Shown: positions 1-64,000 of the stretch, one piece after another | How positions within the stretch are numbered: position 1 is the stretch's first letter | Layout of the letters: each line of letters starts with the position of its first letter | Source of the DNA: Planctomycetota bacterium | Lineage (GTDB): Bacteria; Planctomycetota; GCA-002687715; CAIWVZ01 | Length of the DNA: 64,000 nucleotides | Direction of reading: 5' to 3' | Assembly: GCA_044222185.1 (NCBI GenBank) | Contig: JBGANV010000014.1 | Location: 9,361-73,360 of the forward strand | Notes under the pieces: model-generated | Told to the model about the DNA's origin: nothing | The model's database searches: none | Seen by the model: only the letters and a program-made list of their open reading frames with translations | Translations under genes and position numbers: made by a program

Positions 1-2
1 TG

Positions 3-425
3 CGCTCGGAAGTCGTTCCGCCGAACTCGAACCGCTTCGGCCCCTCGACGCCGGGCTCGGGGAACGTTCCGCCGCAGATGCTCGCGACGTCGCCGTTGGC
101 GATCAACGTGCCTGATTGGAAGATCGGGCTCGGGCGCGCGCTCGGCGGAACGCAGGCGTTCCTCGTGCTCGCGACCAACGACTCGGTGCCGGCGACGAAC
201 ATCAATGGCCTCCTCGTCAACCTGGACATCAACCAGCTCGTGACGTCGATCCCCGTTCCGACTTCGGGTGCGGGACCCGACAACGGCGCGGCCACGGTGC
301 ACCTCGCGATCGGCAACGCCCCGGCGCTCGTCGGTGCCGACGCCTACTTCCAGTGGGTGATCTTGGATCCGGCCGGCGCGGGCGGCGTTTCTGCCTCCCA
401 GGGCGCACGCTTCCAGATCTTCTGA
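3..425 (+). CDS. 3' part of a probably secreted protein (5'-truncated by the window) ending in the recurring type I C-terminal domain
   Basis: Frame is open from position 3 to TGA 423-425. It ends ...VGADAYFQWVILDPAGAGGVSASQGARFQIF, matching the terminal motif of other secreted proteins in the window. Confidence 0.75.
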   Translation, partial: RSEVVPPNSNRFGPSTPGSGNVPPQMLATSPLAINVPDWKIGLGRALGGTQAFLVLATNDSVPATNINGLLVNLDINQLVTSIPVPTSGAGPDNGAATVHLAIGNAPALVGADAYFQWVILDPAGAGGVSASQGARFQIF

Positions 426-518
426 CGGGCCTCTGATGGCTTCGGGCGACGGGCTGCCGGCCTGTCGCCCAAATTCCTCTGCTGTTAGCCTGCGCGCTCA
501 AACAGCAGAGGCCATGTC

Positions 519-3176
519 ATGAAGACGGCGGCGCAGATTCGCAGCGACTTTCTCGAGTTCTTCCGGCAGCGCGGGCACGCGATCGTCCCTTCCGCGCCCG
601 TCTTTCCACAGGACGACCCGACGCTCCTCTTCACGAACGCCGGGATGAACCAGTTCAAGGACGTGTTCCTCGGCAACGGGACGCGTCCGTACTCGCGCGC
701 GGCCGATACGCAGAAGTGCATTCGCGTGTCCGGCAAGCACAACGATCTCGAGGAGGTGGGGCGCGACACCTACCACCACACGTTCTTCGAGATGCTCGGG
801 AACTGGTCGTTCGGCGACTACTTCAAGCGCGATGCGATCAAGTGGGCGTGGGAACTCCTGACGAAGGTCTGGGGACTACCCGTCGAGCGTCTGTGGGTCA
901 CCGTCTTCGGCGGCGACGAGAAAGACAAGCTTCCGGCCGATGCCGAGGCCGAGCGCATCTGGATCGAAGAGGCCGGCGTCCCGCGCGACCGCGTGCTGCG
1001 CTTTGGCCGCAAGGACAACTTCTGGGAGATGGGTGACACGGGACCCTGCGGTCCCTGCACCGAGATCCACATCGACCGCGGCGGTCCGGAGACCAACCCT
1101 GCCGACGGCGCGAACCGCAAGACCGGCGTCAATGCCGGCAACGAGCGGTTCATGGAGATCTGGAACAACGTCTTCATCGAGTTCAACCGCAAGGCGGACG
1201 GCTCGCTGGAGAAGCTGCCGTCGCAGCACGTCGACACGGGCATGGGTTTCGAACGCGTCGTCGGCGTGATGCAGGGAAAGAAGAGCAACTACGACACGGA
1301 CGTCTTCACTCCGCTCTTCCGCGTGATCGAGCAGATCACGGGGAAGACGTACACGAGCAAGCTCGAGAGCGAGACGGACGTGGCGTTCCGCGTGATCGCG
1401 GATCACGTGCGCGCGCTCACCGCGGCGATCGCGGACGGGGCGCTCCCCGGCAACGAAGGACGCAGTTACGTGCTCCGGCGGCTGCTGCGCCGCGCGGCCC
1501 GGTTCGGGACGCAGGTGCTCGGCATGCAGGAACCCTTCATCTACAAGGTCGTGCCGGCGGTCGTCGCCGTGCTCGGGGACACGTTCCCCGAGATGAAGGC
1601 GCGCGAGAAGCACGTGCAGACCGTCATCGAGGCGGAGGAGAAGGCATTCGCCGTCACGCTCACGAAGGGCGTGGCGTTGTTCGAAGCCGTCGCGGAGAAG
1701 GTCGTGGCTTCGGGCTCGCCGTTCATTCCCGGCGAGACGGCGTACCAGCTCTACGCGACGTACGGATTCCCCCGTGACCTCGTCGACCTCATGGCCCGTG
1801 ATCGCGGGCTCGAGGTGGACGAAGCGGGTTGGGCGTCCGCCGAGGACGCGCACAAGACGGCGTCACGCGGTGAAGGCGGCGGCAAGTATCTCGTCGACCC
1901 GGACCTGCTCCGCGATCTGCCCCAGACGCAAGTCGCCTGCTATCGCGACGGCGCCAGCGATGGCACTCAGGCCGACGTGAAGCCGCTGAAGGTGATCGAC
2001 GGCACGCGCCTCGTGCTCGATCGGACGCCGTTCTACGCCGAGTCCGGCGGGCAGGTCGGCGATGCGGGCGTGATCGAAGCGCCCGGCTTCCGCTTCGTCG
2101 TCACGGACACCCAGAAGATGGGCAAGATCGTGATCCACGTGGGCAAGCTCGAGCAGGGGAGTGCGGGAGCGCTCCCGGCGAAGGCCACGGCGCGTGTGGA
2201 TCTCGGCCGGCGCCTCGACACGATGGCGAATCACACGGCGACGCACCTGCTGCACTGGGCGTTGCACCAGGTCGTCGGCCATCACGCGACGCAGCAGGGC
2301 TCGCTCGTCGCGCCCGATCGCCTTCGGTTCGACTTCACCCACACCAAGGGTCTGTCGCTGGAGGAGATCGAGAAGATCGAGGAGCTGGTCAACCGGCGGA
2401 TCATCGAGGACACCTCGCTCCAGACGACGGTCGAGAACCTCGCGTCGGCGAAGGCTCGCGGCGTCACCGCGCTCTTCGGCGAGAAGTACGAGGAGAACGT
2501 CCGCGTCGTGAACATCGGCGGCTTCTCACAGGAGCTGTGCGGCGGCACGCACTGCGCGGCGACGGGTCAGATCGGCGCGTTCGCGATCCTCTCCGAGTCG
2601 GCGGTCCAGGCTGGCGTGCGGCGGCTCGAGGCCGTGACGCGCTCGGCTGCGATCAAGCGGTTGCAGGAGCAGCGGCGCGTGCTCAAGGAGGCGGCTGGGT
2701 TGCTCAAGGCTTCCGAGGGCGAACTCGCCAAGCGGATCGCGCAGCTCCAGGATCAATTGAAGGAGGCGCGAAAGGGCGGCGAGCGCGGCCGTCAGGCGGA
2801 CGTGAATGCCGTGGCGTCCGATCTGCTCGCGAAGGCCAAGGTCGTCGGCGCGGCGAAGGTGATCGTGTCGCAAGTGGACGTGGCGCCGGAAGCCTTGGCG
2901 CAGATCGCCGATGCCCTGCGCAACAACCGCACGGGCGTCGCCGGGCTGCTCGCATCCGTCGACGACGGCAAGGTGAGCCTGCTCGCGTTCGCCTCGAAGG
3001 ATCTGGCCGAGTCGAAGAAGGTCCACGCCGGCAACCTCGTGAAGGAAGTGGCTCCGGTCGTCGGCGGTGGCGGCGGTGGTCGTCCCGATCTCGCCCAGGC
3101 CGGAGGCAAGGACGCCTCGCGCATCGCCGACGCTCTCGCGAAGGCCAGCGAGATCCTGTCGCGCGCGCTGAGTTGA
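519..3176 (+). CDS. alaS: Alanine--tRNA ligase
   Basis: 885 aa with DPTLLFTNAGMNQFK, HHTFFEMLGNWSFGDYFK, DTGMGFER, editing-domain HTATHLL and ELCGGTH, and C-terminal GGGGGRPDLAQAGG. Confidence 0.99.
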   Translation: MKTAAQIRSDFLEFFRQRGHAIVPSAPVFPQDDPTLLFTNAGMNQFKDVFLGNGTRPYSRAADTQKCIRVSGKHNDLEEVGRDTYHHTFFEMLGNWSFGDYFKRDAIKWAWELLTKVWGLPVERLWVTVFGGDEKDKLPADAEAERIWIEEAGVPRDRVLRFGRKDNFWEMGDTGPCGPCTEIHIDRGGPETNPADGANRKTGVNAGNERFMEIWNNVFIEFNRKADGSLEKLPSQHVDTGMGFERVVGVMQGKKSNYDTDVFTPLFRVIEQITGKTYTSKLESETDVAFRVIADHVRALTAAIADGALPGNEGRSYVLRRLLRRAARFGTQVLGMQEPFIYKVVPAVVAVLGDTFPEMKAREKHVQTVIEAEEKAFAVTLTKGVALFEAVAEKVVASGSPFIPGETAYQLYATYGFPRDLVDLMARDRGLEVDEAGWASAEDAHKTASRGEGGGKYLVDPDLLRDLPQTQVACYRDGASDGTQADVKPLKVIDGTRLVLDRTPFYAESGGQVGDAGVIEAPGFRFVVTDTQKMGKIVIHVGKLEQGSAGALPAKATARVDLGRRLDTMANHTATHLLHWALHQVVGHHATQQGSLVAPDRLRFDFTHTKGLSLEEIEKIEELVNRRIIEDTSLQTTVENLASAKARGVTALFGEKYEENVRVVNIGGFSQELCGGTHCAATGQIGAFAILSESAVQAGVRRLEAVTRSAAIKRLQEQRRVLKEAAGLLKASEGELAKRIAQLQDQLKEARKGGERGRQADVNAVASDLLAKAKVVGAAKVIVSQVDVAPEALAQIADALRNNRTGVAGLLASVDDGKVSLLAFASKDLAESKKVHAGNLVKEVAPVVGGGGGGRPDLAQAGGKDASRIADALAKASEILSRALS

Positions 3177-3508
3177 TCAACCGGAGCGCCAGGCTCGGCC
3201 TGGCTGGACCGGCGGGGCACCAGCCCCGCCGTGATCGTGGTGGTCGATCCGGTCGCGGCGGTGGCCAGATGTCAGCGGAACGAAGGTTGGCGGCGGATCC
3301 CGGCGAGTCCGGAGGCCTCGCCAACCGGCCGTGTGGAACACGGCGCTCCGACACCGCCGCAGGTGTCGCGGTGGCCCAACCCTGTTCTTCGTGAAGCGTG
3401 CCCGCCGCTCGGGCCACATGGTGCTCTGGTTCGGCCTCGTCTTCGGGTTTGGAATCTCCGGGCTGATGAACGTTTGGTGCAGCCAGCAGTGAACGCTGCG
3501 TCCGCGCC

Positions 3509-3859
3509 ATGACGGATCCCAACGCCCACGACGATTTGCCTCCGCCCGCACCGCCCGATGAACCAGTCGGATGCATCACCGTCTTCGGCACGGTGGGTCT
3601 GAGCCTCGTCATCGTGGTCGTCGACGTGACCGTCTGTGGCGTTGTCGCGTCGTGGCTGCGGACGGTGGGAGCCTCGGGCGCAGGCCAGGCGTGGTGTTTC
3701 GCCCCGATTTCCCTCCTCGAGCTGATCGCCGTGATCGTGGCCCTGCGCCCCATCAATCCGAAGATGTCGCGAGACGCAATCGCGCTGCGGGTCGGCATTG
3801 CTGCCGGCTGCGCCATCGCGGCGGGCCTGAACACGGCCTGCTGGCGTGTGTACGGCTGA
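3509..3859 (+). CDS. Small hypothetical membrane protein (about 3 TM segments)
   Basis: 116 aa: Pro-rich N-terminus followed by three hydrophobic stretches; fills the gap between alaS and the next gene. Confidence 0.55.
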   Translation: MTDPNAHDDLPPPAPPDEPVGCITVFGTVGLSLVIVVVDVTVCGVVASWLRTVGASGAGQAWCFAPISLLELIAVIVALRPINPKMSRDAIALRVGIAAGCAIAAGLNTACWRVYG

Positions 3860-3889
3860 CCGACGTCAGGGCCCGTCTCCCCCCGCCGA

Positions 3890-3895
3890 TACACT
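3890..3895 (+). promoter_or_regulatory. Putative -10 box (TACACT) of a leaderless transcript
   Basis: TAnnnT hexamer 7 nt upstream of ATG 3903, with no Shine-Dalgarno sequence. Confidence 0.5.
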
Positions 3896-3902
3896 CCGCG
3901 CC

Positions 3903-4364
3903 ATGGCCACCACCAAACCCTCGCCGAAGAAGAAGGGCATGCGGTCGCGCACGCCGTGGGCGACGAAGCTCAGGCCCGACCTGGCACCCCAGGTCATCAC
4001 CGACATGCGCACGGGCGGCACCATGCTCATCCCGACGCCGATGCTCGTGGCCGCCGAGATCCGCAAGGCGCGCCGTGGGAAGCTGATCACCGCTGTCGAG
4101 ATTCGCGAGCGCCTCGCCGAGGCACACCACGCCGACGTGACGTGCCCGATGACCACCGGCATCTTCATCAACATCGTTGCGGGCGCCACGGAGGACGATC
4201 GCGCAGCAGGCCGCAAGCTTCTGGCGCCTTGGTGGCGTGTCGTCGACGCGAAGGGGCGCATCAGCGAGAAGACGCCCCCGGGCCCCGAGCTTCAGGCCAG
4301 GTTGCTGCGAGACGAGGGCCACACGGTGTCACAGGTCGGCAGGCATCGTGTCGTCGATGCGTGA
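3903..4364 (+). CDS. MGMT-family alkyltransferase-like (ATL) DNA-binding protein
   Basis: HTH-like segment, TCPMTTGIF, then PWWRVV in place of the catalytic PCHRV, and Q..LL..EG at the C-terminus. Confidence 0.8.
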   Translation: MATTKPSPKKKGMRSRTPWATKLRPDLAPQVITDMRTGGTMLIPTPMLVAAEIRKARRGKLITAVEIRERLAEAHHADVTCPMTTGIFINIVAGATEDDRAAGRKLLAPWWRVVDAKGRISEKTPPGPELQARLLRDEGHTVSQVGRHRVVDA

Positions 4365-4640
4365 CACCAACCCTCGCAGTGCGAGGCGATCGTTTCAGTG
4401 GATGAAGACTGTCCGTCGCATGTGATCCACTGCGATACGCCGTCGCATCCGGTCCGTCAGGATTCAGTCGAGAATGGGTCGCGTCCGATCCAAGAAGTAG
4501 ATCGTGCCACGCGGCGTAGGCGTGCGCGCGTCTTCACCGCGGTCGGCGGATGCCGGCTGCGGATTGGGGTTGGTTGGGGAGAACGGACGGTGCGCGACGT
4601 TGGATCGTCGCCGGATCCGTCCGTGGCGGAGGAACACTCG

Positions 4641-6140
4641 ATGAACGGAATCCGTTTTCGGTTGCGTGATGCGCGGGACACCGGTGTCGTCGAGCGCAGG
4701 GCCGCAGTCGCGGCCCTCATCGCGCTCGTGTTCGGAGTGAGCCTGCTGCAGAGCTGTGGCAACGACTCCTTCGACGCTCCGGCGAACGCCGAAACGCAGT
4801 CGCTCGCACGATGGAACCAGATCTCCATCGATGCGAGCGGCCTCGATCACACTCCGTCGAACGTGGGGTTGCCTCACGTGTTCGGCCAGCAGGTCGGCCC
4901 CTGCCGCGCAGCGCGCGCCATCGCCATCGTCCACATCGCCATGTACGACGTCGTGAATGCGATCGAGGGCGGCTTCCAGAGCTACACGGGCCTGGGTCCG
5001 GCACAGCCTGGGACGTCGCCGATCGCGGCGATAGCCCAAGCGGCGCACGACACCCTGTCGGCGTTGTTCCCATCCCAGAGCGCGATCTTCGATTCGGCAC
5101 TCGCGGAGGACCTGGGCCGCGTGGATTCCGTGGCGGCACGGAACAAGGGAGTCGTGCTGGGGCAGACGGCGGCAACCGCCATCCTCGCCATGCGCGCGAA
5201 CGACGGCTCGTCGCAGCCCGAACCGCAGGTGAACCTGGGGTTCTTGTGCAGCGATCAGCCCGGGTTCTGGCGGCAGGACCCGATCAGCATGCATCCGCTT
5301 GCTCTCGGCGCCGATTGGCAACAGGTGACACCATTCGTGATGGCGACGGCGCAGCAGTTCCGCGCGCCGACCCCGCCGGCGTTGTCGAGCCCGGAGTATG
5401 CCACGGCCTACGACGAGGTGAAGACCCTGGGTGGCGATGGCGTCATCACGCCGACGACGCGCACGCAAGAACAGACCGAGATCGGAATCTTCTGGGCCTA
5501 CGACGGCACGCCGAGCCTGTGTGCGCCGCCGCGCCTCTACAACCAGATCGCCCTGCAGATCGCGCGCCAACGAGGCACCGAGGGGCTGGACCTCGCACGG
5601 TTGCTCATGCTGACGAACGTCGCCATGGCGGACGCAGGGATCGCCATCTGGGAATCGAAGTACTACTACCAGCTGTGGCGTCCGATCACGGGCATCCGCG
5701 AGTCGGATGCCGGCACGGGCCCGACGGGGCTCGGAGATGGCAACGCCGCGACGACCGGCGATCCGAACTTCATGCCCCTCGGCGCGCCGGCGAGCAACCT
5801 CAACGGTCCGAACTTCACCCCGCCGTTCCCGTCGTACCCATCGGGTCACGCCGGCTTCGGTGGCGCGCTCTTCCAGACGTTGCGCCGCTTCTACGGCACG
5901 GATGAGATCGCGTTCACGTTCGTCTCGGACGAGTACAACGGCGTCACGCACGACAACCAGGGGAACGTGAGGCCCTACCTTCCGAGGTCGTTCATGAACC
6001 TCAGCGAGGCCGAGGAGGAGAACGGCCAGAGCCGGATCTACCTCGGAATCCACTGGTCGTACGACAAGACCGAGGGCATCACGCTCGGCCGGAACGTGGC
6101 CGACTGGGTCTTCGACCACTCCGCGCTGCCTGGCTCGTGA
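4641..6140 (+). CDS. Vanadium-dependent haloperoxidase (PAP2 superfamily), possible lipoprotein
   Basis: Vanadate-binding motifs KYYYQLWRP, PPFPSYPSGH and SRIYLGIHW. GGAGG RBS before ATG 4641; hydrophobic segment ending LLQS-C. Confidence 0.9.
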   Translation: MNGIRFRLRDARDTGVVERRAAVAALIALVFGVSLLQSCGNDSFDAPANAETQSLARWNQISIDASGLDHTPSNVGLPHVFGQQVGPCRAARAIAIVHIAMYDVVNAIEGGFQSYTGLGPAQPGTSPIAAIAQAAHDTLSALFPSQSAIFDSALAEDLGRVDSVAARNKGVVLGQTAATAILAMRANDGSSQPEPQVNLGFLCSDQPGFWRQDPISMHPLALGADWQQVTPFVMATAQQFRAPTPPALSSPEYATAYDEVKTLGGDGVITPTTRTQEQTEIGIFWAYDGTPSLCAPPRLYNQIALQIARQRGTEGLDLARLLMLTNVAMADAGIAIWESKYYYQLWRPITGIRESDAGTGPTGLGDGNAATTGDPNFMPLGAPASNLNGPNFTPPFPSYPSGHAGFGGALFQTLRRFYGTDEIAFTFVSDEYNGVTHDNQGNVRPYLPRSFMNLSEAEEENGQSRIYLGIHWSYDKTEGITLGRNVADWVFDHSALPGS

Positions 6141-6181
6141 ACGCGCTGACGGCGTCGCATGAACGCGACGCCGCGAGGTCG

Positions 6182-7102
6182 TCAGAGGATCTGCAGTCCC
6201 GACGCCTGTGACAGACAGAAGCCGTCGGGCATCGATGGCGTGAGCATGATCGTCTGCGCGCCGATGAACGTGCCCTGATTCGTGAACGCCGCCGGGATGC
6301 TCCCCGGCACGAACGCGTTCTGGAACGCGCCCCCAAACAGCAGGTTGAAGCTGAGGTGGTTCAGATCGAGGTTGAAGATCTGGCCGTTGGCGGTCGTGAG
6401 GCCGAGCGGGAGCATGGGCGTGTTGACCGTGTAGGCCACGTCCCAGGGTGCGCCGGCCAGTCCCGAGAACGCGATGGTCACGGTCTGCCCGGCCGGCACG
6501 GACGTGATCGCCGGCGTGAAACCGTTCGACAGGACGCCGTCGGCCGTCATGCCGGAGCAGGCCTGATTCGTCTGCCAGGCGACGACGTTGCAGATGATGC
6601 GAAACTTCCACGCGAGGCTTTGGAAGGGCCCGCTCCATGACGCGCCGGCGTTGAACGACCCGCGATACGGCTGGATCGACGCCGTCGAGGTCACGGGTTC
6701 AACTGAAGCCTGGGCGCCGTTCTGCGGACCCCAGACGATCCAGTACGTCGCGCCCGCCGTGAGGGCGATCGGCGTCGGGAGTGTTGCGCCCTGCCAGTTC
6801 GGGGCGCCGGTCATGGACCAGGAGCCGGTGCCGAGGTTCGTGCCCGGCTGATTCGAGCCGGCATTGTGCGACCAGATCCCGATCGTGTTGGTTCCGCTGC
6901 CGATTCCCGTGAAGACCTCGACTCCCGACGCCGTGATGCCGGAGGGTGCGGTGAAGCGGATGCCGAGAAGGAGGTTTGGTCCCCCCATCGACGTGGCGGG
7001 GTCGAACGCGTTGCCTCCGTTCTCCGCGTAACAGGCTTGTGCGGCCCCGATCGAAACCAGGAGGTCGAGCGCAAGGACGGTGAAGATCATCCGGTGAAGC
7101 AT
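6182..7102 (-). CDS. Secreted protein: N-terminal beta-sandwich (DUF4082-like) plus type I terminal domain
   Basis: Signal peptide MLHRMIFTVLAL...GAA-Q. Contains LGIRFTAP...IALTAGATYWIV and ends GTFIGAQTIMLTPSMPDGFCLSQASGLQIL. Confidence 0.75.
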   Translation of the reverse strand: MLHRMIFTVLALDLLVSIGAAQACYAENGGNAFDPATSMGGPNLLLGIRFTAPSGITASGVEVFTGIGSGTNTIGIWSHNAGSNQPGTNLGTGSWSMTGAPNWQGATLPTPIALTAGATYWIVWGPQNGAQASVEPVTSTASIQPYRGSFNAGASWSGPFQSLAWKFRIICNVVAWQTNQACSGMTADGVLSNGFTPAITSVPAGQTVTIAFSGLAGAPWDVAYTVNTPMLPLGLTTANGQIFNLDLNHLSFNLLFGGAFQNAFVPGSIPAAFTNQGTFIGAQTIMLTPSMPDGFCLSQASGLQIL

Positions 7103-7263
7103 GGCTGGATTCTGCGGTTGTGTGGTCGGGTGAGCGGACGCCGATGGCGGCGGGCGCGCATTGTAGGCGACTCGCCGGCGGTAGCGCACACGACTCATTT
7201 CACTCGACACTATTGCGTCTTGTGGAATGCGGCGTTGAGATGTGACCGAAGGAACAGGCTGTC

Positions 7264-9876
7264 GTGCGGACCCTTGCTGTCGTCGTCATCGGGATCGGTA
7301 TTCTCGTCGGACTGATCGTCCTCTCGTCTCGCGACCTGAGCGGCGACGGAGCGGACACCCCGCGGTCCATCCCGATGATCGCTCTCACGCCGTCGTTTCC
7401 GCTGAACGCGACGCCTCCTGGCGTCCCCGACCAGTCACCGGTCGGTGTCGTTCGAATCGAGCAGGACGACGCTCAGGTTGGTCCCGACCTACCCGTGACC
7501 CCCTCCCTGGACTTCGGTGTGACGGTCCTCGTTCTCGACGCCGATTTCGCCACGCCCGTGAACGGCGCGGACGTCTATTACGCAACGGCGGCCGATGGCG
7601 AGCAGGAGTTCGAGCCGCCGTCCCTGACGCCGGTGGAATCCGAGCGATGGGCACGCACGCACGGTTTGCGATTCCGGACCAACGAACGCGGCCTCGTTCG
7701 CGTTCCGCAGTCGGGAGCGCCGGCACGCGTGATCGTCCGAAACCGGGAGAAGTCGTGCCGCGCCGTCATCCCAGCCATTGGCTCGACGCGCGTTTCCGTC
7801 CTCGTGCGCCCGCCCGTTTCGATCGCGGTGGCGGCGAGCGGTCCACAGGGTGAGCCCGCGCCCGGAATCCCCTTGCTGATCTCCGCAGAGACCGGCCGGG
7901 GCTGGGAACCGATTTCCATCGCCGCGACACGCGCCACGGATTCGACTGCGCATTTCGACAACGTGTCGATGCTGCGCGCCCTCGCGCCGTTCACCCGCGT
8001 CTCCGTGCGTCCGGCGTATTCGCCGCGCAGCGAGCCGGGAGTCATGGCAAGCGTCGCGGATTTCATGGCCGAGCGGAAGCGTCTCCATCTGCCGCCGACT
8101 GCGAGCGTTTCGGTCAAGCTTCGGATGCCTGACGGTGCCCCCGTCGGAGTGCAGGGGCGCGTGGGACTGGACGTGATCGGTCCGAACGACCCGTCGACTT
8201 CGTTCCTTCGCGAGACACCCGCGTTCCATCGCGCGACCAATGCCGACGGTGACGTGACGTTCGAAGGCGTTGCATTGGGGGCGCGCCTCGCGATCCGTGC
8301 GACGACTTCCGAAACGACGGCGGCGGAAGTCATCGTCGCGGGTCCCACGGAGGCCGGTTCGCGGATCCAGGTCGACGTCGCGACGGGCCCTCGCATCCCG
8401 AGGGTCCGGGCCCGCCTCGTCACGGAACAGCGGGAGCCCGTGGCATCACAGGTCGTGACGGTCGTCGCGCGCACGGAATCGGCGTCCGGCCGCGCGTCGG
8501 CCGAGTACACGGCGCATTCGGACTCGGCTGGGCGGCTCTCGCTGCTCCTGCGCGACCTCACCATCGCTGACGTCACCACGCTGCACCTGAGCCTCGGCAC
8601 GCTGGCCACGGGGCGGACGGCGCGGCAGTCCGTGTCGCTCCCTCGCTCGGGGCCCGACGGGTCGTTCGAGCTGGGTGACGTCATTCTCGCCCCCATCCCG
8701 TTGATCGCCTCCGGCATCGTCACCGACGACGCGGGAACACCAGTCGCGGATGCCTCGATCGGCGCGCACCTGGAGCAAGTGGCAGCGGACGCCGCCATCC
8801 GACGGCCGTCCGAGTGGTACCTCCCCAAGGATGCAACGGCGATCTCCGCACCGGACGGCACTTTCACCTTGTACGCGCTCCTTCCGCCGAAACCGCTCGG
8901 CCTCGTCGTGTCCACGAGCACGTACCGCGCCGCCGAGCCGGTTCGCATCACTCCGGGAGTCCGCGGCATCCGACTCGTGATCCCGCGCCCGGGGAATCTC
9001 ACGGGTCGCGTGGTTGCGCCGGCAGGGTGGCTCCCATCCGAGTTCCTGGTCCAGTTTGCGCGGAAGGGAGCGGGTCCCGCGCCACGCGCCGGCGGTTCGA
9101 CGAACGTGATGGAACGCGTGGGACCGGACGGGCGGTTCGCGCTGAACAAGATGGCGCCGGGCTCTGGTGTCGTGTTCCTCGTGCACGAGAATTCGCGGAG
9201 CGAGGCCCTGGTGCGCCTCGACGACGTCGTCGTCGCGAGCGGCGATGCCGGTCCAGACCCCCGGCTGGCGACGCTGACGGTGCCGGGATCGTCGATGCTG
9301 ATCACGGCACGTGCGCGCGGCGAACGTGGTGAGCCCATCCCCGGCACGGCCGTGACCGTGGAGGCGGATGGAAGGCCAGGCCACCATCGACTCGAGAGCC
9401 AGGGTTCGGCTTCGTCGGGCGAGGTGCACCTCGCCTTCGCCGAGCGCAGTCCCAGGACGTTGACGATTCGGGCCCCTGGCCATCGCGCGGTCACCGTCAA
9501 GGACGTTCAGGCGGACGTGACGGTGACCTTGACGGATGGCATTCCCATCACCGTCCACGTCGCAAACCTGCCGCCATTGTCGATGGCGAGCTGCACGTAC
9601 CAGGTGAGAGCGAACGACGTCGTCACGCATGAACTTGCCTCAGCGGTGCTCGACGACTCTGGCAGCGCCGCGCTGAAGATCCCGCATCCCGGGCGGCAGG
9701 ACCTGCAACTGTTCGTCGTCGACGCCGTCGCAGGCGCGCAGCCCTGCGGTCCGCCCATGCGGATCGACGTTGCCGACGTCGCGGGTCCCCAGGCGTTCGA
9801 GGCGATGCTCGCGCCCGCCAACCTGACGGCGATCACCGGCGCCGTCGAATTGTTCCGGCGAGCCTCGGCAAAGTGA
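7264..9876 (+). CDS. Membrane-anchored protein with carboxypeptidase-regulatory-like (CarboxypepD_reg) beta-sandwich repeats
   Basis: N-terminal TM helix; repeated G.V.D..G.PV..A.I and T..DG.F motifs. Confidence 0.75.
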   Translation: MRTLAVVVIGIGILVGLIVLSSRDLSGDGADTPRSIPMIALTPSFPLNATPPGVPDQSPVGVVRIEQDDAQVGPDLPVTPSLDFGVTVLVLDADFATPVNGADVYYATAADGEQEFEPPSLTPVESERWARTHGLRFRTNERGLVRVPQSGAPARVIVRNREKSCRAVIPAIGSTRVSVLVRPPVSIAVAASGPQGEPAPGIPLLISAETGRGWEPISIAATRATDSTAHFDNVSMLRALAPFTRVSVRPAYSPRSEPGVMASVADFMAERKRLHLPPTASVSVKLRMPDGAPVGVQGRVGLDVIGPNDPSTSFLRETPAFHRATNADGDVTFEGVALGARLAIRATTSETTAAEVIVAGPTEAGSRIQVDVATGPRIPRVRARLVTEQREPVASQVVTVVARTESASGRASAEYTAHSDSAGRLSLLLRDLTIADVTTLHLSLGTLATGRTARQSVSLPRSGPDGSFELGDVILAPIPLIASGIVTDDAGTPVADASIGAHLEQVAADAAIRRPSEWYLPKDATAISAPDGTFTLYALLPPKPLGLVVSTSTYRAAEPVRITPGVRGIRLVIPRPGNLTGRVVAPAGWLPSEFLVQFARKGAGPAPRAGGSTNVMERVGPDGRFALNKMAPGSGVVFLVHENSRSEALVRLDDVVVASGDAGPDPRLATLTVPGSSMLITARARGERGEPIPGTAVTVEADGRPGHHRLESQGSASSGEVHLAFAERSPRTLTIRAPGHRAVTVKDVQADVTVTLTDGIPITVHVANLPPLSMASCTYQVRANDVVTHELASAVLDDSGSAALKIPHPGRQDLQLFVVDAVAGAQPCGPPMRIDVADVAGPQAFEAMLAPANLTAITGAVELFRRASAK

Positions 9877-9976
9877 CCCGATCGCCCTCCTTCGCTGGCC
9901 ACGCCGTCGCCGCACGAACGTGCAGGTGCACCACCCGGTGCTCGCGCCGATCGGTCGCTCCGGGACCTCGTGCCGC

Positions 9977-12256
9977 ATGAGTTCTGCACGGGTCGTTCTC
10001 GCCGTGATGTGTCTCGCCGCGTTCGGTGTCGCGGTGTGGCTCGTCTCCGACTCGATGCGGACCACCGCGGCGGTCAATCCGATCGCGGTGGACGGAGGCA
10101 TCACGACGCCCAGGCCAGTCACCGCGGTCGATCGTCCAGGCGGCGGCGACTCCTCGTTGCGCCCGGTCGTCAGGCCCGTGCCGTTCGCGGCGGCGCAGGA
10201 CCCCGAGGCCGCGAGTGTTGCGGAGAGTGCCCCCGCAGCGAATCCCAACGATCTCGCCATCGTCGTGACCGTCGTGACGTTCGACGGCATGCCGGCGGCG
10301 CATGCGGCCGTGACGTTCCGCACGCGACGGCGCGGAGCCGGGGTCATGGAGACCCGAAGGACGTCGGACGTGGGTGTCGTCGTGTTCGGCCCGTGGACGC
10401 AGCGCAGCGGTCCCGACCTCGATGACGTCGTCACGATCGAGTCGGTGTCGGCGCCAGCACCGACGTCCCGTGTCGAGGGCGTGCTCCGCGACCTCCACGC
10501 GACGGGCGTGATCCTGCGCCTGCCGCCGACGGGAACGGTCGTCGTCAACGTTCAATCCTCGGAGCCCGGGCCGCGATCCGCGTCGGTCGGGCTGCGGCGC
10601 CTCGGCGAGTTCGTGCCCAAGGATGCGGGCGGCGAAACCCAACGGGCAAACGACGGCGGCGTCGCGGTGTTTCCCTTCGTACCCCTGAACGCGGTGTTTG
10701 CGGTGACCGTCGATCTGGAAGGCTTCGACACTCCGCCGCGCAAAGCCGTGGGCCCCACCGCCGCGGGCGAATCGGTCACGATCGACGTACCCGTCGGACC
10801 GAGGCTTCACGTCGTGCGCGCCCGGATCCTCTCGGGCGATGGAAAGCCCCTTTCGTCCGCGTTCATCCGAATCGAGGGCGGGGCGTCCGACAACGCGACC
10901 AAGTGGGCCGAGCTCGGCGACGGGACGACGGGCGAGAATGGAGAGCTCGACTGCCTGTTGCGAGCCGAGCCGATGTCAGGGGCGGCCGAGCTGAGGTTCA
11001 GTCGGATCGAGCGCGGTGACGCCGTGGCGGCCGCGAACGTTCGCCTGCCCGATCCGCTCCCACCGTCGACGATCGACGCGGGCGACGTCAGGCTTCGCGA
11101 GGCGCCCGTCGGGGCCGAGGGCATCGTCGTGACGGAGGACGGCCGCCCGGCCCAGGACGTCGCGCTCGAGCTCTTCATGCGAAAACCATCGGCGAAGAAA
11201 CCTGTCGACTGGGTTCCGTCGGGCCGTGTCATGGGCCGCTCCGGCGCCGATGGCCGATTTCAGCTACGCGGGGTCCTCGCCGGCATCGACGCGAGCATCG
11301 AGCTCGCGCTGGGAGTTCGCGATGCCGTCCTGGTGAACCCCGAGCCCGTTGCGTTCCGCCTCGGCGCGCGCGACCTCCGACTCGTCGTCGCCGTCGGTGC
11401 CGGAATCGCAGGTCGAATCGTTCTCCCGGCGACCTGGAGCGGCGAGGAGTTGGCCGTGACGCTCGAAGCGGGCGGCGAAGGCGGGCGATCGCTCCCCATC
11501 CGGATCGACACCGACGGGAACTTCGACGATCGGACGGTGCCCCGCATGCAAGGGTCGTTCGTGATCCGCCATCCGCGGAAGGGTGGCGACGTCGTACGAC
11601 GGTTCGATGGGGTCACGATCTCGGCCGATGCCACGGATCCGAGGCTGCGGGAGATTCACCTCTCGGAGACCTGCCTGCTCGTCGCCGTGCGCGCGCGGGC
11701 GCCCGACGGCAGCCCCGTGAACCGGTTCCACGTGGCCGAACTGGATGGGTCCGCGCCGAAAGGCTCGGCACCGAGGTACCCCGCGGCCCGCCCGGTCGGC
11801 GAGGTTCACCTGGCATTTCCCGACCGTGCGCCGCGATCCCTCCTCGTCGAAGCGGAGGGGTTCCGCTCGATCCGGCTCGATGGAGTGGTCTCCGACTGCG
11901 ACGTCGCGCTTCAGGCCGGCCTGCCGGTCGCGTGCGAGGCCGCCGGGATTCCCGAGTTGGGTTCCGACGCCGTCGTCACCGCCGAGTTCACGTCCGAGTC
12001 GAGCGCGTCGCCGATCGACGCGCGTGTCGCTCGCGATGGCTCCTTCTCCTGTGACCTGCCGAGCGCGGGGCCGTGGCGCATCCACCTGGCAGCATCCGCC
12101 GGCAAACCCGGTTTCTCGACCGAGCTCGCGGGCCCGTTCCAGATCCACGTGAAGGACGTGACCGAAGCACAACGCTTTCACGTGACGCTGAGCGTCGCGG
12201 ATCGCGCGATCCTGCAGCGATCGGTCGCCGCCGTGCGGGCGAAGCTCGCGAAATAG
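9977..12256 (+). CDS. Tandem paralogue of 7264-9876 (carboxypeptidase-regulatory-like repeats)
   Basis: N-terminal TM. Shares GEVHLAF..R.PR.L, GPT.AG..V.VDV..GPR and DPRL segments with the upstream gene. Confidence 0.75.
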   Translation: MSSARVVLAVMCLAAFGVAVWLVSDSMRTTAAVNPIAVDGGITTPRPVTAVDRPGGGDSSLRPVVRPVPFAAAQDPEAASVAESAPAANPNDLAIVVTVVTFDGMPAAHAAVTFRTRRRGAGVMETRRTSDVGVVVFGPWTQRSGPDLDDVVTIESVSAPAPTSRVEGVLRDLHATGVILRLPPTGTVVVNVQSSEPGPRSASVGLRRLGEFVPKDAGGETQRANDGGVAVFPFVPLNAVFAVTVDLEGFDTPPRKAVGPTAAGESVTIDVPVGPRLHVVRARILSGDGKPLSSAFIRIEGGASDNATKWAELGDGTTGENGELDCLLRAEPMSGAAELRFSRIERGDAVAAANVRLPDPLPPSTIDAGDVRLREAPVGAEGIVVTEDGRPAQDVALELFMRKPSAKKPVDWVPSGRVMGRSGADGRFQLRGVLAGIDASIELALGVRDAVLVNPEPVAFRLGARDLRLVVAVGAGIAGRIVLPATWSGEELAVTLEAGGEGGRSLPIRIDTDGNFDDRTVPRMQGSFVIRHPRKGGDVVRRFDGVTISADATDPRLREIHLSETCLLVAVRARAPDGSPVNRFHVAELDGSAPKGSAPRYPAARPVGEVHLAFPDRAPRSLLVEAEGFRSIRLDGVVSDCDVALQAGLPVACEAAGIPELGSDAVVTAEFTSESSASPIDARVARDGSFSCDLPSAGPWRIHLAASAGKPGFSTELAGPFQIHVKDVTEAQRFHVTLSVADRAILQRSVAAVRAKLAK

Positions 12257-12273
12257 GCGGCGCCCGGCCTCGG

Positions 12274-13032
12274 TCAGTCACCCATCCCCATGCGGTAGCC
12301 GCCCGCGACGTCCAGGTTCACACCAGTGACGTAGCTCGACGGATCCAGGAGGAAGAGCGCCGCCTTCGCGATGTCGTCGAGCGTGCCGGGACGGCGGAGC
12401 GGAATGACGTGGGCCGGATCGGGCGGCAGGTCCACGGAGTTCTCGAGCTGGCCCGGCGAGATCATGTTCACGCGGATGTTCCGCGGTGCGAGGCTCTTCG
12501 CGAATGCCTTCGTCGCGAGGCAGAGCGCGAGCTTGGTCGCCTGGTAGGCCGGCGCGCGCATGGACGTGGCGAGGTGGGTCACGCCGGCGTAGCCGAGGTT
12601 GATGACGGCGCCGCCAGTCGGCGGAAACAACTCGATCGCGCGCCTGATGATGGTGATCGGAGCCACGAGGTTCGCTTCGAGAAGGTCGCGCCACTCCCTC
12701 TCGCTCGTCTCCTCGATGGGTTTCACGAGGTAGTTGCCCACGTTGTTGACGACGATCGAGAGACGATCCGTTTCGCGACGGATCGTCGCCATCATCCCAT
12801 CGATCGAGTCCTCCCGGAGGAAGTCGGCGGAGACGCACCACGCGCGGCGGCCCATGCCGCGGATGGCCGCAGCGACGGTTTCGGCCTCGGACTTCGACGT
12901 GTGGTAGTGGACGACGACGTCGGCGCCCGCTCCGGCCAACGCGAACGCCAGGTGTCGCCCGAGACGCTTCGCGGCGCCCGTGACCAGTGCGACCTGCCCC
13001 GTGAGCAGACCACTGCTCGAGCGGTCGCTCAC
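12274..13032 (-). CDS. SDR oxidoreductase, pteridine reductase (PTR1/FolM-like)
   Basis: TGAAKRLG nucleotide-binding motif typical of pteridine reductases, VVVHY, NNVG and catalytic YQATK; 4-nt overlap with folB. Confidence 0.85.
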   Translation of the reverse strand: MSDRSSSGLLTGQVALVTGAAKRLGRHLAFALAGAGADVVVHYHTSKSEAETVAAAIRGMGRRAWCVSADFLREDSIDGMMATIRRETDRLSIVVNNVGNYLVKPIEETSEREWRDLLEANLVAPITIIRRAIELFPPTGGAVINLGYAGVTHLATSMRAPAYQATKLALCLATKAFAKSLAPRNIRVNMISPGQLENSVDLPPDPAHVIPLRRPGTLDDIAKAALFLLDPSSYVTGVNLDVAGGYRMGMGD

Positions 13033-13382
13033 GGCCGGCGCTCCACGTACACGGCGGGCCAGTTCGCCCGCGGCACGGCGCCGGGCTTCATGATCTTCAA
13101 GCCGACGCGCGCCGCCGCGAACTCACGGATGACGAGTGCGGCCCCTTCCTCCGCGAACGTCTCGAGAAGCTTGTACTTCCGCGTCTTCGCGAGGTTCGTC
13201 AACGCGTCCGCGAGGTGGACGTAGTCGACCGTGTCCTTCACGTGATCGCTCATCGCCGCTGCGGCGAAGTCCCGATCGAGCGCGCAGTCCACGATGAGGG
13301 TCTGCTCCTTCACGCGCTCGTGAGGATAGATCCCGATGACGCAGTCGATCTTGAGGCCTTCGATGAAGATCGTGCCGATCAT
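13029..13382 (-). CDS. folB: Dihydroneopterin aldolase
   Basis: IFIEGL...IGIYPHER..EQ, DTVDY, LLE and KP.A motifs; 117 aa. Confidence 0.93.
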   Translation of the reverse strand: MIGTIFIEGLKIDCVIGIYPHERVKEQTLIVDCALDRDFAAAAMSDHVKDTVDYVHLADALTNLAKTRKYKLLETFAEEGAALVIREFAAARVGLKIMKPGAVPRANWPAVYVERRP

Positions 13383-14440
13383 GTCGGTCTCCTGAGCAGG
13401 CCGCGCGCGGTGGCTTCATCCAACGCGATGCGGGTCGGTTGATTCAGTCGCAGCTTCAGGGCTTCGTCGATCGTGACCCACCGCGCTTCTTCCAGTTCGT
13501 AGTTCGGCTTCAGCTTCGACGGATCGACGGCATGGGAAACGTAGTTGATGAGGAGGAAGTGGCGCTTCTGCAGGAACTCGGGGGACTCGATGCAGTCCTG
13601 GATCATGAGCATCGTCGAGTTCCGCACGTCGAGGCCCGTCTCCTCGCGAATCTCGCGCTCGTAGGCGGCGAGCATCGTTTCGCCGTACTCGATCTTGCCC
13701 CCGGGGATTCCGAACGTGTCCGACCATTTCCGCGTCCGCACGAGGAGGATGCGTCCGTCGGGATGGACGACGATGCCGCCCACGGTCGGAATGACGAGCT
13801 TCTGCGTCTGGTACATCCACTCGCGATCGAGGGCGTTGACGACGTCGCGCACAGACCCGAACGCGTAGTCGGGGGACGCGGCCGACAGTTTCGATCGGCT
13901 CGTGTACCCGTAGAGCGCAGCGCCGGCGCGGACACCGGCGATCCGCGCCGCCTCCAGATCGTGGAGCGTGTCGCCCACGTACAGAGTTTCGTCGCGGACG
14001 AGCCCGTGGTCCGTGAGCATCCGGGGGAGGACGCCGCGTTTGTCCGAAGCACCACCGTGGATCTTCGTGAACACGTCGGCGAGCCCCCGCGATCGCAACG
14101 TCCGCTCGAGGATCTCCGTCGGCACCGTCGAGAGGATGAACAGCCTGATGCCGCGGGTCACGCATCCGTGGAGGAGCGCGTGGACTCCGTCGAAGAGCGG
14201 CGCCGAGTCGACGTGTTGGGCATAACGGCGGAAGAACTCGGCGTCGATGTCGCCGATGGAGACGCCCGGAAGCCGCGACGCGTAGAAACCCTCGACCGGG
14301 ATCCGGAAGTCGCGGCGGTACGTCTCCAGGTCGACGGCTCGACCACCGAAGCGGACGAGCGTGTCGTTCGTCGCCGCCAGTGTGACCGTGATGTCGTCGG
14401 CCAGCGTGCCGGCCCAATCCAGTACGACTGATGAGATCAA
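13379..14440 (-). CDS. HAD-family phosphatase fused to a C-terminal Nudix hydrolase
   Basis: HAD motif I (DWAGTL), motif II (ILST) and motif IV (YVGDTLHD), followed by a complete Nudix box GKIEYGETMLAAYEREIREETGL. Likely TTG start at 14440 after an AGGAG RBS; ATGA-type overlap with folB. Confidence 0.88.
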   Translation of the reverse strand: MISSVVLDWAGTLADDITVTLAATNDTLVRFGGRAVDLETYRRDFRIPVEGFYASRLPGVSIGDIDAEFFRRYAQHVDSAPLFDGVHALLHGCVTRGIRLFILSTVPTEILERTLRSRGLADVFTKIHGGASDKRGVLPRMLTDHGLVRDETLYVGDTLHDLEAARIAGVRAGAALYGYTSRSKLSAASPDYAFGSVRDVVNALDREWMYQTQKLVIPTVGGIVVHPDGRILLVRTRKWSDTFGIPGGKIEYGETMLAAYEREIREETGLDVRNSTMLMIQDCIESPEFLQKRHFLLINYVSHAVDPSKLKPNYELEEARWVTIDEALKLRLNQPTRIALDEATARGLLRRPT

Positions 14441-14782
14441 CGAGACTCCTGCGTGGGTCGGGCACGCTAGCACGATCGCGGATCGGCGGCAGGGGGCTCG
14501 GCGGACGCGGTCGATCGAAACGGTCGAGCCCGGTGGCCTCGCTTGCGGCGAGCTCGGTGCCAGAAACGCGTGACGAAAACGCGGAGCGCGGCTCGCGATC
14601 CTCGCACCATTCCGGTGGACATCTGGTTTTGGCGACGCCGCGGATCGGCCGAGCGCGATCGGCGAAACGCGTCGCCGGGTCGCGGAGGACGGGGTGTCAG
14701 CCCTCCTTCACGCTCGTGGTGCGGATCGAGTCCTGGATCGTCCGAGCGCCGGCATTACCATTCGAGCCCCGACACCGCGCCC

Positions 14783-15688
14783 ATGGATCACCACCGCCTC
14801 ACCAACCTTCAAGCGCTCGAAGACGAGGCCATCCACGTCTTTCGCGAGGTGGTGGCCGAGTGCGAGCGTCCCGTGATGCTCTACTCCGCCGGCAAGGATT
14901 CGAGCGTGATGCTGCGGCTCGCGCAGAAGGCATTTCGTCCGGGCCGCATTCCGTTTCCGTTGCTCCACGTCGACACGGGCTTCAAGTTCGCCGAGATGTA
15001 CGCGTTCCGTGACCGTGTCGCGGCGGAGGCGGGCGTCCAACTCCTCGTGCACCGGAATGAGGCGGCCATCGCGAACGGAACGAATCCGTGGGAGCTGGGG
15101 ACCTCGGCGTGCTGTGCGTTGCTGAAGACGAGAGCCCTCCTCGATGCACTCACCCGACACGGCTTCACCGCCGCGTTCGGTGGAGCGCGGCGCGACGAGG
15201 AGAAGTCGCGGGCGAAGGAGCGCGTCTACTCGTTTCGGGATGTGCGCGGTCAGTGGGACCCCCGCAACCAGGGGCCCGAGCTGTGGAACCTCTACAACGG
15301 ACGGGTCAACGCCGGCGAGACCGTGCGGGTCTTCCCGCTTTCGAACTGGACCGAGATCGACGTGTGGCACTACATCCACCGCGAGGCGATCGACGTGGTT
15401 CCGATGTACTTCGCCAGACCGCGCGCCGTGTTCGAACGTGGCGCGCAGCTCATCCCCGCCGAACTGGTTCATCCGTCGGTGAAGGATGAACGGCCGTCCA
15501 TGGTCGTGTGTCGCTTCCGAAGCCTCGGCTGCATCCCTTGCACGGGTGCCGTGCGGTCGGCGGCGTCGACGGTCCCCGAGATCATCCTCGAGCTGGCCTC
15601 GACGCGGAGCTCGGAGCGGATGAACCGTCTCATCGATCACGACACGGACGCGTCCATGGAGCAGAAGAAACGCGAGGGCTACTTTTGA
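14783..15688 (+). CDS. cysD: Sulfate adenylyltransferase subunit 2
   Basis: [47 protein letters not shown] and C-terminal KKREGYF. Confidence 0.97.
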
Positions 15689-17589
15689 CGGACGCCGGGC
15701 GGATGCTGCGGCGATTCTCCGAGGCCGACCTCCTGCGAATCGCGTCGGCGGGGAGCGTGGATGACGGGAAGTCCACGTTGCTCGGACGACTCCTGCACGA
15801 TGCGCGAGCGATCCACGACGATCAGCTCGCCCGCGTGGAGGAGGCGTCGCTGCGCATCGGCGGCTCGAAGATCGATTACGCCTTCGTCCTCGACGGGCTG
15901 AAGGCGGAGCGCGAGCAGGGGATCACCATCGACGTCGCCTATCGCTCGTTCGCCACCGAACGGCGTCGCTTCCTCATCGCGGATACCCCCGGCCACGAGC
16001 AGTACACCCGGAACATGGTCACGGCGGCGTCGACGGCCGATCTGGCACTTCTCCTCGTCGACGCGCGGTCCGGCGTCCGTGACCAAACGAAGCGGCATGC
16101 GTATCTGGCGTCGCTCCTGGGGATCCGCCACTTCGTCGTCGTGGTGAACAAGATGGACCTGGTCGGATACGCAGAGGACGCTTTCGAGCGCATCCGCACC
16201 GAGTTCTCCGACTTCGCGGAGCGCCTCCAGGTTCCCGACGTGACCTTCATCCCGGCGAGCGCGATCCACGGAGAGAACGTCGTGGCGTCGGCGCCGTCCA
16301 TGCCGTGGTATGGGGGACTCACGCTGCTGAAGCAGCTCGAATCCGCCTATGCGCCGGGTGCGAGGAACCTGGTGGACCTGCGCCTCCCCGTGCAGTGCGT
16401 GATCCGCGCCGGCGATGAACTCCGCCGCTACGCCGGGCAGCTCGCGTCGGGTGTGGTCAGCGTCGGTGATCCGATCGTCGTCCTGCCGTCGGGGCGCGCG
16501 TCACGCGTGCGGTCCATCGAGACGTCCGCCGGTTCTGCCCAGGTTGCGTTCGCCGGCCAGTCGGTGGCGGTCACGCTTGCCGACGAGATCGACGTAGGGC
16601 GCGGCGACGTGCTCGTGGGCGCCGCGGATCCGCCGGCCGTCACCTCCGAGATCGATGCCGATCTCGTGTGGCTTTGTGATCGCCCGCTCGATCCAGCGCG
16701 CACGTACGTGATCAAACACGGCACCTGCGTCACCCGCGCGCAGATCGGTCGACCCGAGTCTCGCGTCGATCCTCTCGAGCTTCGCCATGAGGCGGCTGCG
16801 AGCCTCGCGCTCAACGACGTGGGGCGCGTGCGCCTCGAGACCGTGCGACCCCTCGTCGTCGATGCCTACCGGCGCATCCGCGGGACGGGCAGCTTCATCG
16901 TCATCGATCCGACGACGAACGTGACGATCGCCGCGGGACTGATCGTCGATCCGCGGGCCCGGTCGTCCGCGCGCGTCGACGGCGCGCAGCCCGTGAGCCG
17001 CAACATCACGCCGACGTCGGGGCAGGTGACGCGCGACGAGCGCCGGCGCCTTCACGGCCAGAGCGCCGTCACGGTCTGGTTCACGGGCCTCAGCAGCTCC
17101 GGCAAGTCGACGCTCGCCTACGCGCTCGAACGCCGACTCGTGTCCGACGGTCGCCCCTGCTTCGTCCTCGACGGCGACAACCTGCGGCACGGTCTCAACC
17201 GCGACCTGGGCTTCAGCCCTGAAGACCGCCGGGAGAACATCCGCCGCGCCGCCGAAGTCGCCGCCCTGTTCAACGAGGCCGGTGTGATCGCGATCACGGC
17301 GTTCATTTCCCCCTATCGCGCCGATCGCGAATCGGCGCGCGCCGTCGTCGGCGCCGGCCGCTTCGTCGAGGTGTTCGTCGATGCGCCACTGGCCGTCTGC
17401 GAAGAGCGCGATCCGAAGGGTCTCTATCGGAAGGCCCGGGCCGGCCAGATTCCCGAGTTCACGGGAGTCACGGCGCCGTACGAGGCTCCGCTCGACCCCG
17501 CGGTCCACGTCGAGACTCACCGCTCGACGACGACCGAGGGCGTCGATCGCATCGTCGCTCATCTGCGCGCCATTGGCGTGTTCCCGTAG
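15685..17589 (+). CDS. cysNC: Bifunctional sulfate adenylyltransferase subunit 1 / APS kinase
   Basis: [29 protein letters not shown] and NKMD GTPase motifs, then APS kinase [20 protein letters not shown] and RDPKGLY. Start is TTG 15685 (overlapping the cysD stop) or ATG 15703. Confidence 0.96.
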
Positions 17590-17807
17590 ACGGAGAGCGG
17601 CGGCGCGGCCACGGCCACGAGGCGTGCGGATGCGCACGGTGCGCCGACCGGCCGGGCGCAGCGACGGCGCGCCACGACTTGTCCCTGGGGCTTCCGCAGA
17701 GGGAAATGCGCGCACCGGTCGCCTGACGGGCCAACCGGCATGTCGGTTGCATGAGTTCGATTGATGCGCCGCCTTTGGCTGCCTTCGGGAGACTGTGCTC
17801 ATGTTCC

Positions 17808-20399
17808 ATGACCAGGCCGTCGTTGGCGTCAGGATCCGCGGGTGCGCGATCCTGGTCGCTCTCTCACGCGTTCGGGGTCGCAGGCGTCGGCGGCGGTCTC
17901 CTGAGTTACGGCCTGTCGACTGCGACCGGAACCGTCTATTCGCAACTCACGTTCGACGACGGCACCGGCCCGGCGTTGTACGTTGCGGGCGATTTCACCG
18001 TGGCGGGTGACGTCGCCGCCAACGGCATCGCGTGCCGCAAGAGCGGGAAATGGCAAGCCCTCGGGGCGGGGCCCGGCGGGCGCGTTTATTGCATGCTCGG
18101 ATTCAACGACGGAACAGGGCCTGCGTTGTACGCCGGCGGTGAGTTCGGCGTTGCGCGGTGGAACGGTTCAAGTTGGGCGACGCTCGTCGGACTGCCGGCC
18201 ACCGTCACGTGTCTGGCCGCCTTCGACGACGGCACGGGTAACGCGCTCTACGCGGCCCGGATGGACCCATGCTGCATCGGCATCGTCGCGCGCTACCAGG
18301 GTGGCGCCTGGACGATCGTCGGCAGTCTTTCGCTGCCCGGGTTCCAAGGTGGCTACGCGGCCACGATGGCTGGGTTCGACGATGGAAGCGGGCCCGCGCT
18401 CTACGTGGCTGGAGGCTTCTCGACCGTGTCGGGCGTGACCGCGCCGGGGATCGCACGGTGGAACGGTGCGACGTGGGCGCCAGTCGGTGCGCTGGTTCCT
18501 GGCGTGCTCCGCACGCTGGTCGTGTTCGACGACGGCACCGGCGCCGCGCTCTACCTCGGCTTGACCGGCGTCGGCGGTGCTCCAGGCCTGCGACGGTGGT
18601 CGCCGCCCACGTCAACCTGGGCCGCCCTACCCGCTGGGTTTCTGGGAGCGGTTGCGGGCCTGACGGTGTACCACGGACCTGCGTTCGCGCGCGGGCTGTA
18701 CGTCGCAGGGAACTTCGTCATCGGCGGGCCGGGCACGACGCCGGTGGCGAGGTGGAACGCGGGCACGGCGACGCCGCTGCCGATCACGACCGACGGCGCC
18801 GTCCGTTCGCTGGAGATCTTCGACGACGGGACGGGAACGTCGATGTTCGTGGGCGGGGCCTTCACGAAGGCGGGCGCGGTCGATGCCAGCAACCTCGCGC
18901 GCTGGAACGGCACGTCGGTGTTTCGTGTCGGTGCCGGTGTGAACGCACCTGCGACCGCGCTTCTCGTTCATGACGACGGCAGCGGCGCCGCGCTTTACGC
19001 GGGCGGCGAGTTCACGAGCATCACGTCCTCCTCCCAGGCCCACGTCGCGCGTTGGAATGGCAGCGCATGGGCGTCGCTCCAGTCCGGCGTGGACGGGCCC
19101 GTGCTCGCGCTCGCGGAGTTCAACGACGGTTCGGGTCTCGCCCTGTATGCGGGCGGACGTTTTGCGAACGCGGGCGGTGTCCCCGCGTCGAACGTCGCAC
19201 GCTGGAACGGCACGCAATGGTCCGCGCTCGGCAGTGGCGTCCAATTGCCCGGCAGCCCCGCGCTGGCCGAGGTGCGTGCGTTCTCCGTATTCAACGATGG
19301 CTCCGGCCCGGCGCTCTACGCGGCCGGCGACTTCACGATCGCGGGTGGGGTCACGGCGACGGGAATCGCCCGATGGAATGGCGGCGCGTGGAGCGCGGTG
19401 GGATCCGCGTCGACCGGGCCCGTATCCGCACTCGGTCAATTCGATGACGGGTCGGGGCTCGCGCTCTACGCCGGCGGGACCTTCACAACGTCAGGGGCAG
19501 GGGGAATCGCGTCCGTTGCCAGGTGGAACGGCTCACAGTGGTCGGCCGTGCCTGGCAACCCCCTTGCAGCGGGGACATTCAGCGTGCCGGCCGTGCGCGC
19601 GCTCACGACCTTCGACGACGGGACGGGTCCGGCCCTCTACGTCGGCGGTGAGTTCACGACGCCGCTCAACGGGGGAACCCAGAACGTGGCGCGCTGGAAT
19701 GGGGCACAGTGGCAAGGTCTGGGTGCCGGCCTGACGGGCGTCACCACGGCGACGGTGGCGCCGACGGTGGACGCGCTCGTGGTGCATGACGACGGCACGG
19801 GCCCGGCGCTCTACGCCGGTGGAAGGTTCAGTACGTCGGGCACTGCGACGACGTTCAACGACCTCGCGCGGTGGAGCGGTGCCGGTTGGCAACGCGTGCG
19901 CGGAGGCGTGCGCGGCACGAACGATCCGGTCGTTCACGCCCTGTGTTCGTTCAACGACGGTCCTGGCACGGCCCTCTTCGTCGGCGGCCGCTTCACCCTC
20001 GCCGACGGGATCGCGTCCGCCTACCTCGCGCGCTGGGCGTTGCCCCGCGCCGACCTGGCTTTCGTGCAGACCGGTGGTTCGGGGTCCCCGGTGATGGTGA
20101 ATCAACGGTTCCTCATCCCCGGTGCGGAGTACTACAACGTCTTCAGCTTCCAGCCGGCACCGCTCGGAGTCGGCACGGGACCGTTCGGCGGGCTGTATGC
20201 GAGCAATCCGGCGGCGTTGCTCGCCCAACTACAGATTCCGCTCGGCATCCTGCCGTTCCATTTCGTCGCGACGTCCACATCCGTGTCCATGGGTCCCTAT
20301 GCGCTGCCCGTCGGGACTCCGATCGAAGCGATCGACTTCCGCCTCGTCGGAGGTGCGCCCGGATGCCTGTCGCACGTCGTGGCGTATCTCGTGCAGTGA
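17808..20399 (+). CDS. Large beta-propeller-like repeat protein (FDDG.GPALY.GG.F...ARWNG..W repeats) with type II C-terminal domain
   Basis: More than 10 copies of a roughly 50-aa repeat. The last ~115 aa are homologous to the end of 25729-27102. The start is uncertain and no in-frame signal peptide is visible. Confidence 0.8.
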   Translation: MTRPSLASGSAGARSWSLSHAFGVAGVGGGLLSYGLSTATGTVYSQLTFDDGTGPALYVAGDFTVAGDVAANGIACRKSGKWQALGAGPGGRVYCMLGFNDGTGPALYAGGEFGVARWNGSSWATLVGLPATVTCLAAFDDGTGNALYAARMDPCCIGIVARYQGGAWTIVGSLSLPGFQGGYAATMAGFDDGSGPALYVAGGFSTVSGVTAPGIARWNGATWAPVGALVPGVLRTLVVFDDGTGAALYLGLTGVGGAPGLRRWSPPTSTWAALPAGFLGAVAGLTVYHGPAFARGLYVAGNFVIGGPGTTPVARWNAGTATPLPITTDGAVRSLEIFDDGTGTSMFVGGAFTKAGAVDASNLARWNGTSVFRVGAGVNAPATALLVHDDGSGAALYAGGEFTSITSSSQAHVARWNGSAWASLQSGVDGPVLALAEFNDGSGLALYAGGRFANAGGVPASNVARWNGTQWSALGSGVQLPGSPALAEVRAFSVFNDGSGPALYAAGDFTIAGGVTATGIARWNGGAWSAVGSASTGPVSALGQFDDGSGLALYAGGTFTTSGAGGIASVARWNGSQWSAVPGNPLAAGTFSVPAVRALTTFDDGTGPALYVGGEFTTPLNGGTQNVARWNGAQWQGLGAGLTGVTTATVAPTVDALVVHDDGTGPALYAGGRFSTSGTATTFNDLARWSGAGWQRVRGGVRGTNDPVVHALCSFNDGPGTALFVGGRFTLADGIASAYLARWALPRADLAFVQTGGSGSPVMVNQRFLIPGAEYYNVFSFQPAPLGVGTGPFGGLYASNPAALLAQLQIPLGILPFHFVATSTSVSMGPYALPVGTPIEAIDFRLVGGAPGCLSHVVAYLVQ

Positions 20400-20672
20400 T
20401 CGACCGACGCGGCCGCCCTCGACGGGGAGCCCGCGAGCGCCAGGTGCTCCGAGGATCTCCTCTCGATCGAGCGTGCCTGACTCAGGCCAGCGCGGATTCA
20501 CGGCAATCCACCTCGGATCGCGAGTCGCGGGCGCCGCGCGCTCGGGGTCATCGGTCGTGCCCCGACCCCGCCCCGAAAACTCCCGCTCGTGCTGGCGGCA
20601 CGCGGTTTCCCTGAGATGATGGCGGCGGCTCGGATCGACCCCGAGGCCAACTCGGGGAAGGAGGCTGCGGCC

Positions 20673-21368
20673 GTGATCATCCCGTTGCGAGCGGAGTCCG
20701 GTTCGGATGCGATTCCGGTGGGGACCCTTCTGGTCCTCGCCGCGAACGTGATCGTCCACGTCGCCAGGTTCGTCGTCGAGACCGATTGGGTCGCAGCGGG
20801 GGCGCTCGCGTTCGGGAAGCTTCACCCGCACCAGTGGGTCACGAGCCTCTTCCTGCATGACGACTGGCTGCACCTGCTCGGCAACATGCTCTTCCTCTGG
20901 GTCTTCGGACTCCTCGTCGAAGCGATCTGCGGTGCGTGGAAGTTCGTCGTCGTCTTTCTGCTTTCAGGCGTGCTCGCGTCCGCGTTCGAGCAGATCATCA
21001 TGCTCGACATCAACCCGACGCTCGCCCCGCGCGAAGGGCCCGCCTACGGATTGGGAGCATCGGGCGCCATCTTCGGGCTCGCCGCCGCGGCGCTGCTGTG
21101 GGCGCCGACGGCACGCGTTTCCGGCGTCTACATGATCGGGATGCGCGCCGATACGTTCCGAGTGAAGGCCCGGACGCTGGTGGTCGGATACCTCCTGTGG
21201 GAACTCGTCGGGCTTGCGATGCTCGGATTCACCATGAGCTCCGAGCTCGGCCACGTCACGGGCGCCGTCTTCGGGTGGTTGATCGCATACGTGATGCTCA
21301 AGCTCCGTTGGGTGAACACCGAGGGATGGGACCTGCTGTCGGCGAAGAGCGGTCGCACGGCCTGGTGA
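20673..21368 (+). CDS. Rhomboid-family intramembrane serine protease
   Basis: FLH..WLHLLGNMLFLWVFG, catalytic GASG and TM6 GHVTGA; GTG start after a GGAAGGAGG RBS. Confidence 0.9.
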   Translation: MIIPLRAESGSDAIPVGTLLVLAANVIVHVARFVVETDWVAAGALAFGKLHPHQWVTSLFLHDDWLHLLGNMLFLWVFGLLVEAICGAWKFVVVFLLSGVLASAFEQIIMLDINPTLAPREGPAYGLGASGAIFGLAAAALLWAPTARVSGVYMIGMRADTFRVKARTLVVGYLLWELVGLAMLGFTMSSELGHVTGAVFGWLIAYVMLKLRWVNTEGWDLLSAKSGRTAW

Positions 21369-21557
21369 CCCGATCGGAACGCCGCTGCAACCTCGACGGC
21401 GAGGACGTCCGACGGACCATGGGGCTGGCGCGGCTTCGGCGTCGGCGGGCGTTGGCCGCCGAACACGCGGAGGCACGGCGATTCCTCGCGTGCCTTTCAC
21501 GACGCGTGGCGAGCCGGCGACGCCGCGCAGCAAACGTGCGGCGCGGCGTCCCTGCGA

Positions 21558-24500
21558 TCACGGCACGTAGTAGACGACCGTGAGCGTCGGCGCGCTCCCC
21601 GACGTTTCCGCCGAGAAGAAGCCGATGGAGTCCTGAACGGCGTCGTTGTCGCTCGCCGTCTGGTACCGCAGGCGGATCTGCGTCGGACCTGCGCGGTTCA
21701 CCGCCGCGAGGCCCGTGGAACCGATCGGCGAATCCGACGCGGCGCCGTTGGAGGCGGGCACCGTCACCGTCATCCCCTTGCTCACGAAGACGAACCCGCC
21801 GGGCGTGTTCTGGAAGTCGTTGACCGCGAGCGCCGTGCTGGCACCGAAGTACCCGGCAACGATGTCGCCCCAGAGCGAGCCGAACGGGGTGGTGTTGCCA
21901 GACGATGCGCCGCGCACGAGGTGAAGCGACGCCGTGTCGACGACCGCCGTATCCGGAAGCGTCGACGTGTCGAACGACACGAACCCACGGAACTGCTGCG
22001 CCGAGGCGTTGTCGCCCACGCGGATCGCGTTGCCGGTGTTGTTCGTGGCGTTGGCGCTGCCGCCATTCCCGCCAGTGCCCTCGGTGATCCACCCATCCTC
22101 CGCGGCGATGGACGTGAACGTCACCGTGACCAGGGTCTTGAACACTGCCGTGACCGTGTGAGGTCCGTTCATCGTGAGCGTGGTCGTGAGCGCGGTCGCG
22201 TTCGCGATGTCACTTGGTGTTCCGGTGGTGCTCCAACCCAGGAACTTGCAGCCGGCCGGGGACGTCGCCGTGAGCAGCACGGTGGACCCATGGGGGACGC
22301 CGCCGTTGGGCGTGTCCGCGGTCGCGGATCCGCAGCCCGTCGCGCTCAACGAGAATGCGTGGACTTGCTGGATCTTCGGTGCACCCCACAGCGAGAAGTC
22401 GCCTTGCGCCTTGGTTCGGCCGTGGACCTCGAACTCGATGTCCACCGTCTTGCCGGCGTAGGCCGCGAGTGAGACGTCGCGCCGGCCCGACCACTGGTTC
22501 GAGCGCCACTCCGCCGCGAACTCGCGCTTGCGAACGCGCGTCGCGAGGTCCCGTACCCAGATCGAGTAGTCGACGCCGTCCGCGGAGAGATTGCCGTCCT
22601 TGATCCCGATGTAGGTGCTGAGGGCCAGGTCGGCGACGTTCGGCAGCGTGAGTCGGCGCCAGCGAGCCGTCTTTCGCTGACCCAGGTACGTCGCCGCAGG
22701 CTGGGCGATCGACGGCTTGACGACCCCTCCGCAAGCCGCGGTGTTGTCCACGAAGTGGTTGTTCGCCGTCCCGAAGTCGATGAACTGGAGCTCACCGTTC
22801 GTGTCGACGAGCGGATCCGTCCCGTAGATCTTCAGGTTCTCACCCATCCCGGCGCCTAGCTTCTGGATGAAGTCGTAGGGGAGCGTCACCGCGAGGCTCG
22901 ATGGTCCTGGGGGCCGAGGCGCGCCCTTCTTCGCCATCATCAGCGAGCGGATCTGCGACGTGAAGCTGTTGTTCTTCGCGAGGACGATCTCGCTGGGAAC
23001 GTAGATCTGGCCGGCGAGCTTCGACGGGTAGATGGCGATCTGCTCGATGGGAGCTCCGGGCGGCATCGATGCCGCGAGGTCCACGACGAACCACTGCCAT
23101 GCCGCCGTGTCGGAGTGGATCGGCACGTTCGGGATGAAGACGATGTTGCCGGCCGATTGGATCGCCACGTCGATGGTCGTCGGTTTCGCGATCCCCGTCG
23201 TGGACGTGAAGTAGGCGAGCAGGCAGAGGTACGGATAGTCGTCCACGAGCTTGCCGGTCATCACAGGCGACAGGACGACCGCCGCCGGCGTCGTGCTGAA
23301 CAGCTGGCAGTTGTTCGCGCTGCTACCGCCCGGGCACGGCGGCGAGGAACCGACCGGGCAGAATCCTCCGGTGGTCCACGTGCCGACACCTGGGACCGAG
23401 GAGAAGCCCGTGCACGTGGACTTGTCCCAGGTCCAGCGCATCGTCATGTCGAACGCCGGCGCCTCGGTCGAGCCCCAGTACATGGGGCTCAACATCTGGG
23501 CACCGTGGGTCCACGTCGATTGAACCGAGTCGATGAAGGCCTGCGATTCGTCGAACGTGCCGGCGGTGCCCGTGATGTAAGGGCTCCATTCCGGACAGCC
23601 CCAGGCATCGTCCATCGCGGCCAGGTTCAGATACTGGGCGCGGTGGGTCAGCGTGTCGTGCGAGGTGTAGATGGTCACACCGGCGAAGCCCCCGTTGCTG
23701 CCGATCTGTTCCCACGAGTCGAGCCACTCCTCGTTGTGAGGCGTCGCGCGACTCACGTGAACGGACGAATTGGGACCGGCCGCGTGATTGAAGATCCGGT
23801 TTCCGGGAACGCCGGCCGACCGGAGCCACGTCACGAACGTCTCGACGTAATCCTCGAGCACCTTCTCGCGGAAGTTGCACCACAGATGCCAGTACGCCGT
23901 CCGCGGCGCGCTCAACAGATGCGGGTAGTTCCGGGGCGGATCCACGGCTGCCCAGGTCGCGGGGGGCAGGGTGTGGTCGAAACCGAAGCCGCCCGACGTC
24001 GGATAGTCGACGCGGTAGTCGCTCCAGAAGGTCCTCCCGTCGCCGTTGGAGTCGACGGTCGGCGACGAGTCGTTGTAAACGGTCGAGGCCAGCCAGTTCT
24101 GGAACGCCGTGATCATCAGCGGGTTGTAGTCCTGGACCGCCGGCCGATTCCCGCTCGTCGAATCGTAGGGCTGCTTCGAGAGGGGCGCGCCGCCGCTGAA
24201 CGAGCCGAAGTGGATCTCCGGGTCGAGCATGAAGCCCGCCAGCAAACCCTGGTATCGCGGCAGGCTGGCGTACGCGAGGACCTGCTGTGCTCCCATCGTG
24301 ATGTTGCGCTGCAGGTAGGCCAGGTACTCGGAATGCAGCAGGCACGGCTGAGCCCACGAGAACGCCGCGAACGATCCCGAGAGGTCGAACGTCGCGGGAT
24401 CGTCGTCCGGGTCGACGACGTTCGACACGTCGTACATGCAGTAGCCCTTGCCGCGGGCCTCCATCATCAGGTCGAGGTCGACGTTGTCGGCCGCGAACGA

Positions 24501-25109
24501 AGCAAAGTTGATGTCAGCGTCGTGCCCCGGCGGCCGCATGCCACCGTAGGAGCCTGCGGCCTGAATCTGGAATGCGACGGGGATCCCGGAGTAACGCGCC
24601 CACTCGAACGCGGCGATCACGCGCGGCAGCTTGGCGAGCGTCGGCTGGCCCGTGAACCAGCTGGGCGCATCGTCGTCCGTCGAGCCCGTGAACCCGGTGA
24701 GCACCTCCGGAGGCATGTCGGCCATCGTCACGCCCGGGGGTGCGGGGACCGCCCGCCACTCCGGGCAGCGGTTCGCGAAGTACATGTAGTCCTTCGACTG
24801 GCCCTCGGTGATGCTCGAGTACGACAGTTCCACGGCCATGCCGACCTTGGCGTAGTGTCCGCCGCCGGTCTCGGGCGACGCGTCGCCGCCGCCGGCCATC
24901 TTCTTCACCATGGGCGCGACGAAGTTCGGGTCTCCGCCGAAGACGACGTACATCGTCTGGGAGTAGTCCGTGGATGCGGAGTAGGCCGCCGGCACCGGTG
25001 CCGGCGGGGGCGGGTTCGGCGCTGGTGACGGCAACTGCGCCGTGACGCGTGTGAGCGCCGTCGACACGAGTGCTGCCAGGAGACAGGAGCGAAGGACGCG
25101 GTGACTCAT
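21558..25109 (-). CDS. Secreted multidomain putative glycoside hydrolase (clan GH-A/GH42-like TIM barrel, carbohydrate-binding-like modules, InlB-B-like repeat, DNRLRE-like C-terminus)
   Basis: Signal peptide ending VTA-Q. Candidate acid/base LDPEIH and nucleophile WGCPEW, DYNP...AFQNWL and W..FR segments; NPCBM-like DGVDY...SLAAYAGKTVDIEF; C-terminal EDGW...VGD...RGFVSFDTS.LP. Confidence 0.6.
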   Translation of the reverse strand: MSHRVLRSCLLAALVSTALTRVTAQLPSPAPNPPPPAPVPAAYSASTDYSQTMYVVFGGDPNFVAPMVKKMAGGGDASPETGGGHYAKVGMAVELSYSSITEGQSKDYMYFANRCPEWRAVPAPPGVTMADMPPEVLTGFTGSTDDDAPSWFTGQPTLAKLPRVIAAFEWARYSGIPVAFQIQAAGSYGGMRPPGHDADINFASFAADNVDLDLMMEARGKGYCMYDVSNVVDPDDDPATFDLSGSFAAFSWAQPCLLHSEYLAYLQRNITMGAQQVLAYASLPRYQGLLAGFMLDPEIHFGSFSGGAPLSKQPYDSTSGNRPAVQDYNPLMITAFQNWLASTVYNDSSPTVDSNGDGRTFWSDYRVDYPTSGGFGFDHTLPPATWAAVDPPRNYPHLLSAPRTAYWHLWCNFREKVLEDYVETFVTWLRSAGVPGNRIFNHAAGPNSSVHVSRATPHNEEWLDSWEQIGSNGGFAGVTIYTSHDTLTHRAQYLNLAAMDDAWGCPEWSPYITGTAGTFDESQAFIDSVQSTWTHGAQMLSPMYWGSTEAPAFDMTMRWTWDKSTCTGFSSVPGVGTWTTGGFCPVGSSPPCPGGSSANNCQLFSTTPAAVVLSPVMTGKLVDDYPYLCLLAYFTSTTGIAKPTTIDVAIQSAGNIVFIPNVPIHSDTAAWQWFVVDLAASMPPGAPIEQIAIYPSKLAGQIYVPSEIVLAKNNSFTSQIRSLMMAKKGAPRPPGPSSLAVTLPYDFIQKLGAGMGENLKIYGTDPLVDTNGELQFIDFGTANNHFVDNTAACGGVVKPSIAQPAATYLGQRKTARWRRLTLPNVADLALSTYIGIKDGNLSADGVDYSIWVRDLATRVRKREFAAEWRSNQWSGRRDVSLAAYAGKTVDIEFEVHGRTKAQGDFSLWGAPKIQQVHAFSLSATGCGSATADTPNGGVPHGSTVLLTATSPAGCKFLGWSTTGTPSDIANATALTTTLTMNGPHTVTAVFKTLVTVTFTSIAAEDGWITEGTGGNGGSANATNNTGNAIRVGDNASAQQFRGFVSFDTSTLPDTAVVDTASLHLVRGASSGNTTPFGSLWGDIVAGYFGASTALAVNDFQNTPGGFVFVSKGMTVTVPASNGAASDSPIGSTGLAAVNRAGPTQIRLRYQTASDNDAVQDSIGFFSAETSGSAPTLTVVYYVP

Positions 25110-25336
25110 CGTGGTCCTCGAAGTCCCAGACGTGCTGGGTGCTTGGTGGTGCTGTGGGCCACCCGCTCCAATGCCGCGCCCGGGGCAGTCGTTCCCCGAC
25201 ATCGGTTCGCGCCGCTTCGTCAGGCGTGGCGGAAAAAATCACGTCGCATCCTCGCCGCGCCGTCGCCTGTCAGGTCAGGGACCGGTCCGGCGACGGCACG
25301 GGCTGTGCTGACACGCACGCAGAGGAGACCTCGAAG

Positions 25337-25552
25337 ATGATGAAGCCCAATCAGGACGTTCTCGCCGGCAAGTGGAAGCAACTCGTGGGCAAGGCCAAGC
25401 AGAAATGGGGCAAACTGACGGACGACGAGCTCCTGCGTACCGAGGGCCGCGTGGAACAGCTCACAGGCCTCGTTCAGGAACGGTACGGTAAGGAACGCGC
25501 CGCGGCGGCGGCAGAAGTGACCGCCTTCCTCGAGGAGTGCGGCTGCAACTAG
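25337..25552 (+). CDS. CsbD/YjbJ-family stress response protein
   Basis: GKWKQLVGKAKQKWGKLTDD...EG..EQL.G.VQERYG; GAGGAG RBS. Confidence 0.93.
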   Translation: MMKPNQDVLAGKWKQLVGKAKQKWGKLTDDELLRTEGRVEQLTGLVQERYGKERAAAAAEVTAFLEECGCN

Positions 25553-25728
25553 CGCGCTGTTCACCGGCATCGAACCGCGACGACGCGTCCCATGAGCGTC
25601 GTCGCGGCAGCTGCGCGCGACGCCGTTCCGTCGGCGTAGGCCGATCCTGCGGCGTGCGCCGGCTTGTGGCGTGCCTCACGGTGCGCACCGCCCCGCCGAT
25701 GCGAGGCGGCTCGGCACGCGTCGAGCGT

Positions 25729-27102
25729 TCATTGCACGGTGAATCGGATCGCCGGCGACACGCATCCCAGCCCGCCACCCGTCACGTCGAGGCAGATGCC
25801 GTCGAACGCGAGCCCGGGTGGAACAGCGAAGGGCCCCGCCGACGCCGATGTTCGTGCGGCGATGAAGTGGAATGGCTTCACGCCGACGGGCATCCCGATC
25901 TGCCAGAGGAGTTCGGTCAGATCGTTCGCGCACAGTCCAAGCAGCGGGCCGCTTCCCGGATCGCCTCCACAGAGCTGCGTGCTGTACAGGTTGAAGTACT
26001 CATGGCCCGGGACCATCTCGCAGTTCGTGATGAACATCGCGGTTCCCGGCCCACTGGCCTGCACGATCTCGAGGATGGGCCTCGGCGACGACCATCGCGT
26101 GAGGTAGCCAGCGGATATGCTGCTGCTGCACGCACACCCACCCACGACCAGGCCAGCACGAAAGAGCTGGAAGGTGGCGACGGGCGCGGTGAGACCCGAG
26201 TCGAGCGCGTGCCACGAGGTGCCGTTCCATCCCGCAACGCGGAGTGCTGGTACGCCACCTGCCGTCGTGAACGCTCCACCGGCGATCAGTTCGCCGTCGA
26301 ACGTCGTGATGGCGCGCACTCCGGAATCCAGACCGGCTCCGAGCGCATGCCAGTCGACTCCGTCCCACGCCGCGATCCGGTTCGCGGGAATGCCATTCGC
26401 CGCCGTGAAATACCCACCGGCGATCAGCTCACCGCCATGGGTCGCGAGCACTGCGACGTCTCCGTTGATCGATCCCAGCGAACCAGCCGCCGAGGCCATG
26501 AACCCGCGGCTGATCTGCGTTTGATGGTTCACGATGTCGAGTAGCGCCCAGGTCACGTCGTTGCCGTGGCTCGTCACCGCCGTGGGAACGACCATGGTCA
26601 TCGGCGCATCGACGCTCCACGACGTCCCATTCCAGCGTGCGCGGACGCCGATCGTGCCCTGATGACCCGGGTCGGAACTCGTCACCGATCCACCGGCGAA
26701 CAGCGCGCCGTCGTGAACCGTCATCGTTCCGATCGACATCCCGGCCGTCGGGAGCGGCAGCGGTTGCCATGTCGAACCGGTCCAGGCGGTGAGGCCGCCG
26801 CATTCGGCGATCAGAGTCCCGTTCAGCACGGCCAGTTCGCGAATCGGGTCGGCGACGCCGGCCCCGAGTGCGCTCCACTTGGATCCGTTGAACGCGGCGA
26901 CATGGCGTGCGGGGACGCCGTCGGCGCTGGTGAACCCACCGCCTGCGATCAGTCGACCGTCGTAGACCGCGAGCGCCGTCACGGCCCCATCGAACCCCGA
27001 ACCCACCGTCGACCAGGTCGGGGGAGGACATTGACCCGGAGTCGCGGGCGCCACGGCGACGAACACCACCAGCACCAACCAGGACGTTTGAAGCCTTGTC
27101 AT
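25729..27102 (-). CDS. Secreted beta-propeller-like repeat protein with type II C-terminal domain
   Basis: Signal peptide ending TPG-Q; repeats LIAGG.FT.A.G.PA..IA.W.G..W..LG.G; C-terminal domain homologous to 17808-20399. Confidence 0.82.
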   Translation of the reverse strand: MTRLQTSWLVLVVFVAVAPATPGQCPPPTWSTVGSGFDGAVTALAVYDGRLIAGGGFTSADGVPARHVAAFNGSKWSALGAGVADPIRELAVLNGTLIAECGGLTAWTGSTWQPLPLPTAGMSIGTMTVHDGALFAGGSVTSSDPGHQGTIGVRARWNGTSWSVDAPMTMVVPTAVTSHGNDVTWALLDIVNHQTQISRGFMASAAGSLGSINGDVAVLATHGGELIAGGYFTAANGIPANRIAAWDGVDWHALGAGLDSGVRAITTFDGELIAGGAFTTAGGVPALRVAGWNGTSWHALDSGLTAPVATFQLFRAGLVVGGCACSSSISAGYLTRWSSPRPILEIVQASGPGTAMFITNCEMVPGHEYFNLYSTQLCGGDPGSGPLLGLCANDLTELLWQIGMPVGVKPFHFIAARTSASAGPFAVPPGLAFDGICLDVTGGGLGCVSPAIRFTVQ

Positions 27103-27364
27103 GGTAGCCCCCAGTTCTGCCTGCCGAGCCGAGTCGATCGTAGAGAGGCGACGGCGGCCGAGGCATGCCTCCTAGGAGGTAGAGCCGCCGCAATGGGCGT
27201 AGGCCATTCGGCTTGGGCAGTGCCGGCAGACGAGGTCCGACCGACTGGGGCGCGGCAGCCACGCGTTGGAGCGCGCCGCCCTCGCTCTCGTCGCCGATTC
27301 GTCCGCGCCTGTTAGGTCCGGACCGCGACCGCCTTCTCCTGGTACCCCATCAGGAGACTCATTC

Positions 27365-30300
27365 ATGATCCCGCGCATCGCCGTGATCTGCCTCGTCGTG
27401 TCGGTTTTCGCCGGCGCGCAGATGGCCGACCTCTCACTCCACAACGTGCCGGTCGACCTCGCCTCGGGTCCGCGCACGAACCCCACATCGTTCCCGACGA
27501 TCGTCTGGACGGAGACGCTCGCGTTCCCGGGCACGACGTGCGTTCAGGTGCATCTCGCCGACCTCGCGCTCCAGGACGAGGACGACGCGCTCGTCGTCAC
27601 GTCGCTCGGTGACTCCGACCAGCAGGTGCTGCGACTCTCGAACGTGAAGTTCTGGGAGAACCACTCGGCCTGGTTCAACGGTCCGGGAGTGACGCTCGAA
27701 CTCCGACTCGCGCCGGGCTCGTCCGGGTCCGTGACCGTGGACTCGGCTTGGGTTTCGGCGCCGACGATCGCGCAACCCGACACGATCTGTCAGACGGACG
27801 ACCGCACCCCGTTTGGAAGCGGCGTGATTTGTCGCCTCGTGGCGTCGGCGGCACAGACCGGCGGCGGATGCACGGGGTTCCTGGTCACGAACACGTCCAT
27901 GATCCTCTCGGCCGGAAGTTGCGTGGGTACTCAATTCACCGTCGCCGAATTCAACTGTCCGTTCTCGACGACGGGCGGTCTGATCGTTCATCCCGCGGTG
28001 GCCGAGCAGTTCCCGGTGGACTCGTCGACGATCCTGTCCGCCAACGGTGCCGCCGGTGCCAACTGGGCCGTCGCGCGGCTCCATCCGAACAGCACGGGCG
28101 GGACGGCGGCTGGAGCCCACGGGTTCCTGACCGTCGCCACGAGCTACCCGACGCTCGCCAACGTCGCGTGCTCGGTCCGCGGGTATGGCGCCGATGCGTC
28201 ACCCGACCCCACACGCAACTTCGTATTGCAGAGTGACACGGCGACGCTCGCGTCCGTGTCCGGTCACGTGCTCCATCACACGTGCGACACGAACACTGGG
28301 AGCGAAGGTTCCCCGATCCTCGTCAACAACGAAGTCGTCGGGATCAACACGCACGGCGGATGCAACCCCACGCCGATCTCGCTCTCGAATGCGGGCACCG
28401 GTGTCCTCGAGTCCTCGCTCCAGGTGGCACGGACGGCGACCTCGGGTTGCGCCACGGTGACACCGCCGGATGGCAACCCCGTCAACGCGCCGTGCAGCAA
28501 CACGATCCTCACGATCGTTCCCGTCGCCAGCCAGTGGAACGTGGTGGGTGTGAACGGCCCAGGTGACTGGGACGTCGCGGTGAGCGGTGTCTCCTCCACA
28601 CGACCAGGCGGTTCCGCGGATTTCGTGTTCGCGGACGGACGCGCGGGGACGATCCCGCCCGCCAGCGGCAACGTCTTCAACTCCTTCAGCGGTTCGAACG
28701 CACCGGTCCAGTTCCGCAGCGAATCGAACATCATCAATGCGGGCGCTGCCGCCCAGTTCAACTGGAACGCGCTCGACGTCTTCCGCGCGTTCGCGATCAA
28801 CGTGACCAGCGCGGGCGGTCACGACGTCTTCATCCATGGCGACCCGCAGTTGACCTACTCGCTCTACACCGCTGCGGGTACGACGGCGTGGCGATCGCGG
28901 TCGGCTCTCACACCGACGGCCGCCGGTACGGCTGGCGATGGTGGGCAGGTCGGAGTGAATCTCCCCGTCGGCGTCCACCTGCTCGTGATCGCGCGGACCG
29001 GGGGCGTGGGCACCGTGCCCCAGACTCTCTACACGGTGAACGTCTGCCCGTCGGTCGCAGCCGTCACCGTGCCGGTGAACGGGGTCGCGTCATCGACGGC
29101 CGCGTGCAACCGGCTGGGCGTGACTCCGGTCTCCGTGCAGTGGAACGTCGTGATGCTGGGATCGTTGTCCGACTGGAACCTGGGTGTCGGCGCGGCGCAG
29201 TCGAATTCGCTCGCGGCGAGCACCGAGTGCGTGGTGGCAAACGGAACGCTCGGCGCCGTGACGCCGAACGTCGGATCGGCCTGGCGTGTCGGCGGCAGCC
29301 TCGGAGCGACGTTCGAACATCGCACGCCGGCAGCGATCGCGGTCGGATCGGTTGCGACGACGACGATCCCGGCTGGATCCATCGGGCGCGCATTCGCGTT
29401 CACGATCACGACGCCAGGACAGCACGGCATCATGTTCCCCGTGGCTCCGTCGAGTTTCGCCTGGCAACTCTTCGACGCCGGGACGTCGCCCGCGTGGCGT
29501 GCGAAGTCGGCGGCCGTGGCGTCGGGGACCGTATCGGCCACGCCGGCGACGGTCACCCTCACCGCGGGTCAGTATCTGCTCGTCGCCCACGCGGAGCCGG
29601 GCCCCGTGGCCGCGTCCACGCTCATGCGCGTCCTCGTGGCTCCGACCGTCGCGACGCTCACGCTCGTGCAGGGGACGACCAACAGCGCCAACGGCGCCGC
29701 CACGCCGTTCATCCACACGCCTCAGCCCAACGTCTGGAACGTCGTCGCAGCCACCTCCGACGCCACCACCGGCGACGACCTGACGATCGGTGCGGTCGAC
29801 TCGGCAGGGAGCGGCAACGGAGTCGCCGAGATGCTCGTCGCCGATGGGCACGCGGGCGTGATCGACGCGACGCCGGGCATCGTGACACGCACCACTGGTG
29901 CCGCCTCGATCTCCATCGAACACGCGGTGAGAACCCTCCTGCCGTTCAATTCCGTGCTCAACGACTCCATGGGAACGGCGGACGTCGTGCGGCTCTACGA
30001 GTTCAACGCACCGGTCGCGGCGTCCTACCAGATCGTCGTATCGGGCGCTCCGAGCCTGCGTTTCCGCCTCTACGCGCCGAGCGGTTCGTCAGCCTGGGTG
30101 CCGAAGCTCTCTTCCATCGCGAACGGACTCGCCAACGGCGGGACGACGCTCGTGTCGCTCGCGCCGGGAGCCCACGCGCTCGTCGTTCATCGCGACGGTG
30201 CGACGGGCACGGCCGCGTCCTACAGCCTCACGGTCACGCCGGCGCCCAGCGGCCAGCCGGCGATCACCGGACTCTCGCCCGCCACCGTGACTGCCGGTGC

Positions 30301-32296
30301 CGCCCAGTTCACGCTGACCGTCAACGGCACGGGAATCACGCCGTTCTCGTTCGCCAGGTTCGACGGCGTTTCGCTTCCGTCGTCGAGCCCCGCGGCGGGC
30401 ACGGTGGAGGCGATCGTGCCGGCCCAGCTCGTGACCACCGGCGGTGTTCACACGATCACGCTCGTGAACGGACCCCCCGGCGGCGGGACGTCGAGCGGCA
30501 TGACCTTCACGGTGAACAACCCCGCACCGACGCTGGCGTCGGTCGCCGCGGCAGTTCCGCTGGGCACCAGCGGCACGGTCACCGTCGACGGATCGGGTTT
30601 CGTGGCCGGCGGCTCCATCGTTCGCTGGGGTACGACCGACCTCGCGACGACGTTCGTTTCGTCGACGCAGCTCACGGCCGCGTTGCCGGCAGCGGTGAAC
30701 GTCGTCGTCGGCCCCGTCGCCGTGCGCGTCGTCAACGGCGCACCGGGGGGCGGGGCGTCTGGCGCGATCAACGTGCAGAGCCCGTTCCCCACGCCATCGC
30801 TGACGTCGCTGTCTCCGTCGACGCTTCTGGTCGGCTCGTCGAGCGCGACCATCACGGTCTTCGGCACCGGCTTCTTCGCCGGAGCGTCCACGGGCAATGT
30901 GAACGGACTGCCCGTCGCCACGACCGTCTCGAGCCAGACGGCGATGGACATCACCATTCCGGCGGCGTCGCTCACGACGCCCGGGTCCCGCTCGATCGTC
31001 GTCACGACGACGGGACCCGGCGGGGGAGCCTCGAACACGCTGCAGCTCCTCGTGAACTACCCGCTTCCGACCGTCACCGGAATCTCACCGAGCTCGGCGC
31101 TCGTCGGTTCGGGCCCGGCCGTCGTCACGGTCACGGGCACCGGCTTCGTCGCGAACCAGTCCCTCGTGACGGTGGATGGGACTCCCATCACGACGACCGT
31201 GCAGTCGGCGACGCAGGCGCAGGCCACGTTGAGCTCCGCCGTGCTGAACACGGCTCACTCCGTGCAGCTGCGGATGCAGAACCCGCCGCCGGGCGGTGGA
31301 GCCTCGAATGCGATGGCCTTCACGATCCAAAACCCGACGCCCGTGATCACGGGGTTGTCGCAGACGTCGTTCGCGTTCGGCGCGGCGTCCGCGCCCCTGG
31401 CCATCACCTGCACGGGCCTCGTGCCCGGTGCGACGGCCACGTGGAACAACACGCCGATCGGCGTGTTCGAATCTTCACCGGGTGTGCTCACGGGGACGGT
31501 GCCGACGACGCTCCTCGCGATCCCAGGTCCGGTCTCCATCGTCGTCCAGAATCCGGCGCCGAACACGGGGCCGTCGGCGCCCGTGGCTGCAAGCGTGGAC
31601 GGGCCACGGCTGACGGCCATCTCGCCGTCGGTGATGCCGATCCTCCTGCCGGGATCCCTGCCACAGGTCGTGACGCTGACGGGTTCGAACTTCGCACCGA
31701 CGTCGCAGGCCTGGGCCGATGGCATCGCGTTGCCTGGGGCATTCAACAGCTCCACGTCGATGACCGTCCTCATCGGGCCGTCGATCCAGGGCGCGCTTCG
31801 GCCCGGCGCGCTGGCGATCGTCGTCCAGACGACGATCGGTCCCGTCAGGCTCCAATCGAACGCACGGGCGCTCGTCATGGGATCCGGCAACAACCAGGGC
31901 ACGTTCCAATACGTTCCCGTGGACGCCGGTCCCGGGACGCCGGTCACGTTCCGCTTCGAAGGCATGTTGCCCGGCGCGCCGATCACCGTGATCGCGGACC
32001 TCACCGCGCCGCTGCCGCTCGCACCGTTCCCGGATGCCTCGACCAACATGGTCCTGTCCGTCTACGCATCCATGCTTCCCGTCGTCGACGGGTTGGGGCT
32101 GTTCGGACCTCCGGCGCCGGTCACGACGACCTTCGATCCCGCGGCTACGGCACCCGGCGGGGTTTTCGAGATCCCAGGGCTCGTGATCCCCAACCCACCG
32201 CTTGGCGTCGACGCGGCGCTCCAGGCCGTCGTCCTCGATCCATCGAGTCCGATCGGATTGAGGCTCACCTGGGCGCGTTTCCCGCTGTCTCTCTGA
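27365..32296 (+). CDS. Giant secreted protein: trypsin-like (S1) domain with substituted triad, 3 WNVV-type repeat modules, 6 IPT/TIG domains and type I C-terminal domain
   Basis: AGGAG RBS; signal peptide ending AGA-Q; CTGFL, SAGSC, NWAVARL, DT..GSEGSP and GINTHGGC; repeated P.IT.LSP...G.GF...PPGGG.S modules. Confidence 0.88.
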   Translation: MIPRIAVICLVVSVFAGAQMADLSLHNVPVDLASGPRTNPTSFPTIVWTETLAFPGTTCVQVHLADLALQDEDDALVVTSLGDSDQQVLRLSNVKFWENHSAWFNGPGVTLELRLAPGSSGSVTVDSAWVSAPTIAQPDTICQTDDRTPFGSGVICRLVASAAQTGGGCTGFLVTNTSMILSAGSCVGTQFTVAEFNCPFSTTGGLIVHPAVAEQFPVDSSTILSANGAAGANWAVARLHPNSTGGTAAGAHGFLTVATSYPTLANVACSVRGYGADASPDPTRNFVLQSDTATLASVSGHVLHHTCDTNTGSEGSPILVNNEVVGINTHGGCNPTPISLSNAGTGVLESSLQVARTATSGCATVTPPDGNPVNAPCSNTILTIVPVASQWNVVGVNGPGDWDVAVSGVSSTRPGGSADFVFADGRAGTIPPASGNVFNSFSGSNAPVQFRSESNIINAGAAAQFNWNALDVFRAFAINVTSAGGHDVFIHGDPQLTYSLYTAAGTTAWRSRSALTPTAAGTAGDGGQVGVNLPVGVHLLVIARTGGVGTVPQTLYTVNVCPSVAAVTVPVNGVASSTAACNRLGVTPVSVQWNVVMLGSLSDWNLGVGAAQSNSLAASTECVVANGTLGAVTPNVGSAWRVGGSLGATFEHRTPAAIAVGSVATTTIPAGSIGRAFAFTITTPGQHGIMFPVAPSSFAWQLFDAGTSPAWRAKSAAVASGTVSATPATVTLTAGQYLLVAHAEPGPVAASTLMRVLVAPTVATLTLVQGTTNSANGAATPFIHTPQPNVWNVVAATSDATTGDDLTIGAVDSAGSGNGVAEMLVADGHAGVIDATPGIVTRTTGAASISIEHAVRTLLPFNSVLNDSMGTADVVRLYEFNAPVAASYQIVVSGAPSLRFRLYAPSGSSAWVPKLSSIANGLANGGTTLVSLAPGAHALVVHRDGATGTAASYSLTVTPAPSGQPAITGLSPATVTAGAAQFTLTVNGTGITPFSFARFDGVSLPSSSPAAGTVEAIVPAQLVTTGGVHTITLVNGPPGGGTSSGMTFTVNNPAPTLASVAAAVPLGTSGTVTVDGSGFVAGGSIVRWGTTDLATTFVSSTQLTAALPAAVNVVVGPVAVRVVNGAPGGGASGAINVQSPFPTPSLTSLSPSTLLVGSSSATITVFGTGFFAGASTGNVNGLPVATTVSSQTAMDITIPAASLTTPGSRSIVVTTTGPGGGASNTLQLLVNYPLPTVTGISPSSALVGSGPAVVTVTGTGFVANQSLVTVDGTPITTTVQSATQAQATLSSAVLNTAHSVQLRMQNPPPGGGASNAMAFTIQNPTPVITGLSQTSFAFGAASAPLAITCTGLVPGATATWNNTPIGVFESSPGVLTGTVPTTLLAIPGPVSIVVQNPAPNTGPSAPVAASVDGPRLTAISPSVMPILLPGSLPQVVTLTGSNFAPTSQAWADGIALPGAFNSSTSMTVLIGPSIQGALRPGALAIVVQTTIGPVRLQSNARALVMGSGNNQGTFQYVPVDAGPGTPVTFRFEGMLPGAPITVIADLTAPLPLAPFPDASTNMVLSVYASMLPVVDGLGLFGPPAPVTTTFDPAATAPGGVFEIPGLVIPNPPLGVDAALQAVVLDPSSPIGLRLTWARFPLSL

Positions 32297-32402
32297 TCGG
32301 CGCGCGCGTGGCTTGCCCGGGCTCTCCCGGGCGAGTCTGCGTTTTTCCCGTTAGGTCTCGGCGGGGCTCGCCTTCATAGGGGCTCCTCACCGGAGTTTCC
32401 TC

Positions 32403-35400
32403 ATGCGAGCCCGAACCGTCGCCCTCCTCCTGTCGTTCGTCGCTTCGTCCGTGGTCGGCCAGCAGGCGAGTCTGCCTCTTGCGAACCATCCCGTGCGCGC
32501 CAGTTCCGGTGTGCGACAGAACACGGGCAGCTCTGCCATCGAAACCGTGTGGACTGAGACCATCTCCGTCGCCTCGGCGACGTCCATCCAGCTTCAGTTT
32601 CAGGGCATCCAGCTCGGCGACGAGCGTGACGCGCTCGTCGTCACGAGTCGCTGGGACGGCCAGCAGCAGGCGCTGACGTCGAGCAACCTGAAGTTCTGGG
32701 CCAACCACTCGGCCTGGTTCAACGGCTCGGCCGTCACGGTCGAGTTGCGACTCGCGCCGGGATCGAGCGGGTACGCGCTCGTGGATTCGGCGTGGTTCAT
32801 GGGGTCGATCGCCATGGTCCCCGAATCGCTGTGCGCCGGTGACAATCGGGCGTTGTACACCGATGCGCGAATCTGCCGACTCATCGCGTCCGCCGGTCAG
32901 ACCGCCGGCGGTTGCACCGGGTTCCTCGGCGCTGCGTCGTCGACGATCTTCTCGGCGGGGAGCTGCGTCGGGTCACAGTTCACGATCGCCGAGTTCAGCT
33001 GCCCGGCGTCGACGGCGGGCGGTCTCATCGTTCATCCGCCCGTCTCCGAACAGTTCCCCGTCGACGCGTCGACGGTGCACTCGAACAACGGGGCCGCGGG
33101 AGCGAACTGGGCCGTGGCCCGGCTCCACCCGAACAGCACGGGACAGACGGCTGCCGGGCTTCATGGCGTCTTCACGTTGCTGCCGCTGGCGCAGCCCTAC
33201 CCGGCCAACGGAGCGGCGCTGACGGTCGCCGGCTTCGGGACGGATACGACGCCGGACGCCACGCGCAACTACGTCCTGCAGTCCGCCGCAGGGACCGTGC
33301 AGGCACCGATCACGTCGAACCTGATCACTCACGATGCGGACACGGCCACAGGAGGCGAGGGGTCGCCGATTCTCGTCGGCACGACGGTGGTCGGCGTGAA
33401 CACGCACGGCGGATGCACGGCGTTCCCAGGGCTCGGGAACAACGCGGGCACCGGCATCCAGGAGGGCGCGCTCCAGTCCGCGTTCAGCAGCATCAAGGGC
33501 TGCGCGACGACTTCGCTCGCAGCCAACACCCCGCAGGCGCTCACCTGTTCACCGACGGTGTTCTCGTTCGTCCCGAACGCATCGCAGTGGAACGTGGTCG
33601 GCGTCGGCGGCACGACGGACTGGGATGTCGAGATCGGAACCGCATCGTCGAGCCGCAACGGGACTCAGTCCGACTTCGTCTTCGTCGACGGCCGCGCTGG
33701 CGCGTTGGCGCCGATCTCGGGAGTCGCGACGGACATCGGCGCATTCGCGAACGGCACGATCCACTTCGCCAGCGAATCGGCGACCGTCGTCGACGACGCG
33801 CCAGCCAGCTTCACCTGGAGCTCGACTGCGGCGCTGCGCGTCTTCGCGGTGAACGTCACGAGTGCCGGCCTCCACGACGTCCTGGTCGCTGGCGACCCGA
33901 CGCTCCAGTATTCGCTCTACGCGCCCAACGGCACGACGGCTTGGCGTTCGCGCGGCACGGAGACGCCGCTCTCGGCGGGGAATCTGGGCGGCGCTCCGGT
34001 GGGCGTCACCATGGGGCTGGGCGTGCATCTGCTCGTCATCAGCCGCGCGGGCGGCCCTGGCACGCCATCGAACCCCACGTTCACGATCCATGTCTGCCAC
34101 CACGCGACGGTCTCGCCCGCCCTCAACGGAACGCCCGTGAACGTCAACGCCTGCGCCCAGGTCAGCCTGCCGTCGTCTGCGGGTTGGAACGTCGTGTCCG
34201 TGTCCACGCCTGCGACGGCAAACTGGAACGTCTGCTTCGACTCGGCGCAATCGCTTCGCACGGGGAGCGCGACGGACTTCGTCATCGCGCGGGGAGTGCC
34301 GTCTCTCGTGAGCGGCATGGTCTGGCGTCAATCCGGCTCGGCGTCGGGAGCGGTCGAGTATCAGAGCGACGTCGCGTTGACGCTCGGCGCACCGACGCCC
34401 GTGTCGTTTCCGGCTGGGAGTTCCGTCCGCGTCCTTTCGTTCCAGGCCGCGGTCGCCGGCAACTACGACATCTCGTTCCCCACGGGATCGGCGAGCCTGA
34501 AATGGAGGCTCTTCGATCACGGCACCATCGGTCAGTGGCGCTCCAGCGATGATGCAACGGCGAGCGGCACGCTGTCGGCGTTCCCGACGACGGTCTCTCT
34601 CGTGAGCGGCATCAACGCCCTCGTCATCTTCGGCGAGCCGGGACCGCTCGCGGTGGGAACGACGTGCACGGTTCGCGTTTGCGCGACGCCCGTGCCGGTG
34701 ACGCTCACGCAGGGTGTGGGAACTCCGCTCGCTCCCATCTGCGCCGACCTCACCCACACGCCCGAGGGCGGATTCTGGAACGCGATCGCCGTAGTCCCTG
34801 ACTCCGTGGGCGCCGCCGATCTCTACGTCGGCACCACGGCGGCGGTGCAGCCGGGCTTCGGGCAGTGCGAACTCGTGGTGGCGAACGGTCACGTCGGGAC
34901 GGTTCCCGCCGTGAACGCGCTGGCCGTCCGTACGTCCGTCCTGGGGACGATGGCGGCCGAACACGCCGCACGACTGACGCTCGCGTCGGCCACTCCGCTC
35001 GCCGACTCGTTCGCCGCGACGGATGTCGTCCGCATCTACGAGTTCCCGGTGACCGTGGCCGCGACCCACCAGATCACGGTGAGCGGCGCGCCGGCGCTGC
35101 GTTGGGCGGCCTTCGACTCCAACACGGGCGCCGGATGGGTGACGCGCGCGACGGCCGTCGCATCGGGGACTGGCGACGGCGTGTCGGTTGGCGCCACGTT
35201 CACGATCGGGACGGCGGCCATCGCCGTCTTCCGCGAGCCGAACGCCTCGACGCCCGTCACGTTCGCCGTCACCTGCGGTCCGCCCGCACAGCCCGCTCCA
35301 ACCGTCACGTCCATCTCGCCGACGTTGGTGCAGGTGGGCACGAACGGCATCACGGTGACCGCGAACGGATCGGGCATGACCCAGTTCAGCACGCTCTTCG

Positions 35401-37334
35401 TCGACGGGACGCCATTCCCGACGACGTTCATCTCCGCCGCGAGCGTTTCGGCGCCGTATGGTGCGGCGTTGCTGCAGGTCCCCGGGTTCCACACGGTGAC
35501 CGTCGTGAATCCGCCGCCGGGCGGCGGGACGTCGAGCCAACTGACGTTCGCCGTCAACGCGATCGCTCCGAGCCTCACTGCAGCCACGTGTGGGGCCGTG
35601 CTCGGAACCGCAGGCACGGTGACGGCGACGGGCGCGAACTTCGTTCCCGGGCTGACCATCCTTCGGTGGGCGGGAACGGACCTCGCGACGACGGTGATCT
35701 CACCGACGCAAATGACGGCCGTGCTTCCGGCCTCGGTGAACATCCTCGGCGGAACGGTGAGCGTGCGCGCGTTCACGCCTCCGCCCGGAGGCGGCCAGAG
35801 CGCGACGTTCCCCGTCCTCAACCCCGCGCCGGCACCGACGATCACCAGCGTGTCGCCCACGTCGCTCCTCGCAGGATCGCCGACCACGCAATTCACGATC
35901 ACGGGGACGGGGTTCTTCCAGGGCGCATCCGGACTGACCGTGACGGGAAGCGGACTGAGTCCCACGGTGGTGAACTCCACGCTCATCCAGGTGAACGTAC
36001 CGGCGAGCCTTCTCGCGCAGGCCGGCAACAAGACGGTGATCGTCACGAACGCGGCTCCTGGCGGCGGACAGTCGAACACGGTGGGGTTCACCGTGTTCAA
36101 CGCGCTGCCAACCATCGCGTCCGTGACGCCGAGTTCGGCCACGGTCGGAGACGCGCCGACGACGATCACCGTCGTGGGTACGGGGTTCGTCGCGCTGACG
36201 AGCCTGAAGATCGATGGCACGGGCATCAACCTCGGCGTCGTCTCGCCGACGCAGATGCACGGTCTGATTCCGGCGGGCTTCCTCGCCGCGCCGGGTGTGC
36301 ACTCGCTCACGGTGAACAATCCTCCTCCTGGCGGCGGGACGTCCGCGTCCGTTCCGTTCGTCGTGAATGCGCCCGCGCCCGCGATCACCTCCGCGACTCC
36401 CACGAGCTTCGCGTTCGGCGGCGCGCAGACGGCGATCACTCTCAACTGCACGAACCTGCTGGTCGGCGCCACCGCCACGTGGAATGGCACCCCGCTCTCG
36501 GGCTTCGTCACGAGCCCAGGCGTCTACACCGGCATCGTTCCGAGCACGCTGCTCGGTCAGCCTGGTCCGGCAACCGTCGTCATCGCGAACCCGGCGCCGG
36601 CGCTGGGTCCGTCGGCCCCCGTGACGGTCGTGGTGGAGAAGCCGCGGATCCAGTCGCTCTCCATTCCGGGAATCCCCATCCTCACGCCCGCGTCGCCACC
36701 GCAGGCCATCGGCATCACGGGCAGCTTCTTCGCGTCGACGACACGCGTCTTCGCCGACGGCACCCTGCTGCCGACCACTCCGATCTCGCCGACCCAGCTC
36801 ACGGCATCCGTTCCCGCGAGCGTCCTGGGAACGCAGCGTCCCGGTGCACTCGCGATCACCGTCCAGACGTTCGTCGGTGCCACGAAGGCTCAATCCAATT
36901 CCCACGCCCTGCTCGTTGGAGGCTTCAGCAATCAGGGGACGTTCCAACTCGTGCCGGTCGACGCCGGTCCGGGCGACTTCGCCACGTTCCGATTCGAAGG
37001 CACGGCGCCCGGCGTTCCGATCACCGTGCTCGCGGACCTCACGGGACCCGCGCCGCTGGCGCCGTTCCCCGACCCGGCGACGAACCAGGTGCTCGGGGTC
37101 TGGCAGTCGATCCTCCCGGTGATCGACGGCATCGGTCTCCTCGGTCCGCCACTCCCGGTCACCACGGTCTTCGATCCGGACGCGACGGCGCCGGGCGGTG
37201 TCTTCGAGATCCCGAACCTCCAGGTGCCGAACCCGCCACTCGGGATCAGTGCAGTGTTGCAGGCCGTCGTTCCCGATCCATCGACTCCCATCGGTCTGCG
37301 CCTCACGTGGGCGCGCTTTCCGCTCGCGCTTTGA
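32403..37334 (+). CDS. Tandem paralogue of 27365-32296 (trypsin-like domain, repeat modules, IPT/TIG domains, type I C-terminal domain)
   Basis: Collinear along its whole length (NHSAWFNG, SAGSC, NWAVARLHPN, GGEGSP, final LRLTWARFPL.L). Confidence 0.88.
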   Translation: MRARTVALLLSFVASSVVGQQASLPLANHPVRASSGVRQNTGSSAIETVWTETISVASATSIQLQFQGIQLGDERDALVVTSRWDGQQQALTSSNLKFWANHSAWFNGSAVTVELRLAPGSSGYALVDSAWFMGSIAMVPESLCAGDNRALYTDARICRLIASAGQTAGGCTGFLGAASSTIFSAGSCVGSQFTIAEFSCPASTAGGLIVHPPVSEQFPVDASTVHSNNGAAGANWAVARLHPNSTGQTAAGLHGVFTLLPLAQPYPANGAALTVAGFGTDTTPDATRNYVLQSAAGTVQAPITSNLITHDADTATGGEGSPILVGTTVVGVNTHGGCTAFPGLGNNAGTGIQEGALQSAFSSIKGCATTSLAANTPQALTCSPTVFSFVPNASQWNVVGVGGTTDWDVEIGTASSSRNGTQSDFVFVDGRAGALAPISGVATDIGAFANGTIHFASESATVVDDAPASFTWSSTAALRVFAVNVTSAGLHDVLVAGDPTLQYSLYAPNGTTAWRSRGTETPLSAGNLGGAPVGVTMGLGVHLLVISRAGGPGTPSNPTFTIHVCHHATVSPALNGTPVNVNACAQVSLPSSAGWNVVSVSTPATANWNVCFDSAQSLRTGSATDFVIARGVPSLVSGMVWRQSGSASGAVEYQSDVALTLGAPTPVSFPAGSSVRVLSFQAAVAGNYDISFPTGSASLKWRLFDHGTIGQWRSSDDATASGTLSAFPTTVSLVSGINALVIFGEPGPLAVGTTCTVRVCATPVPVTLTQGVGTPLAPICADLTHTPEGGFWNAIAVVPDSVGAADLYVGTTAAVQPGFGQCELVVANGHVGTVPAVNALAVRTSVLGTMAAEHAARLTLASATPLADSFAATDVVRIYEFPVTVAATHQITVSGAPALRWAAFDSNTGAGWVTRATAVASGTGDGVSVGATFTIGTAAIAVFREPNASTPVTFAVTCGPPAQPAPTVTSISPTLVQVGTNGITVTANGSGMTQFSTLFVDGTPFPTTFISAASVSAPYGAALLQVPGFHTVTVVNPPPGGGTSSQLTFAVNAIAPSLTAATCGAVLGTAGTVTATGANFVPGLTILRWAGTDLATTVISPTQMTAVLPASVNILGGTVSVRAFTPPPGGGQSATFPVLNPAPAPTITSVSPTSLLAGSPTTQFTITGTGFFQGASGLTVTGSGLSPTVVNSTLIQVNVPASLLAQAGNKTVIVTNAAPGGGQSNTVGFTVFNALPTIASVTPSSATVGDAPTTITVVGTGFVALTSLKIDGTGINLGVVSPTQMHGLIPAGFLAAPGVHSLTVNNPPPGGGTSASVPFVVNAPAPAITSATPTSFAFGGAQTAITLNCTNLLVGATATWNGTPLSGFVTSPGVYTGIVPSTLLGQPGPATVVIANPAPALGPSAPVTVVVEKPRIQSLSIPGIPILTPASPPQAIGITGSFFASTTRVFADGTLLPTTPISPTQLTASVPASVLGTQRPGALAITVQTFVGATKAQSNSHALLVGGFSNQGTFQLVPVDAGPGDFATFRFEGTAPGVPITVLADLTGPAPLAPFPDPATNQVLGVWQSILPVIDGIGLLGPPLPVTTVFDPDATAPGGVFEIPNLQVPNPPLGISAVLQAVVPDPSTPIGLRLTWARFPLAL

Positions 37335-37355
37335 CGGATGCGGGATGGCTCCGCC

Positions 37356-40300
37356 TCACCGCCGCGAATCGGGCGCAGCGTCGGTTCGCTCGGCGACGAG
37401 GCGGCCGCCGAACCGCCACATCGCGGACCTCGGCGACATGCGAAGCCGCGTCACGGTGTAGAAGTTCTCCGGGTTGTTGTTCACCGCTGCGCCGCCCTTC
37501 AGCGCTGCGGTGCCCAGGTCGTGGTTGACCACGTCGGGGATCACCCATTCGCTCAGCGATCCGGCCATGTCGAACGCACCGAACGGCGATTCGTCCACGG
37601 GGAAGCTCATGGAGCGTGAGTAGGTCGATCTCGCGAGCGCGTACCGCGAGCTCACCCACGACTGCGAGAGGAAGGACCCGAACGGGTAGAGCCGTCCGTC
37701 GGCACCGCGGGCAGCCTTCTCCCACTCGATCTCGCGCGGGATCCGGTAGCGCCACGGTCGGCCCGCCTTCGAGTCGACGTCCGTTCGCCACGCCGCGTAG
37801 GCCTCCAACGCCGCGAAGGTGAGGCCGCGCGCGGGAAGGACTGCCTCCGTGTCGGCGACCTGCCAGGGTTTCCCGGGGCCGGGGGGAGTGAGCTCCGCAT
37901 CGGGGGCATCGCCCGGCAGCGCGCTTCGCGGTGCGAAGGCACGCGCCGACTGAGGCCCGATCGCGTTGAGGAACTCCGCGTATTCAGCCCAGTTGATTTC
38001 GTGATCCTGGATCCAGAACTCCGGAAGCGTCGCGACGCGCGACTCGCAGGCGTCGAAGAACCGGACCTCCGTGGGAGTCCCGCCCACTCGGGCAGGCCCG
38101 GCCGGAACGTGGACGAACCCCTTGGGGCTGAAACCCGGGGGACGCAGCGTCACGTCGAGCTTGACCGTCGAGCCGCGTTCGACGCGAACGGGCAGGCGTT
38201 GCAGTTCGAACCCGTCGTGGCGGACGACGGCGAGGTACGAGCCCACTTCGAGCTCGCGGTGGAACCCTGAGCCCGAGCCGACACGTGTCTGCGGCGACGT
38301 GAGGACGGGTGCGACGGTCACGCGGAGTTCGCTCTCGCCGTCGAGTACGCGGTCGACGAGGATTCCGTCGCGAAGCAGGCGCGCCCGCTTGCCTGCGAGC
38401 GCCGGGAGCTCGGCCGTCGACGTGAGCGTCACGCCTTCGACCGCGACGAGCACGTCGCCGGGGAGAAGGTCCGCGGACGTCGTTCGGATGACCTGCAGGC
38501 ACGGCGCCCCGGGCTCCAGGTCGGACCAGCGGCCTTCCAACGGGACGGGAACGAGACGACGCGGCGCATCGGCGCTGACCGACGAAGCCTCGCGGTAACG
38601 CAAGAGGTGGATCTCCGCGTCGCTCGGCTGTGCGCGGATTTCGAGCACGCCACCGAGAAGCTCCGCCGTGAACCTCCCATCGCGGTCGGCGCGACGGAGC
38701 GCCTCGCGGATCGCATCGGCCGCGCGCGTGTCGCCGAGGCGTTCCGCCTCATGCAGCCGTTCGGCGTGCAGCCCGCACACGACGTCCGCGGCGCCCGGTA
38801 CGTCGGGCGCGCGCTTCAACGCTTCCGTGATCGTCTCCGGAATGCCGAACGTGAGCTCGTCGATCTCCTGGATCAGCCGCGGGATCTCGGCGTCGAGTCG
38901 CTGGAGGCGCTGCTCTTCTTTCGGGTCCAGATGGGAGAGCGTGGCGATCGTCTTCAACTTCGACAGCTCGGCCTCGACCTCGATGGTGTGACGTTGCAGC
39001 TTGCGGAAGCGGTCGAGTCGGGAAAGGGCGTCGGCGACCAACTCCGCGGCATCGCGCAGGGCGAGCGCACGCGTGGTCCGTTCGCGGAGGGCGAGAACTC
39101 GCGGGTCCGTACCGCGCAGTGCGAGCGCGCGACCGGCGCATGCCGCAGCCGTCTCCGGGTCCTCGCGGTCGAGCGCGGCGACGGCGCTCGCGATCTCGGC
39201 CTCGAATCGCCGCCCATCGGCGATCACCCGCCAGGCCTCGACGACCAGGTACGTCGCGAGCGTGAGGGAGAGAGCCGCTGCGACGGCCGCGGTGCGGGGA
39301 CGTCGGCGAATCGCCCGCGTCATGCGGACGCGGAGCGCGGGCGGCCGCGCCCGGATCGGGCGGAGGTCGATCAGCGCTTCGAGGTCGGCGACGAGTTCGG
39401 CGGCGCTCGCAAACCGCGCCTCGGGATCGCGCTCGAGGGACTTCGCCACGACGACCTCCACGTCGCGGGGGAGACTCGGAACGAGCTGGCGAAGGGGGAC
39501 CGGATCGGTGGTGAGGATCGCGTTCAGCACCTGCTCGGACGTTCCGCCGGGGAACGGCGGCCTGCCCGCGAGCATCTCGTAGAGCGTTGCGCCCAAGGAC
39601 CAGATGTCCGTGCGAGCGTCGAGCGCGCCCCGGGCTTCCACCTGTTCGGGGGACGCGTAGTGAGGAGTGCCGCGGAACACGCCCGTGAGGGTGAGCGTTT
39701 CTCCCAGGTCGCCGCGGGCGAGGCCGAAGTCGGTGAGTACCGCCCTGCCTTGCGGAGTGATGCGGATGTTCGACGGTTTGATGTCCCGGTGGATCACGCC
39801 CGCCGCGTGCGCGGCTGCGAGCCCGCGGGCGATGTCGAGCGCGATGCGAACGGCGTCCATGGGATTGGGACGCGATCCGATACCGTCGCGCAGCAACTCG
39901 TCGAGACCGCGGCCTGGAACGTACTCCATGGCGACGAAGACCGTGCCGTTCGCCTCGCCAGCCGAGATGGCCGTGACGACGTTGGGATGCTGTACGCGTC
40001 CGAGCGCCTCGGCTTCACGAAGGAGACGTTCGCGCGCTTCGCGTGTCGTCGCGAGCGTCGCGTGGAGGACCTTCACGGCGACACGACGCTTGAGCGACGG
40101 CTGCGCGGCGAGCCAGACCACACCCATGCCGCCCTCGCCCAGCGGCTCGATGAGGTGGAACTCTCCGAGACGGTCACCGCCATTGACCTGTGACGTGGCC
40201 GAAGCAACTCGCGGAGCCTCGTCCGGAGAGCCGGCGAGCACGCGCAGCTGGTGACGCTCCTCCTCCGTCAACTCCGGGTGGGCGGCGAGAAAGCCCTCGA

Positions 40301-40376
40301 GGTCCAATGGCTCGCCCGAGAACAGCTTTTCGAGTGCGGCGTCGAACGCCGCGGATGCGGATGGATCCGAGGACAC
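37356..40376 (-). CDS. Ser/Thr protein kinase with TM helix, helical region, PEGA-like segment and C-terminal FGE-sulfatase (SUMF1) domain
   Basis: GEGGMGVV, VAVK, HRDIKPSN, DFGLAR and GTPHYASPEQ; WEKAARG.DGRLYPFG and SPFGAFDMAGSLSEW. Confidence 0.92.
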   Translation of the reverse strand: MSSDPSASAAFDAALEKLFSGEPLDLEGFLAAHPELTEEERHQLRVLAGSPDEAPRVASATSQVNGGDRLGEFHLIEPLGEGGMGVVWLAAQPSLKRRVAVKVLHATLATTREARERLLREAEALGRVQHPNVVTAISAGEANGTVFVAMEYVPGRGLDELLRDGIGSRPNPMDAVRIALDIARGLAAAHAAGVIHRDIKPSNIRITPQGRAVLTDFGLARGDLGETLTLTGVFRGTPHYASPEQVEARGALDARTDIWSLGATLYEMLAGRPPFPGGTSEQVLNAILTTDPVPLRQLVPSLPRDVEVVVAKSLERDPEARFASAAELVADLEALIDLRPIRARPPALRVRMTRAIRRRPRTAAVAAALSLTLATYLVVEAWRVIADGRRFEAEIASAVAALDREDPETAAACAGRALALRGTDPRVLALRERTTRALALRDAAELVADALSRLDRFRKLQRHTIEVEAELSKLKTIATLSHLDPKEEQRLQRLDAEIPRLIQEIDELTFGIPETITEALKRAPDVPGAADVVCGLHAERLHEAERLGDTRAADAIREALRRADRDGRFTAELLGGVLEIRAQPSDAEIHLLRYREASSVSADAPRRLVPVPLEGRWSDLEPGAPCLQVIRTTSADLLPGDVLVAVEGVTLTSTAELPALAGKRARLLRDGILVDRVLDGESELRVTVAPVLTSPQTRVGSGSGFHRELEVGSYLAVVRHDGFELQRLPVRVERGSTVKLDVTLRPPGFSPKGFVHVPAGPARVGGTPTEVRFFDACESRVATLPEFWIQDHEINWAEYAEFLNAIGPQSARAFAPRSALPGDAPDAELTPPGPGKPWQVADTEAVLPARGLTFAALEAYAAWRTDVDSKAGRPWRYRIPREIEWEKAARGADGRLYPFGSFLSQSWVSSRYALARSTYSRSMSFPVDESPFGAFDMAGSLSEWVIPDVVNHDLGTAALKGGAAVNNNPENFYTVTRLRMSPRSAMWRFGGRLVAERTDAAPDSRR

Positions 40377-40382
40377 GCCCGA

Positions 40383-40388
40383 ATCCTA
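40383..40388 (-). promoter_or_regulatory. Putative -10 box (TAGGAT) of a leaderless kinase transcript
   Basis: Hexamer 6 nt upstream of the GTG start at 40376, with no SD. Confidence 0.45.
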
Positions 40389-40582
40389 CCCCGCACCCTG
40401 GCCGCCCGGAGGCAGGGCGTTCCGCGATCGTTCTCGGGGGCGGCACGACCTCTTGGTGCACGTGCCCTGGCGCCGGTCGTCCGCCATCCCTGCGGGCGCC
40501 AGCGCGCACGCCTCGCGCCCAGGGGGGACGTGTGCGGCTTCATGCGCCGTGCGAGGTCACCCCGCGCCGCGTACGCCGAGTC

Positions 40583-41161
40583 TCATCTCTTGCGGGTGTA
40601 GGTCTCAGTCACCGTGATGCCGTCCTGCGAATCGGGGCGCGTCATCACGACGGTGAAGTGATCGTCGTCGACCATGGTCACGACCGCATCGGTCGTCGTC
40701 GTCCTGTCCGGGAACGACTGCTCCGTCCCTCGATAATGAACGCTCTTGCCGTCATCCGACGCCGTCCCGGTGAGCGTCGTCATCGCCGGCGACTTGCTGA
40801 ACGCCCACGTGGCTTCGAATCGCTTCGCGGCTGCGTTGTAACTGTGCATCTGGAGACCCGACGCCGGCTGGCCGGAGACGTCGACGTTGAACCGCGCCAG
40901 CACGATCTTTCCCTCGAGTTCGGAGGTGAAGACCGCGTCGCCCTTCGCCTCGAACTGGAGTGCGCCGCGATGCTCGTAGCGGACCGCGTAGGCCCAGTTC
41001 CCGACGCGCTTCGCGAGGAACGCGCTGCCGTCCGAATCGCTCGGCGCGGCGGCCGCCGAGGTCGTCGCGGTTTCGGACGGCGATCGACCGTGGTGGTCCG
41101 CGATGTAGCCCGCGATGGCGATGACGGCGCAGCAGGTGACGGTGAGAGGAACGCTCGACAT
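40583..41161 (-). CDS. DUF1579-like exported beta-barrel protein
   Basis: N-terminal hydrophobic segment; FL...VG.W, YN...K.FE.TW, DDDHF and ETYTRK patterns. Confidence 0.65.
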   Translation of the reverse strand: MSSVPLTVTCCAVIAIAGYIADHHGRSPSETATTSAAAAPSDSDGSAFLAKRVGNWAYAVRYEHRGALQFEAKGDAVFTSELEGKIVLARFNVDVSGQPASGLQMHSYNAAAKRFEATWAFSKSPAMTTLTGTASDDGKSVHYRGTEQSFPDRTTTTDAVVTMVDDDHFTVVMTRPDSQDGITVTETYTRKR

Positions 41162-41234
41162 GGGGGAGCCCTCCGATGCGGGTAGCGTGGCGGAATCGAC
41201 TTGCGAGAGGGTATCGCAGCAGGGGATCGCAACC

Positions 41235-42782
41235 ATGCACAGCAGAAGGTTCGCCGGCTCCATGGCTTTCTTCGGAATCCTGGCGCTCACGTGCGCGTCG
41301 AGTCTGCGCGTTCCCGGCCAGCAGATCGGCGGAGCCGCATACGAGCGCGCCGAACTGTCTCGCCGACTCCTCCGCGCCGAGGAGGCCTGGGCGCGTTTTC
41401 CGAAGCGCCACGCGATGGCGATTCCGGCGCTGAACGCGGCCGTCGGGGCCTACTTCGGGCGCGGCGGTGTGGAGGCGGCGCGCCAGCTCGACGCGGCCTC
41501 CGGAGTGCTCTGGGACGATGGCGACGATCCGGGCGCGGTCTGGTCACGCTCGCGGTCCGTACTTCCAGTTCCATCGCTCGTGGACCGAGCGCGTTTCACC
41601 CGTTCGGAAGCGCGGATCCGGATCGCGCCGCTGTATGACCCGCGCCTCGGGGATGCGCACGGCAAGCTCCTGATGACCGTGAGCGCGGGGAGTCGTTCCA
41701 CGTGCCTGGCGGAACCCCTCGCCTACGACACCCGCGAGATCGACGTCCTGTTGGTCAGCGGCGATGCCAAACCCGTGAATCGATCCGCGAAGCGTCAGGA
41801 GTTCGTGCTGCCGATCGATCTGCCCGCGGGCGACGTCGATCTCACGGTGACGCTCGCCGTGCCTCCGCCATCGTCGCCGACCCCCGCGGATCCTGACGGC
41901 ATGCACGGTCGTTTCGCGACGCTGAACGTGGGCGTCGTCGACCGTCTCGAGGAACGGCTGACCTCTCTCGAGTCCGCAGCCGACGACGCGACCGATCCGG
42001 ACGTGGGAGCGACGCTCGCGTTGCGCGTGCAGATCCTCCGCGACCTCGCATCGGGCAAGCCCGGCGAGACGCTCCTGCAATCGGCCTCGCTGCTCGAACG
42101 GACGGAGGTGCTGGCGAAGCGCGCGTCCGCCAGCGATGCCATGCGCGGTCTCGTCGGCGATCAGCTCGTCGCGGGCCCGCGCGGTCGGCGGACCCGTGAC
42201 GTGACCCGTGTCCTCGTGCCCGACGGACGACCCGCCGACACACCGCTGCCGCTCGTCATCGCCGTTCACGGAACAGGCGGGAGCGAGAACATGTTCTTCG
42301 AGGCCTACGACCGCGGTCACGTCGCGCGGTCGTCCCGCGAGCGCGGGTGGATGCTCGCCGCGCCGCGGGGGCCGGTCTCGATGTCGACGCGGCACATCGA
42401 CGAGGCCCTCCGGCTCGCGGCCCGATTGCATGCCGTGGATCGAAGGCGCGTCTTCCTGATCGGTCATTCACTCGGCGCCGGGCAGGTGGCTGCGGCGGCG
42501 GCACTCGCGCCGCAGCGGTTCGCCGCAGTTGCCCTGGTCAGCGGTGGACTCCTGACCGGTGTTTCTCCGGGGCCGAAGGACCTGCCCACGTTCGTGGGAA
42601 TCGGCGCGGATGACCCGCTGTTTGGTGCTCGCCGTACCGCCGCGTCACGTCCCGAGTCATACCCCGGCTCGCAGCCGGCTCTTCGCGTCGACCGCGTCTA
42701 TCCGAACGTCGAGCACGTGATGATCATGCACGAGTGTCTCGACGACGTGATGGAGTTCTTCGATCGCGTCGCGAAGCTGTAG
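41235..42782 (+). CDS. Secreted alpha/beta hydrolase (esterase/peptidase)
   Basis: PLVIAVHGTGGSE oxyanion region, nucleophile GHSLG, G.DD and C-terminal VEH; signal peptide. Confidence 0.82.
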   Translation: MHSRRFAGSMAFFGILALTCASSLRVPGQQIGGAAYERAELSRRLLRAEEAWARFPKRHAMAIPALNAAVGAYFGRGGVEAARQLDAASGVLWDDGDDPGAVWSRSRSVLPVPSLVDRARFTRSEARIRIAPLYDPRLGDAHGKLLMTVSAGSRSTCLAEPLAYDTREIDVLLVSGDAKPVNRSAKRQEFVLPIDLPAGDVDLTVTLAVPPPSSPTPADPDGMHGRFATLNVGVVDRLEERLTSLESAADDATDPDVGATLALRVQILRDLASGKPGETLLQSASLLERTEVLAKRASASDAMRGLVGDQLVAGPRGRRTRDVTRVLVPDGRPADTPLPLVIAVHGTGGSENMFFEAYDRGHVARSSRERGWMLAAPRGPVSMSTRHIDEALRLAARLHAVDRRRVFLIGHSLGAGQVAAAAALAPQRFAAVALVSGGLLTGVSPGPKDLPTFVGIGADDPLFGARRTAASRPESYPGSQPALRVDRVYPNVEHVMIMHECLDDVMEFFDRVAKL

Positions 42783-42790
42783 CCTGCGCG

Positions 42791-45163
42791 CTACTTCTTC
42801 GTGTCGCTGGGGAGCAGGCGGACCGGGCTGAGATCGAGATAGGCCTTCCCCGAGACGTTCGTGCAGTGGACCGCCACCACGTTCTTCCCGGGCCGGAGCG
42901 CGGCCTTCGCGTCGTCGCTGATGGGAAGGTCGAAGTACCCGTTCATGGAATACCCGGGCGAGCGGGCGGCGAGCACGCCGTTGATGTACACCTCCGCGTC
43001 GTCGTCGTGAGCGAGGACGAGGCGGATCTCTCCCGGATCGCCCTTGGGCAACGTGAAGTCGCGCCGGATCCAGATCTCGGGCGTCTTCCACTCGGTGCGA
43101 ACGGGGCAGTAGGGGGACGATTGGTTGCCGAACCCCGCGGCACCGGTCTTCCAGGCGCCGTCCTCGAAGCCGGTGGCGAACCAGTCGGCCGGCGGTTCGT
43201 CGAGCGCGTATTTCCACACGACCGGCGACTGGCGCGCCGGAGGAAGCAGGATTTCGCGCGGTGCGGTGGCCGTCGCCGACGCTGCATCCGGCGGTGGCGA
43301 GTCCTCGAGGAACGCCTCGATGGACTTGAACCCCGCCAGATTCCCTTCGCCGGTCCCCGGGTAGACGCTGACGATCTTCACCTGGATCGACGTCACGCTG
43401 CGCACCGGGAACGCGATGCGTTGTTTGCGCCGCGTCGTGTCGTCGAGGACGAGCGGCAGCGGCGCATCGTCGTTGATGCGAACCTCGATGTTCTTGGGCC
43501 GTGCCCAGTGCTTGTCGTTGTCGCCATAGAGGTGCGCCGAAGTCAGCTTGATGCAGTTCATCCGCACGCCTGGGCGCATGGCGAGTTGGATCCACGGCGC
43601 CGGATCCTCCCGCTTGGGCAGCCAGCTCGTCCCGAAGTGGCCGTCGGTGACGCGCTCGGCCGCGCGCTCTGGGTCGTAGGTGCTCGACGCGGTGACGGAT
43701 GCGCGGGCGGCGGTGAGGAGGTTCTTGCCTGCATCGCGGATCGCTTCGCGATGCCAAGGTTCCTCGGCGTCGTTGACGACGAGCGTGACGACGTTCGAAT
43801 CGACGGTGTCGGTGACGACGCCGTCCGGGGGACCGATCTGCAATCGGGCGCGGAGCTTCAGCGTGCCGTTGCGCGTGATCACGTGGCGGAGGCTCGACGC
43901 CGGGCTGACGAGCTCCGAGTCCGCCGGCAGCGGGATGTCCGCGACGACGTCGTCGTCGAGCAGCCACGCGATGGACTTGGCCTTCTTTCCCGCCGCGAGC
44001 GCCGATTTCACGGGATCTCCGAGAACGCGGATCCACGCCGTCAGCGGATTCGCACGATCGGTGCCGATCGTGAAGGCCGCGTTCGCCGCGGCGTCCTCCG
44101 TGGCGGCGGGGCGCGACGCCGGCGCGGCCTTGCCTCCGCTCACGCGCGACGCCCGGCGGAGGAACAGCAGCGCGAAGCACGTGTCGTCGTCGCCCCAGCC
44201 CCACGAGCCGTCGGCCTTCTGCGCGGCGACGATCGCCGTCGCACCCTCCGGATACCACCAGTGCGCCCCGATCTGCTCGCGCTCGGTGAACGCGCAGAAC
44301 CGCTCGAGCGCATAGAGGTAGTAGTAGAGCCAGCGGTTGTTGACGTCGCCCTGGACGTGCAGATCGACCATCTTGTCCACGGCCCAGTGCTGATCGAGCC
44401 AAGTCACGCCGCGGTTCACGGACGCTTCGATCTTGTGCTTCAGATCCAGCGGAAGTCGCTCGCCGAGGGATTCGGCGCAGACCGTAAGCACGGTCATGCC
44501 CGCGACCGTCATGCTCGCGGAGGGCCTGTCTCCCTTGCGATACCCCCAGCCGCCGTAGCTCTGCTGCTGGTCGATCATGTCCTCCGCGACAGAGGTCCAG
44601 AACACGGCGGAGCCGGTCTTGTATCCCGAGAGCCTTGCGGCGCGCAGGCCGAGGACCGCGTACTGCGTGTTCGAGAGGTCGGTCCAGGCGGCGTCGGTGC
44701 CGTCGTGGCTGCGTGGATACCCCCATCGCGGACCCACCTTCTCGATCCCGTTGCCGACCTGTTTGACGATGCGATCGGCGAGGAGCTTCACGTCCTTCTG
44801 AGGACGCGCGTCGCCGACGGCCATCCACGCCATGAGGTTGCAGCCGAGATCGTAGGTGCGCGTCGCGGGCCACGACTTCATGGATGCCAGCGCGGCGCGC
44901 GCGGCCGGGTGCGTCGGCGGCACGTCACACTTGAGCAGGGTGTACAGCGCGAGCGCCGTCATGCCGTGGTACTGCTCGGGCTGGGGGCCGCGCCACGACC
45001 CGTCGACCTCCTGGGCTTTCATCAACCAGGCCACACCTTTTTCGATGGCCTTGTCGACGGCGGCCCCGCTGGGGCCGGCGGGTCGCACCTGGCCGCGAGC
45101 GCAGAAGGTCGCGAGGCAGGCCGCGATGGACAGCGCGAAGAGACGAGCGAGATGAGGGGGCAT
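42791..45163 (-). CDS. Secreted prenyltransferase/squalene-cyclase-like alpha/alpha-barrel protein with discoidin (F5/8C) and galactose-binding jelly-roll domains
   Basis: Q..DGSW repeats, DLSNTQYAVLGL, YYYLYALER and DTCFALLFL; TASS...DG...TSW discoidin pattern; HDDDAEVYING...GKNVVAVH. Confidence 0.78.
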   Translation of the reverse strand: MPPHLARLFALSIAACLATFCARGQVRPAGPSGAAVDKAIEKGVAWLMKAQEVDGSWRGPQPEQYHGMTALALYTLLKCDVPPTHPAARAALASMKSWPATRTYDLGCNLMAWMAVGDARPQKDVKLLADRIVKQVGNGIEKVGPRWGYPRSHDGTDAAWTDLSNTQYAVLGLRAARLSGYKTGSAVFWTSVAEDMIDQQQSYGGWGYRKGDRPSASMTVAGMTVLTVCAESLGERLPLDLKHKIEASVNRGVTWLDQHWAVDKMVDLHVQGDVNNRWLYYYLYALERFCAFTEREQIGAHWWYPEGATAIVAAQKADGSWGWGDDDTCFALLFLRRASRVSGGKAAPASRPAATEDAAANAAFTIGTDRANPLTAWIRVLGDPVKSALAAGKKAKSIAWLLDDDVVADIPLPADSELVSPASSLRHVITRNGTLKLRARLQIGPPDGVVTDTVDSNVVTLVVNDAEEPWHREAIRDAGKNLLTAARASVTASSTYDPERAAERVTDGHFGTSWLPKREDPAPWIQLAMRPGVRMNCIKLTSAHLYGDNDKHWARPKNIEVRINDDAPLPLVLDDTTRRKQRIAFPVRSVTSIQVKIVSVYPGTGEGNLAGFKSIEAFLEDSPPPDAASATATAPREILLPPARQSPVVWKYALDEPPADWFATGFEDGAWKTGAAGFGNQSSPYCPVRTEWKTPEIWIRRDFTLPKGDPGEIRLVLAHDDDAEVYINGVLAARSPGYSMNGYFDLPISDDAKAALRPGKNVVAVHCTNVSGKAYLDLSPVRLLPSDTKK

Positions 45164-45170
45164 GCGCCAC

Positions 45171-45176
45171 AGAATA
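45171..45176 (-). promoter_or_regulatory. Putative -10 box (TATTCT) of a leaderless transcript
   Basis: Hexamer 7 nt upstream of ATG 45163, with no SD. Confidence 0.45.
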
Positions 45177-45279
45177 GGGGGAGGAGTCACGGCTGGAGGG
45201 CAGACATGCTAACCCGGCCGCGTATGATGCGCGCCGTCTCGGACGCCGCGGGGGCCTATCTCTCGCCGCACGCGCAACG

Positions 45280-45780
45280 ATGAGCGACCACTCCAATCGA
45301 CTGTTGTTTCCCTACCGTCCCAGATCCCGGGAGATGTGGATCTATGCCGGGTTGAGTGCGGCCATGAGCGCATCGGCCTGGACCGTGGGCGGTCTGCATC
45401 CCAGCGGTGCATTCGCAGGACTTTTCGGTGGCGATCGGGACGCCGTATCCGTGATCGCGGCGATCCTCCTGGCCGGGATCGCGCTCCTGTTCGTCGCGCT
45501 CGGACTCGGCCGCTTCTGGATCCGCGCCGTGCTGGCCGTGACTGCCGACACGTTGTTCGTTCCCGCCGGCTTTGCATGGCGCGATCACACAGCGCTTCGC
45601 CTCAACGCCATCGACACCGTCAAGGTCGTTCACTTCCTCGGAACCAGGCACGCCTACATCGGCTCGGGTTGCGTGAAGGCTCGCTTCGACGGCGACTGCC
45701 TGCCCGACAACGCAAGCTTCGATCGCGTGGTCGACCTCATTCTCGCTCGCGCCCCGCAGGCCGTGTCGACGTTTCCGTGA
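45280..45780 (+). CDS. Hypothetical membrane protein (2 TM plus PH-like domain)
   Basis: Two hydrophobic helices then a small beta-rich domain; the 3' end overlaps the convergent ECF gene. Confidence 0.55.
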   Translation: MSDHSNRLLFPYRPRSREMWIYAGLSAAMSASAWTVGGLHPSGAFAGLFGGDRDAVSVIAAILLAGIALLFVALGLGRFWIRAVLAVTADTLFVPAGFAWRDHTALRLNAIDTVKVVHFLGTRHAYIGSGCVKARFDGDCLPDNASFDRVVDLILARAPQAVSTFP

Positions 45781-48778
45781 GGCTGCGGACACGGAACGGC
45801 CTCTTCTCCTCGGGGCCGATCGTGATGCGCACCTCCTGGCCGGCATGGCTTTCCGAGATCGTGGCCAGCGTGTCACCGCGCCTCGGCCCGACGGTCGCGA
45901 TGAACCGGTAACGGCCGGGCACGAGCCGCATGGTGAGTTCCGACTGGTTTGAGTCGCGAGGTGTCCCCGCACCAGTCCAAGCGGTCACGAGTCGGCCCCC
46001 GTCTTCGTCTTCGACGGAGAAGCCCGCTTGGGCGCCCTGATCGGCGGCAGAGTGCTCGCTTCGCAAGGTGACTCGGACGCCCGCTCTGACGACGAGTGTG
46101 GCGCGCGTGGTTTCGCCCGGCAGGACATCGACGGGAAATCGTTGCGGCGCGACGTCCGCTCCCGAAACCGCGACGATGTATCGCCCGGGCGCAAGCCGAT
46201 CGGCGCAGAGTCCGTCTGGTTCGCGGCGGAACGTCAGGTCCGACCAGCCCTGCTTGCCGGGGCGACGGACGACGGCCGTCAGGTTCTTGAGCGAGGCACC
46301 ATCCTCCGAGCAGAACCGCGCCTCGATCGCGCCCCCGGGTGACAGCCTCACCGCGGCCAGGTCCCAGGTCTCACCCGCGAGCAACATTCGTTCTCCGATG
46401 GGTTCGACCTGACCCTCGGGAGCGGAGATCTGGACCGTGTATTTCGAGGGCATCAGCGGGCCGAGGCGGAACGCTCCGGTCTGATCCACCGCGACCTCGC
46501 TGCCGAAATTCGCCTCATCCAGGGTGGCCCGGGCCTGGACCGTCGCGGCGCCGGCCGCGGTGCCGTCGATGCCGATCACCCGACCCACGATGAACGCGGA
46601 GGGAAGCCGGCTGGGAGGGATCCTCGCGACGACCTCATCGCCGCCGGGAGTGACGTCCGCTACCCGACCGATCTCGACGTTTTGCGCGGACGGTCCACGG
46701 ACCACCACCGTCACGGCGGCCGTCGACGGAAGGAGCAACGCGGTCTGTCCATTGCGGTCGGTGAAGCCACCGACGGGCGCACTGCGACGGCCCGTGACGC
46801 TGACCTCGCTCCGGGGGCGCAGCACCTCGGTCCAGCAGTTGGCGACCGGCGCGTTGCTCTCGTCGACGACACGCAGGCGCAGGACCCTGTCCGGTTCGAA
46901 GACGGGGTTCCATCGGATCACGGCCCCGGTGGGCTCGGGCAATTCGGCCGTGAGAGTCCCGAAGCCCGGGCTCCAGAACGCTGCCCAACGGACGTTTCGC
47001 GACAGCCCGGAAATTGCGAACGCTCCGTCCGCGGCTACGACCATCGTTGCGGCCGACGTGAACTCCGTTTCACCGACTCGGAGCAGTCCCGACACGGGTT
47101 CGCCGGTACTGCGACGCGCGGTGCCTTCGAGGCGGATTCCCCGCGGCAGCCGGGCGTGTACGGTCTGGCGCTCGCCCTCTTCGATCTGCACTCCACATTC
47201 GAACGCGTCGAGCCCGAGCGAAGAGACGTGCACGTCCCATCGATCCGCCGGAAGGGACTCGATGAGGGCGATGCCATCACCGTCTGCTTCGGCGTGGCGC
47301 GCGTAACGGGTCCGGGTCCGTGCTCCGCTGGCCTCGGGAAGGTCACCGGAACCCGACACGACACGAATCCGCGCGTAGGGGATTGGTCGACCGTCCGGAT
47401 CGGTGACCACCACACTGAGGCTGCCGGCTCCGGCCGCAAGCACGAGGCGGACGGCGCGGCGCGCGTTGCCGAACGCCCAGTGCGCGTTGACGGCCTTGAC
47501 GAGGTGCCAGCCGCTCAACTCGGCGCCCACGAGCACGTCGTCGCCGTCGACCTCGATGGCGAAGCGTCCGGCAGCATCCGATTGAACGCCGGACAGCGAA
47601 CGGCCGTCGTTTGCCTGGGCGTTACTCGTCAGCCACACCGCGGCGCCCGAGACTGGCGTTCCGTCGTTGGCGACCACGAGCCCGTCGATGACGAAGCGCG
47701 GCGTAATCGAAATCCCGATGTCGACCGTGCGGTCGGCGACGACGGTCGCCGTGGAGGTGTCTTTGCTCCGATCCGTCGTCAGTCGATAGCCGTCAGGTGC
47801 GAGGTTGTCGAACGTCGCCGAGCCGTCGACGCCGCTCACGCTTCGGCGGAGCAAACTGCCGTCGATGCCCGCGCCGACGCTCACGACGACGCCGGCGAGC
47901 GGCGCGCGAGTGTCCTTCCGATGCACGTGAACCGTGAGCCGGCCAGTGGTCCGTGGGTCGTGGAATGGCACGACCACGATCCCGGCTTCATCCCTCGGGC
48001 GGGACTCCGCGCCCAGGATGCCGCCGCGAGCCTGTGGGAAGCGGGGCGCCGTGGACACGGTCTCGCGCACATCGACCGGCGCTGAAGGGCCGCGCGGAAC
48101 ATCCGCATTCTCGTGTCGTGCCAGGTATGCCACGCCGGCAAGCAGGCACAGGGCCGCCACTCCAATCGCAACCTGCGATTTCGTCATGATCGCGACTCCG
48201 CTTGCGACGGCGACCGTCGTTCCCGCACCGGCTTTCGCGGCGAACCCCGATCCGCAGAGTGGAAGCAGCGCGAACTTCCAATCTCCCGCGTGGCCTTCGC
48301 CCAGCCGTTCGCGCAACTGCTCGATTGCGCGCCGAAGCCGCGTGCGCACGGTCTCGACGGGCACACCGAGCCGCGCGGCGATGTGGCGGGGCGGGAGTCC
48401 CTCGAAGTAACGCAAGAGAACGACGGCGCGGGAATCCGAACCCAGTGCGAGCACGGTGTCGACCAGGGCTCGTCGCGCGTGCTCGCGTTCGAGGATCTCG
48501 CCGGTGCCGTCGCAGCGACTCGGCGACGGGGCGCGCCGCTCATGCCGCTCCCTCCGCGCGCGGGAAGTCGCCGTGTTCGACGCGAGCCGGCGCACGATCG
48601 TCGCGAGCCACGCCTTGACGGACACCACGTGATGGACCGGGCGACGTGCGACGGCCAGCCAGACGTTCTGCGCGAGGTCATCCGCGTCGCCCTCGTCGTC
48701 GACGAGTCGACGCGCCAAGGCCCGGACGAAGCCGTCGTGTTCGGTCAACTCCCGGTGATCCAGGCGCATCGGATTCAT
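45737..48778 (-). CDS. ECF sigma-70 factor with C-terminal TM helix and extracytoplasmic carboxypeptidase-regulatory-like repeats
   Basis: Region 2 (VRALARRLV.DEGDADDLAQNVWL...WLATIVR) and region 4 (RYFEGLPPRHIAARLGVPVETVRTRLRRA), TM AIGVAALCLLAGVAYLA, then ~800 aa of beta-sandwich repeats. Confidence 0.9.
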   Translation of the reverse strand: MNPMRLDHRELTEHDGFVRALARRLVDDEGDADDLAQNVWLAVARRPVHHVVSVKAWLATIVRRLASNTATSRARRERHERRAPSPSRCDGTGEILEREHARRALVDTVLALGSDSRAVVLLRYFEGLPPRHIAARLGVPVETVRTRLRRAIEQLRERLGEGHAGDWKFALLPLCGSGFAAKAGAGTTVAVASGVAIMTKSQVAIGVAALCLLAGVAYLARHENADVPRGPSAPVDVRETVSTAPRFPQARGGILGAESRPRDEAGIVVVPFHDPRTTGRLTVHVHRKDTRAPLAGVVVSVGAGIDGSLLRRSVSGVDGSATFDNLAPDGYRLTTDRSKDTSTATVVADRTVDIGISITPRFVIDGLVVANDGTPVSGAAVWLTSNAQANDGRSLSGVQSDAAGRFAIEVDGDDVLVGAELSGWHLVKAVNAHWAFGNARRAVRLVLAAGAGSLSVVVTDPDGRPIPYARIRVVSGSGDLPEASGARTRTRYARHAEADGDGIALIESLPADRWDVHVSSLGLDAFECGVQIEEGERQTVHARLPRGIRLEGTARRSTGEPVSGLLRVGETEFTSAATMVVAADGAFAISGLSRNVRWAAFWSPGFGTLTAELPEPTGAVIRWNPVFEPDRVLRLRVVDESNAPVANCWTEVLRPRSEVSVTGRRSAPVGGFTDRNGQTALLLPSTAAVTVVVRGPSAQNVEIGRVADVTPGGDEVVARIPPSRLPSAFIVGRVIGIDGTAAGAATVQARATLDEANFGSEVAVDQTGAFRLGPLMPSKYTVQISAPEGQVEPIGERMLLAGETWDLAAVRLSPGGAIEARFCSEDGASLKNLTAVVRRPGKQGWSDLTFRREPDGLCADRLAPGRYIVAVSGADVAPQRFPVDVLPGETTRATLVVRAGVRVTLRSEHSAADQGAQAGFSVEDEDGGRLVTAWTGAGTPRDSNQSELTMRLVPGRYRFIATVGPRRGDTLATISESHAGQEVRITIGPEEKRPFRVRSLTETSTRPAGRERE

Positions 48779-48796
48779 TGGTTTGCTCCGCCCATG

Positions 48797-48824
48797 AGAC
48801 ATCGCTCCGAGCGGAATCGGTTCC
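48797..48824 (-). promoter_or_regulatory. Candidate ECF-type (autoregulatory) promoter GGAACC-N18-GTCT
   Basis: Minus strand reads GGAACC gattccgctcggagcgat GTCT just upstream of the ECF start; the spacer is slightly long. Confidence 0.3.
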
Positions 48825-48984
48825 CATCTTCGCCGAACCGGGACGAACCGAGCGAAAGTTGTCCAAGTTCCGGGCCGGACGGTCATCAGTCATCGGCGAC
48901 GTGCGCGTCGAGTCCCCCGTGCAGTCTGCGATGCGCGCCAGTCCGAGTCCGCCGAATTGTCGGCTGGCTCGCCGAGGTCCGATC

Positions 48985-50298
48985 ATGAAAACGCTCTCCA
49001 CTGCCTGCGTCGGCTTCATCCTTCTCCCGTTGGTCGTCAGCGGCGGATCTCAGGCGCAGTCGTGCGTCTCGACGGACGACGGGTTCGATCTCGGCTGCTG
49101 CACGGTGGCCGCGCCCACGATCCCGCCATTCCCCGCGAAATCGCTCTTCGCCACCTATGGCCGGCTGATCGGCTGCACGCCCAACACGGCGAACGTCGCC
49201 GTGACGCTCAGTCCGCCGTCGTTCCTCCTCTGCGACTTCGCACTCGTGCAGGTGAATGCGACGTTCCTGGGCAGCAACGACACCATCACCGGTACGCTCT
49301 TCGCCAAGTACTCCCGGACGTGGTTGGATTCGACGACCTCCAGCGGGATCACGCAGATCTGGCGACTGCTGGTGAACGGTGATCTCACGTGCACGCCGGG
49401 GTCGGCGACGACGCCCTGTGCGTCCAGTCTTCCATCCTGTTCCTTCGCCTCGCCGGGCTACCCCGTTCACTTCGACGGCCACATCGACTACCAGTGCGAC
49501 CCGAACACCGCCGGCAACTACTTCGTGTCGTTCAGCCTGAATCACTTCCAGGGCTGCATCTCGCACGCACCCTGGTCGTGCAGTCCGCTCAGCGGCATCA
49601 CGGCTCACGATCACGCGAGCTACCACCTGGTCGGACCGGCGCCGTTCACGTTCCTCTCGGGCGCGCCGGCACCGAGTGGCGCGATGTTCGGCGACGCCGT
49701 CCGCGCCTCCCAGCTCCACCTCACGCCCGCACCGGCCGTCTACCAGTGCTACAGCGAAGCGAAGACCGATCCGCTCGTGAGCGGGATGGCGACGAGTTCG
49801 AGCGCCGGGTGCTCGTGCGCGTCGATCAACCCGTGCACGAGCCTGGCGATCCCGTGCTCGTCCACGGGCTGCTACGAGAACGTCTCGCCGCTCGGGCTCG
49901 TGTGCTGTCCGATCCCCGGAACCAACACGTTCACGCCCTTGCCAGTCTCGGGGACACCCGTCGCGGCGACGGGGATGATCGCGCTCAAGCTGGGCTCATG
50001 GAGCGGGCAACCGAACTACCCCTACTCGGCGAACCTCACGATCTACTTCGGAGTGCTCCAGTATCAGGACCCATGCTTCCTCGCGAACTGGAACCTGCAC
50101 GTCGTGACGGGCGTCGGCACGTCGAACGTGGTCTGCATGACCTACAACTCGTCGGCGTCGCCGTGCTCCCTCGCCGGACTCCAGACGCAGGCCGCGATCG
50201 ATCTGCAGAACGTGCTCCCATTGAACAATCCGTCGCTCCCGCCCGGCTACGGCTGCCTGGCAGCATCGGACGTGGTGTGGAACCTGAACGTGTTCTGA
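48985..50298 (+). CDS. Secreted cysteine-rich hypothetical protein
   Basis: GAGG RBS; signal peptide ending SQA-Q; 437 aa with about 24 Cys. Confidence 0.78.
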   Translation: MKTLSTACVGFILLPLVVSGGSQAQSCVSTDDGFDLGCCTVAAPTIPPFPAKSLFATYGRLIGCTPNTANVAVTLSPPSFLLCDFALVQVNATFLGSNDTITGTLFAKYSRTWLDSTTSSGITQIWRLLVNGDLTCTPGSATTPCASSLPSCSFASPGYPVHFDGHIDYQCDPNTAGNYFVSFSLNHFQGCISHAPWSCSPLSGITAHDHASYHLVGPAPFTFLSGAPAPSGAMFGDAVRASQLHLTPAPAVYQCYSEAKTDPLVSGMATSSSAGCSCASINPCTSLAIPCSSTGCYENVSPLGLVCCPIPGTNTFTPLPVSGTPVAATGMIALKLGSWSGQPNYPYSANLTIYFGVLQYQDPCFLANWNLHVVTGVGTSNVVCMTYNSSASPCSLAGLQTQAAIDLQNVLPLNNPSLPPGYGCLAASDVVWNLNVF

Positions 50299-50415
50299 CG
50301 ATCCTGAGCGTCTCGACGAGTTCGCCCGCTGGGGCGGCGGCGCGCCTGTATGATCCCTCCGCGTCAGCCCGGAAGATGTCGCGCGCGCCAGCGCACGACG
50401 CGAGGAGGAACTCAG

Positions 50416-52245
50416 ATGCGGCGACTGCCCCTGATCGTGCTCGTGGTCGTGTCGATCGTCGGTGCGCAGCAGCCCAACTCGATCGGAGGACGACTCGCCT
50501 GGAACGGCGTCGATGGGCCACCGTGGCCGATCGCTGCGCTCGTGAACGGCCAAGGCGGCGCCGTGACGCTCGAGATCGGCGGTTCGACGCAGCAGCCATT
50601 CGCGCTGGTGGTCTCACGCGCGGGGTTGCTGAGTAGCGGGCTCGCGACGCCGCACGGAGTCCTCGACGTGGATCTGGCGACCTTCGAATGGGTCGCGGAT
50701 GGGCTGTCGCCCGCGGGCGGCCCGCTCGACGCGCTCGCCGTGCTCGATCCGTCGGGGCGTCGCGTGTTCGTCGCACCCATCCTGCCGACGAGCAGCACGG
50801 CGCTCGGTGCGTGGCAGGCAGCCGTCGCCGATCCGGCGAGCCCGTTCGGAATGACGCTCACCGCGGCGACCGCGCTCGCGCTCTCTCAACTCCCGGGGAC
50901 GGCGATCTACGTGTCGTCATCGACGGGCTCGCCCTCCAATCCCGGGTCGGCGTCGGCGCCGCTGGCGACGATCACGGCGGGCGTGGCGGCGTCGGTGTCG
51001 CACGGCGTTCCTCATCCGCCCGTGTTCGTGGCGGCGGGAACCTACGTTGAATCGCTCACGATCCCTGCGGGTCTGTCGCTGCATGGCGGATTGGATTCAC
51101 AGGGCTGGCACTACGCGGGCAACGCCACGTCGACCGTTCTGGTCGGTACGTCACCGGCCGTCATCGCGTCCGCAAGCGGAGCTTCGGCGTCGATCACGGG
51201 CATGACGTTCGTCGCGTCGTCACCCTCGCAGGCCGGTGCGTCCTCGATCGCCGTGCGCGTCGTCGGATCGGGCTCGGGCCTGACGTTCGAGAGCTGCCGA
51301 TTCCACGCGGCGAACGCCGCGGCCGGAACGAACGGTGTCGCGGGCGCAGCGGGGGCAGTTGGCGAAGACGGGCACTACGAGCTTTGGTGGAGTTATACGT
51401 CGATCTGGAATCAATCGGCGCTTCTCGGGCAGCCCGGCAACGGAGCGCGGCCGGGTGGCGCCGGCGGCGACGGCGGGCGCGTGAACGGATTTCCGTACGA
51501 CGGGCAGGCGGGACAGACGGCGCCGCTCGGTGGAGGTGCTGGCGGATTCGGAAGCCAGATGATCGGCGGGTTTCCGCCGAACAACGGAGCCTCGGGGCCC
51601 GGCGCGGGACAGCCGGGCGCGGCCGGCGCGCCGGGCGCACATGGCATCGCGTCGAGCGTCGCCGGGCTCGTCGTCAACGGCGCGTGGACCGCGGCGCCGC
51701 CAGCCGGTGATGGTGTGATCGGCGGGCTTGGACTGGGTGGAGGCGGAGGCGGCGGAAGCTGCACCTACGCCGGCATGAATGGCCATTGCGGTGGCGGGGG
51801 CGGTGCTGGCGGAAGTCCTGGTGCCGGTGGCCTCGGTGGCTGGAATGGTGGCGCGTCGATTGCCGTGCTCGTCGTCGATGCGTCGCCCACGTTCCGCGGA
51901 TGCGATCTCGTCGCCGGAACTGGCGGCGTGGGCGGAAGCGGGGGCGCCGGCGGTGCGGGTGGAGCTGGTGGAGTGGGCGGCGGGTCGTTCCTCGGGAGCG
52001 TCGTTCCTCACGGCGCTCACGGCGGTGCGGGCGGGGCTGGCGGACCGGGTGGCGGAGGCGGAGGCGGTGCGGGCGGTCCGAGCTGGTGCATGTTCCGCGC
52101 GGGCGCGAGCCAGCCGGTCGTCTCGTCGTCCGTCATGTTTTCCACGAGCCAGGGCGGAGCGGGCGGTTCGGGCGGAGCGCGGGGCGATGGTTTGACGGTC
52201 GCGCCGAGCGGCGCCGCGGGCGCGTCCGGCGCCCTGGGCCCCTGA
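50416..52245 (+). CDS. Secreted protein: type I domain at the N-terminus, DUF1565/beta-helix segment and Gly-rich (PE-PGRS-like) tail
   Basis: GAGGAGG RBS; signal ending VGA-Q; IYVS...G...NPGS...PLATI...VFVAAGTY; long GGxGGxGG runs. Confidence 0.8.
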   Translation: MRRLPLIVLVVVSIVGAQQPNSIGGRLAWNGVDGPPWPIAALVNGQGGAVTLEIGGSTQQPFALVVSRAGLLSSGLATPHGVLDVDLATFEWVADGLSPAGGPLDALAVLDPSGRRVFVAPILPTSSTALGAWQAAVADPASPFGMTLTAATALALSQLPGTAIYVSSSTGSPSNPGSASAPLATITAGVAASVSHGVPHPPVFVAAGTYVESLTIPAGLSLHGGLDSQGWHYAGNATSTVLVGTSPAVIASASGASASITGMTFVASSPSQAGASSIAVRVVGSGSGLTFESCRFHAANAAAGTNGVAGAAGAVGEDGHYELWWSYTSIWNQSALLGQPGNGARPGGAGGDGGRVNGFPYDGQAGQTAPLGGGAGGFGSQMIGGFPPNNGASGPGAGQPGAAGAPGAHGIASSVAGLVVNGAWTAAPPAGDGVIGGLGLGGGGGGGSCTYAGMNGHCGGGGGAGGSPGAGGLGGWNGGASIAVLVVDASPTFRGCDLVAGTGGVGGSGGAGGAGGAGGVGGGSFLGSVVPHGAHGGAGGAGGPGGGGGGGAGGPSWCMFRAGASQPVVSSSVMFSTSQGGAGGSGGARGDGLTVAPSGAAGASGALGP

Positions 52246-52313
52246 TCTCGAAGAAGAACTGCTCACCTGACACTCCTTCGAATCGGTTCGGAAACGGCGG
52301 CAGATCGTCATCA

Positions 52314-52380
52314 GCCGGACCGGTCGAGACGACCGGCCGTCCTGCCAGAGGCCCGGCGCGTTGCGCGGGCCTTTGGCGCT
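52314..52380 (+). repeat. Dispersed palindromic (REP-like) repeat, copy 1
   Basis: ccggtcgagacgaccggc...tcctgccagaggcccggcgc...gggcctttggcgct; closely matches 55231-55293. Confidence 0.75.
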
Positions 52381-52542
52381 CCGTAATCGCCGCGTCCACC
52401 GCGGCTCCGTGATCGGTGGGTCCGCCGGCGGTCCGTGACCGGCTTGGCCTCGAGCGGTCGGCCGACGAGGGGGCTCTCAGGAACTCGCAGGGGGAACGGA
52501 TCGACTCGCAACCGACGGACGACTACACTTCCGGCCCAAGCC

Positions 52543-53619
52543 ATGATCAAACCCATGCTCAGTCTCGTCGGGCTCGCCGGGCTCGTCCTCGCTCAGGGGC
52601 TCACACCCGCGGCCACGGAACCGGTGACCCGCAGCTACCGGGTCCGCCAGCAGGTGATGCTCACGGAGATTCCCAAGGACTCGAAGGACGTCCGCTGGTG
52701 GATCGCCGTTCCTGACGACGATCGCTACCAGCAGATCCTCGATCTGTCGGTCGTCTCCGCGCCGGGCGAATGGAAATTCGTTCGCGAGGGCGATCACGGC
52801 AACCGGTTCCTCGCCGTGCACATCACGGCGCCGACGACCTCGGCAGCCGAAGTCACCGTCGAGTTCACCGTTCGTCGACGCGCGTCGTTCGTCGACATCG
52901 ACGCAACGCGCGTCGGGATCCTGACGAATGCGCAGCGGCACCTCTTCGCGGAGGAACTCCGGCGTGACGCTCCGCACATGGAGGTCACGCCGACGATCCA
53001 GAAGGTCGCCGACGACGCCTGCGGCAAGGAAGCGAACCTCTACACCCAGTGCCGGACGCTTCTCGAGCGGGTGGCGACCATCGCGGACCACTACTCGAAG
53101 GATCCCACCAAGCCCAAGTGCGGCGTCGGCGACGCCGGCAACTGCCTCGCGAACGGCGGTGGATGCTGCACCGATCTCCATTCGCTCTTCATCGCGTTGG
53201 CTCGTGCCCGCGGCATCCCGGCCCGCCTCCAGATGGGCTATCGCCTGCTCGAGAAGAACGAGGGCAAGGAAGTCGATCCGGGGTATCGCTGCTGGCCCGA
53301 GTACTTCCTCCCCGGCTACGGCTGGGTGGCTGCCGACGTCGTCGAAGCCGACGCCCCCGAAGGCACGGGCCAGGCACGCTGGTACACGGGGCTTTCCGAG
53401 CGGCGGCTCTGGCTCAACGAGGGGCGCGAGTTCGATCTGACTCCTCGCAAGGCGGCGGCGCGCGTCAACACCATGGTCATCGGCTATGCGGAGATCGACG
53501 GCGTGCCCGCGCGCGTCCTGCCCGAGGGCGATCGGCTGCCGCAACTGTCGCGAAAGATCCTGTTCACGTCGATTCCTCCGAGCGGCCCCACGGCGCTGTC
53601 GTCATCGAACGTGAAGTGA
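52543..53619 (+). CDS. Exported transglutaminase-like domain protein
   Basis: GCCTDLHSLFIALARARGIPARLQMG, CW.EY.LPGYGWVAAD and D.HGNR; signal peptide ending VLA-Q. Confidence 0.88.
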   Translation: MIKPMLSLVGLAGLVLAQGLTPAATEPVTRSYRVRQQVMLTEIPKDSKDVRWWIAVPDDDRYQQILDLSVVSAPGEWKFVREGDHGNRFLAVHITAPTTSAAEVTVEFTVRRRASFVDIDATRVGILTNAQRHLFAEELRRDAPHMEVTPTIQKVADDACGKEANLYTQCRTLLERVATIADHYSKDPTKPKCGVGDAGNCLANGGGCCTDLHSLFIALARARGIPARLQMGYRLLEKNEGKEVDPGYRCWPEYFLPGYGWVAADVVEADAPEGTGQARWYTGLSERRLWLNEGREFDLTPRKAAARVNTMVIGYAEIDGVPARVLPEGDRLPQLSRKILFTSIPPSGPTALSSSNVK

Positions 53620-53675
53620 TCGCAGGGCATCGCGGCCGCGCGGCGACGGCCGTTCGAGATCGGATGGAGAAGGGA

Positions 53676-55085
53676 ATGATGCGTACGACGATCGTGCTCT
53701 GCGTGATCTCGGCGGCACTGCTCGCCCAGAACGACCCGGCCCTCGAATCGCGGATCGCGGACCTGGAAGCCCGCAACCGCGAGATCCTCGATCGACTGAG
53801 CCGTGCCGAGGCGCGCAACGCAGCGCTCACCGACGAGCTGCGCGAAGTCAAGGATGCCGAAGCGGATGCCGCCGTCGATCGCATGGTGGCCACGTGCGTC
53901 GCGCGCACGGCGGACAACCTCACGTTCAAGGATCTGGTGCGTTCCGGGAACCGGCTGAAGTTCTACGGCCACCTCGCGCTTCACGCCTATTACGACTCGG
54001 CCCGCCTCGACCAGGCCGTCAACCCGTTGTTCGTCGTCCCGGAGAACGGTGTCGCCGCCCACGGCAACGACGATCAGTTCGCCTACGACGCGCGCCTCAC
54101 GCGCTTCGGATTCGACGTCGACGCCGGAAAGATCGGCGACGCGAACGTCACCGGAAGGCTGGAGACCGACTTCTCCAACTTCCCGGCGGGCATCTCCGAG
54201 TCACGCGAGACTCCGCGCATTCGCCTCGCGTACCTCGACCTGGACTTCGGCGCTCTGGGGTTGCGATTCGGTCAGGACTGGGACGTCGCTTCGCCGCTCA
54301 ATCCATCCGTCGACGCGCAGAACGTGCTCTGGAATACGGGCAACCTGGGAGATCGGCGCCCGCAGATCCAGGCGCGTTTGAAGGAAGGTGATCCGAAGGA
54401 GTTCGCCTGGGACGCGAAACTCGCGCTCGGGCTCGGTGGCGCGATCGACAATCGCGACCTCGATCCTGCGGTGTCGGGAGTCTCGACCGAGCGCGATGGG
54501 TTCGACGTGGGCCACCCCAACGTCGAAGCGCGCGTGGGCATGACGACGGCGTCCTGGGTCGACGGCAAGTCGATCTCCGCAGGCGTGTGGGGCTACTTCG
54601 CGGGAATCGAAACGGACACGGCGTTCGATGGGCGCCACACATTCCACGCCTGGGCGACCGGAGCCGACCTCTCGCTGCCGATTGCGGGCGCGCTTTCGTT
54701 CGCCGGCGAGATCTGGATCGGCTCGGCGCTCGGCGACATTCGTGGATCCATGGGCCAGACGATCACCACCTCGGGCCCCAATGCCGGCGACGAAGTGGAT
54801 GCCGTGGGTGGCTGGGGCGAGTTGAAGCTGGCCGCGACGGACGCACTCACGGTTCACGCGGGTGCGGCGATCGACAATCCCAGCGATGGAGACGTCGCCG
54901 AGAACGCGGCCAACTTCGCATCGGACGGCAAGAGCCTGAACTGGACGGTCTACGCCGGCCTGATCTACGACTTCGGCGGCGGGCTGAAGATGGGGTTCGA
55001 CACCCTCTATCGCGAGACCCAATACGCCGAATCAGGCCTCGGCAACGGTATCCGGCTCGACTTCTGGACGATGCTGACGTTCTGA
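53676..55085 (+). CDS. Outer-membrane porin (DcaP-like) with N-terminal coiled coil
   Basis: Signal peptide, coiled coil, LKFYG, DARLTRFG, GRLETDF, RIRLAY, FGQDW and RRPQI motifs, alternating beta-strands and C-terminal Phe. Confidence 0.82.
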   Translation: MMRTTIVLCVISAALLAQNDPALESRIADLEARNREILDRLSRAEARNAALTDELREVKDAEADAAVDRMVATCVARTADNLTFKDLVRSGNRLKFYGHLALHAYYDSARLDQAVNPLFVVPENGVAAHGNDDQFAYDARLTRFGFDVDAGKIGDANVTGRLETDFSNFPAGISESRETPRIRLAYLDLDFGALGLRFGQDWDVASPLNPSVDAQNVLWNTGNLGDRRPQIQARLKEGDPKEFAWDAKLALGLGGAIDNRDLDPAVSGVSTERDGFDVGHPNVEARVGMTTASWVDGKSISAGVWGYFAGIETDTAFDGRHTFHAWATGADLSLPIAGALSFAGEIWIGSALGDIRGSMGQTITTSGPNAGDEVDAVGGWGELKLAATDALTVHAGAAIDNPSDGDVAENAANFASDGKSLNWTVYAGLIYDFGGGLKMGFDTLYRETQYAESGLGNGIRLDFWTMLTF

Positions 55086-55127
55086 TCGCGAGACGCCTGC
55101 GACTCGATTCCGGACGATCGTGCGCCG

Positions 55128-55476
55128 GCGGGCGTGGCCTTCGAAGATCAAACCGACGTAGCGGACGCGCGACGGCCGCCGGCATCGGCATGATCATCGA
55201 ACGTGACGCGGCGCATCGAAGTCGGGCGGCCCGGTCGAGACGACCGGCGATCCTGCCAGAGGCCCGGCGCCGAGCGCCGGGACCTCTGGCGCTCCTCGCG
55301 CGGGGACGGCGAACTCGCGGGGGCGCCGCGGGCGCGAGCCCGCTGCGGAGCGCCGCACGACCGCTCGCGAAACGAGCGCGCGTGCGGCCGGATCGCCGGT
55401 CGTCTCGACCGGTCCGGCGTGCATGAGTTCGCGGGCGTGGCCTTCGAAGATCAAACCGACGTAGCGGACGCGCGAC
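55128..55476. repeat. Composite intergenic repeat: perfect 46-bp direct repeats (55128-55173, 55431-55476) enclosing perfect 22-bp inverted repeats (55231-55252, 55391-55412)
   Basis: DR gcgggcgtggccttcgaagatcaaaccgacgtagcggacgcgcgac occurs twice; IR is ccggtcgagacgaccggcgatc / gatcgccggtcgtctcgaccgg. Confidence 0.88.
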
Positions 55477-55650
55477 TCGCTGCATCGGACCACCGTCGCG
55501 AAGCCGTTCCCTACCGCGCATGGAAGTCGCGGCGACGCACAGGCGTATTCCACGAGCCTTCGCGCACATCGCCGCACGACCAGGGATTCGCGTCCGCCTC
55601 CCGTGCGCCGCGCCGCCACGCGCTCCGGTCCGTGTAAGATCCCCGCCGGC

Positions 55651-57873
55651 ATGGGGCGGTACTTCATCAGCTACAGCGGGGCGGACGAGAAGTGGGCTCG
55701 CTGGATCGCCGAGCAGATCCGGTCGTTTGGTCACGAGACGGTCGTCCAGGCGGAGGACTGCGGCGCGGGGTCGAACTTCGTCGTCGACATCGATGAAGCG
55801 TTACGCGGGATGACGGGGCTCGTGTCGCTGCTCTCACCGGCCTACATCAAGTCCAGGTGGTGTCGCGAGGAGTGGGCGCGCATTCTCAAGGCCCGCGTCG
55901 ACGGGAAGAAGCTCGACTGGGTTCTGCTCCGTGTTGCGCACGTCGACCCGCCAGGACTGCTCGACGGGATCGTCTACCTGGACCTCGTGGGCCAGACGAA
56001 GTCGGACGCGACCGAGAGCCTGCGTGCCCACTTTGCACCGGCCGCGACCGCGGCGCGTGGGGGCGCGTTCCCAGGCACCGCACGATTCCCCGGAGGATCG
56101 CCGCTCCATGGCGTCCCACGACCGACGGACACGTTCGTCGGTCGCGAGGCCGAGGTCGCCGAGCTGCGCCGATGCCTCACGCGCACCGGCGGAGCCGTGT
56201 CGGTGGCGGCGGCCCTGGATGGCCTCGCCGGCGTCGGCAAGACCGAGCTTGCAGCCTACGCCGCATTCGCGTTTGCCGCAGAAGACCTCTTTCCCGGCGG
56301 GATCTTCTGGCTCAGCGCCGAGAACCCGGACCTGCGCGGGCACTGGGGCGGTTTCATCGGCGATCACCTGAAGGCCGTCGGCGACACGCTCGATGCGCGC
56401 GCCTCCGATGCCATCCGACGAATCAATGGACAGTCGGCGCGCACGCTCGTCATCCTCGACAACGTGGCGAGTTGGGAGCGCGACAAGCGACCCTCACCAC
56501 TGCCGGAAGGTGCGCACGTCGCCATCCTGGCGACGACCCGCCGTTCGCGGCTCTCCTCCACGTTCCACCACGTGGGGTTGAAGGTCCTCCCGCGGCACGC
56601 CGCCGAGCAGCTCGTCCTCGCCGTTGCCGACCGCGAACTTTCATCGGCACCCGGATTCTCGGACCTCATGCAGCATCTCGACGGCCACGCCCTCGCGTGT
56701 GAGCTCGCGGGAGCGACGCTGCGCGAGTTCCCCGAGCTCACCCCGCGAACGTACCTGGAGCACCTCCATTCAGGCCGCGATCCTGCGGGCGCCGTCGCCG
56801 GCACGACGAACTACGAGCGGACGGTCAAGCAGGCGTTCGACACGCTCTGGGCGCGAGTCGACGATGCAACACAGGACGCGTGGCTGCTCGCCGCGTGCTT
56901 CGCGCCCGAGCCCGTTGATCCCGCGTTCTCCGACACGGTCGGTCTGGACGCAGCCGCGCGCCATTCCCTCCGGCGCTTCCACCTCATCGACGACCTGGGT
57001 GATGGCGTGTGGAAGATGCACCGGCTGACGGCGGCATTCGCGTCGGCCGTCGATGCTGCACGCGCGGAAGCCGTCGCCGCAAGGTTCATCGACGGGATCG
57101 CAAAGGAGGCGAAGAAGATCGACCAATCGTTGGGCTTCCGCATCTACCTCGCCTCGCGCCCCCACTTCGACGAAGCGATCGGGCGCGGTCGGAAGCTGAC
57201 ACCGCGCCCCTCCTGCATGTCATCCATCGAGACCTACCTCGGCCGTGCTCATTGCAGCCTCGGTTTTTTTGAGTCCGCCAGGGATCTTTACCAGGCCGCC
57301 CTGGATGCCGATCTACGGAACCATGGTCCCGACTCGCCGGCTGTCGCCATCCGGCGCTCGAACCTCGCCACGGTGCTCCAGGACCTCGGTGACCCGGCCA
57401 GCGCGAAGACGCATCTCGAGGCCGCGCTCGCCTCGGACCTGCGCACCTTCGGGGCGGAGCACCCGAAGGTCGCCATCCGGCGCTCGAACCTCGCCCTGGT
57501 GCTCAAGGACCTCGGTGACCTGGCGGGCGCGAAGACGCATCTCGAGGCTGCGCTCGCCTCGGACCTGCGCACTTTCGGCGAAAACCACCCGGAGGTGGCG
57601 ACGGACCGCTCGAACCTCGCCCTGGTGCTCCAGGACCTCGGTGACCTGGCGGGTGCGAAGGCGCATCTTGAGGCTGCGCTTGCCTCGGGCCTGCGCACCT
57701 TCGGGGAGGACCACCCGAAGGTCGCCATCCGGCGCTCGAACCTCGCCGCGGTCGTCAGCGAACTCGCAAAGAGGTCCGAAGAGACCACCGCCGTCGCCGA
57801 GACGGCCGCCGTTAGCGACACTCTCCGGCATCGCATCCAGCGCTTCCTCAAGCGCGCGTTTCGCCGCCGTTGA
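55651..57873 (+). CDS. TIR - NB-ARC (STAND NTPase) - TPR protein (NLR-like)
   Basis: TIR FISYS..D..WARWIA...SRWCREEW; FVGRE, Walker A GLAGVGKT, Walker B LVILDNV, TTR and MHRL (MHD-like); 42-aa TPRs. TAAGAT -10 box at 55635-55640. Confidence 0.9.
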   Translation: MGRYFISYSGADEKWARWIAEQIRSFGHETVVQAEDCGAGSNFVVDIDEALRGMTGLVSLLSPAYIKSRWCREEWARILKARVDGKKLDWVLLRVAHVDPPGLLDGIVYLDLVGQTKSDATESLRAHFAPAATAARGGAFPGTARFPGGSPLHGVPRPTDTFVGREAEVAELRRCLTRTGGAVSVAAALDGLAGVGKTELAAYAAFAFAAEDLFPGGIFWLSAENPDLRGHWGGFIGDHLKAVGDTLDARASDAIRRINGQSARTLVILDNVASWERDKRPSPLPEGAHVAILATTRRSRLSSTFHHVGLKVLPRHAAEQLVLAVADRELSSAPGFSDLMQHLDGHALACELAGATLREFPELTPRTYLEHLHSGRDPAGAVAGTTNYERTVKQAFDTLWARVDDATQDAWLLAACFAPEPVDPAFSDTVGLDAAARHSLRRFHLIDDLGDGVWKMHRLTAAFASAVDAARAEAVAARFIDGIAKEAKKIDQSLGFRIYLASRPHFDEAIGRGRKLTPRPSCMSSIETYLGRAHCSLGFFESARDLYQAALDADLRNHGPDSPAVAIRRSNLATVLQDLGDPASAKTHLEAALASDLRTFGAEHPKVAIRRSNLALVLKDLGDLAGAKTHLEAALASDLRTFGENHPEVATDRSNLALVLQDLGDLAGAKAHLEAALASGLRTFGEDHPKVAIRRSNLAAVVSELAKRSEETTAVAETAAVSDTLRHRIQRFLKRAFRRR
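57343..57747 (+). repeat. Near-identical 126-bp tandem repeats encoding kinesin-light-chain-type TPRs
   Basis: gtcgccatccggcgctcgaacctcgcc occurs at 57343, 57469 and 57721, with a variant at 57595. Confidence 0.9.
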
Positions 57874-57904
57874 CGCCAGCGCGTCGTCGACCCCGTAAAA
57901 GAGA

Positions 57905-57957
57905 GCACCCTGACGACCTTGCGGCTGTCAGGGTGCGTGATGACCCCCGAACGGGGG
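57905..57957. terminator. Twin hairpins between convergent genes (possible bidirectional terminator)
   Basis: gcaccctgac/gtcagggtgc 10-bp stem plus a cccccg/cggggg stem; no clear U-tract. Confidence 0.4.
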
Positions 57958-57965
57958 CGCCTCGA

Positions 57966-60900
57966 TCACAGCGTCACCTGATCCCACGCCCACGTCACGT
58001 TCACGCCGAGCGGCTGGTTGGCGTCCAGGTAGATCACCTGGACGTTCACCGTGATGCCGAGCGGCGGGTTGGGCATCTGGATCTGCGGCGATTGGAACAC
58101 GCCGCCCCCATCCGACTGAGCGCCGTCCGGCGTGCCGAACATGCCGATGCCGTCGAAGAGCGGGAACCAGGAACTCGAACCCGCCACTTCGGTCACTCCG
58201 ATGACCCAGTTCGTGCCCGGGTCGGGGAATCCGCCGACCGGCGTCGGCGTGCCCGTGTCGATGATCATCGTGAGCGGCGAATTGCCCACGGGGAACTCGG
58301 CCCACGAAACGAACATGGCACCAGGCGCCGGTGCGAGGGGATGCGTGCGAATCATCCCCATGTTGCTTCCGCCATCGATGACCAGCGGATAACCGTTCGA
58401 CACTGCCGCCTCACCGTGCTGCGCGAAGAACGCGACGGCGCCCGTCTTCGTGAGCTGCGTGATCTGCGCCGGATCCACCGTGACGTCGATGTTGTTTTCG
58501 TCGATGTAGGTCACGGGAACCGGCACGCCGTTGGCAAACACCTGGGTGAACGGGCGGAAGTAGCTCCCGTACAGCCCGATGGTGACGGGGCCCGCGCTCG
58601 GCGCCATGGCCGGGATCTGCGACGGTGTCGTCCAGGCGATGCCGGGGGAGGCGAGAAGAATGTACGCGACCGCAGACTCGCCGCCGTCGGGCGCGGGATT
58701 GAACACGGTCACCGCGGCCGCGCCGGCGTAGAGGAACAGCGACGCGTCGATGTCCGCGACGAGATCCGTCGACGAGACGTAGGTCGTCGGGACGTCGACG
58801 GCGTTCCACCGCACGACGGCGCCGGGAACGAAGTCCGACCCGGTGACCGAGATCTGCGTCGTGGGGTCACCGACGACGAGGAGACTCGGTGTCATGACCG
58901 CGATGCTCGGGACCGGGTTGCCGATGCCGAATGGCAGCGTGGCGGACGACCCATATCCGGGCGTCGTCACGGACACGGACGCCGAACCGGCCGAGGTCAG
59001 GAGGGACGAGTCGACGTCCGCCGACAGCTCCGTCGAGCTGACGAACGTCGTCGTCAGAGGCGAGCCGTTCCACAGCACGACGGACGAGGCATCGAAGTCC
59101 GTGCCGTAGACGCTCATGGTGAACGAAGGGCTGTTCGCCGGCGCGCTCGCCGGCGAGATCGACGAGAGGATCGGCGGTTGGATCGTCGACTGCGTCGCCC
59201 ACGCCGAGACGTTGGCGAGCGTCGTCGATCCGCCGTTGTGACGGACGACGATGCAGTACCAGCCCGGTTGGGTTAGCGGCACGAGGATGGGCGCTCCACT
59301 GACAGTCTGGCCGTGGAGCATTGCCCCCGAACGCGACCGCCACGCCGAGGTCGAACCCGGAGCATGAAGGTCCCACTCGTATCCGGACGGTGCCTGCACG
59401 TGCAACTCGAAGTTGCCCGGCGCCGTCACCTGGAACTCGAACGCCAGCAGCATGTACGTGTACGAGTTCGTGGAGCCCGGGAACGCGCTGAACGTCGCCG
59501 TCGGCGCGAATTGCAGCTCGCCGGTCGATCCGGGGAACGCATAAGGCGACGTTGCACCGACGGTCGGCGTGATGGAGCCGGCGTGCCCGTTGGCGAGCAC
59601 GTAGTCGCACTGGTTGCTGCCGTACTGCGAGACGGCCGGGCCGATCTGGATGTCCCAGTCGCTCGGCGAAGAGACGCCGACGACGTTCCACCGGTTCGCC
59701 ATGGCGTTGACGTTGAACGGCTGGAACGAGTACGGGCCCTGGAACACTTGCGTGATCGAGTTCGACGAGAAGAGCTGCACGGGCGTGAAGTCGAAGCCCA
59801 TCAGCGCCGTCATGTCCACCGTGCTGGCGACCGGTCCACCGTTGCTGTAGACGACGAGGACGTAATTCGTGGAGACGATTCCGATCCCCGCCACCGGCGG
59901 TCCGCCCACGTCACCCTGCGCGACGACGTACGAGCCCGTCGACGAGCGCCAGCCGAACGTGTTGCCCTGCCAGAGGAGCTTCCAGCGAAGGCCCGGAGGT
60001 CCCGCGACCTGGAGTGTTCGCGTGCTCACGGCATTGGCGCTGATGTGCAGCGCGGTGACGATCGAGCCCGCCGGCATGCTGAAGATCGTCGGCTGGCCGT
60101 TGTTCAGCGGCGTCGACCGCACGTATTGGAGCGTCGCCGGCGTGTTGCCCGAGTAGTGCGTGATGTTGCCGACGTTCGGCGTCACGGTGCCGTTGCCGAA
60201 GAAGCCGCTGCCCACCACGAAGTCGCAGGTGTTGCCGCCCGCCGCTGCGCTGGCGCCGCCCATCGTGATGTCCCAGTCGGTCGTCGACGAAACGGCGCAG
60301 ACGTTGAATTGCGAGTAGCTCGGCGGGCCGATGGAGAATGCCTGGCAGCCGTTGGTCGTCGTCGTGGCGACGCCGGGCGTGAGCACCGTTGTGCTGGAGC
60401 CGCAGTTCACCGTCAGCTGCTGCGTGAAGAGTGCCGCGCCGCCGCCCGGGGCCGGGTTGATGACCGAGATCGTCACGGTCTGGGGCTGCGAGATCAAAGA
60501 GGGCGGGATCTGCGCCTGCACCTGCGTGGGGCTGACGAACGTCGTGGGAATGATGGTTCCGTTCCAGGTGATCTTCGTCCCCTGGACGCCGTATCCGTTC
60601 GGCGAGCCCTCGAAGAACCGGGCGCCGTAGACGTTCAGCGTGAACCCAGGCGAACTCGTCTGCACGGTCGTCGGTGAGATGAAGTTGATGTCGGGGAAGA
60701 TGGGCGCCAGGTACCGCGCCTGGATCGCGTATCCGTCCGCTGCGGTCATGTAGGTGCGCTGCCCGATCTGGCCCTGGAACTGCGAGTACCCGGGGAGACA
60801 GTTGATCGTGTTCTGCCCGTTCGACGAAAACGCCGTGGGCCCGTAGTGCATGATCGAGAGGAAGTCGTAACCAGACGTGTAGGTCACCTGGTTCGCGTTG

Positions 60901-61427
60901 ATCAACGTGAAGTTGTGTTGCAGGTTTCCCGGGACGTTGTTCAGGTTGATGGCGACGAAGTTGTCGCGATCGGGGCGCTGATGCTCGTGGATGTAGCCGA
61001 GCGCGTGCATCAGCTCGTGCACGATCACGTACTTGGTGCCCCAGCTCGTGATCTTCACGGTCTGCATGCCGCCGATCTTGCCGACGGGGGATTGGTTCAC
61101 CGTGTCCGCCTGGAACTCGATCCAGTCCGCGTGGTTCGTCCGCGGGATGAAACTCACGAACGCGACACCGGCGATGTCCTGCATGGCCTTCAGCGCCTGC
61201 GCCTGCTGGGTCGCATTGACGTTGGCGTTGAAGGTGTAGGGAACGATGCCGCCCGGCCACACGGTGGCCGTGAAGGCTCCATCGCTCGCGAGCGCCGAGA
61301 TCGGGAGGAGCATGTCGTCCATGAGGACGAAGCCCTCAGGGACTTCGGAGGGGTCCTGGGCGATGGCCGGTGCGCTCATCACCAGGGTGGAAAAAACGAG
61401 GAACCACGCGCCAACGAGGCGATTCAT
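57966..61427 (-). CDS. Secreted astacin-family (M12A) zinc metallopeptidase with WNVV modules, IPT/TIG domains and type I C-terminal domain
   Basis: WPGGIVPY, HELMHALGYIHEHQRPDRD and Met-turn SIMHY; signal ending AIA-Q; ends NPPLGITVNVQVIYLDANQPLGVNVTWAWDQVTL. Confidence 0.92.
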   Translation of the reverse strand: MNRLVGAWFLVFSTLVMSAPAIAQDPSEVPEGFVLMDDMLLPISALASDGAFTATVWPGGIVPYTFNANVNATQQAQALKAMQDIAGVAFVSFIPRTNHADWIEFQADTVNQSPVGKIGGMQTVKITSWGTKYVIVHELMHALGYIHEHQRPDRDNFVAINLNNVPGNLQHNFTLINANQVTYTSGYDFLSIMHYGPTAFSSNGQNTINCLPGYSQFQGQIGQRTYMTAADGYAIQARYLAPIFPDINFISPTTVQTSSPGFTLNVYGARFFEGSPNGYGVQGTKITWNGTIIPTTFVSPTQVQAQIPPSLISQPQTVTISVINPAPGGGAALFTQQLTVNCGSSTTVLTPGVATTTTNGCQAFSIGPPSYSQFNVCAVSSTTDWDITMGGASAAAGGNTCDFVVGSGFFGNGTVTPNVGNITHYSGNTPATLQYVRSTPLNNGQPTIFSMPAGSIVTALHISANAVSTRTLQVAGPPGLRWKLLWQGNTFGWRSSTGSYVVAQGDVGGPPVAGIGIVSTNYVLVVYSNGGPVASTVDMTALMGFDFTPVQLFSSNSITQVFQGPYSFQPFNVNAMANRWNVVGVSSPSDWDIQIGPAVSQYGSNQCDYVLANGHAGSITPTVGATSPYAFPGSTGELQFAPTATFSAFPGSTNSYTYMLLAFEFQVTAPGNFELHVQAPSGYEWDLHAPGSTSAWRSRSGAMLHGQTVSGAPILVPLTQPGWYCIVVRHNGGSTTLANVSAWATQSTIQPPILSSISPASAPANSPSFTMSVYGTDFDASSVVLWNGSPLTTTFVSSTELSADVDSSLLTSAGSASVSVTTPGYGSSATLPFGIGNPVPSIAVMTPSLLVVGDPTTQISVTGSDFVPGAVVRWNAVDVPTTYVSSTDLVADIDASLFLYAGAAAVTVFNPAPDGGESAVAYILLASPGIAWTTPSQIPAMAPSAGPVTIGLYGSYFRPFTQVFANGVPVPVTYIDENNIDVTVDPAQITQLTKTGAVAFFAQHGEAAVSNGYPLVIDGGSNMGMIRTHPLAPAPGAMFVSWAEFPVGNSPLTMIIDTGTPTPVGGFPDPGTNWVIGVTEVAGSSSWFPLFDGIGMFGTPDGAQSDGGGVFQSPQIQMPNPPLGITVNVQVIYLDANQPLGVNVTWAWDQVTL

Positions 61428-61751
61428 GGGATTCTCCAGACAGATTCGGATGGAATGCCGCAGAGGCGCCGGGAGAAACATCTCGCAGCAGGCCACGGCG
61501 AATACTCTCCAGGTTCCGATGAAGCCCGCCGATAACGGCCGCGCCGGGAGAAAACCGCGGCGTCCGGCAATCCGAAGAAGCCGGGGGCCTCGGCCGATTG
61601 CCCGTCAGTTCACCGCCGCCATGGGGTCGATGAGACCTGCGGTGTGCCCTGGGCCCCTTAGGTTCGGCTCAACCCGTTGCGTGGTCGGGTGTTGCCACGG
61701 AGCGTGCTGCCGGCGGCGCAACTCGACTCGAATTCCGAAGAGATCCTCACC

Positions 61752-62022
61752 ATGCGAAAGACGATCACCTGGGCCGTGATCCTGGCGACGCTCGGCGCGT
61801 ACCTGTATGTGCGCCTCGTCGTTCTTGGACCGCCGCTGGAACCTGGAAAGCCGGCGCCGGAGATCACGGGCGAAGACCTGGACGGCGTTCCCATGAAGCT
61901 GTCGGACTTCCGCGGAAAGGTGGTCGTCCTCGATTTCTGGGGGAACTGGTGACCGCCCTGCCGGGCCATGTACCCGCACGAGCGGTCGCTCGTGGAACGA
62001 ATGGCGGATCGGCCCTTCGTCC
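61752..62022 (+). pseudogene. Selenocysteine-containing TlpA/redoxin (thioredoxin fold, UxxC), 3'-interrupted by an IS
   Basis: GKPAPEITGEDLDG..KLSDFRGKVVVLDFWGNW-TGA(61950)-PPCRAMYPHERSLVERMADRPFV: homology continues past the TGA and breaks at the IS end near 62023. Confidence 0.85.
61953..61985 (+). promoter_or_regulatory. Putative bacterial SECIS hairpin
   Basis: Immediately 3' of UGA: lower stem ccgc/gcgg, upper stem tg-cggg/cccg-ca, apical loop containing G (ccatgta) about 13-20 nt after the UGA. Confidence 0.6.
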
Positions 62023-62235
62023 CGGCAAGTGTCAAGGTAGTTGCTGCCCAATGGGTCGTGTCTGACCCGCAAGGCGCCGCGCCTACGGCGCGGCCATGAT
62101 CGACCTCGGCAGAGGCCGATGACGGCGCGAACGACCAGCGGGGTCGCCGGTCGACTTCCCAGGAGGCGCCCAGTTCGACCCGAGCCGACTGGCAGCGCCT
62201 GGGACGTTCCGGTCGCGTTGACCTCGAAGCGAGCC

Positions 62236-63344
62236 TCATGCGTTCTGTCTCGCTCTCGGCTCGGGCTCTGGATTGAGCGTCACGGCTTCGATCTGCGACC
62301 AGTTTCTCGTGTCGCCCGTCCAGCGCTCAGGGCGCATGGCGCGCGCCTTCTCGTAGACGCAGCTGCGCCCCTCGAGCAAGGACGCTTCGCGACCGCTATG
62401 GCGTTCCTCTGGCGTGACGAAGCGGATGCCGCTGTGTCGATGCTCGGTGTTGTACGCTGTGTCGATGCTCGGTGTTGTACCAGCGTGTGAACGTCACCAT
62501 CCACGAACGCGCGTGTGCGACCGACGGGAAGGGCCCGCTGGGGAACTCCGGCCGGTACTTGAGCGTGCAGAACAGCGACTCCGAGAAGGGATTGTCGTTG
62601 CTCACGCTCGGGCGACTGAACGACGTCGCCACGCCGAGCGACTGCAGCGTGGCGAGCAACGTCGCGCCCCTCATCGGACTGCCGTTGTCCGAGTGGATGA
62701 CGAGATCGCCGCGCGAGACCCCTTCACGGGCACACGCCGCCGCAATGAAGCACGAGGAGTGAGCGGTGTCTTCCGACTCCTCGATCACCCATCCGACGAT
62801 CTTTCGACTCCACACGTCGATCGCGACGTAGAGGTAGAAAAAGACGCCCTTTATAGGGGACCGCAGGTAGGTGATGTCCCAGCTCCAGACCTGGTTCTTG
62901 GCTGTCGCCCGAAGCTCGCGTGGTCGCTTCCGTGTCGTTGGCGCCCGCGAGGCCCCTCGGTGATGCTGCATCCCTTCCGAGCGCAGGATCCGGTAGATCG
63001 TGGACTCAGAAGCAACGTAAATCTCTCGATCGGCGAGCCTCGGAACGATCTGGCTTGGCGGGAGGTCGCGGAACTCCGGCGACGTCACGAGGGTGCGGAC
63101 CTCCTGCCGCTCTGCCGCAGTGAGCTTGTTCTTCGGTGGTTGCTTGGGCCCCGTGCGGCGATCGGTGCCACTGGGCTGCTTGCGCCAGTGCTGGATGGTC
63201 GTTTCGCTGATGTCCAAGATCTTGCATGCCTCGGCCTGGCTCGCTCCACCAGCCACAGCATCCGCGAGGAGGTTCATGATCATGGATCGCTCTTCGGCTG
63301 GGTGGGCTCGTCCGCGTCCCCCCAGATTTCGCAGACTTTTTTTT
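62236..63344 (-). pseudogene. IS3 OrfB DDE transposase, frameshifted near its 3' end by a 25-bp duplication
   Basis: VWSWDITYL, IDVWSRKIVGW, HSDNG, SRPSVSNDNPFSES and WYN.EHRHS. The native tail GIRFVTPEERH...RPERWTG.TRNW (stop at 62236) is out of frame. Confidence 0.85.
62431..62480. repeat. Perfect 25-bp tandem duplication inside orfB
   Basis: gctgtgtcgatgctcggtgttgtac at 62431-62455 and 62456-62480. Confidence 0.95.
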
Positions 63345-63813
63345 GGAGGTCGAGCAGAGCCTCGACGGCTCGCAGCCGCTTCTCCTTCTTCGCCAGATCC
63401 GTCTCGAGTTCCTTGATCCGGCGTGCGGCTGTAGCGGCGGCCTTCGTCGAGGAGCGCGTGCCGTCCAAGCCATCTGAGGCGGCTGCCGTCACGATCGTGC
63501 GCCAGGCATTGAGGTCCGCCTCGTGAACGCCTCTGCGGCGCAAGAACTCGCCGAGCTCGACTTGAGGGATCGACGATGCCTCCATGACGACTTGCAGCTT
63601 CTCCGCAGCACTCCACCGCTTCGGACTCATGGGGCTCTCGCGCTGCTCGTCGTTGTGGGTTCCCATGGGAGGGAGCCTATTCGCCAACTGAACCCAGTGC
63701 CTCAACGTACTTCGGGCGATTCCCAGTTCCTCGTGGAGGGCCGTGATCTTCGCTCCCTCGGGCCCGAAGATCCGCTGGAGAATCCGTTCCTTGAAGCCTT
63801 CGCTGTGAATCAC
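63280..63813 (-). CDS. IS3 OrfA (HTH, leucine-zipper-like), joined to OrfB by a -1 frameshift at A8 (63337-63344)
   Basis: HSEGFKERIL...LGIARSTLRHW, WSAAEKL, LGEFLRRRGVH and IKELETDLAKKEK; slippery AAAAAAAAG; GTG start after GAAGGAG. Confidence 0.88.
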   Translation of the reverse strand: MIHSEGFKERILQRIFGPEGAKITALHEELGIARSTLRHWVQLANRLPPMGTHNDEQRESPMSPKRWSAAEKLQVVMEASSIPQVELGEFLRRRGVHEADLNAWRTIVTAAASDGLDGTRSSTKAAATAARRIKELETDLAKKEKRLRAVEALLDLQKKVCEIWGDADEPTQPKSDP

Positions 63814-64000
63814 CCAGAGCTCTCCTTCGCCCCCGGATCCGTGATCTCCTTGCGGAGAAGATTTTTTTGCCCCCCCGCGGGGGGGCAAACGAGCACGCCT
63901 TGAGGGCGTGCTCGAGCAGGGCCGCGCCCTGCCCGGCTCGGAGCCGGGCAGGGAACCCCGCGGCCCTCGACCGAGGCGGCAACTACCCTGACACTGGGGG

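Follow-up and report, generated by a model that had tools for sequence, protein, structure and literature searches.

A recurrent, mostly C-terminal beta-sandwich domain on signal-bearing proteins of a planctomycete class, a possible envelope attachment module

Described C-terminal sorting systems and their search in the genome

How planctomycetes export proteins past the outer membrane and retain them at the surface is, to our knowledge, poorly understood. In Bacteroidota, T9SS C-terminal domains (CTDs; type A, Por_Secre_tail, TIGR04183/PF18962; type B, TIGR04131) are roughly 70–100 aa long. They resemble the domain reported here (hereafter the tag) in the combination of a Sec signal with one terminal beta-sandwich on many unrelated proteins, in having tens to hundreds of carriers per genome, and in their overlapping passenger families and lineage-restricted occurrence. 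The tag differs in that it has no sequence match to them, measures 125–140 aa, belongs to another phylum and in some copies is N-terminal, internal or carried by an inner-membrane kinase. The CTD fold is given as a beta-sandwich in PMC4804311. Dockerins (with cohesin) and SLH domains are likewise portable, mostly terminal modules, common to dozens of unrelated enzymes and placed at either end; they differ from the tag in fold and sequence, and the tag's terminal position is stricter. The LPXTG/sortase, PEP-CTERM/exosortase, MYXO-CTERM/myxosortase and GlyGly-CTERM/rhombosortase signals take that same place at the C-terminus of choice-of-anchor passengers, but these are motif-TM-basic signals of 25–40 aa, whereas the tag is a folded domain without a TM helix. 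TIGR03437 ('Solibacter uncharacterized C-terminal domain') is also a large paralogous family of one lineage with a common C-terminal domain and unknown function; its matches were confined to TIG-like parts of another genome's proteins, with none in the present genome at E ≤ 1e-4.

The genome (7.1 Mb, 93.8% complete, 4479 gene-like ORFs) was searched for the components of these systems. The T9SS CTD model TIGR04183 had no match in the whole genome, and the controls were likewise silent; SprA/Sov (TIGR04189) was also unmatched in the genome, but no control genome matched either. PorV (NF033710) gave no match in the 93.8%-complete genome, and its control was positive in Bacteroides thetaiotaomicron. 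Sortase (PF04203) and exosortase (PF09721) were each unmatched in the genome with positive controls, and for the rhombosortase model five rhomboids were recovered, the best at 48.2 bits vs. a cut-off of 84. No recurrent tail family was present among the C-terminal TM-plus-basic candidates of the genome (n = 54), and a regular-expression scan of the genome returned no dockerin-like pairs.

The domain in the window and its three families

The window is the whole stretch of 64,000 nucleotides that was analyzed (contig JBGANV010000014.1). A first-pass annotation of it had proposed that five proteins end in the same domain. All five exist as described, and their tails are homologous domains of ~125–140 aa; they are split into three related families (A, B and C) and are not one family as had been claimed.

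Three carriers belong to family A. The gene at 27266..32296 (forward strand) encodes a signal peptide, a trypsin-like head, repeated middle modules, six choice-of-anchor Z (CoaZ) repeats and the family A tail (31868–32293; A2 profile, E = 3.6e-54); the head was assigned by paralogy, as Trypsin/Trypsin_2 matched in paralogues. Its tandem paralogue at 32403..37334 (forward strand) has an identical architecture, with the domain at 36906–37328 (E = 5.8e-51). The third, at 57966..61496 (reverse strand), combines a signal peptide, an astacin (M12A) head (Astacin, E = 1.7e-39), middle modules, four CoaZ repeats and the tail at 57972–58388 (E = 1e-44). The repeats of all three scored 242–309 bits with NF058597, over the curated cut-off, and against an independent profile of 29 paralogues the three terminal domains gave E-values of 1e-44 to 4e-54.

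Family B is represented by 3..425 (forward strand), the last 140 codons and stop of a 558-aa MauG/di-haem cytochrome c peroxidase-like protein, with the domain at 27–413 (family B HMM, E = 6e-28) and a high-confidence sandwich model (pLDDT 93.3). As had been noted, its cargo lies outside the window: the start is upstream, and CCP_MauG was matched on the full ORF. Family C is represented by 6182..7210 (reverse strand), a signal peptide followed by a DUF4082/choice-of-anchor R-like domain (PF13313, E = 6.8e-9; NF041539, 27.5 bits, below the cut-off of 30) and the family C domain at 6194–6583 (family C HMM, E = 1.1e-38), which stops 3 residues short of the C-terminus. The count of five proved too low. 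A sixth carrier, at 50350..52245 (forward strand), has a family C-type domain directly behind its signal peptide (50461–50877; family C HMM, E = 8.6e-29; A2 profile, E = 3.1e-5), then an unannotated Gly-rich region, and no Pfam family matched this protein. Judged by a Met followed by a signal-like stretch, the true starts are likely at 27365 (27266..32296), 7102 (6182..7210) and 61427 (57966..61496).

With the family A profile alone, alignments to the tails of families B and C were non-significant (hhalign, E = 0.12 and 0.037, 22–25 residues). Homology was established by profile-profile comparison (A–B: probability 96%, E = 4e-9, 99 columns; A–C: probability 97%, E = 9e-11; B–C: probability 97.6%, E = 3e-12), and HMM matches across families within the window ranged from E = 2e-10 to 5e-5. 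No tail matched any Pfam model, and 29 family A tails (E ≤ 10) and 29 family B tails (E ≤ 1) were without a match in NCBIfam. The five tails end in a beta-strand with neither a hydrophobic helix nor a basic cluster; with the motif-TM-basic pattern absent, no sortase or exosortase, and rhomboids below the rhombosortase cut-off, the first-pass view that they are not LPXTG, PEP-CTERM or GlyGly-CTERM signals was upheld. Dockerin identity was rejected, since no tail had a Pfam match and the models show a beta-sandwich, unlike the helical dockerin.

AlphaFold models of the tails were all-beta (pLDDT 79 and 93), generic Ig-like sandwiches. A structure search, as suggested in the first-pass annotation, returned only generic Ig/macroglobulin-like neighbors (best Z 6.3 and 7.9), among them CBM- and Ig-type structures at Z 5–8. 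The C-terminal end of PorU aligned with a tag model at Z 6.5 (rmsd 3.6, 105 residues), which was equalled by many unrelated Ig domains. As modeled, the generic sandwich gives no functional information. The tails are best explained as members of an undescribed superfamily whose Ig-like beta-sandwich domains are terminal, single-copy and divided into three families.

Position, passengers and distribution

An HMM built from the five tails detected 26 more ORFs of the genome at E ≤ 1e-12, and the superfamily was present in 227 genome ORFs, always in one copy and ≤15 residues from the C-terminus in 177 of them; the sharing of the domain is much larger than first claimed. Terminal carriers comprise ~4% of the gene-like ORFs and 7% of coding residues. 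Of 141 family A representatives worldwide, 138 had the domain end ≤7 residues before the C-terminus, with a hydrophobic final residue in 131/138, and family B was C-terminal in 141/154 genome ORFs. All 17 loci drawn from other genomes were terminal (11/11 family B, 6/6 family A), 0–6 residues before the stop. Signal-like N-termini were enriched in all three families (A, 27/30; B, 122/153; C, 37/47) vs. 1327/3059 other ORFs under the same rule, a crude hydrophobicity criterion whose background is high, and Gln followed the predicted cut in 78–84% of signal-like members, which recalls a Bacteroidota pattern.

A single beta-sandwich at the extreme C-terminus behind a signal-like N-terminus is a T9SS-like trait, and a sorting signal would act as the T9SS CTD does, through periplasmic recognition by an outer-membrane translocon followed by cleavage and/or sortase-like covalent anchoring. 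Single copies at a tightly fixed distance from the end, the Sec-type signal with Gln behind its cut, the dozens to >100 cargo proteins per genome, the passenger families shared with T9SS cargo (GBD_T9SS_assoc, Ig_7 (CHU_C associated), PPC and GEVED) and the common sandwich fold all argue for such a signal. Set against these are the unmatched T9SS CTD, SprA and PorV models (controls silent for the first two), the failure of Peptidase_C25 to follow the tag, the lack of any recurrent non-regulatory neighbor, and copies in other positions: at least 6 proteins carry an N-terminal copy directly behind the signal peptide, most family C copies are internal and one copy sits on an inner-membrane Ser/Thr kinase. 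Overall, we consider a sorting signal of this type doubtful.

The same copies at either end and inside proteins would suit a module for ligand or substrate binding (CBM-like or adhesin-like) or self-association, unrelated to localization, that brings secreted enzymes to their substrates or builds complexes of them. The generic sandwich with CBM- and Ig-type neighbors, the copy on a sensor kinase, where ligand binding would be natural, and the many hydrolase carriers are consistent with this. However, no protein has two copies, placement at the very end hardly varies, no obvious substrate is shared by redox enzymes, propellers and pure repeat proteins, and the tag fills the anchor slot of CoaZ proteins elsewhere; a role in binding unrelated to localization thus appears unlikely.

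Passengers, which had been described as unrelated, are diverse genome-wide, although the three family A proteins of the window share a CoaZ (NF058597, TIG-like) stalk and repeated middle modules. They are of extracellular type and include trypsin-like, astacin, subtilase and matrixin peptidases, FG-GAP propellers, MauG-like haem enzymes, Ig and TIG arrays, a plastocyanin-like protein, redox enzymes and pure repeat proteins. Since head types are mixed inside well-supported clades of the CTD tree, the tail acts as a portable module. The heads of family A come from three peptidase classes (trypsin-like, astacin and subtilase), and secreted bacterial peptidases often have removable C-terminal sandwiches; both would fit a PPC-like C-terminal pro-domain or intramolecular chaperone, aiding folding or latency and removed after secretion. 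This is very improbable, given that most family B passengers are non-peptidase, that one family A protein passes from its signal peptide directly to repeats and tail, that in the order head-stalk-tail a long stalk keeps the enzyme head distant from the tail, and that the tails have no PPC match. PPC (PF04151) was rejected as an identity for the tails; its single match was internal (residues 883–950 of ORF L096).

Choice-of-anchor domains are by definition found in surface proteins with alternative C-terminal anchors, as set out in 10.1101/2023.03.06.531300. In this genome 29 of 38 CoaZ-repeat ORFs had a family A ending, and CoaZ occurred in 44 of 121 phylum genomes. The CoaZ stalk carries other anchors in other lineages: among 11 CoaZ proteins of other genomes, two, from different genomes of the phylum (G033 and G098), ended in Cys, a TM helix and a basic tail, and three from another (G044) in Asp-rich repeats that are dockerin-like by eye, a slot which the tag fills here, although Pfam Dockerin_1 had no match on the Asp-rich endings. 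Passengers of the CoaZ proteins from other genomes resemble myxosortase-dependent proteins, at sub-threshold scores.

Family B was present in 23/23 genomes of the class and in 24/121 of the phylum sample, and family A was confined to the class. Profiling for a co-distributed translocon or sortase, a check proposed in the first-pass annotation, was made for Peptidase_C25, the only candidate tested as a sortase-like partner. Its genes are present in this genome and in 67/121 phylum genomes, 16/24 tag-positive and 51/97 tag-negative; it is therefore not co-distributed with the tag. A kinase lay within 2 genes of 15/36 tag loci vs. 3.3 ± 1.75 in 1000 random draws (maximum 11). Ser/Thr kinases recur beside family A genes; the example in the window is 37356..40376 (reverse strand), a fusion of such a kinase (Pkinase, E = 1.3e-45) with an FGE-sulfatase-like domain (FGE-sulfatase, E = 2e-18). 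The link is one of association only and may be regulatory. Besides Ser/Thr kinases and ECF sigma factors nothing was recurrent in the neighborhood of tag genes, and no receptor, scaffold, ligand, translocon or sortase was found for the tag.

Attachment to the cell envelope

The first-pass annotation had suggested a lineage-specific export or attachment tag. Position, signal-like N-termini, passengers, libraries and the other anchors on the CoaZ stalk elsewhere support that proposal in part; the sorting function itself is weakened by the partner machinery not found and by the N-terminal, internal and kinase-borne copies. Our tentative preference is for an envelope anchoring module, a shared non-covalent handle carried by much of what one class exports through Sec. 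Its cellular location, binding and anchoring function are inferred. The carrier would be exported by Sec and its signal peptide removed, usually directly before Gln; the domain would then fold in the envelope, in family B with a disulfide, as the two conserved Cys suggest, and attach non-covalently to a common envelope component, either a glycan or a receptor protein. By that binding the working part, whether a protease head on a TIG/CoaZ stalk, an FG-GAP propeller or a haem enzyme, would be retained on or in the envelope, a role comparable to that of a dockerin, an SLH domain or a retained T9SS C-terminal domain.

N-terminal, internal and membrane-kinase copies are to be expected of a binding module but not of an export signal; such placements suit a binding or anchoring role, the second option of the first-pass annotation, more than a signal for export that is strictly C-terminal. 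The almost invariable placement of families A and B at the extreme C-terminus is stricter than in most binding modules and favors the sorting signal. Extended to the whole class and several other Planctomycetota families, that alternative would make the tag the address of an unrecognized T9SS counterpart, in which a ~130-aa sandwich directs ~4% of the proteome to or through the outer membrane. Its translocon, shuttle and processing enzyme would come from undescribed families, and family A would form the stalked-surface-protease branch; we hold this to be improbable. Under attachment to the envelope, the tag may act in the periplasm and not at the surface, because MauG-like and plastocyanin-like passengers are typically periplasmic and an inner-membrane kinase is among the carriers.

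No classical C-terminal sorting system among those tested was recovered from this genome, and the tag, present on ~180 proteins here, in 23/23 class genomes and in a fifth of the phylum sample, offers a handle for finding the missing machinery. Should it prove to be merely a binding module, it would still constitute a large domain superfamily absent from Pfam and NCBIfam. With it, the exoproteome of uncultured planctomycetes of sludge and bioreactors, including a large arsenal of stalked proteases, could be predicted by a simple sequence rule.

One terminal domain in three families

The five proteins of the window (G000:C5:9361-73360; GC ~68%; assembly of 7.08 Mb in 16 contigs, 93.8% complete) that the first-pass annotation had grouped by a shared end translated as it described. 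Each tail showed a strand-like ending that combines a conserved Gln, a turn of the form D/x-P...P-x-G and a hydrophobic end, and no TM helix or basic tail was present at the end of any of the five translations. An HMM built on the five tails, the count that the annotation had suggested, matched 26 further ORFs of the genome (E <= 1e-12), at the very end in each; the resemblance therefore lies far beyond chance.

The claim that all five carry the same domain held at the level of a superfamily, but not of a single family. Three families of a terminal beta-sandwich (~125-140 aa) were separated: family A (27266-32296, 32403-37334 and 57966-61496), family B (3-425) and family C (6182-7210). The family A profile (A2), an alignment of 29 paralogous tails, matched its three window members at E 4e-54 to 1e-44, but did not reach the other two tails significantly; both were missing from its genome match list, and hhalign of A2 against the single tails of 3-425 and 6182-7210 aligned no more than their last 22-25 residues (E 0.12 and 0.037, respectively). 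Families B and C were collected by iterative searches seeded with these two tails (inclusion 1e-6). Profile-profile comparison joined A to B (probability 96%, E 4e-9, 99 columns), A to C (97%, E 9.3e-11, 107 columns) and B to C (97.6%, E 3.2e-12, 104 columns), and the independent family HMMs cross-matched the window tails at E 2e-10 to 5e-5. A sixth window copy, of family C type (50461-50877, E 8.6e-29), lies directly after the signal peptide of ORF 50350-52245.

Across the genome the superfamily comprised 227 ORFs, with never more than one copy per ORF, and the domain was C-terminal in 177. Carriers make up ~4% of the 4479 gene-like ORFs, and 7% of the residues, in a crude in-house gene set based on GC3. 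Family A accounted for 30 strong terminal copies. Family B was found in 154 ORFs, 141 of them with the domain ending <=15 residues from the C-terminus and at least 6 with a copy directly behind the signal peptide. For family C, 7 of 47 ORFs ended within the same distance and 31 had 200-250 further residues downstream.

Signal-like N-termini were called by a crude hydrophobicity rule, permissive given its high background in other ORFs (1327/3059), and were present in 27/30 family A, 122/153 family B and 37/47 family C proteins. Small-x-small-Gln followed the hydrophobic core in 81%, 78% and 84% of these, respectively, and in 32% of the signal-like N-termini of other ORFs. The predicted signal peptides of tagged proteins thus mostly end in small-x-small and then Gln (e.g. 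window 27365, 32403, 61427, 7102 and 50413), which recalls the habit of Bacteroidota of placing Gln (pyroglutamate) after the cleavage site. Plant-type glutaminyl cyclase gave 0 matches in the genome.

Passengers of the tail

Family A proteins are ordered as signal peptide, head, repeated unannotated modules, 1-22 choice-of-anchor Z repeats (CoaZ; NF058597, TIG-like) and tail, and 29 of the 38 CoaZ-repeat ORFs of the genome end in family A. By single linkage, the heads formed one group of 20, several with Trypsin or Trypsin_2, along with 4 astacins, 2 subtilases and 4 singletons (including one DUF7948 protein and one head-less protein). These peptidase heads are what favours a PPC-like pro-domain, which we consider very improbable as the nature of the tail. 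In the window members (27266-37334 and 57966-61496), 3-4 repeated modules of ~190 aa with a recurring 'WNVV...DWD' motif, free of Pfam or NCBIfam annotation, separate the protease head from the CoaZ stalk. A tree of 30 family A tails did not follow head type: the astacins required 4 changes, as in shuffles, and the DUF7948 and head-less proteins were nested in starred clades of the large group. Stalk and tail have therefore recombined together with different heads. Six other ORFs of ~1250-1540 aa, at G000:C6:525191-533313, C2:55080-58979, C8:130366-134268, C1:1991917-1996539 and C6:91322-95065 of the source assembly, contain a single CoaZ repeat at about residue 400, differ from these in their conserved C-terminus, '...LEFD(T/S)', and may carry another terminal module.

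Family B passengers, in a sample of 30, were FG-GAP propellers (8), GBD_T9SS_assoc (3), MauG-like di-haem enzymes (2; the window's own 3-425 protein is a further case), Ig I-set arrays, TIG, a plastocyanin-like domain, matrixin, DUF4394, DUF7948 with SBBP, LTD with PPC and MopE, Kelch and one Ser/Thr kinase. In this protein (L092), the kinase domain (117-387) is followed by one TM segment at ~425-445 and then by ~780 residues that end in the family B domain; the tag can thus occur on a protein anchored in the cytoplasmic membrane.

Family C heads were Laminin_G_3, GEVED or DUF4082, and a NIDO-like domain of ~210 aa follows the sandwich. This NIDO-like domain was present in 44 ORFs of the genome (e.g. 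L101-L110): in 32 it lies behind the family C sandwich, and several others have it ahead of a terminal tail. A single member gave a weak match to Pfam NIDO (E 1.8e-4). The domain was considered as a Rosetta-stone receptor and set aside, since it was found on either side of the sandwich and no scaffold came to light.

Distribution, fold and the anchor position

Family A was rare: of 1.84 billion cluster representatives, 166 matched at E <= 0.001 and 137 at <= 1e-10. Among the 141 representatives listed with a match up to the profile end, 138 had the domain ending <=7 residues from the C-terminus, and 131 of these 138 had L, F, I, Y, M or V as the final residue. Among 40 relatives, strong matches (E < 1e-20) were confined to 6 genomes, 4/4 of its own family and 2/8 of a second; 12 more genomes of the same order gave weaker matches (1e-4 to 1e-10), which are probably cross-matches to families B and C, and 0/18 genomes from the rest of the phylum were positive. 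Family B was detected in 23/23 genomes of the class (a single order here; 8-117 matches each, E <= 1e-8) and in 24 of the 121 genomes of the phylum-wide sample, consistently so where several genomes per family were sampled (e.g. 3/3, 2/2 and 2/2). Loci from other genomes ended 0-6 residues before the stop in 11/11 cases for family B and 6/6 for family A. A single Roseisalinus locus from a one-tail search was matched by no family HMM and was discarded as spurious.

Near-identical DNA to the tandem family A genes (window 27400-37300) was found in activated-sludge and bioreactor metagenome runs of several studies. Short contig pieces from four DNA runs of two other studies together covered every one of the 30 bins, and the differences listed were all substitutions, none of them an indel; contig joints in these runs had sides of <30 letters and were disregarded. 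No RNA run with this region (expression) was listed.

Searches of curated libraries returned no model for the tails: 29 family A tails against Pfam-A and NCBIfam (E <= 10), 29 family B tails against NCBIfam (E <= 1), and, on the tails of 40 whole family B and C proteins, Pfam (E <= 0.01). Among PDB sequences, the best profile match had E 0.34. Protein searches with the family B profile gave at least 17 matches, with one NCBI-named homologue from a Planctomycetota MAG; in the ESM Atlas the closest clusters were all annotated 'hypothetical protein', had no Pfam assignment and came most often from Planctomycetota. Both results make Planctomycetota the probable phylum of the genomes sampled here. 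A literature search judged at listing level found no paper on such a domain in Planctomycetes. By these comparisons of sequence, the domain is new to curated libraries.

AlphaFold2 modelled family A as all-beta (pLDDT 79.2, pTM 0.73) and family B as a confident ten-strand sandwich (pLDDT 93.3, pTM 0.86). Foldseek returned no match at E <= 0.001 for either model. VIA-align retrieved only generic Ig, macroglobulin (MG) and CBM-type domains, all at Z < 8, the best (Z 6.3, rmsd 3.5, 97 aligned; Z 7.9, rmsd 2.5, 85 aligned) falling in the tool's 'common arrangement' range. The C-terminal end of PorU, from the T9SS, aligned with the tag model at Z 6.5, tied with dozens of other domains. So generic a fold, together with the varied positions of the domain and the copy on a sensor kinase, favours a binding or assembly module that acts independently of localisation, which we regard as an unlikely account of the superfamily, though one to be taken seriously.

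The name 'choice-of-anchor', as outlined in 10.1101/2023.03.06.531300, denotes surface-protein passenger domains with one of several alternative C-terminal anchors. CoaZ repeats were present in 44/121 phylum genomes, far beyond the range of family A. Among 11 CoaZ proteins of other genomes, 2 end in Cys, a hydrophobic helix and a basic tail, and their passengers show sub-threshold similarity to myxosortase-dependent or MYXO-CTERM proteins; 3, from genome G044 alone, end in Asp-rich repeats that are dockerin-like by eye but have no Pfam Dockerin_1 match; 1, from the same order, ends in the superfamily domain (family B HMM 1.1e-5); and the remainder have other ends. In the present genome no recurrent TM-plus-basic tail, dockerin-like pair, sortase or exosortase was found. 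The tag therefore sits where anchors sit elsewhere, and among the indirect arguments that it anchors or sorts proteins this position is the strongest.

Neighbouring genes, machinery and role

The T9SS CTD model and SprA gave 0 genome matches, with controls silent for both, as did DUF1559, also with silent controls; T9SS PorV gave 0 matches where its control rang. Peptidase_C25 is the family of gingipain and of the T9SS sortase PorU, and two strong copies were found (G000:C1:676846-679443 and C1:2006638-2011524), both in large proteins and one of them 1.6 kb from a family A gene. A co-distributed sortase, which the first-pass annotation had proposed to look for, did not appear in this family: Peptidase_C25 occurred in 67/121 phylum genomes, 16/24 tag-positive and 51/97 tag-negative. 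It was rejected as a dedicated sortase because it is not co-distributed with the tag and its proteins themselves lack it. The rhomboid gene at 20481-21365 (+), which precedes the tandem family A genes by ~6 kb, scored 23.5 bits against a rhombosortase cut-off of 84 and was taken as an ordinary rhomboid.

Around the 204 superfamily genes of the gene set, the only recurrent neighbours were an 8-member ECF sigma family and a large Ser/Thr-kinase-containing cluster (single-linkage and heterogeneous, FG-GAP proteins included). When kinase-domain matches alone were counted (111 ORFs genome-wide), a kinase lay within two genes of 15 of 36 family A-type loci (random expectation 3.3 +/- 1.75, maximum 11 in 1000 draws), an association that points to regulation, not transport. 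In the window, 37356-40376 (-) encodes a Ser/Thr kinase fused to an FGE-sulfatase-like domain, and the 1049-aa ORF at 45740-48889 (-) fuses an ECF-type sigma-70 (regions 2 and 4) with several CarboxypepD_reg-like domains; elsewhere in the genome, related small ECF sigma genes recur beside tag genes. The product of 55465-57870 (+), TIR_2 followed by an AAA_16/NB-ARC-like NTPase and TPR repeats, has a STAND-type architecture, like those of anti-phage or signalling NTPases. A transposase (rve integrase core with HTH domains) lies at 62396-63616 (-), near the contig end.

A true sorting signal with machinery of its own would fit a position that is almost always at the extreme C-terminus and a cargo repertoire like that of the T9SS; we think it an unlikely reading, though one to be taken seriously. 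We lean, tentatively, towards a non-covalent envelope-attachment handle, which would account for the place of the tag in the anchor slot, for the order of head, stalk and tail, and for the copies found at the N-terminus, internally and on the kinase, and which needs no missing translocon. The tag may operate in the enlarged periplasm of planctomycetes and not at the cell surface, as is hinted by the typically periplasmic passengers (MauG-like, plastocyanin-like) and the kinase.

We infer the role of the tag; what the analysis shows is a large, undescribed and lineage-restricted superfamily of terminal sandwiches, present in single copy on signal-bearing proteins whose working parts vary widely. 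The export or surface-attachment signal proposed from the window was partly supported: the tag occupies the anchor slot, but PorV was not found and Peptidase_C25 was not co-distributed. Shared terminal tags on exported proteins are already known in other phyla, and the tag described here is the same kind of thing; with 227 carriers in the genome against the five proteins first noted in the window, the finding is real and larger than was reported.

Follow-up and report, generated by a model that had tools for sequence, protein, structure and literature searches.

What is a trypsin-fold domain kept for once all three of its catalytic residues have been replaced? The question is raised by two neighboring genes, A (P0003) and B (P0004), in the stretch of DNA analyzed here (the window, 64,000 nucleotides). 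Both proteins carry Ser, Asn and Glu where a chymotrypsin-like protease carries His57, Asp102 and Ser195.

Gene layout and domain organization

Gene B begins 106 bp downstream of gene A. Both ORFs are intact, with 48% identity across the full length and a GC3 of 0.86. The order in both is a pro-domain, a V8/glutamyl-endopeptidase-like (S1B) domain, 3 PPC-like modules, 6 IPT-like repeats and a Planctomycetota-type C-terminal domain.

27365..32296, + strand: gene A, putative secreted multidomain pseudoprotease of 1643 aa (ORF call, ATG at 27365)
27437..27769, + strand: A, candidate pro-domain, about aa 25-135 (alignment; also in intact family members)
27782..28450, + strand: A, chymotrypsin-fold S1B-like domain, aa 140-362 (model, fold search)
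28451..30250, + strand: A, three all-beta modules of ~200 aa, each with a PPC/collagen-binding-domain-like sandwich (three WNVV motifs, model)
30251..31879, + strand: A, six IPT/TIG-like (CoaZ PGGG) repeats (HMM matches)
31880..32296, + strand: A, C-terminal domain of ~138 aa, 75% identical to that of B
32403..37334, + strand: gene B, 1643-aa paralogue with the architecture of A
32826..33503, + strand: B, chymotrypsin-fold S1B-like domain, aa 142-367 (comparison with A)
33504..35291, + strand: B, three all-beta PPC-like modules (alignment with A, motifs)
35292..36917, + strand: B, six IPT/TIG-like (CoaZ PGGG) repeats (HMM matches)
36918..37334, + strand: B, C-terminal domain (comparison with A)

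The N-terminus of A is hydrophobic, with no further hydrophobic window downstream, and judged by eye it is a likely signal peptide. The next region has no Pfam match and, by comparison with S1B proteases (PMC5508998), may act as a pro-domain. It ends in an acidic residue followed by T-I-C (PD/TIC), a probable maturation site; the equivalent junction in B is PE/SLC. Residue 7 of the A model aligns with chain residue 1, the mature start, of 1wcz, 1p3c and 1qy6.

A Pfam scan of whole protein A returned zero families and domain-by-domain scanning was needed; the protease-like domain matched Trypsin_2 below the cut-off (E 5.6e-5). The AlphaFold2 model of this domain (pLDDT 94) matched S1B Esp, V8 and the Bacillus glutamyl endopeptidase with Z 23-24 and rmsd 2.4-2.7 A over about 197 residues. 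The two-barrel chymotrypsin fold is assigned to A from this model and to B through its 59% identity to A. Modules 1-2 of A were also modeled (pLDDT 93), and the best matches of this two-module model were collagenase PPC/CBD domains (5sv5 and 1nqd; Z 11, rmsd 2.1-2.2). Foldseek returned only low-TM matches for the same model, and Pfam PPC matched the A modules weakly (E 0.067). Since the evidence is one of shared fold only, collagen binding is not implied for the modules.

The six-IPT stalk described in an earlier note on this DNA was borne out: in each protein, six stretches exceeded the HMM cut-off of 30 for NCBIfam NF058597 (CoaZ_rpt_PGGG; 309 and 284 bits). Pfam TIG was above its cut-off in 4 of 10 single repeats tested. 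The C-terminal domain is probably a sorting or anchoring domain; its Atlas neighbors are unnamed clusters in which Planctomycetota is the commonest phylum. The likeness to choice-of-anchor Z repeats (NF058597) and to collagenase PPC/collagen-binding domains covers the chassis of A and B only. This chassis also bears an intact astacin (57966-61604 of the window) and exists without any catalytic head (L001 16699-19629), so it needs no such protease activity. No intact S1B paralogue was present within the 64-kb window, the neighborhood survey found no ligand or partner gene for A and B, and the family showed no conserved gene neighborhood apart from kinase genes.

Triad and pocket residues

The residues at the catalytic and S1-pocket positions are as follows.

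27917..27919, + strand: A, Ser185 at the His57 position (codon AGT)
28061..28063, + strand: A, Asn233 at the Asp102 position (codon AAC)
28304..28306, + strand: A, Glu314 at the Ser195 position (codon GAA; aligned to SplB GNSGSP)
28346..28348, + strand: A, Asn328 at the S1-pocket His213 position (alignment)
32961..32963, + strand: B, Ser187 at the His57 position (codon AGC)
33105..33107, + strand: B, Asn235 at the Asp102 position (codon AAC)
33357..33359, + strand: B, Glu319 at the Ser195 position (codon GAG)
33399..33401, + strand: B, Asn333 at the S1-pocket His213 position (alignment)

The six substituted triad codons had been placed exactly by the earlier note, and their Ser, Asn and Glu residues were verified in both proteins. 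The fold motifs that it had called intact (CTGFL, DT..G and NTHGGC) were found in A and B alike. It overlooked that His213 is also changed, to Asn in both (G-[IV]-N-T-H-G-G-C). In relatives that share the architecture (32-44% identity), His, Asp and Ser align without gaps to the triad columns, and 10 of 11 have H/D/S. Neither A nor B, then, has the H57-D102-S195 triad of an active S1/S1B peptidase. Thr190 is retained but His213 is not, so the pocket of a Glu-specific S1B protease (PMC5508998) is incomplete in both. At the oxyanion hole, the residue at position 193 is Gly in both sequences.

Five His are common to A and B, one of them derived (His252 of A, in AHG; Gln in 194 of 265 intact members), as is a derived Cys (198 in A, 200 in B; Val in 242 of 265 family members). 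A sequence comparison of four S/N/E proteins revealed no common His beyond family-wide ones. Two candidate replacements were rejected: a nucleophile shifted to Ser194 (G-S-E-G), a position that is Gly in B, and Asn in P0045 and Asp in P0174, the other two S/N/E proteins, and His215 (NTHGGC) as the base, which is Gly in P0045 and P0174.

Relationship of A and B

The earlier note took the same substitutions in both copies as a sign of selection. On the tree, A and B form a single clade (support 100/98); they are sister paralogues, and triad loss was a single event with duplication afterwards. As they are sisters, the three changes arose once and the copies are not independent. A deviates from a well-conserved family residue in 35 columns, and B matches A in 21 of these; with a domain identity of 60%, three shared residues are unremarkable (chance about 0.22). 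The argument from identity is thus weaker than the note made it, but selection itself stands. Between the two domains dN was 0.35 and dS at least 1.18, for a dN/dS of 0.3 or lower, values that mark a maintained gene. Four-fold site identity was 0.43, against 0.37 expected at saturation. The protease-like domain is therefore under purifying selection; dN/dS was one of the checks proposed in that note.

Domain identity between A and B (about 60%) compares with 47-77% for 7 intact paralogue pairs, and 30 of 33 other family-conserved residues are kept in A and 30 of 33 in B. The dead domain is more alike between A and B (60%) than are the modules (32-50%) or the stalk (47%); most intact pairs rank alike.

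Triad loss across the family

The family was sampled as the best 150 of 1398 representatives, with a search profile that held S/N/E and so favored S/N/E matches. Before counting, P0168 was dropped for lack of the domain and P0062 because its sequence breaks off inside it; residue 57 of P0030 reads as Gln or Val in different alignments. Among the matches listed there were 290 family domains, 265 with H/D/S and 24 complete domains with another triad. On a 289-row FastTree the triad changed 10 times, and well-supported branches force no fewer than 5 of these changes; triad loss is recurrent in the family, with 5-10 changes on the tree. In one genome, RBC034, the three intact paralogues L001, L003 and L008 occur together with a dead one, L004 (S/D/I), which is 68% identical to L001. 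Some intact relatives carry the JGI name 'V8-like Glu-specific endopeptidase'.

Among the matches listed, every dead domain has Asp or Asn at position 102 (24/24) and retains Gly193 and Gly196 (24/24), and residue 195 is acidic in 8 of 24 (5 Glu, 3 Asp). In raw counts from these matches, kin included, His213 was present in 250/265 intact vs 14/23 dead domains, Thr214 in 252/265 vs 13/23, and Gly192 in 207/265 vs 1/23. Specificity residues thus also appear to relax in dead domains.

Nine orthologues of ~1215 aa (50-70% identity) all lack His57. In this clade the triad columns change 3, 3 and 4 times, compared to 0.48 at other conserved columns; with the domain stable and the triad shifting, the dead domain is retained and the triad letters are not. 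In dead lineages, 16 of 26 further triad positions had changed, compared to 6.9 expected from the all-site single-lineage rate (p 0.0002) and 12.0-17.8 from variable-site rates (p 0.08, 0.84). Because the latter comparisons were not significant, positively selected concerted loss is not claimed. Ser57 paired with Asn102 and Gln57 with Asp102 (6/8 vs 0/7, Fisher p 0.007, kinship ignored); the same pairing was not significant over 4 phylogenetically independent pairs (sign test p 0.25-0.5), and covariation tests supported no pairing of Glu195 with residue 57 or 102.

Independent origin of Ser/Asn/Glu

S/N/E is also found in a distant clade, whose monophyly with A and B was rejected (p-AU 1.8e-11), and it accounts for 3 changes on each of both trees. 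It was reached independently at least twice. The nine orthologues of the distant clade show six triads: SNE, SNA, SDA, QDA, QDN and QDS. Glu is present in 2 of the 9, and the closest orthologues of P0045 (S/N/E) have S/D/A (69%) and Q/D/A (66%). Because these orthologues swap triads, Glu195 is not essential in that clade. Whether homologues conserve S/N/E, the check suggested by the earlier note, has a divided answer: the positions do not vary randomly, given that 102 is only Asp or Asn and that S/N/E re-arose, but the triad itself is not conserved. A and B group with an H/D/D pair (P0014/P0037) and intact P0034 (support 98/97). A GTDB scan with A/B-specific patterns gave zero matches, and a second one, built on family patterns, picked up 10 loci of which none had S/N/E; neither these scans nor the homologue searches found a close relative with the triad outside the contig of A and B.

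Discussion

A and B have catalytic residues replaced on a retained fold, which is what marks a pseudoprotease. We consider it somewhat more probable than all alternatives together (about 0.58) that they are exported, likely surface-held pseudoproteases with a repacked site and a non-cutting binding role. A pseudoprotease on a six-repeat stalk, one of the readings in the earlier note, is also the best reading here, with the fold kept, the triad gone and the domain conserved. The ancestor would have been a V8-like (S1B) serine protease on a chassis of PPC modules, IPT stalk and C-terminal anchor; on the tree, its triad was lost once, before the duplication into A and B. From established chemistry, His-Asp-Ser catalysis should be impossible for either domain. 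The domain most likely serves instead as a head that binds a peptide or a protein, for substrate capture, for adhesion or as an inhibitor decoy, held off the cell by the chassis and aided by the PPC-like modules. Since His213 and other pocket residues are lost, the domain is less likely to bind the Glu-containing substrate of its ancestor as that ancestor did. Ser/Asn/Glu may be one of few preferred repackings of the emptied site. Judged from trypsin geometry, Asn102 would neutralize the buried Asp left without its His partner, while Glu195, being longer, could occupy the imidazole space and hydrogen-bond Ser57 and Asn102.

Eukaryotic S1A chymotrypsin folds are employed without catalysis in azurocidin, haptoglobin and HGF, and azurocidin, like A and B, carries Ser at His57. 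We know of no complete Ser/Asn/Glu set among animal serine protease homologues. A SMIPP-S structure (3h7t) was among the fold-search matches of domain A; animal SMIPP-S likewise have a chymotrypsin fold without catalysis, although they are eukaryotic S1A proteins (PMC6524800). Bacterial pseudo-orthocaspases resemble A and B in that their catalytic residues are replaced in a characteristic way (HC to YS) while the predicted fold is unchanged, but they have a caspase fold and are cytoplasmic (PMC6426788). The S1B glutamyl endopeptidases (S. aureus V8, S. epidermidis Esp, Bacillus intermedius; MEROPS S1B) share with A and B the fold (Z 23-24), a signal peptide and pro-domain (putative in A and B), and Thr190; A and B differ in lacking His57, Asp102, Ser195 and His213, in the low identity (17-18%) and in the long C-terminal chassis. 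The precedent for retention of dead proteases is MamO and dead MamE of magnetotactic bacteria; these trypsin-fold pseudoproteases originated more than once following duplication and persist alongside active copies (PMC4794232). MamO is HtrA-related, whereas A and B are V8-like; its His and Asp are retained, its residue 195 is Thr and its residue 193 is not Gly, and it holds metal through a di-His motif, whereas A and B replace all three triad residues and keep Gly193 (PMC4794232).

The dead domain could instead be a structural passenger, kept merely for folding (as spacer, pro-domain folding unit or packing for module 1) while the PPC-like modules bind. The headless chassis and the relaxed pocket residues fit this account, as does the rate of change of triad sites in dead lineages, which is close to that of variable sites. 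Yet a passenger could be dropped, as the headless form shows, and the nine-member clade has retained the domain; in A and B it is also better conserved than modules or stalk. We regard a passenger role as unlikely, though the least so of the alternatives. A metal or small-ligand scaffold, in which the Ser/Asn/Glu cluster or surface His binds a cation, has the MamO precedent (PMC4794232), and the common His and derived Cys of A and B would be candidate ligands. P0045 and P0174 lack the derived His and Cys, the gene neighborhood gives no hint of metal handling, and a scan of window ORFs found no TauE or mam gene. A metal site made of a single carboxylate and two neutral groups would also be poor, and this reading is improbable.

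Rewired catalysis, the other proposal of the earlier note, would make Glu195 the general base or nucleophile, or the Ser57 activator, of a Glu-dependent hydrolase whose oxyanion hole is intact. In its fullest form, Glu195 held by Asn102 and Ser57 would replace the His-Ser pair as a real alternative active site, reached independently two or more times among secreted proteins of Planctomycetota, perhaps via His/Asp/Asp intermediates like P0014 and P0037, with which A and B group. The independent origins speak for it, as do the acidic residues at 195 and a BLOSUM62-type null of 4e-4 per fully changed lineage (0.006-0.06 for 13-140 lineages). So does the universal Gly193 and Gly196 of the dead domains, unlike the non-Gly 193 of MamO (PMC4794232), but Gly193 may reflect backbone shape alone. 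Ala-to-Glu needs just one base change, and the search profile favored S/N/E. The PA-clan families tabulated in the extract of PMC6524800 all use His with Ser or Cys. The six triads among nine orthologues count against new chemistry, such swapping being unusual for catalytic residues, and we hold both forms to be quite improbable. Decay toward pseudogenes, with the three changes common by descent only, would suit the single origin of the triad changes and the lack of a same-triad close relative in the searches above. It is largely refuted by whole ORFs, a domain as conserved as in intact paralogues, and the dN/dS and four-fold values, and the earlier note was right to set it aside.

Bacterial trypsin-fold pseudoproteases are sparsely described, MamO being the chief worked case found. 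P0045 carries the database label 'V8-like Glu-specific endopeptidase' although its triad is absent. Were the Glu site catalytic after all, which is unlikely on the evidence, it would be new chemistry on an extensively studied fold, in a PA-clan enzyme lacking both the His base and the Ser/Cys nucleophile where these normally sit. The family is a natural series: one genome combines intact paralogues with a dead one, the triad was lost 5-10 separate times, and a few replacement triads (S/N/E, Q/D/A, H/D/D) were reached repeatedly. It is thus suited to asking what an emptied catalytic site remains selected for.

Gene and domain organization

Genes A and B encode a real, selected pair of predicted pseudoproteases.

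Tandem genes
27365-32296, +, gene A, intact ORF of 1643 aa
32403-37334, +, gene B, intact ORF of 1643 aa, in tandem with A

The two proteins are 48% identical overall. Both have a hydrophobic N-terminus (signal peptide judged by eye), a hydrophobicity scan found no second hydrophobic window beyond it, and both would be exported and displayed at the surface. A pro-domain of about 110 aa, ending in PD/TIC or PE/SLC, precedes the S1B-like domain, which is followed by three all-beta modules of about 200 aa each, six IPT-like repeats per protein (six NF058597 stretches each; the earlier note had also counted six IPT repeats in the stalk), and a C-terminal domain of 138 aa (75% identity between A and B). 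The closest structural matches of modules 1-2, in a predicted model, were collagenase PPC/collagen-binding domains (Z 11). Atlas neighbours of the C-terminal domain were unnamed clusters, with Planctomycetota the most frequent phylum, and related loci were in records assigned to Planctomycetota, Isosphaeraceae, Phycisphaerales or uncultured bacterium. This chassis of modules, stalk and C-terminal domain appears to carry exchanged heads.

Other genes in the window
4365-6140, +, vanadium haloperoxidase-like protein (PAP2, VCPO domains)
17751-20399, +, secreted-looking repeat protein, Rax2/DUF5122 beta-propeller matches, short C-terminal domain
25729-27102, -, the same type, divergent from gene A, 262 bp apart
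37356-40376, -, Ser/Thr kinase, directly flanking a chassis gene
45737-48889, -, 1050-aa ORF, ECF-type sigma factor domains and several carboxypeptidase-regulatory-like repeats
55465-57873, +, TIR, NB-ARC/NACHT-like ATPase and TPR, the layout of STAND-type signalling/defence proteins
57966-61604, -, astacin (M12A), intact HELMHALGYIH, on an A/B-type chassis (module, IPT-like repeats, C-terminal domain)

Similar astacins occur in related loci L001 (1-1310) and L002 (18975-22739), and L001 also has a headless chassis ORF of 976 aa (16699-19629, +) that combines modules, IPT-like repeats and the C-terminal domain. Kinase genes directly flank the chassis gene in L002 (14742-17300 and 9181-9792) and L008 (5768-9556) as well, beside an ORF that is ECF sigma factor-like by eye; four further loci have kinases less than 10 kb away.

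Loss of the catalytic triad

The six triad codons reported earlier were all exact. Ser, Asn and Glu (S/N/E) stand at positions 57, 102 and 195, encoded in A/B by AGT/AGC, AAC/AAC and GAA/GAG, two of these codon pairs differing synonymously. These columns align unambiguously to His, Asp and Ser in 11 same-architecture homologues, 10 of which are H/D/S (the exception, P0014, is H/D/D). The trypsin-type fold is predicted to persist: an AlphaFold2 model of domain A (pLDDT 94; 97-row alignment) resembled the S1B proteases Esp, V8 and Bacillus glutamyl endopeptidase most closely (Z 23-24, rmsd 2.4-2.7 Å, about 197 residues aligned). A fourth replacement, overlooked earlier, is S1-pocket His213 to Asn in both proteins; the available text of PMC5508998 describes His213 and Thr190 as conserved S1-pocket elements of glutamyl endopeptidases. 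Active S1B peptidases thus differ from A and B in both the triad and His213, and without the His base and Ser195, classical serine proteolysis is impossible by established chemistry. Both also have a derived Cys in EFxCP (27956-27958 and 33000-33002, +), where the family has Val (242/265); no obvious partner was seen in B, and domain A has two more Cys, at aa 269 and 307.

Relationship of the two copies

A and B were sisters (support 100/98) in a 39-row IQ-TREE tree (LG+G4, triad columns masked), and further analyses agreed; the three substitutions therefore happened once. The domains are 60% identical, B has A's residue at 21 of the 35 columns where A differs from a residue that at least 70% of family members conserve, and all three triad residues would match by chance with a probability of about 0.22. 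The earlier argument that identical substitutions in two copies indicate selection is therefore weak, since the copies are not independent, but its conclusion against decay held on other grounds. The domain is under purifying selection with its fold kept (dN 0.35, dS at least 1.18), four-fold sites are near saturation (identity 0.43 vs 0.37 expected, 450 sites), and conservation of the domain exceeds that of modules and stalk, a ranking shared with intact pairs. Each protein retains 30 of 33 other family-conserved residues. Against these values, decay toward pseudogenes is exceedingly improbable.

Recurrence in the family

The family alignment held 290 domains (two homologue sets, the best 150 of 1398 matches with P0168 left out, the best 120 of 384, and 7 locus ORFs, L004 being a near copy of P0033). 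H/D/S was present in 265 and absent from 25, or 24 after the incomplete P0062 was dropped; because the queries carried S/N/E residues, the sample leans toward S/N/E-like matches. Triad loss was recurrent, with 10 changes (FastTree, 289 rows), at least 5 of them on well-supported branches, and affected 10/35 complete rows in the chassis clade vs 0/111 among those neighbours of P0045 that fall outside its clade. In genome RBC034 three paralogues are intact and a fourth is dead (S/D/I), with codon changes CAC to AGC and TCC to ATC relative to its locus L001. Position 102 in the 24 dead domains is Asp (15) or Asn (9) and nothing else, and pocket residues 192, 213 and 214 are relaxed too. P0014, P0037 and P0150, from two separate lineages, keep His57 and Asp102 with Asp at 195 (G-S-D-G or G-N-D-G).

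S/N/E also occurs in P0045 and P0174 (about 1220 aa), from a distant clade of other architecture. Its nine orthologues (P0045, P0044, P0171-P0176, P0178) are repeat-rich proteins of about 1215 aa with dead V8-like domains and a dockerin-like tail (GC-type in P0045); all share the Asp of G-D-G-C, a position occupied by Gly/Ala in intact members. The source names P0045 a 'V8-like Glu-specific endopeptidase'. Monophyly of the four S/N/E proteins, a group defined by masked columns, was rejected (log-likelihood 159 lower, p-AU 1.8e-11); S/N/E was reached independently. Under a BLOSUM62-type null with assumed background frequencies, its chance was 4e-4 in any one fully changed lineage and 0.006-0.06 across 13-140 of them (70 and 140 being guessed dead-lineage numbers among 1398), so the emptied site has residue preferences.

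Within the nine orthologues (50-70% identity), triads were SNE and QDA (two and three proteins) and SNA, SDA, QDN and QDS (one each). Glu and Ala interchange at 195, and the triad columns had 3, 3 and 4 changes, compared with 2.1 on average, and with 0.48 in the remaining conserved columns. Ser57 accompanied Asn102 in 6/8 and Gln57 accompanied Asp102 in 7/7 (Fisher p 0.007), a pairing not significant by sign test (n = 4 independent pairs). Conservation of S/N/E in homologues was thus non-random in the restriction at 102 and the repeated arrival at S/N/E, but the letters themselves swap.

Interpretation

Azurocidin, haptoglobin and HGF are comparison proteins for such domains. We infer that the head binds without cutting, with a probability of roughly 0.58, and S/N/E would repack the emptied site through hydrogen bonds. 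The earlier note offered a pseudoprotease or a rewired site; the former stood, with the fold kept, the triad gone and purifying selection. Counting against it, Gly193 and Gly196 are retained in 24/24 dead domains and 195 is acidic in 8/24, yet Glu-based catalysis is very improbable, given the Glu/Ala interchange and the Ala at 195 in the closest relatives of P0045. That the dead domain is a structural passenger is unlikely, and a metal or small-ligand site is improbable.

By analogy, A and B may work in the same way as MamO-type (PMC4794232) and other pseudoproteases (PMC6524800, PMC6426788). In PMC4794232, MamO His and Asp mutants had temperature-dependent defects although catalysis was dispensable, which in our reading fits a structural role of these positions; MamO differs from A and B, in which Gly193 is kept, and no TauE was seen among the window ORFs scanned. 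Listings from searches of mostly open-access literature showed no paper on the planctomycete family, its dead members or an S/N/E triad. What is surprising in this family is that domains were disarmed repeatedly and that S/N/E was reached again independently, rather than that the tandem copies carry identical triads.
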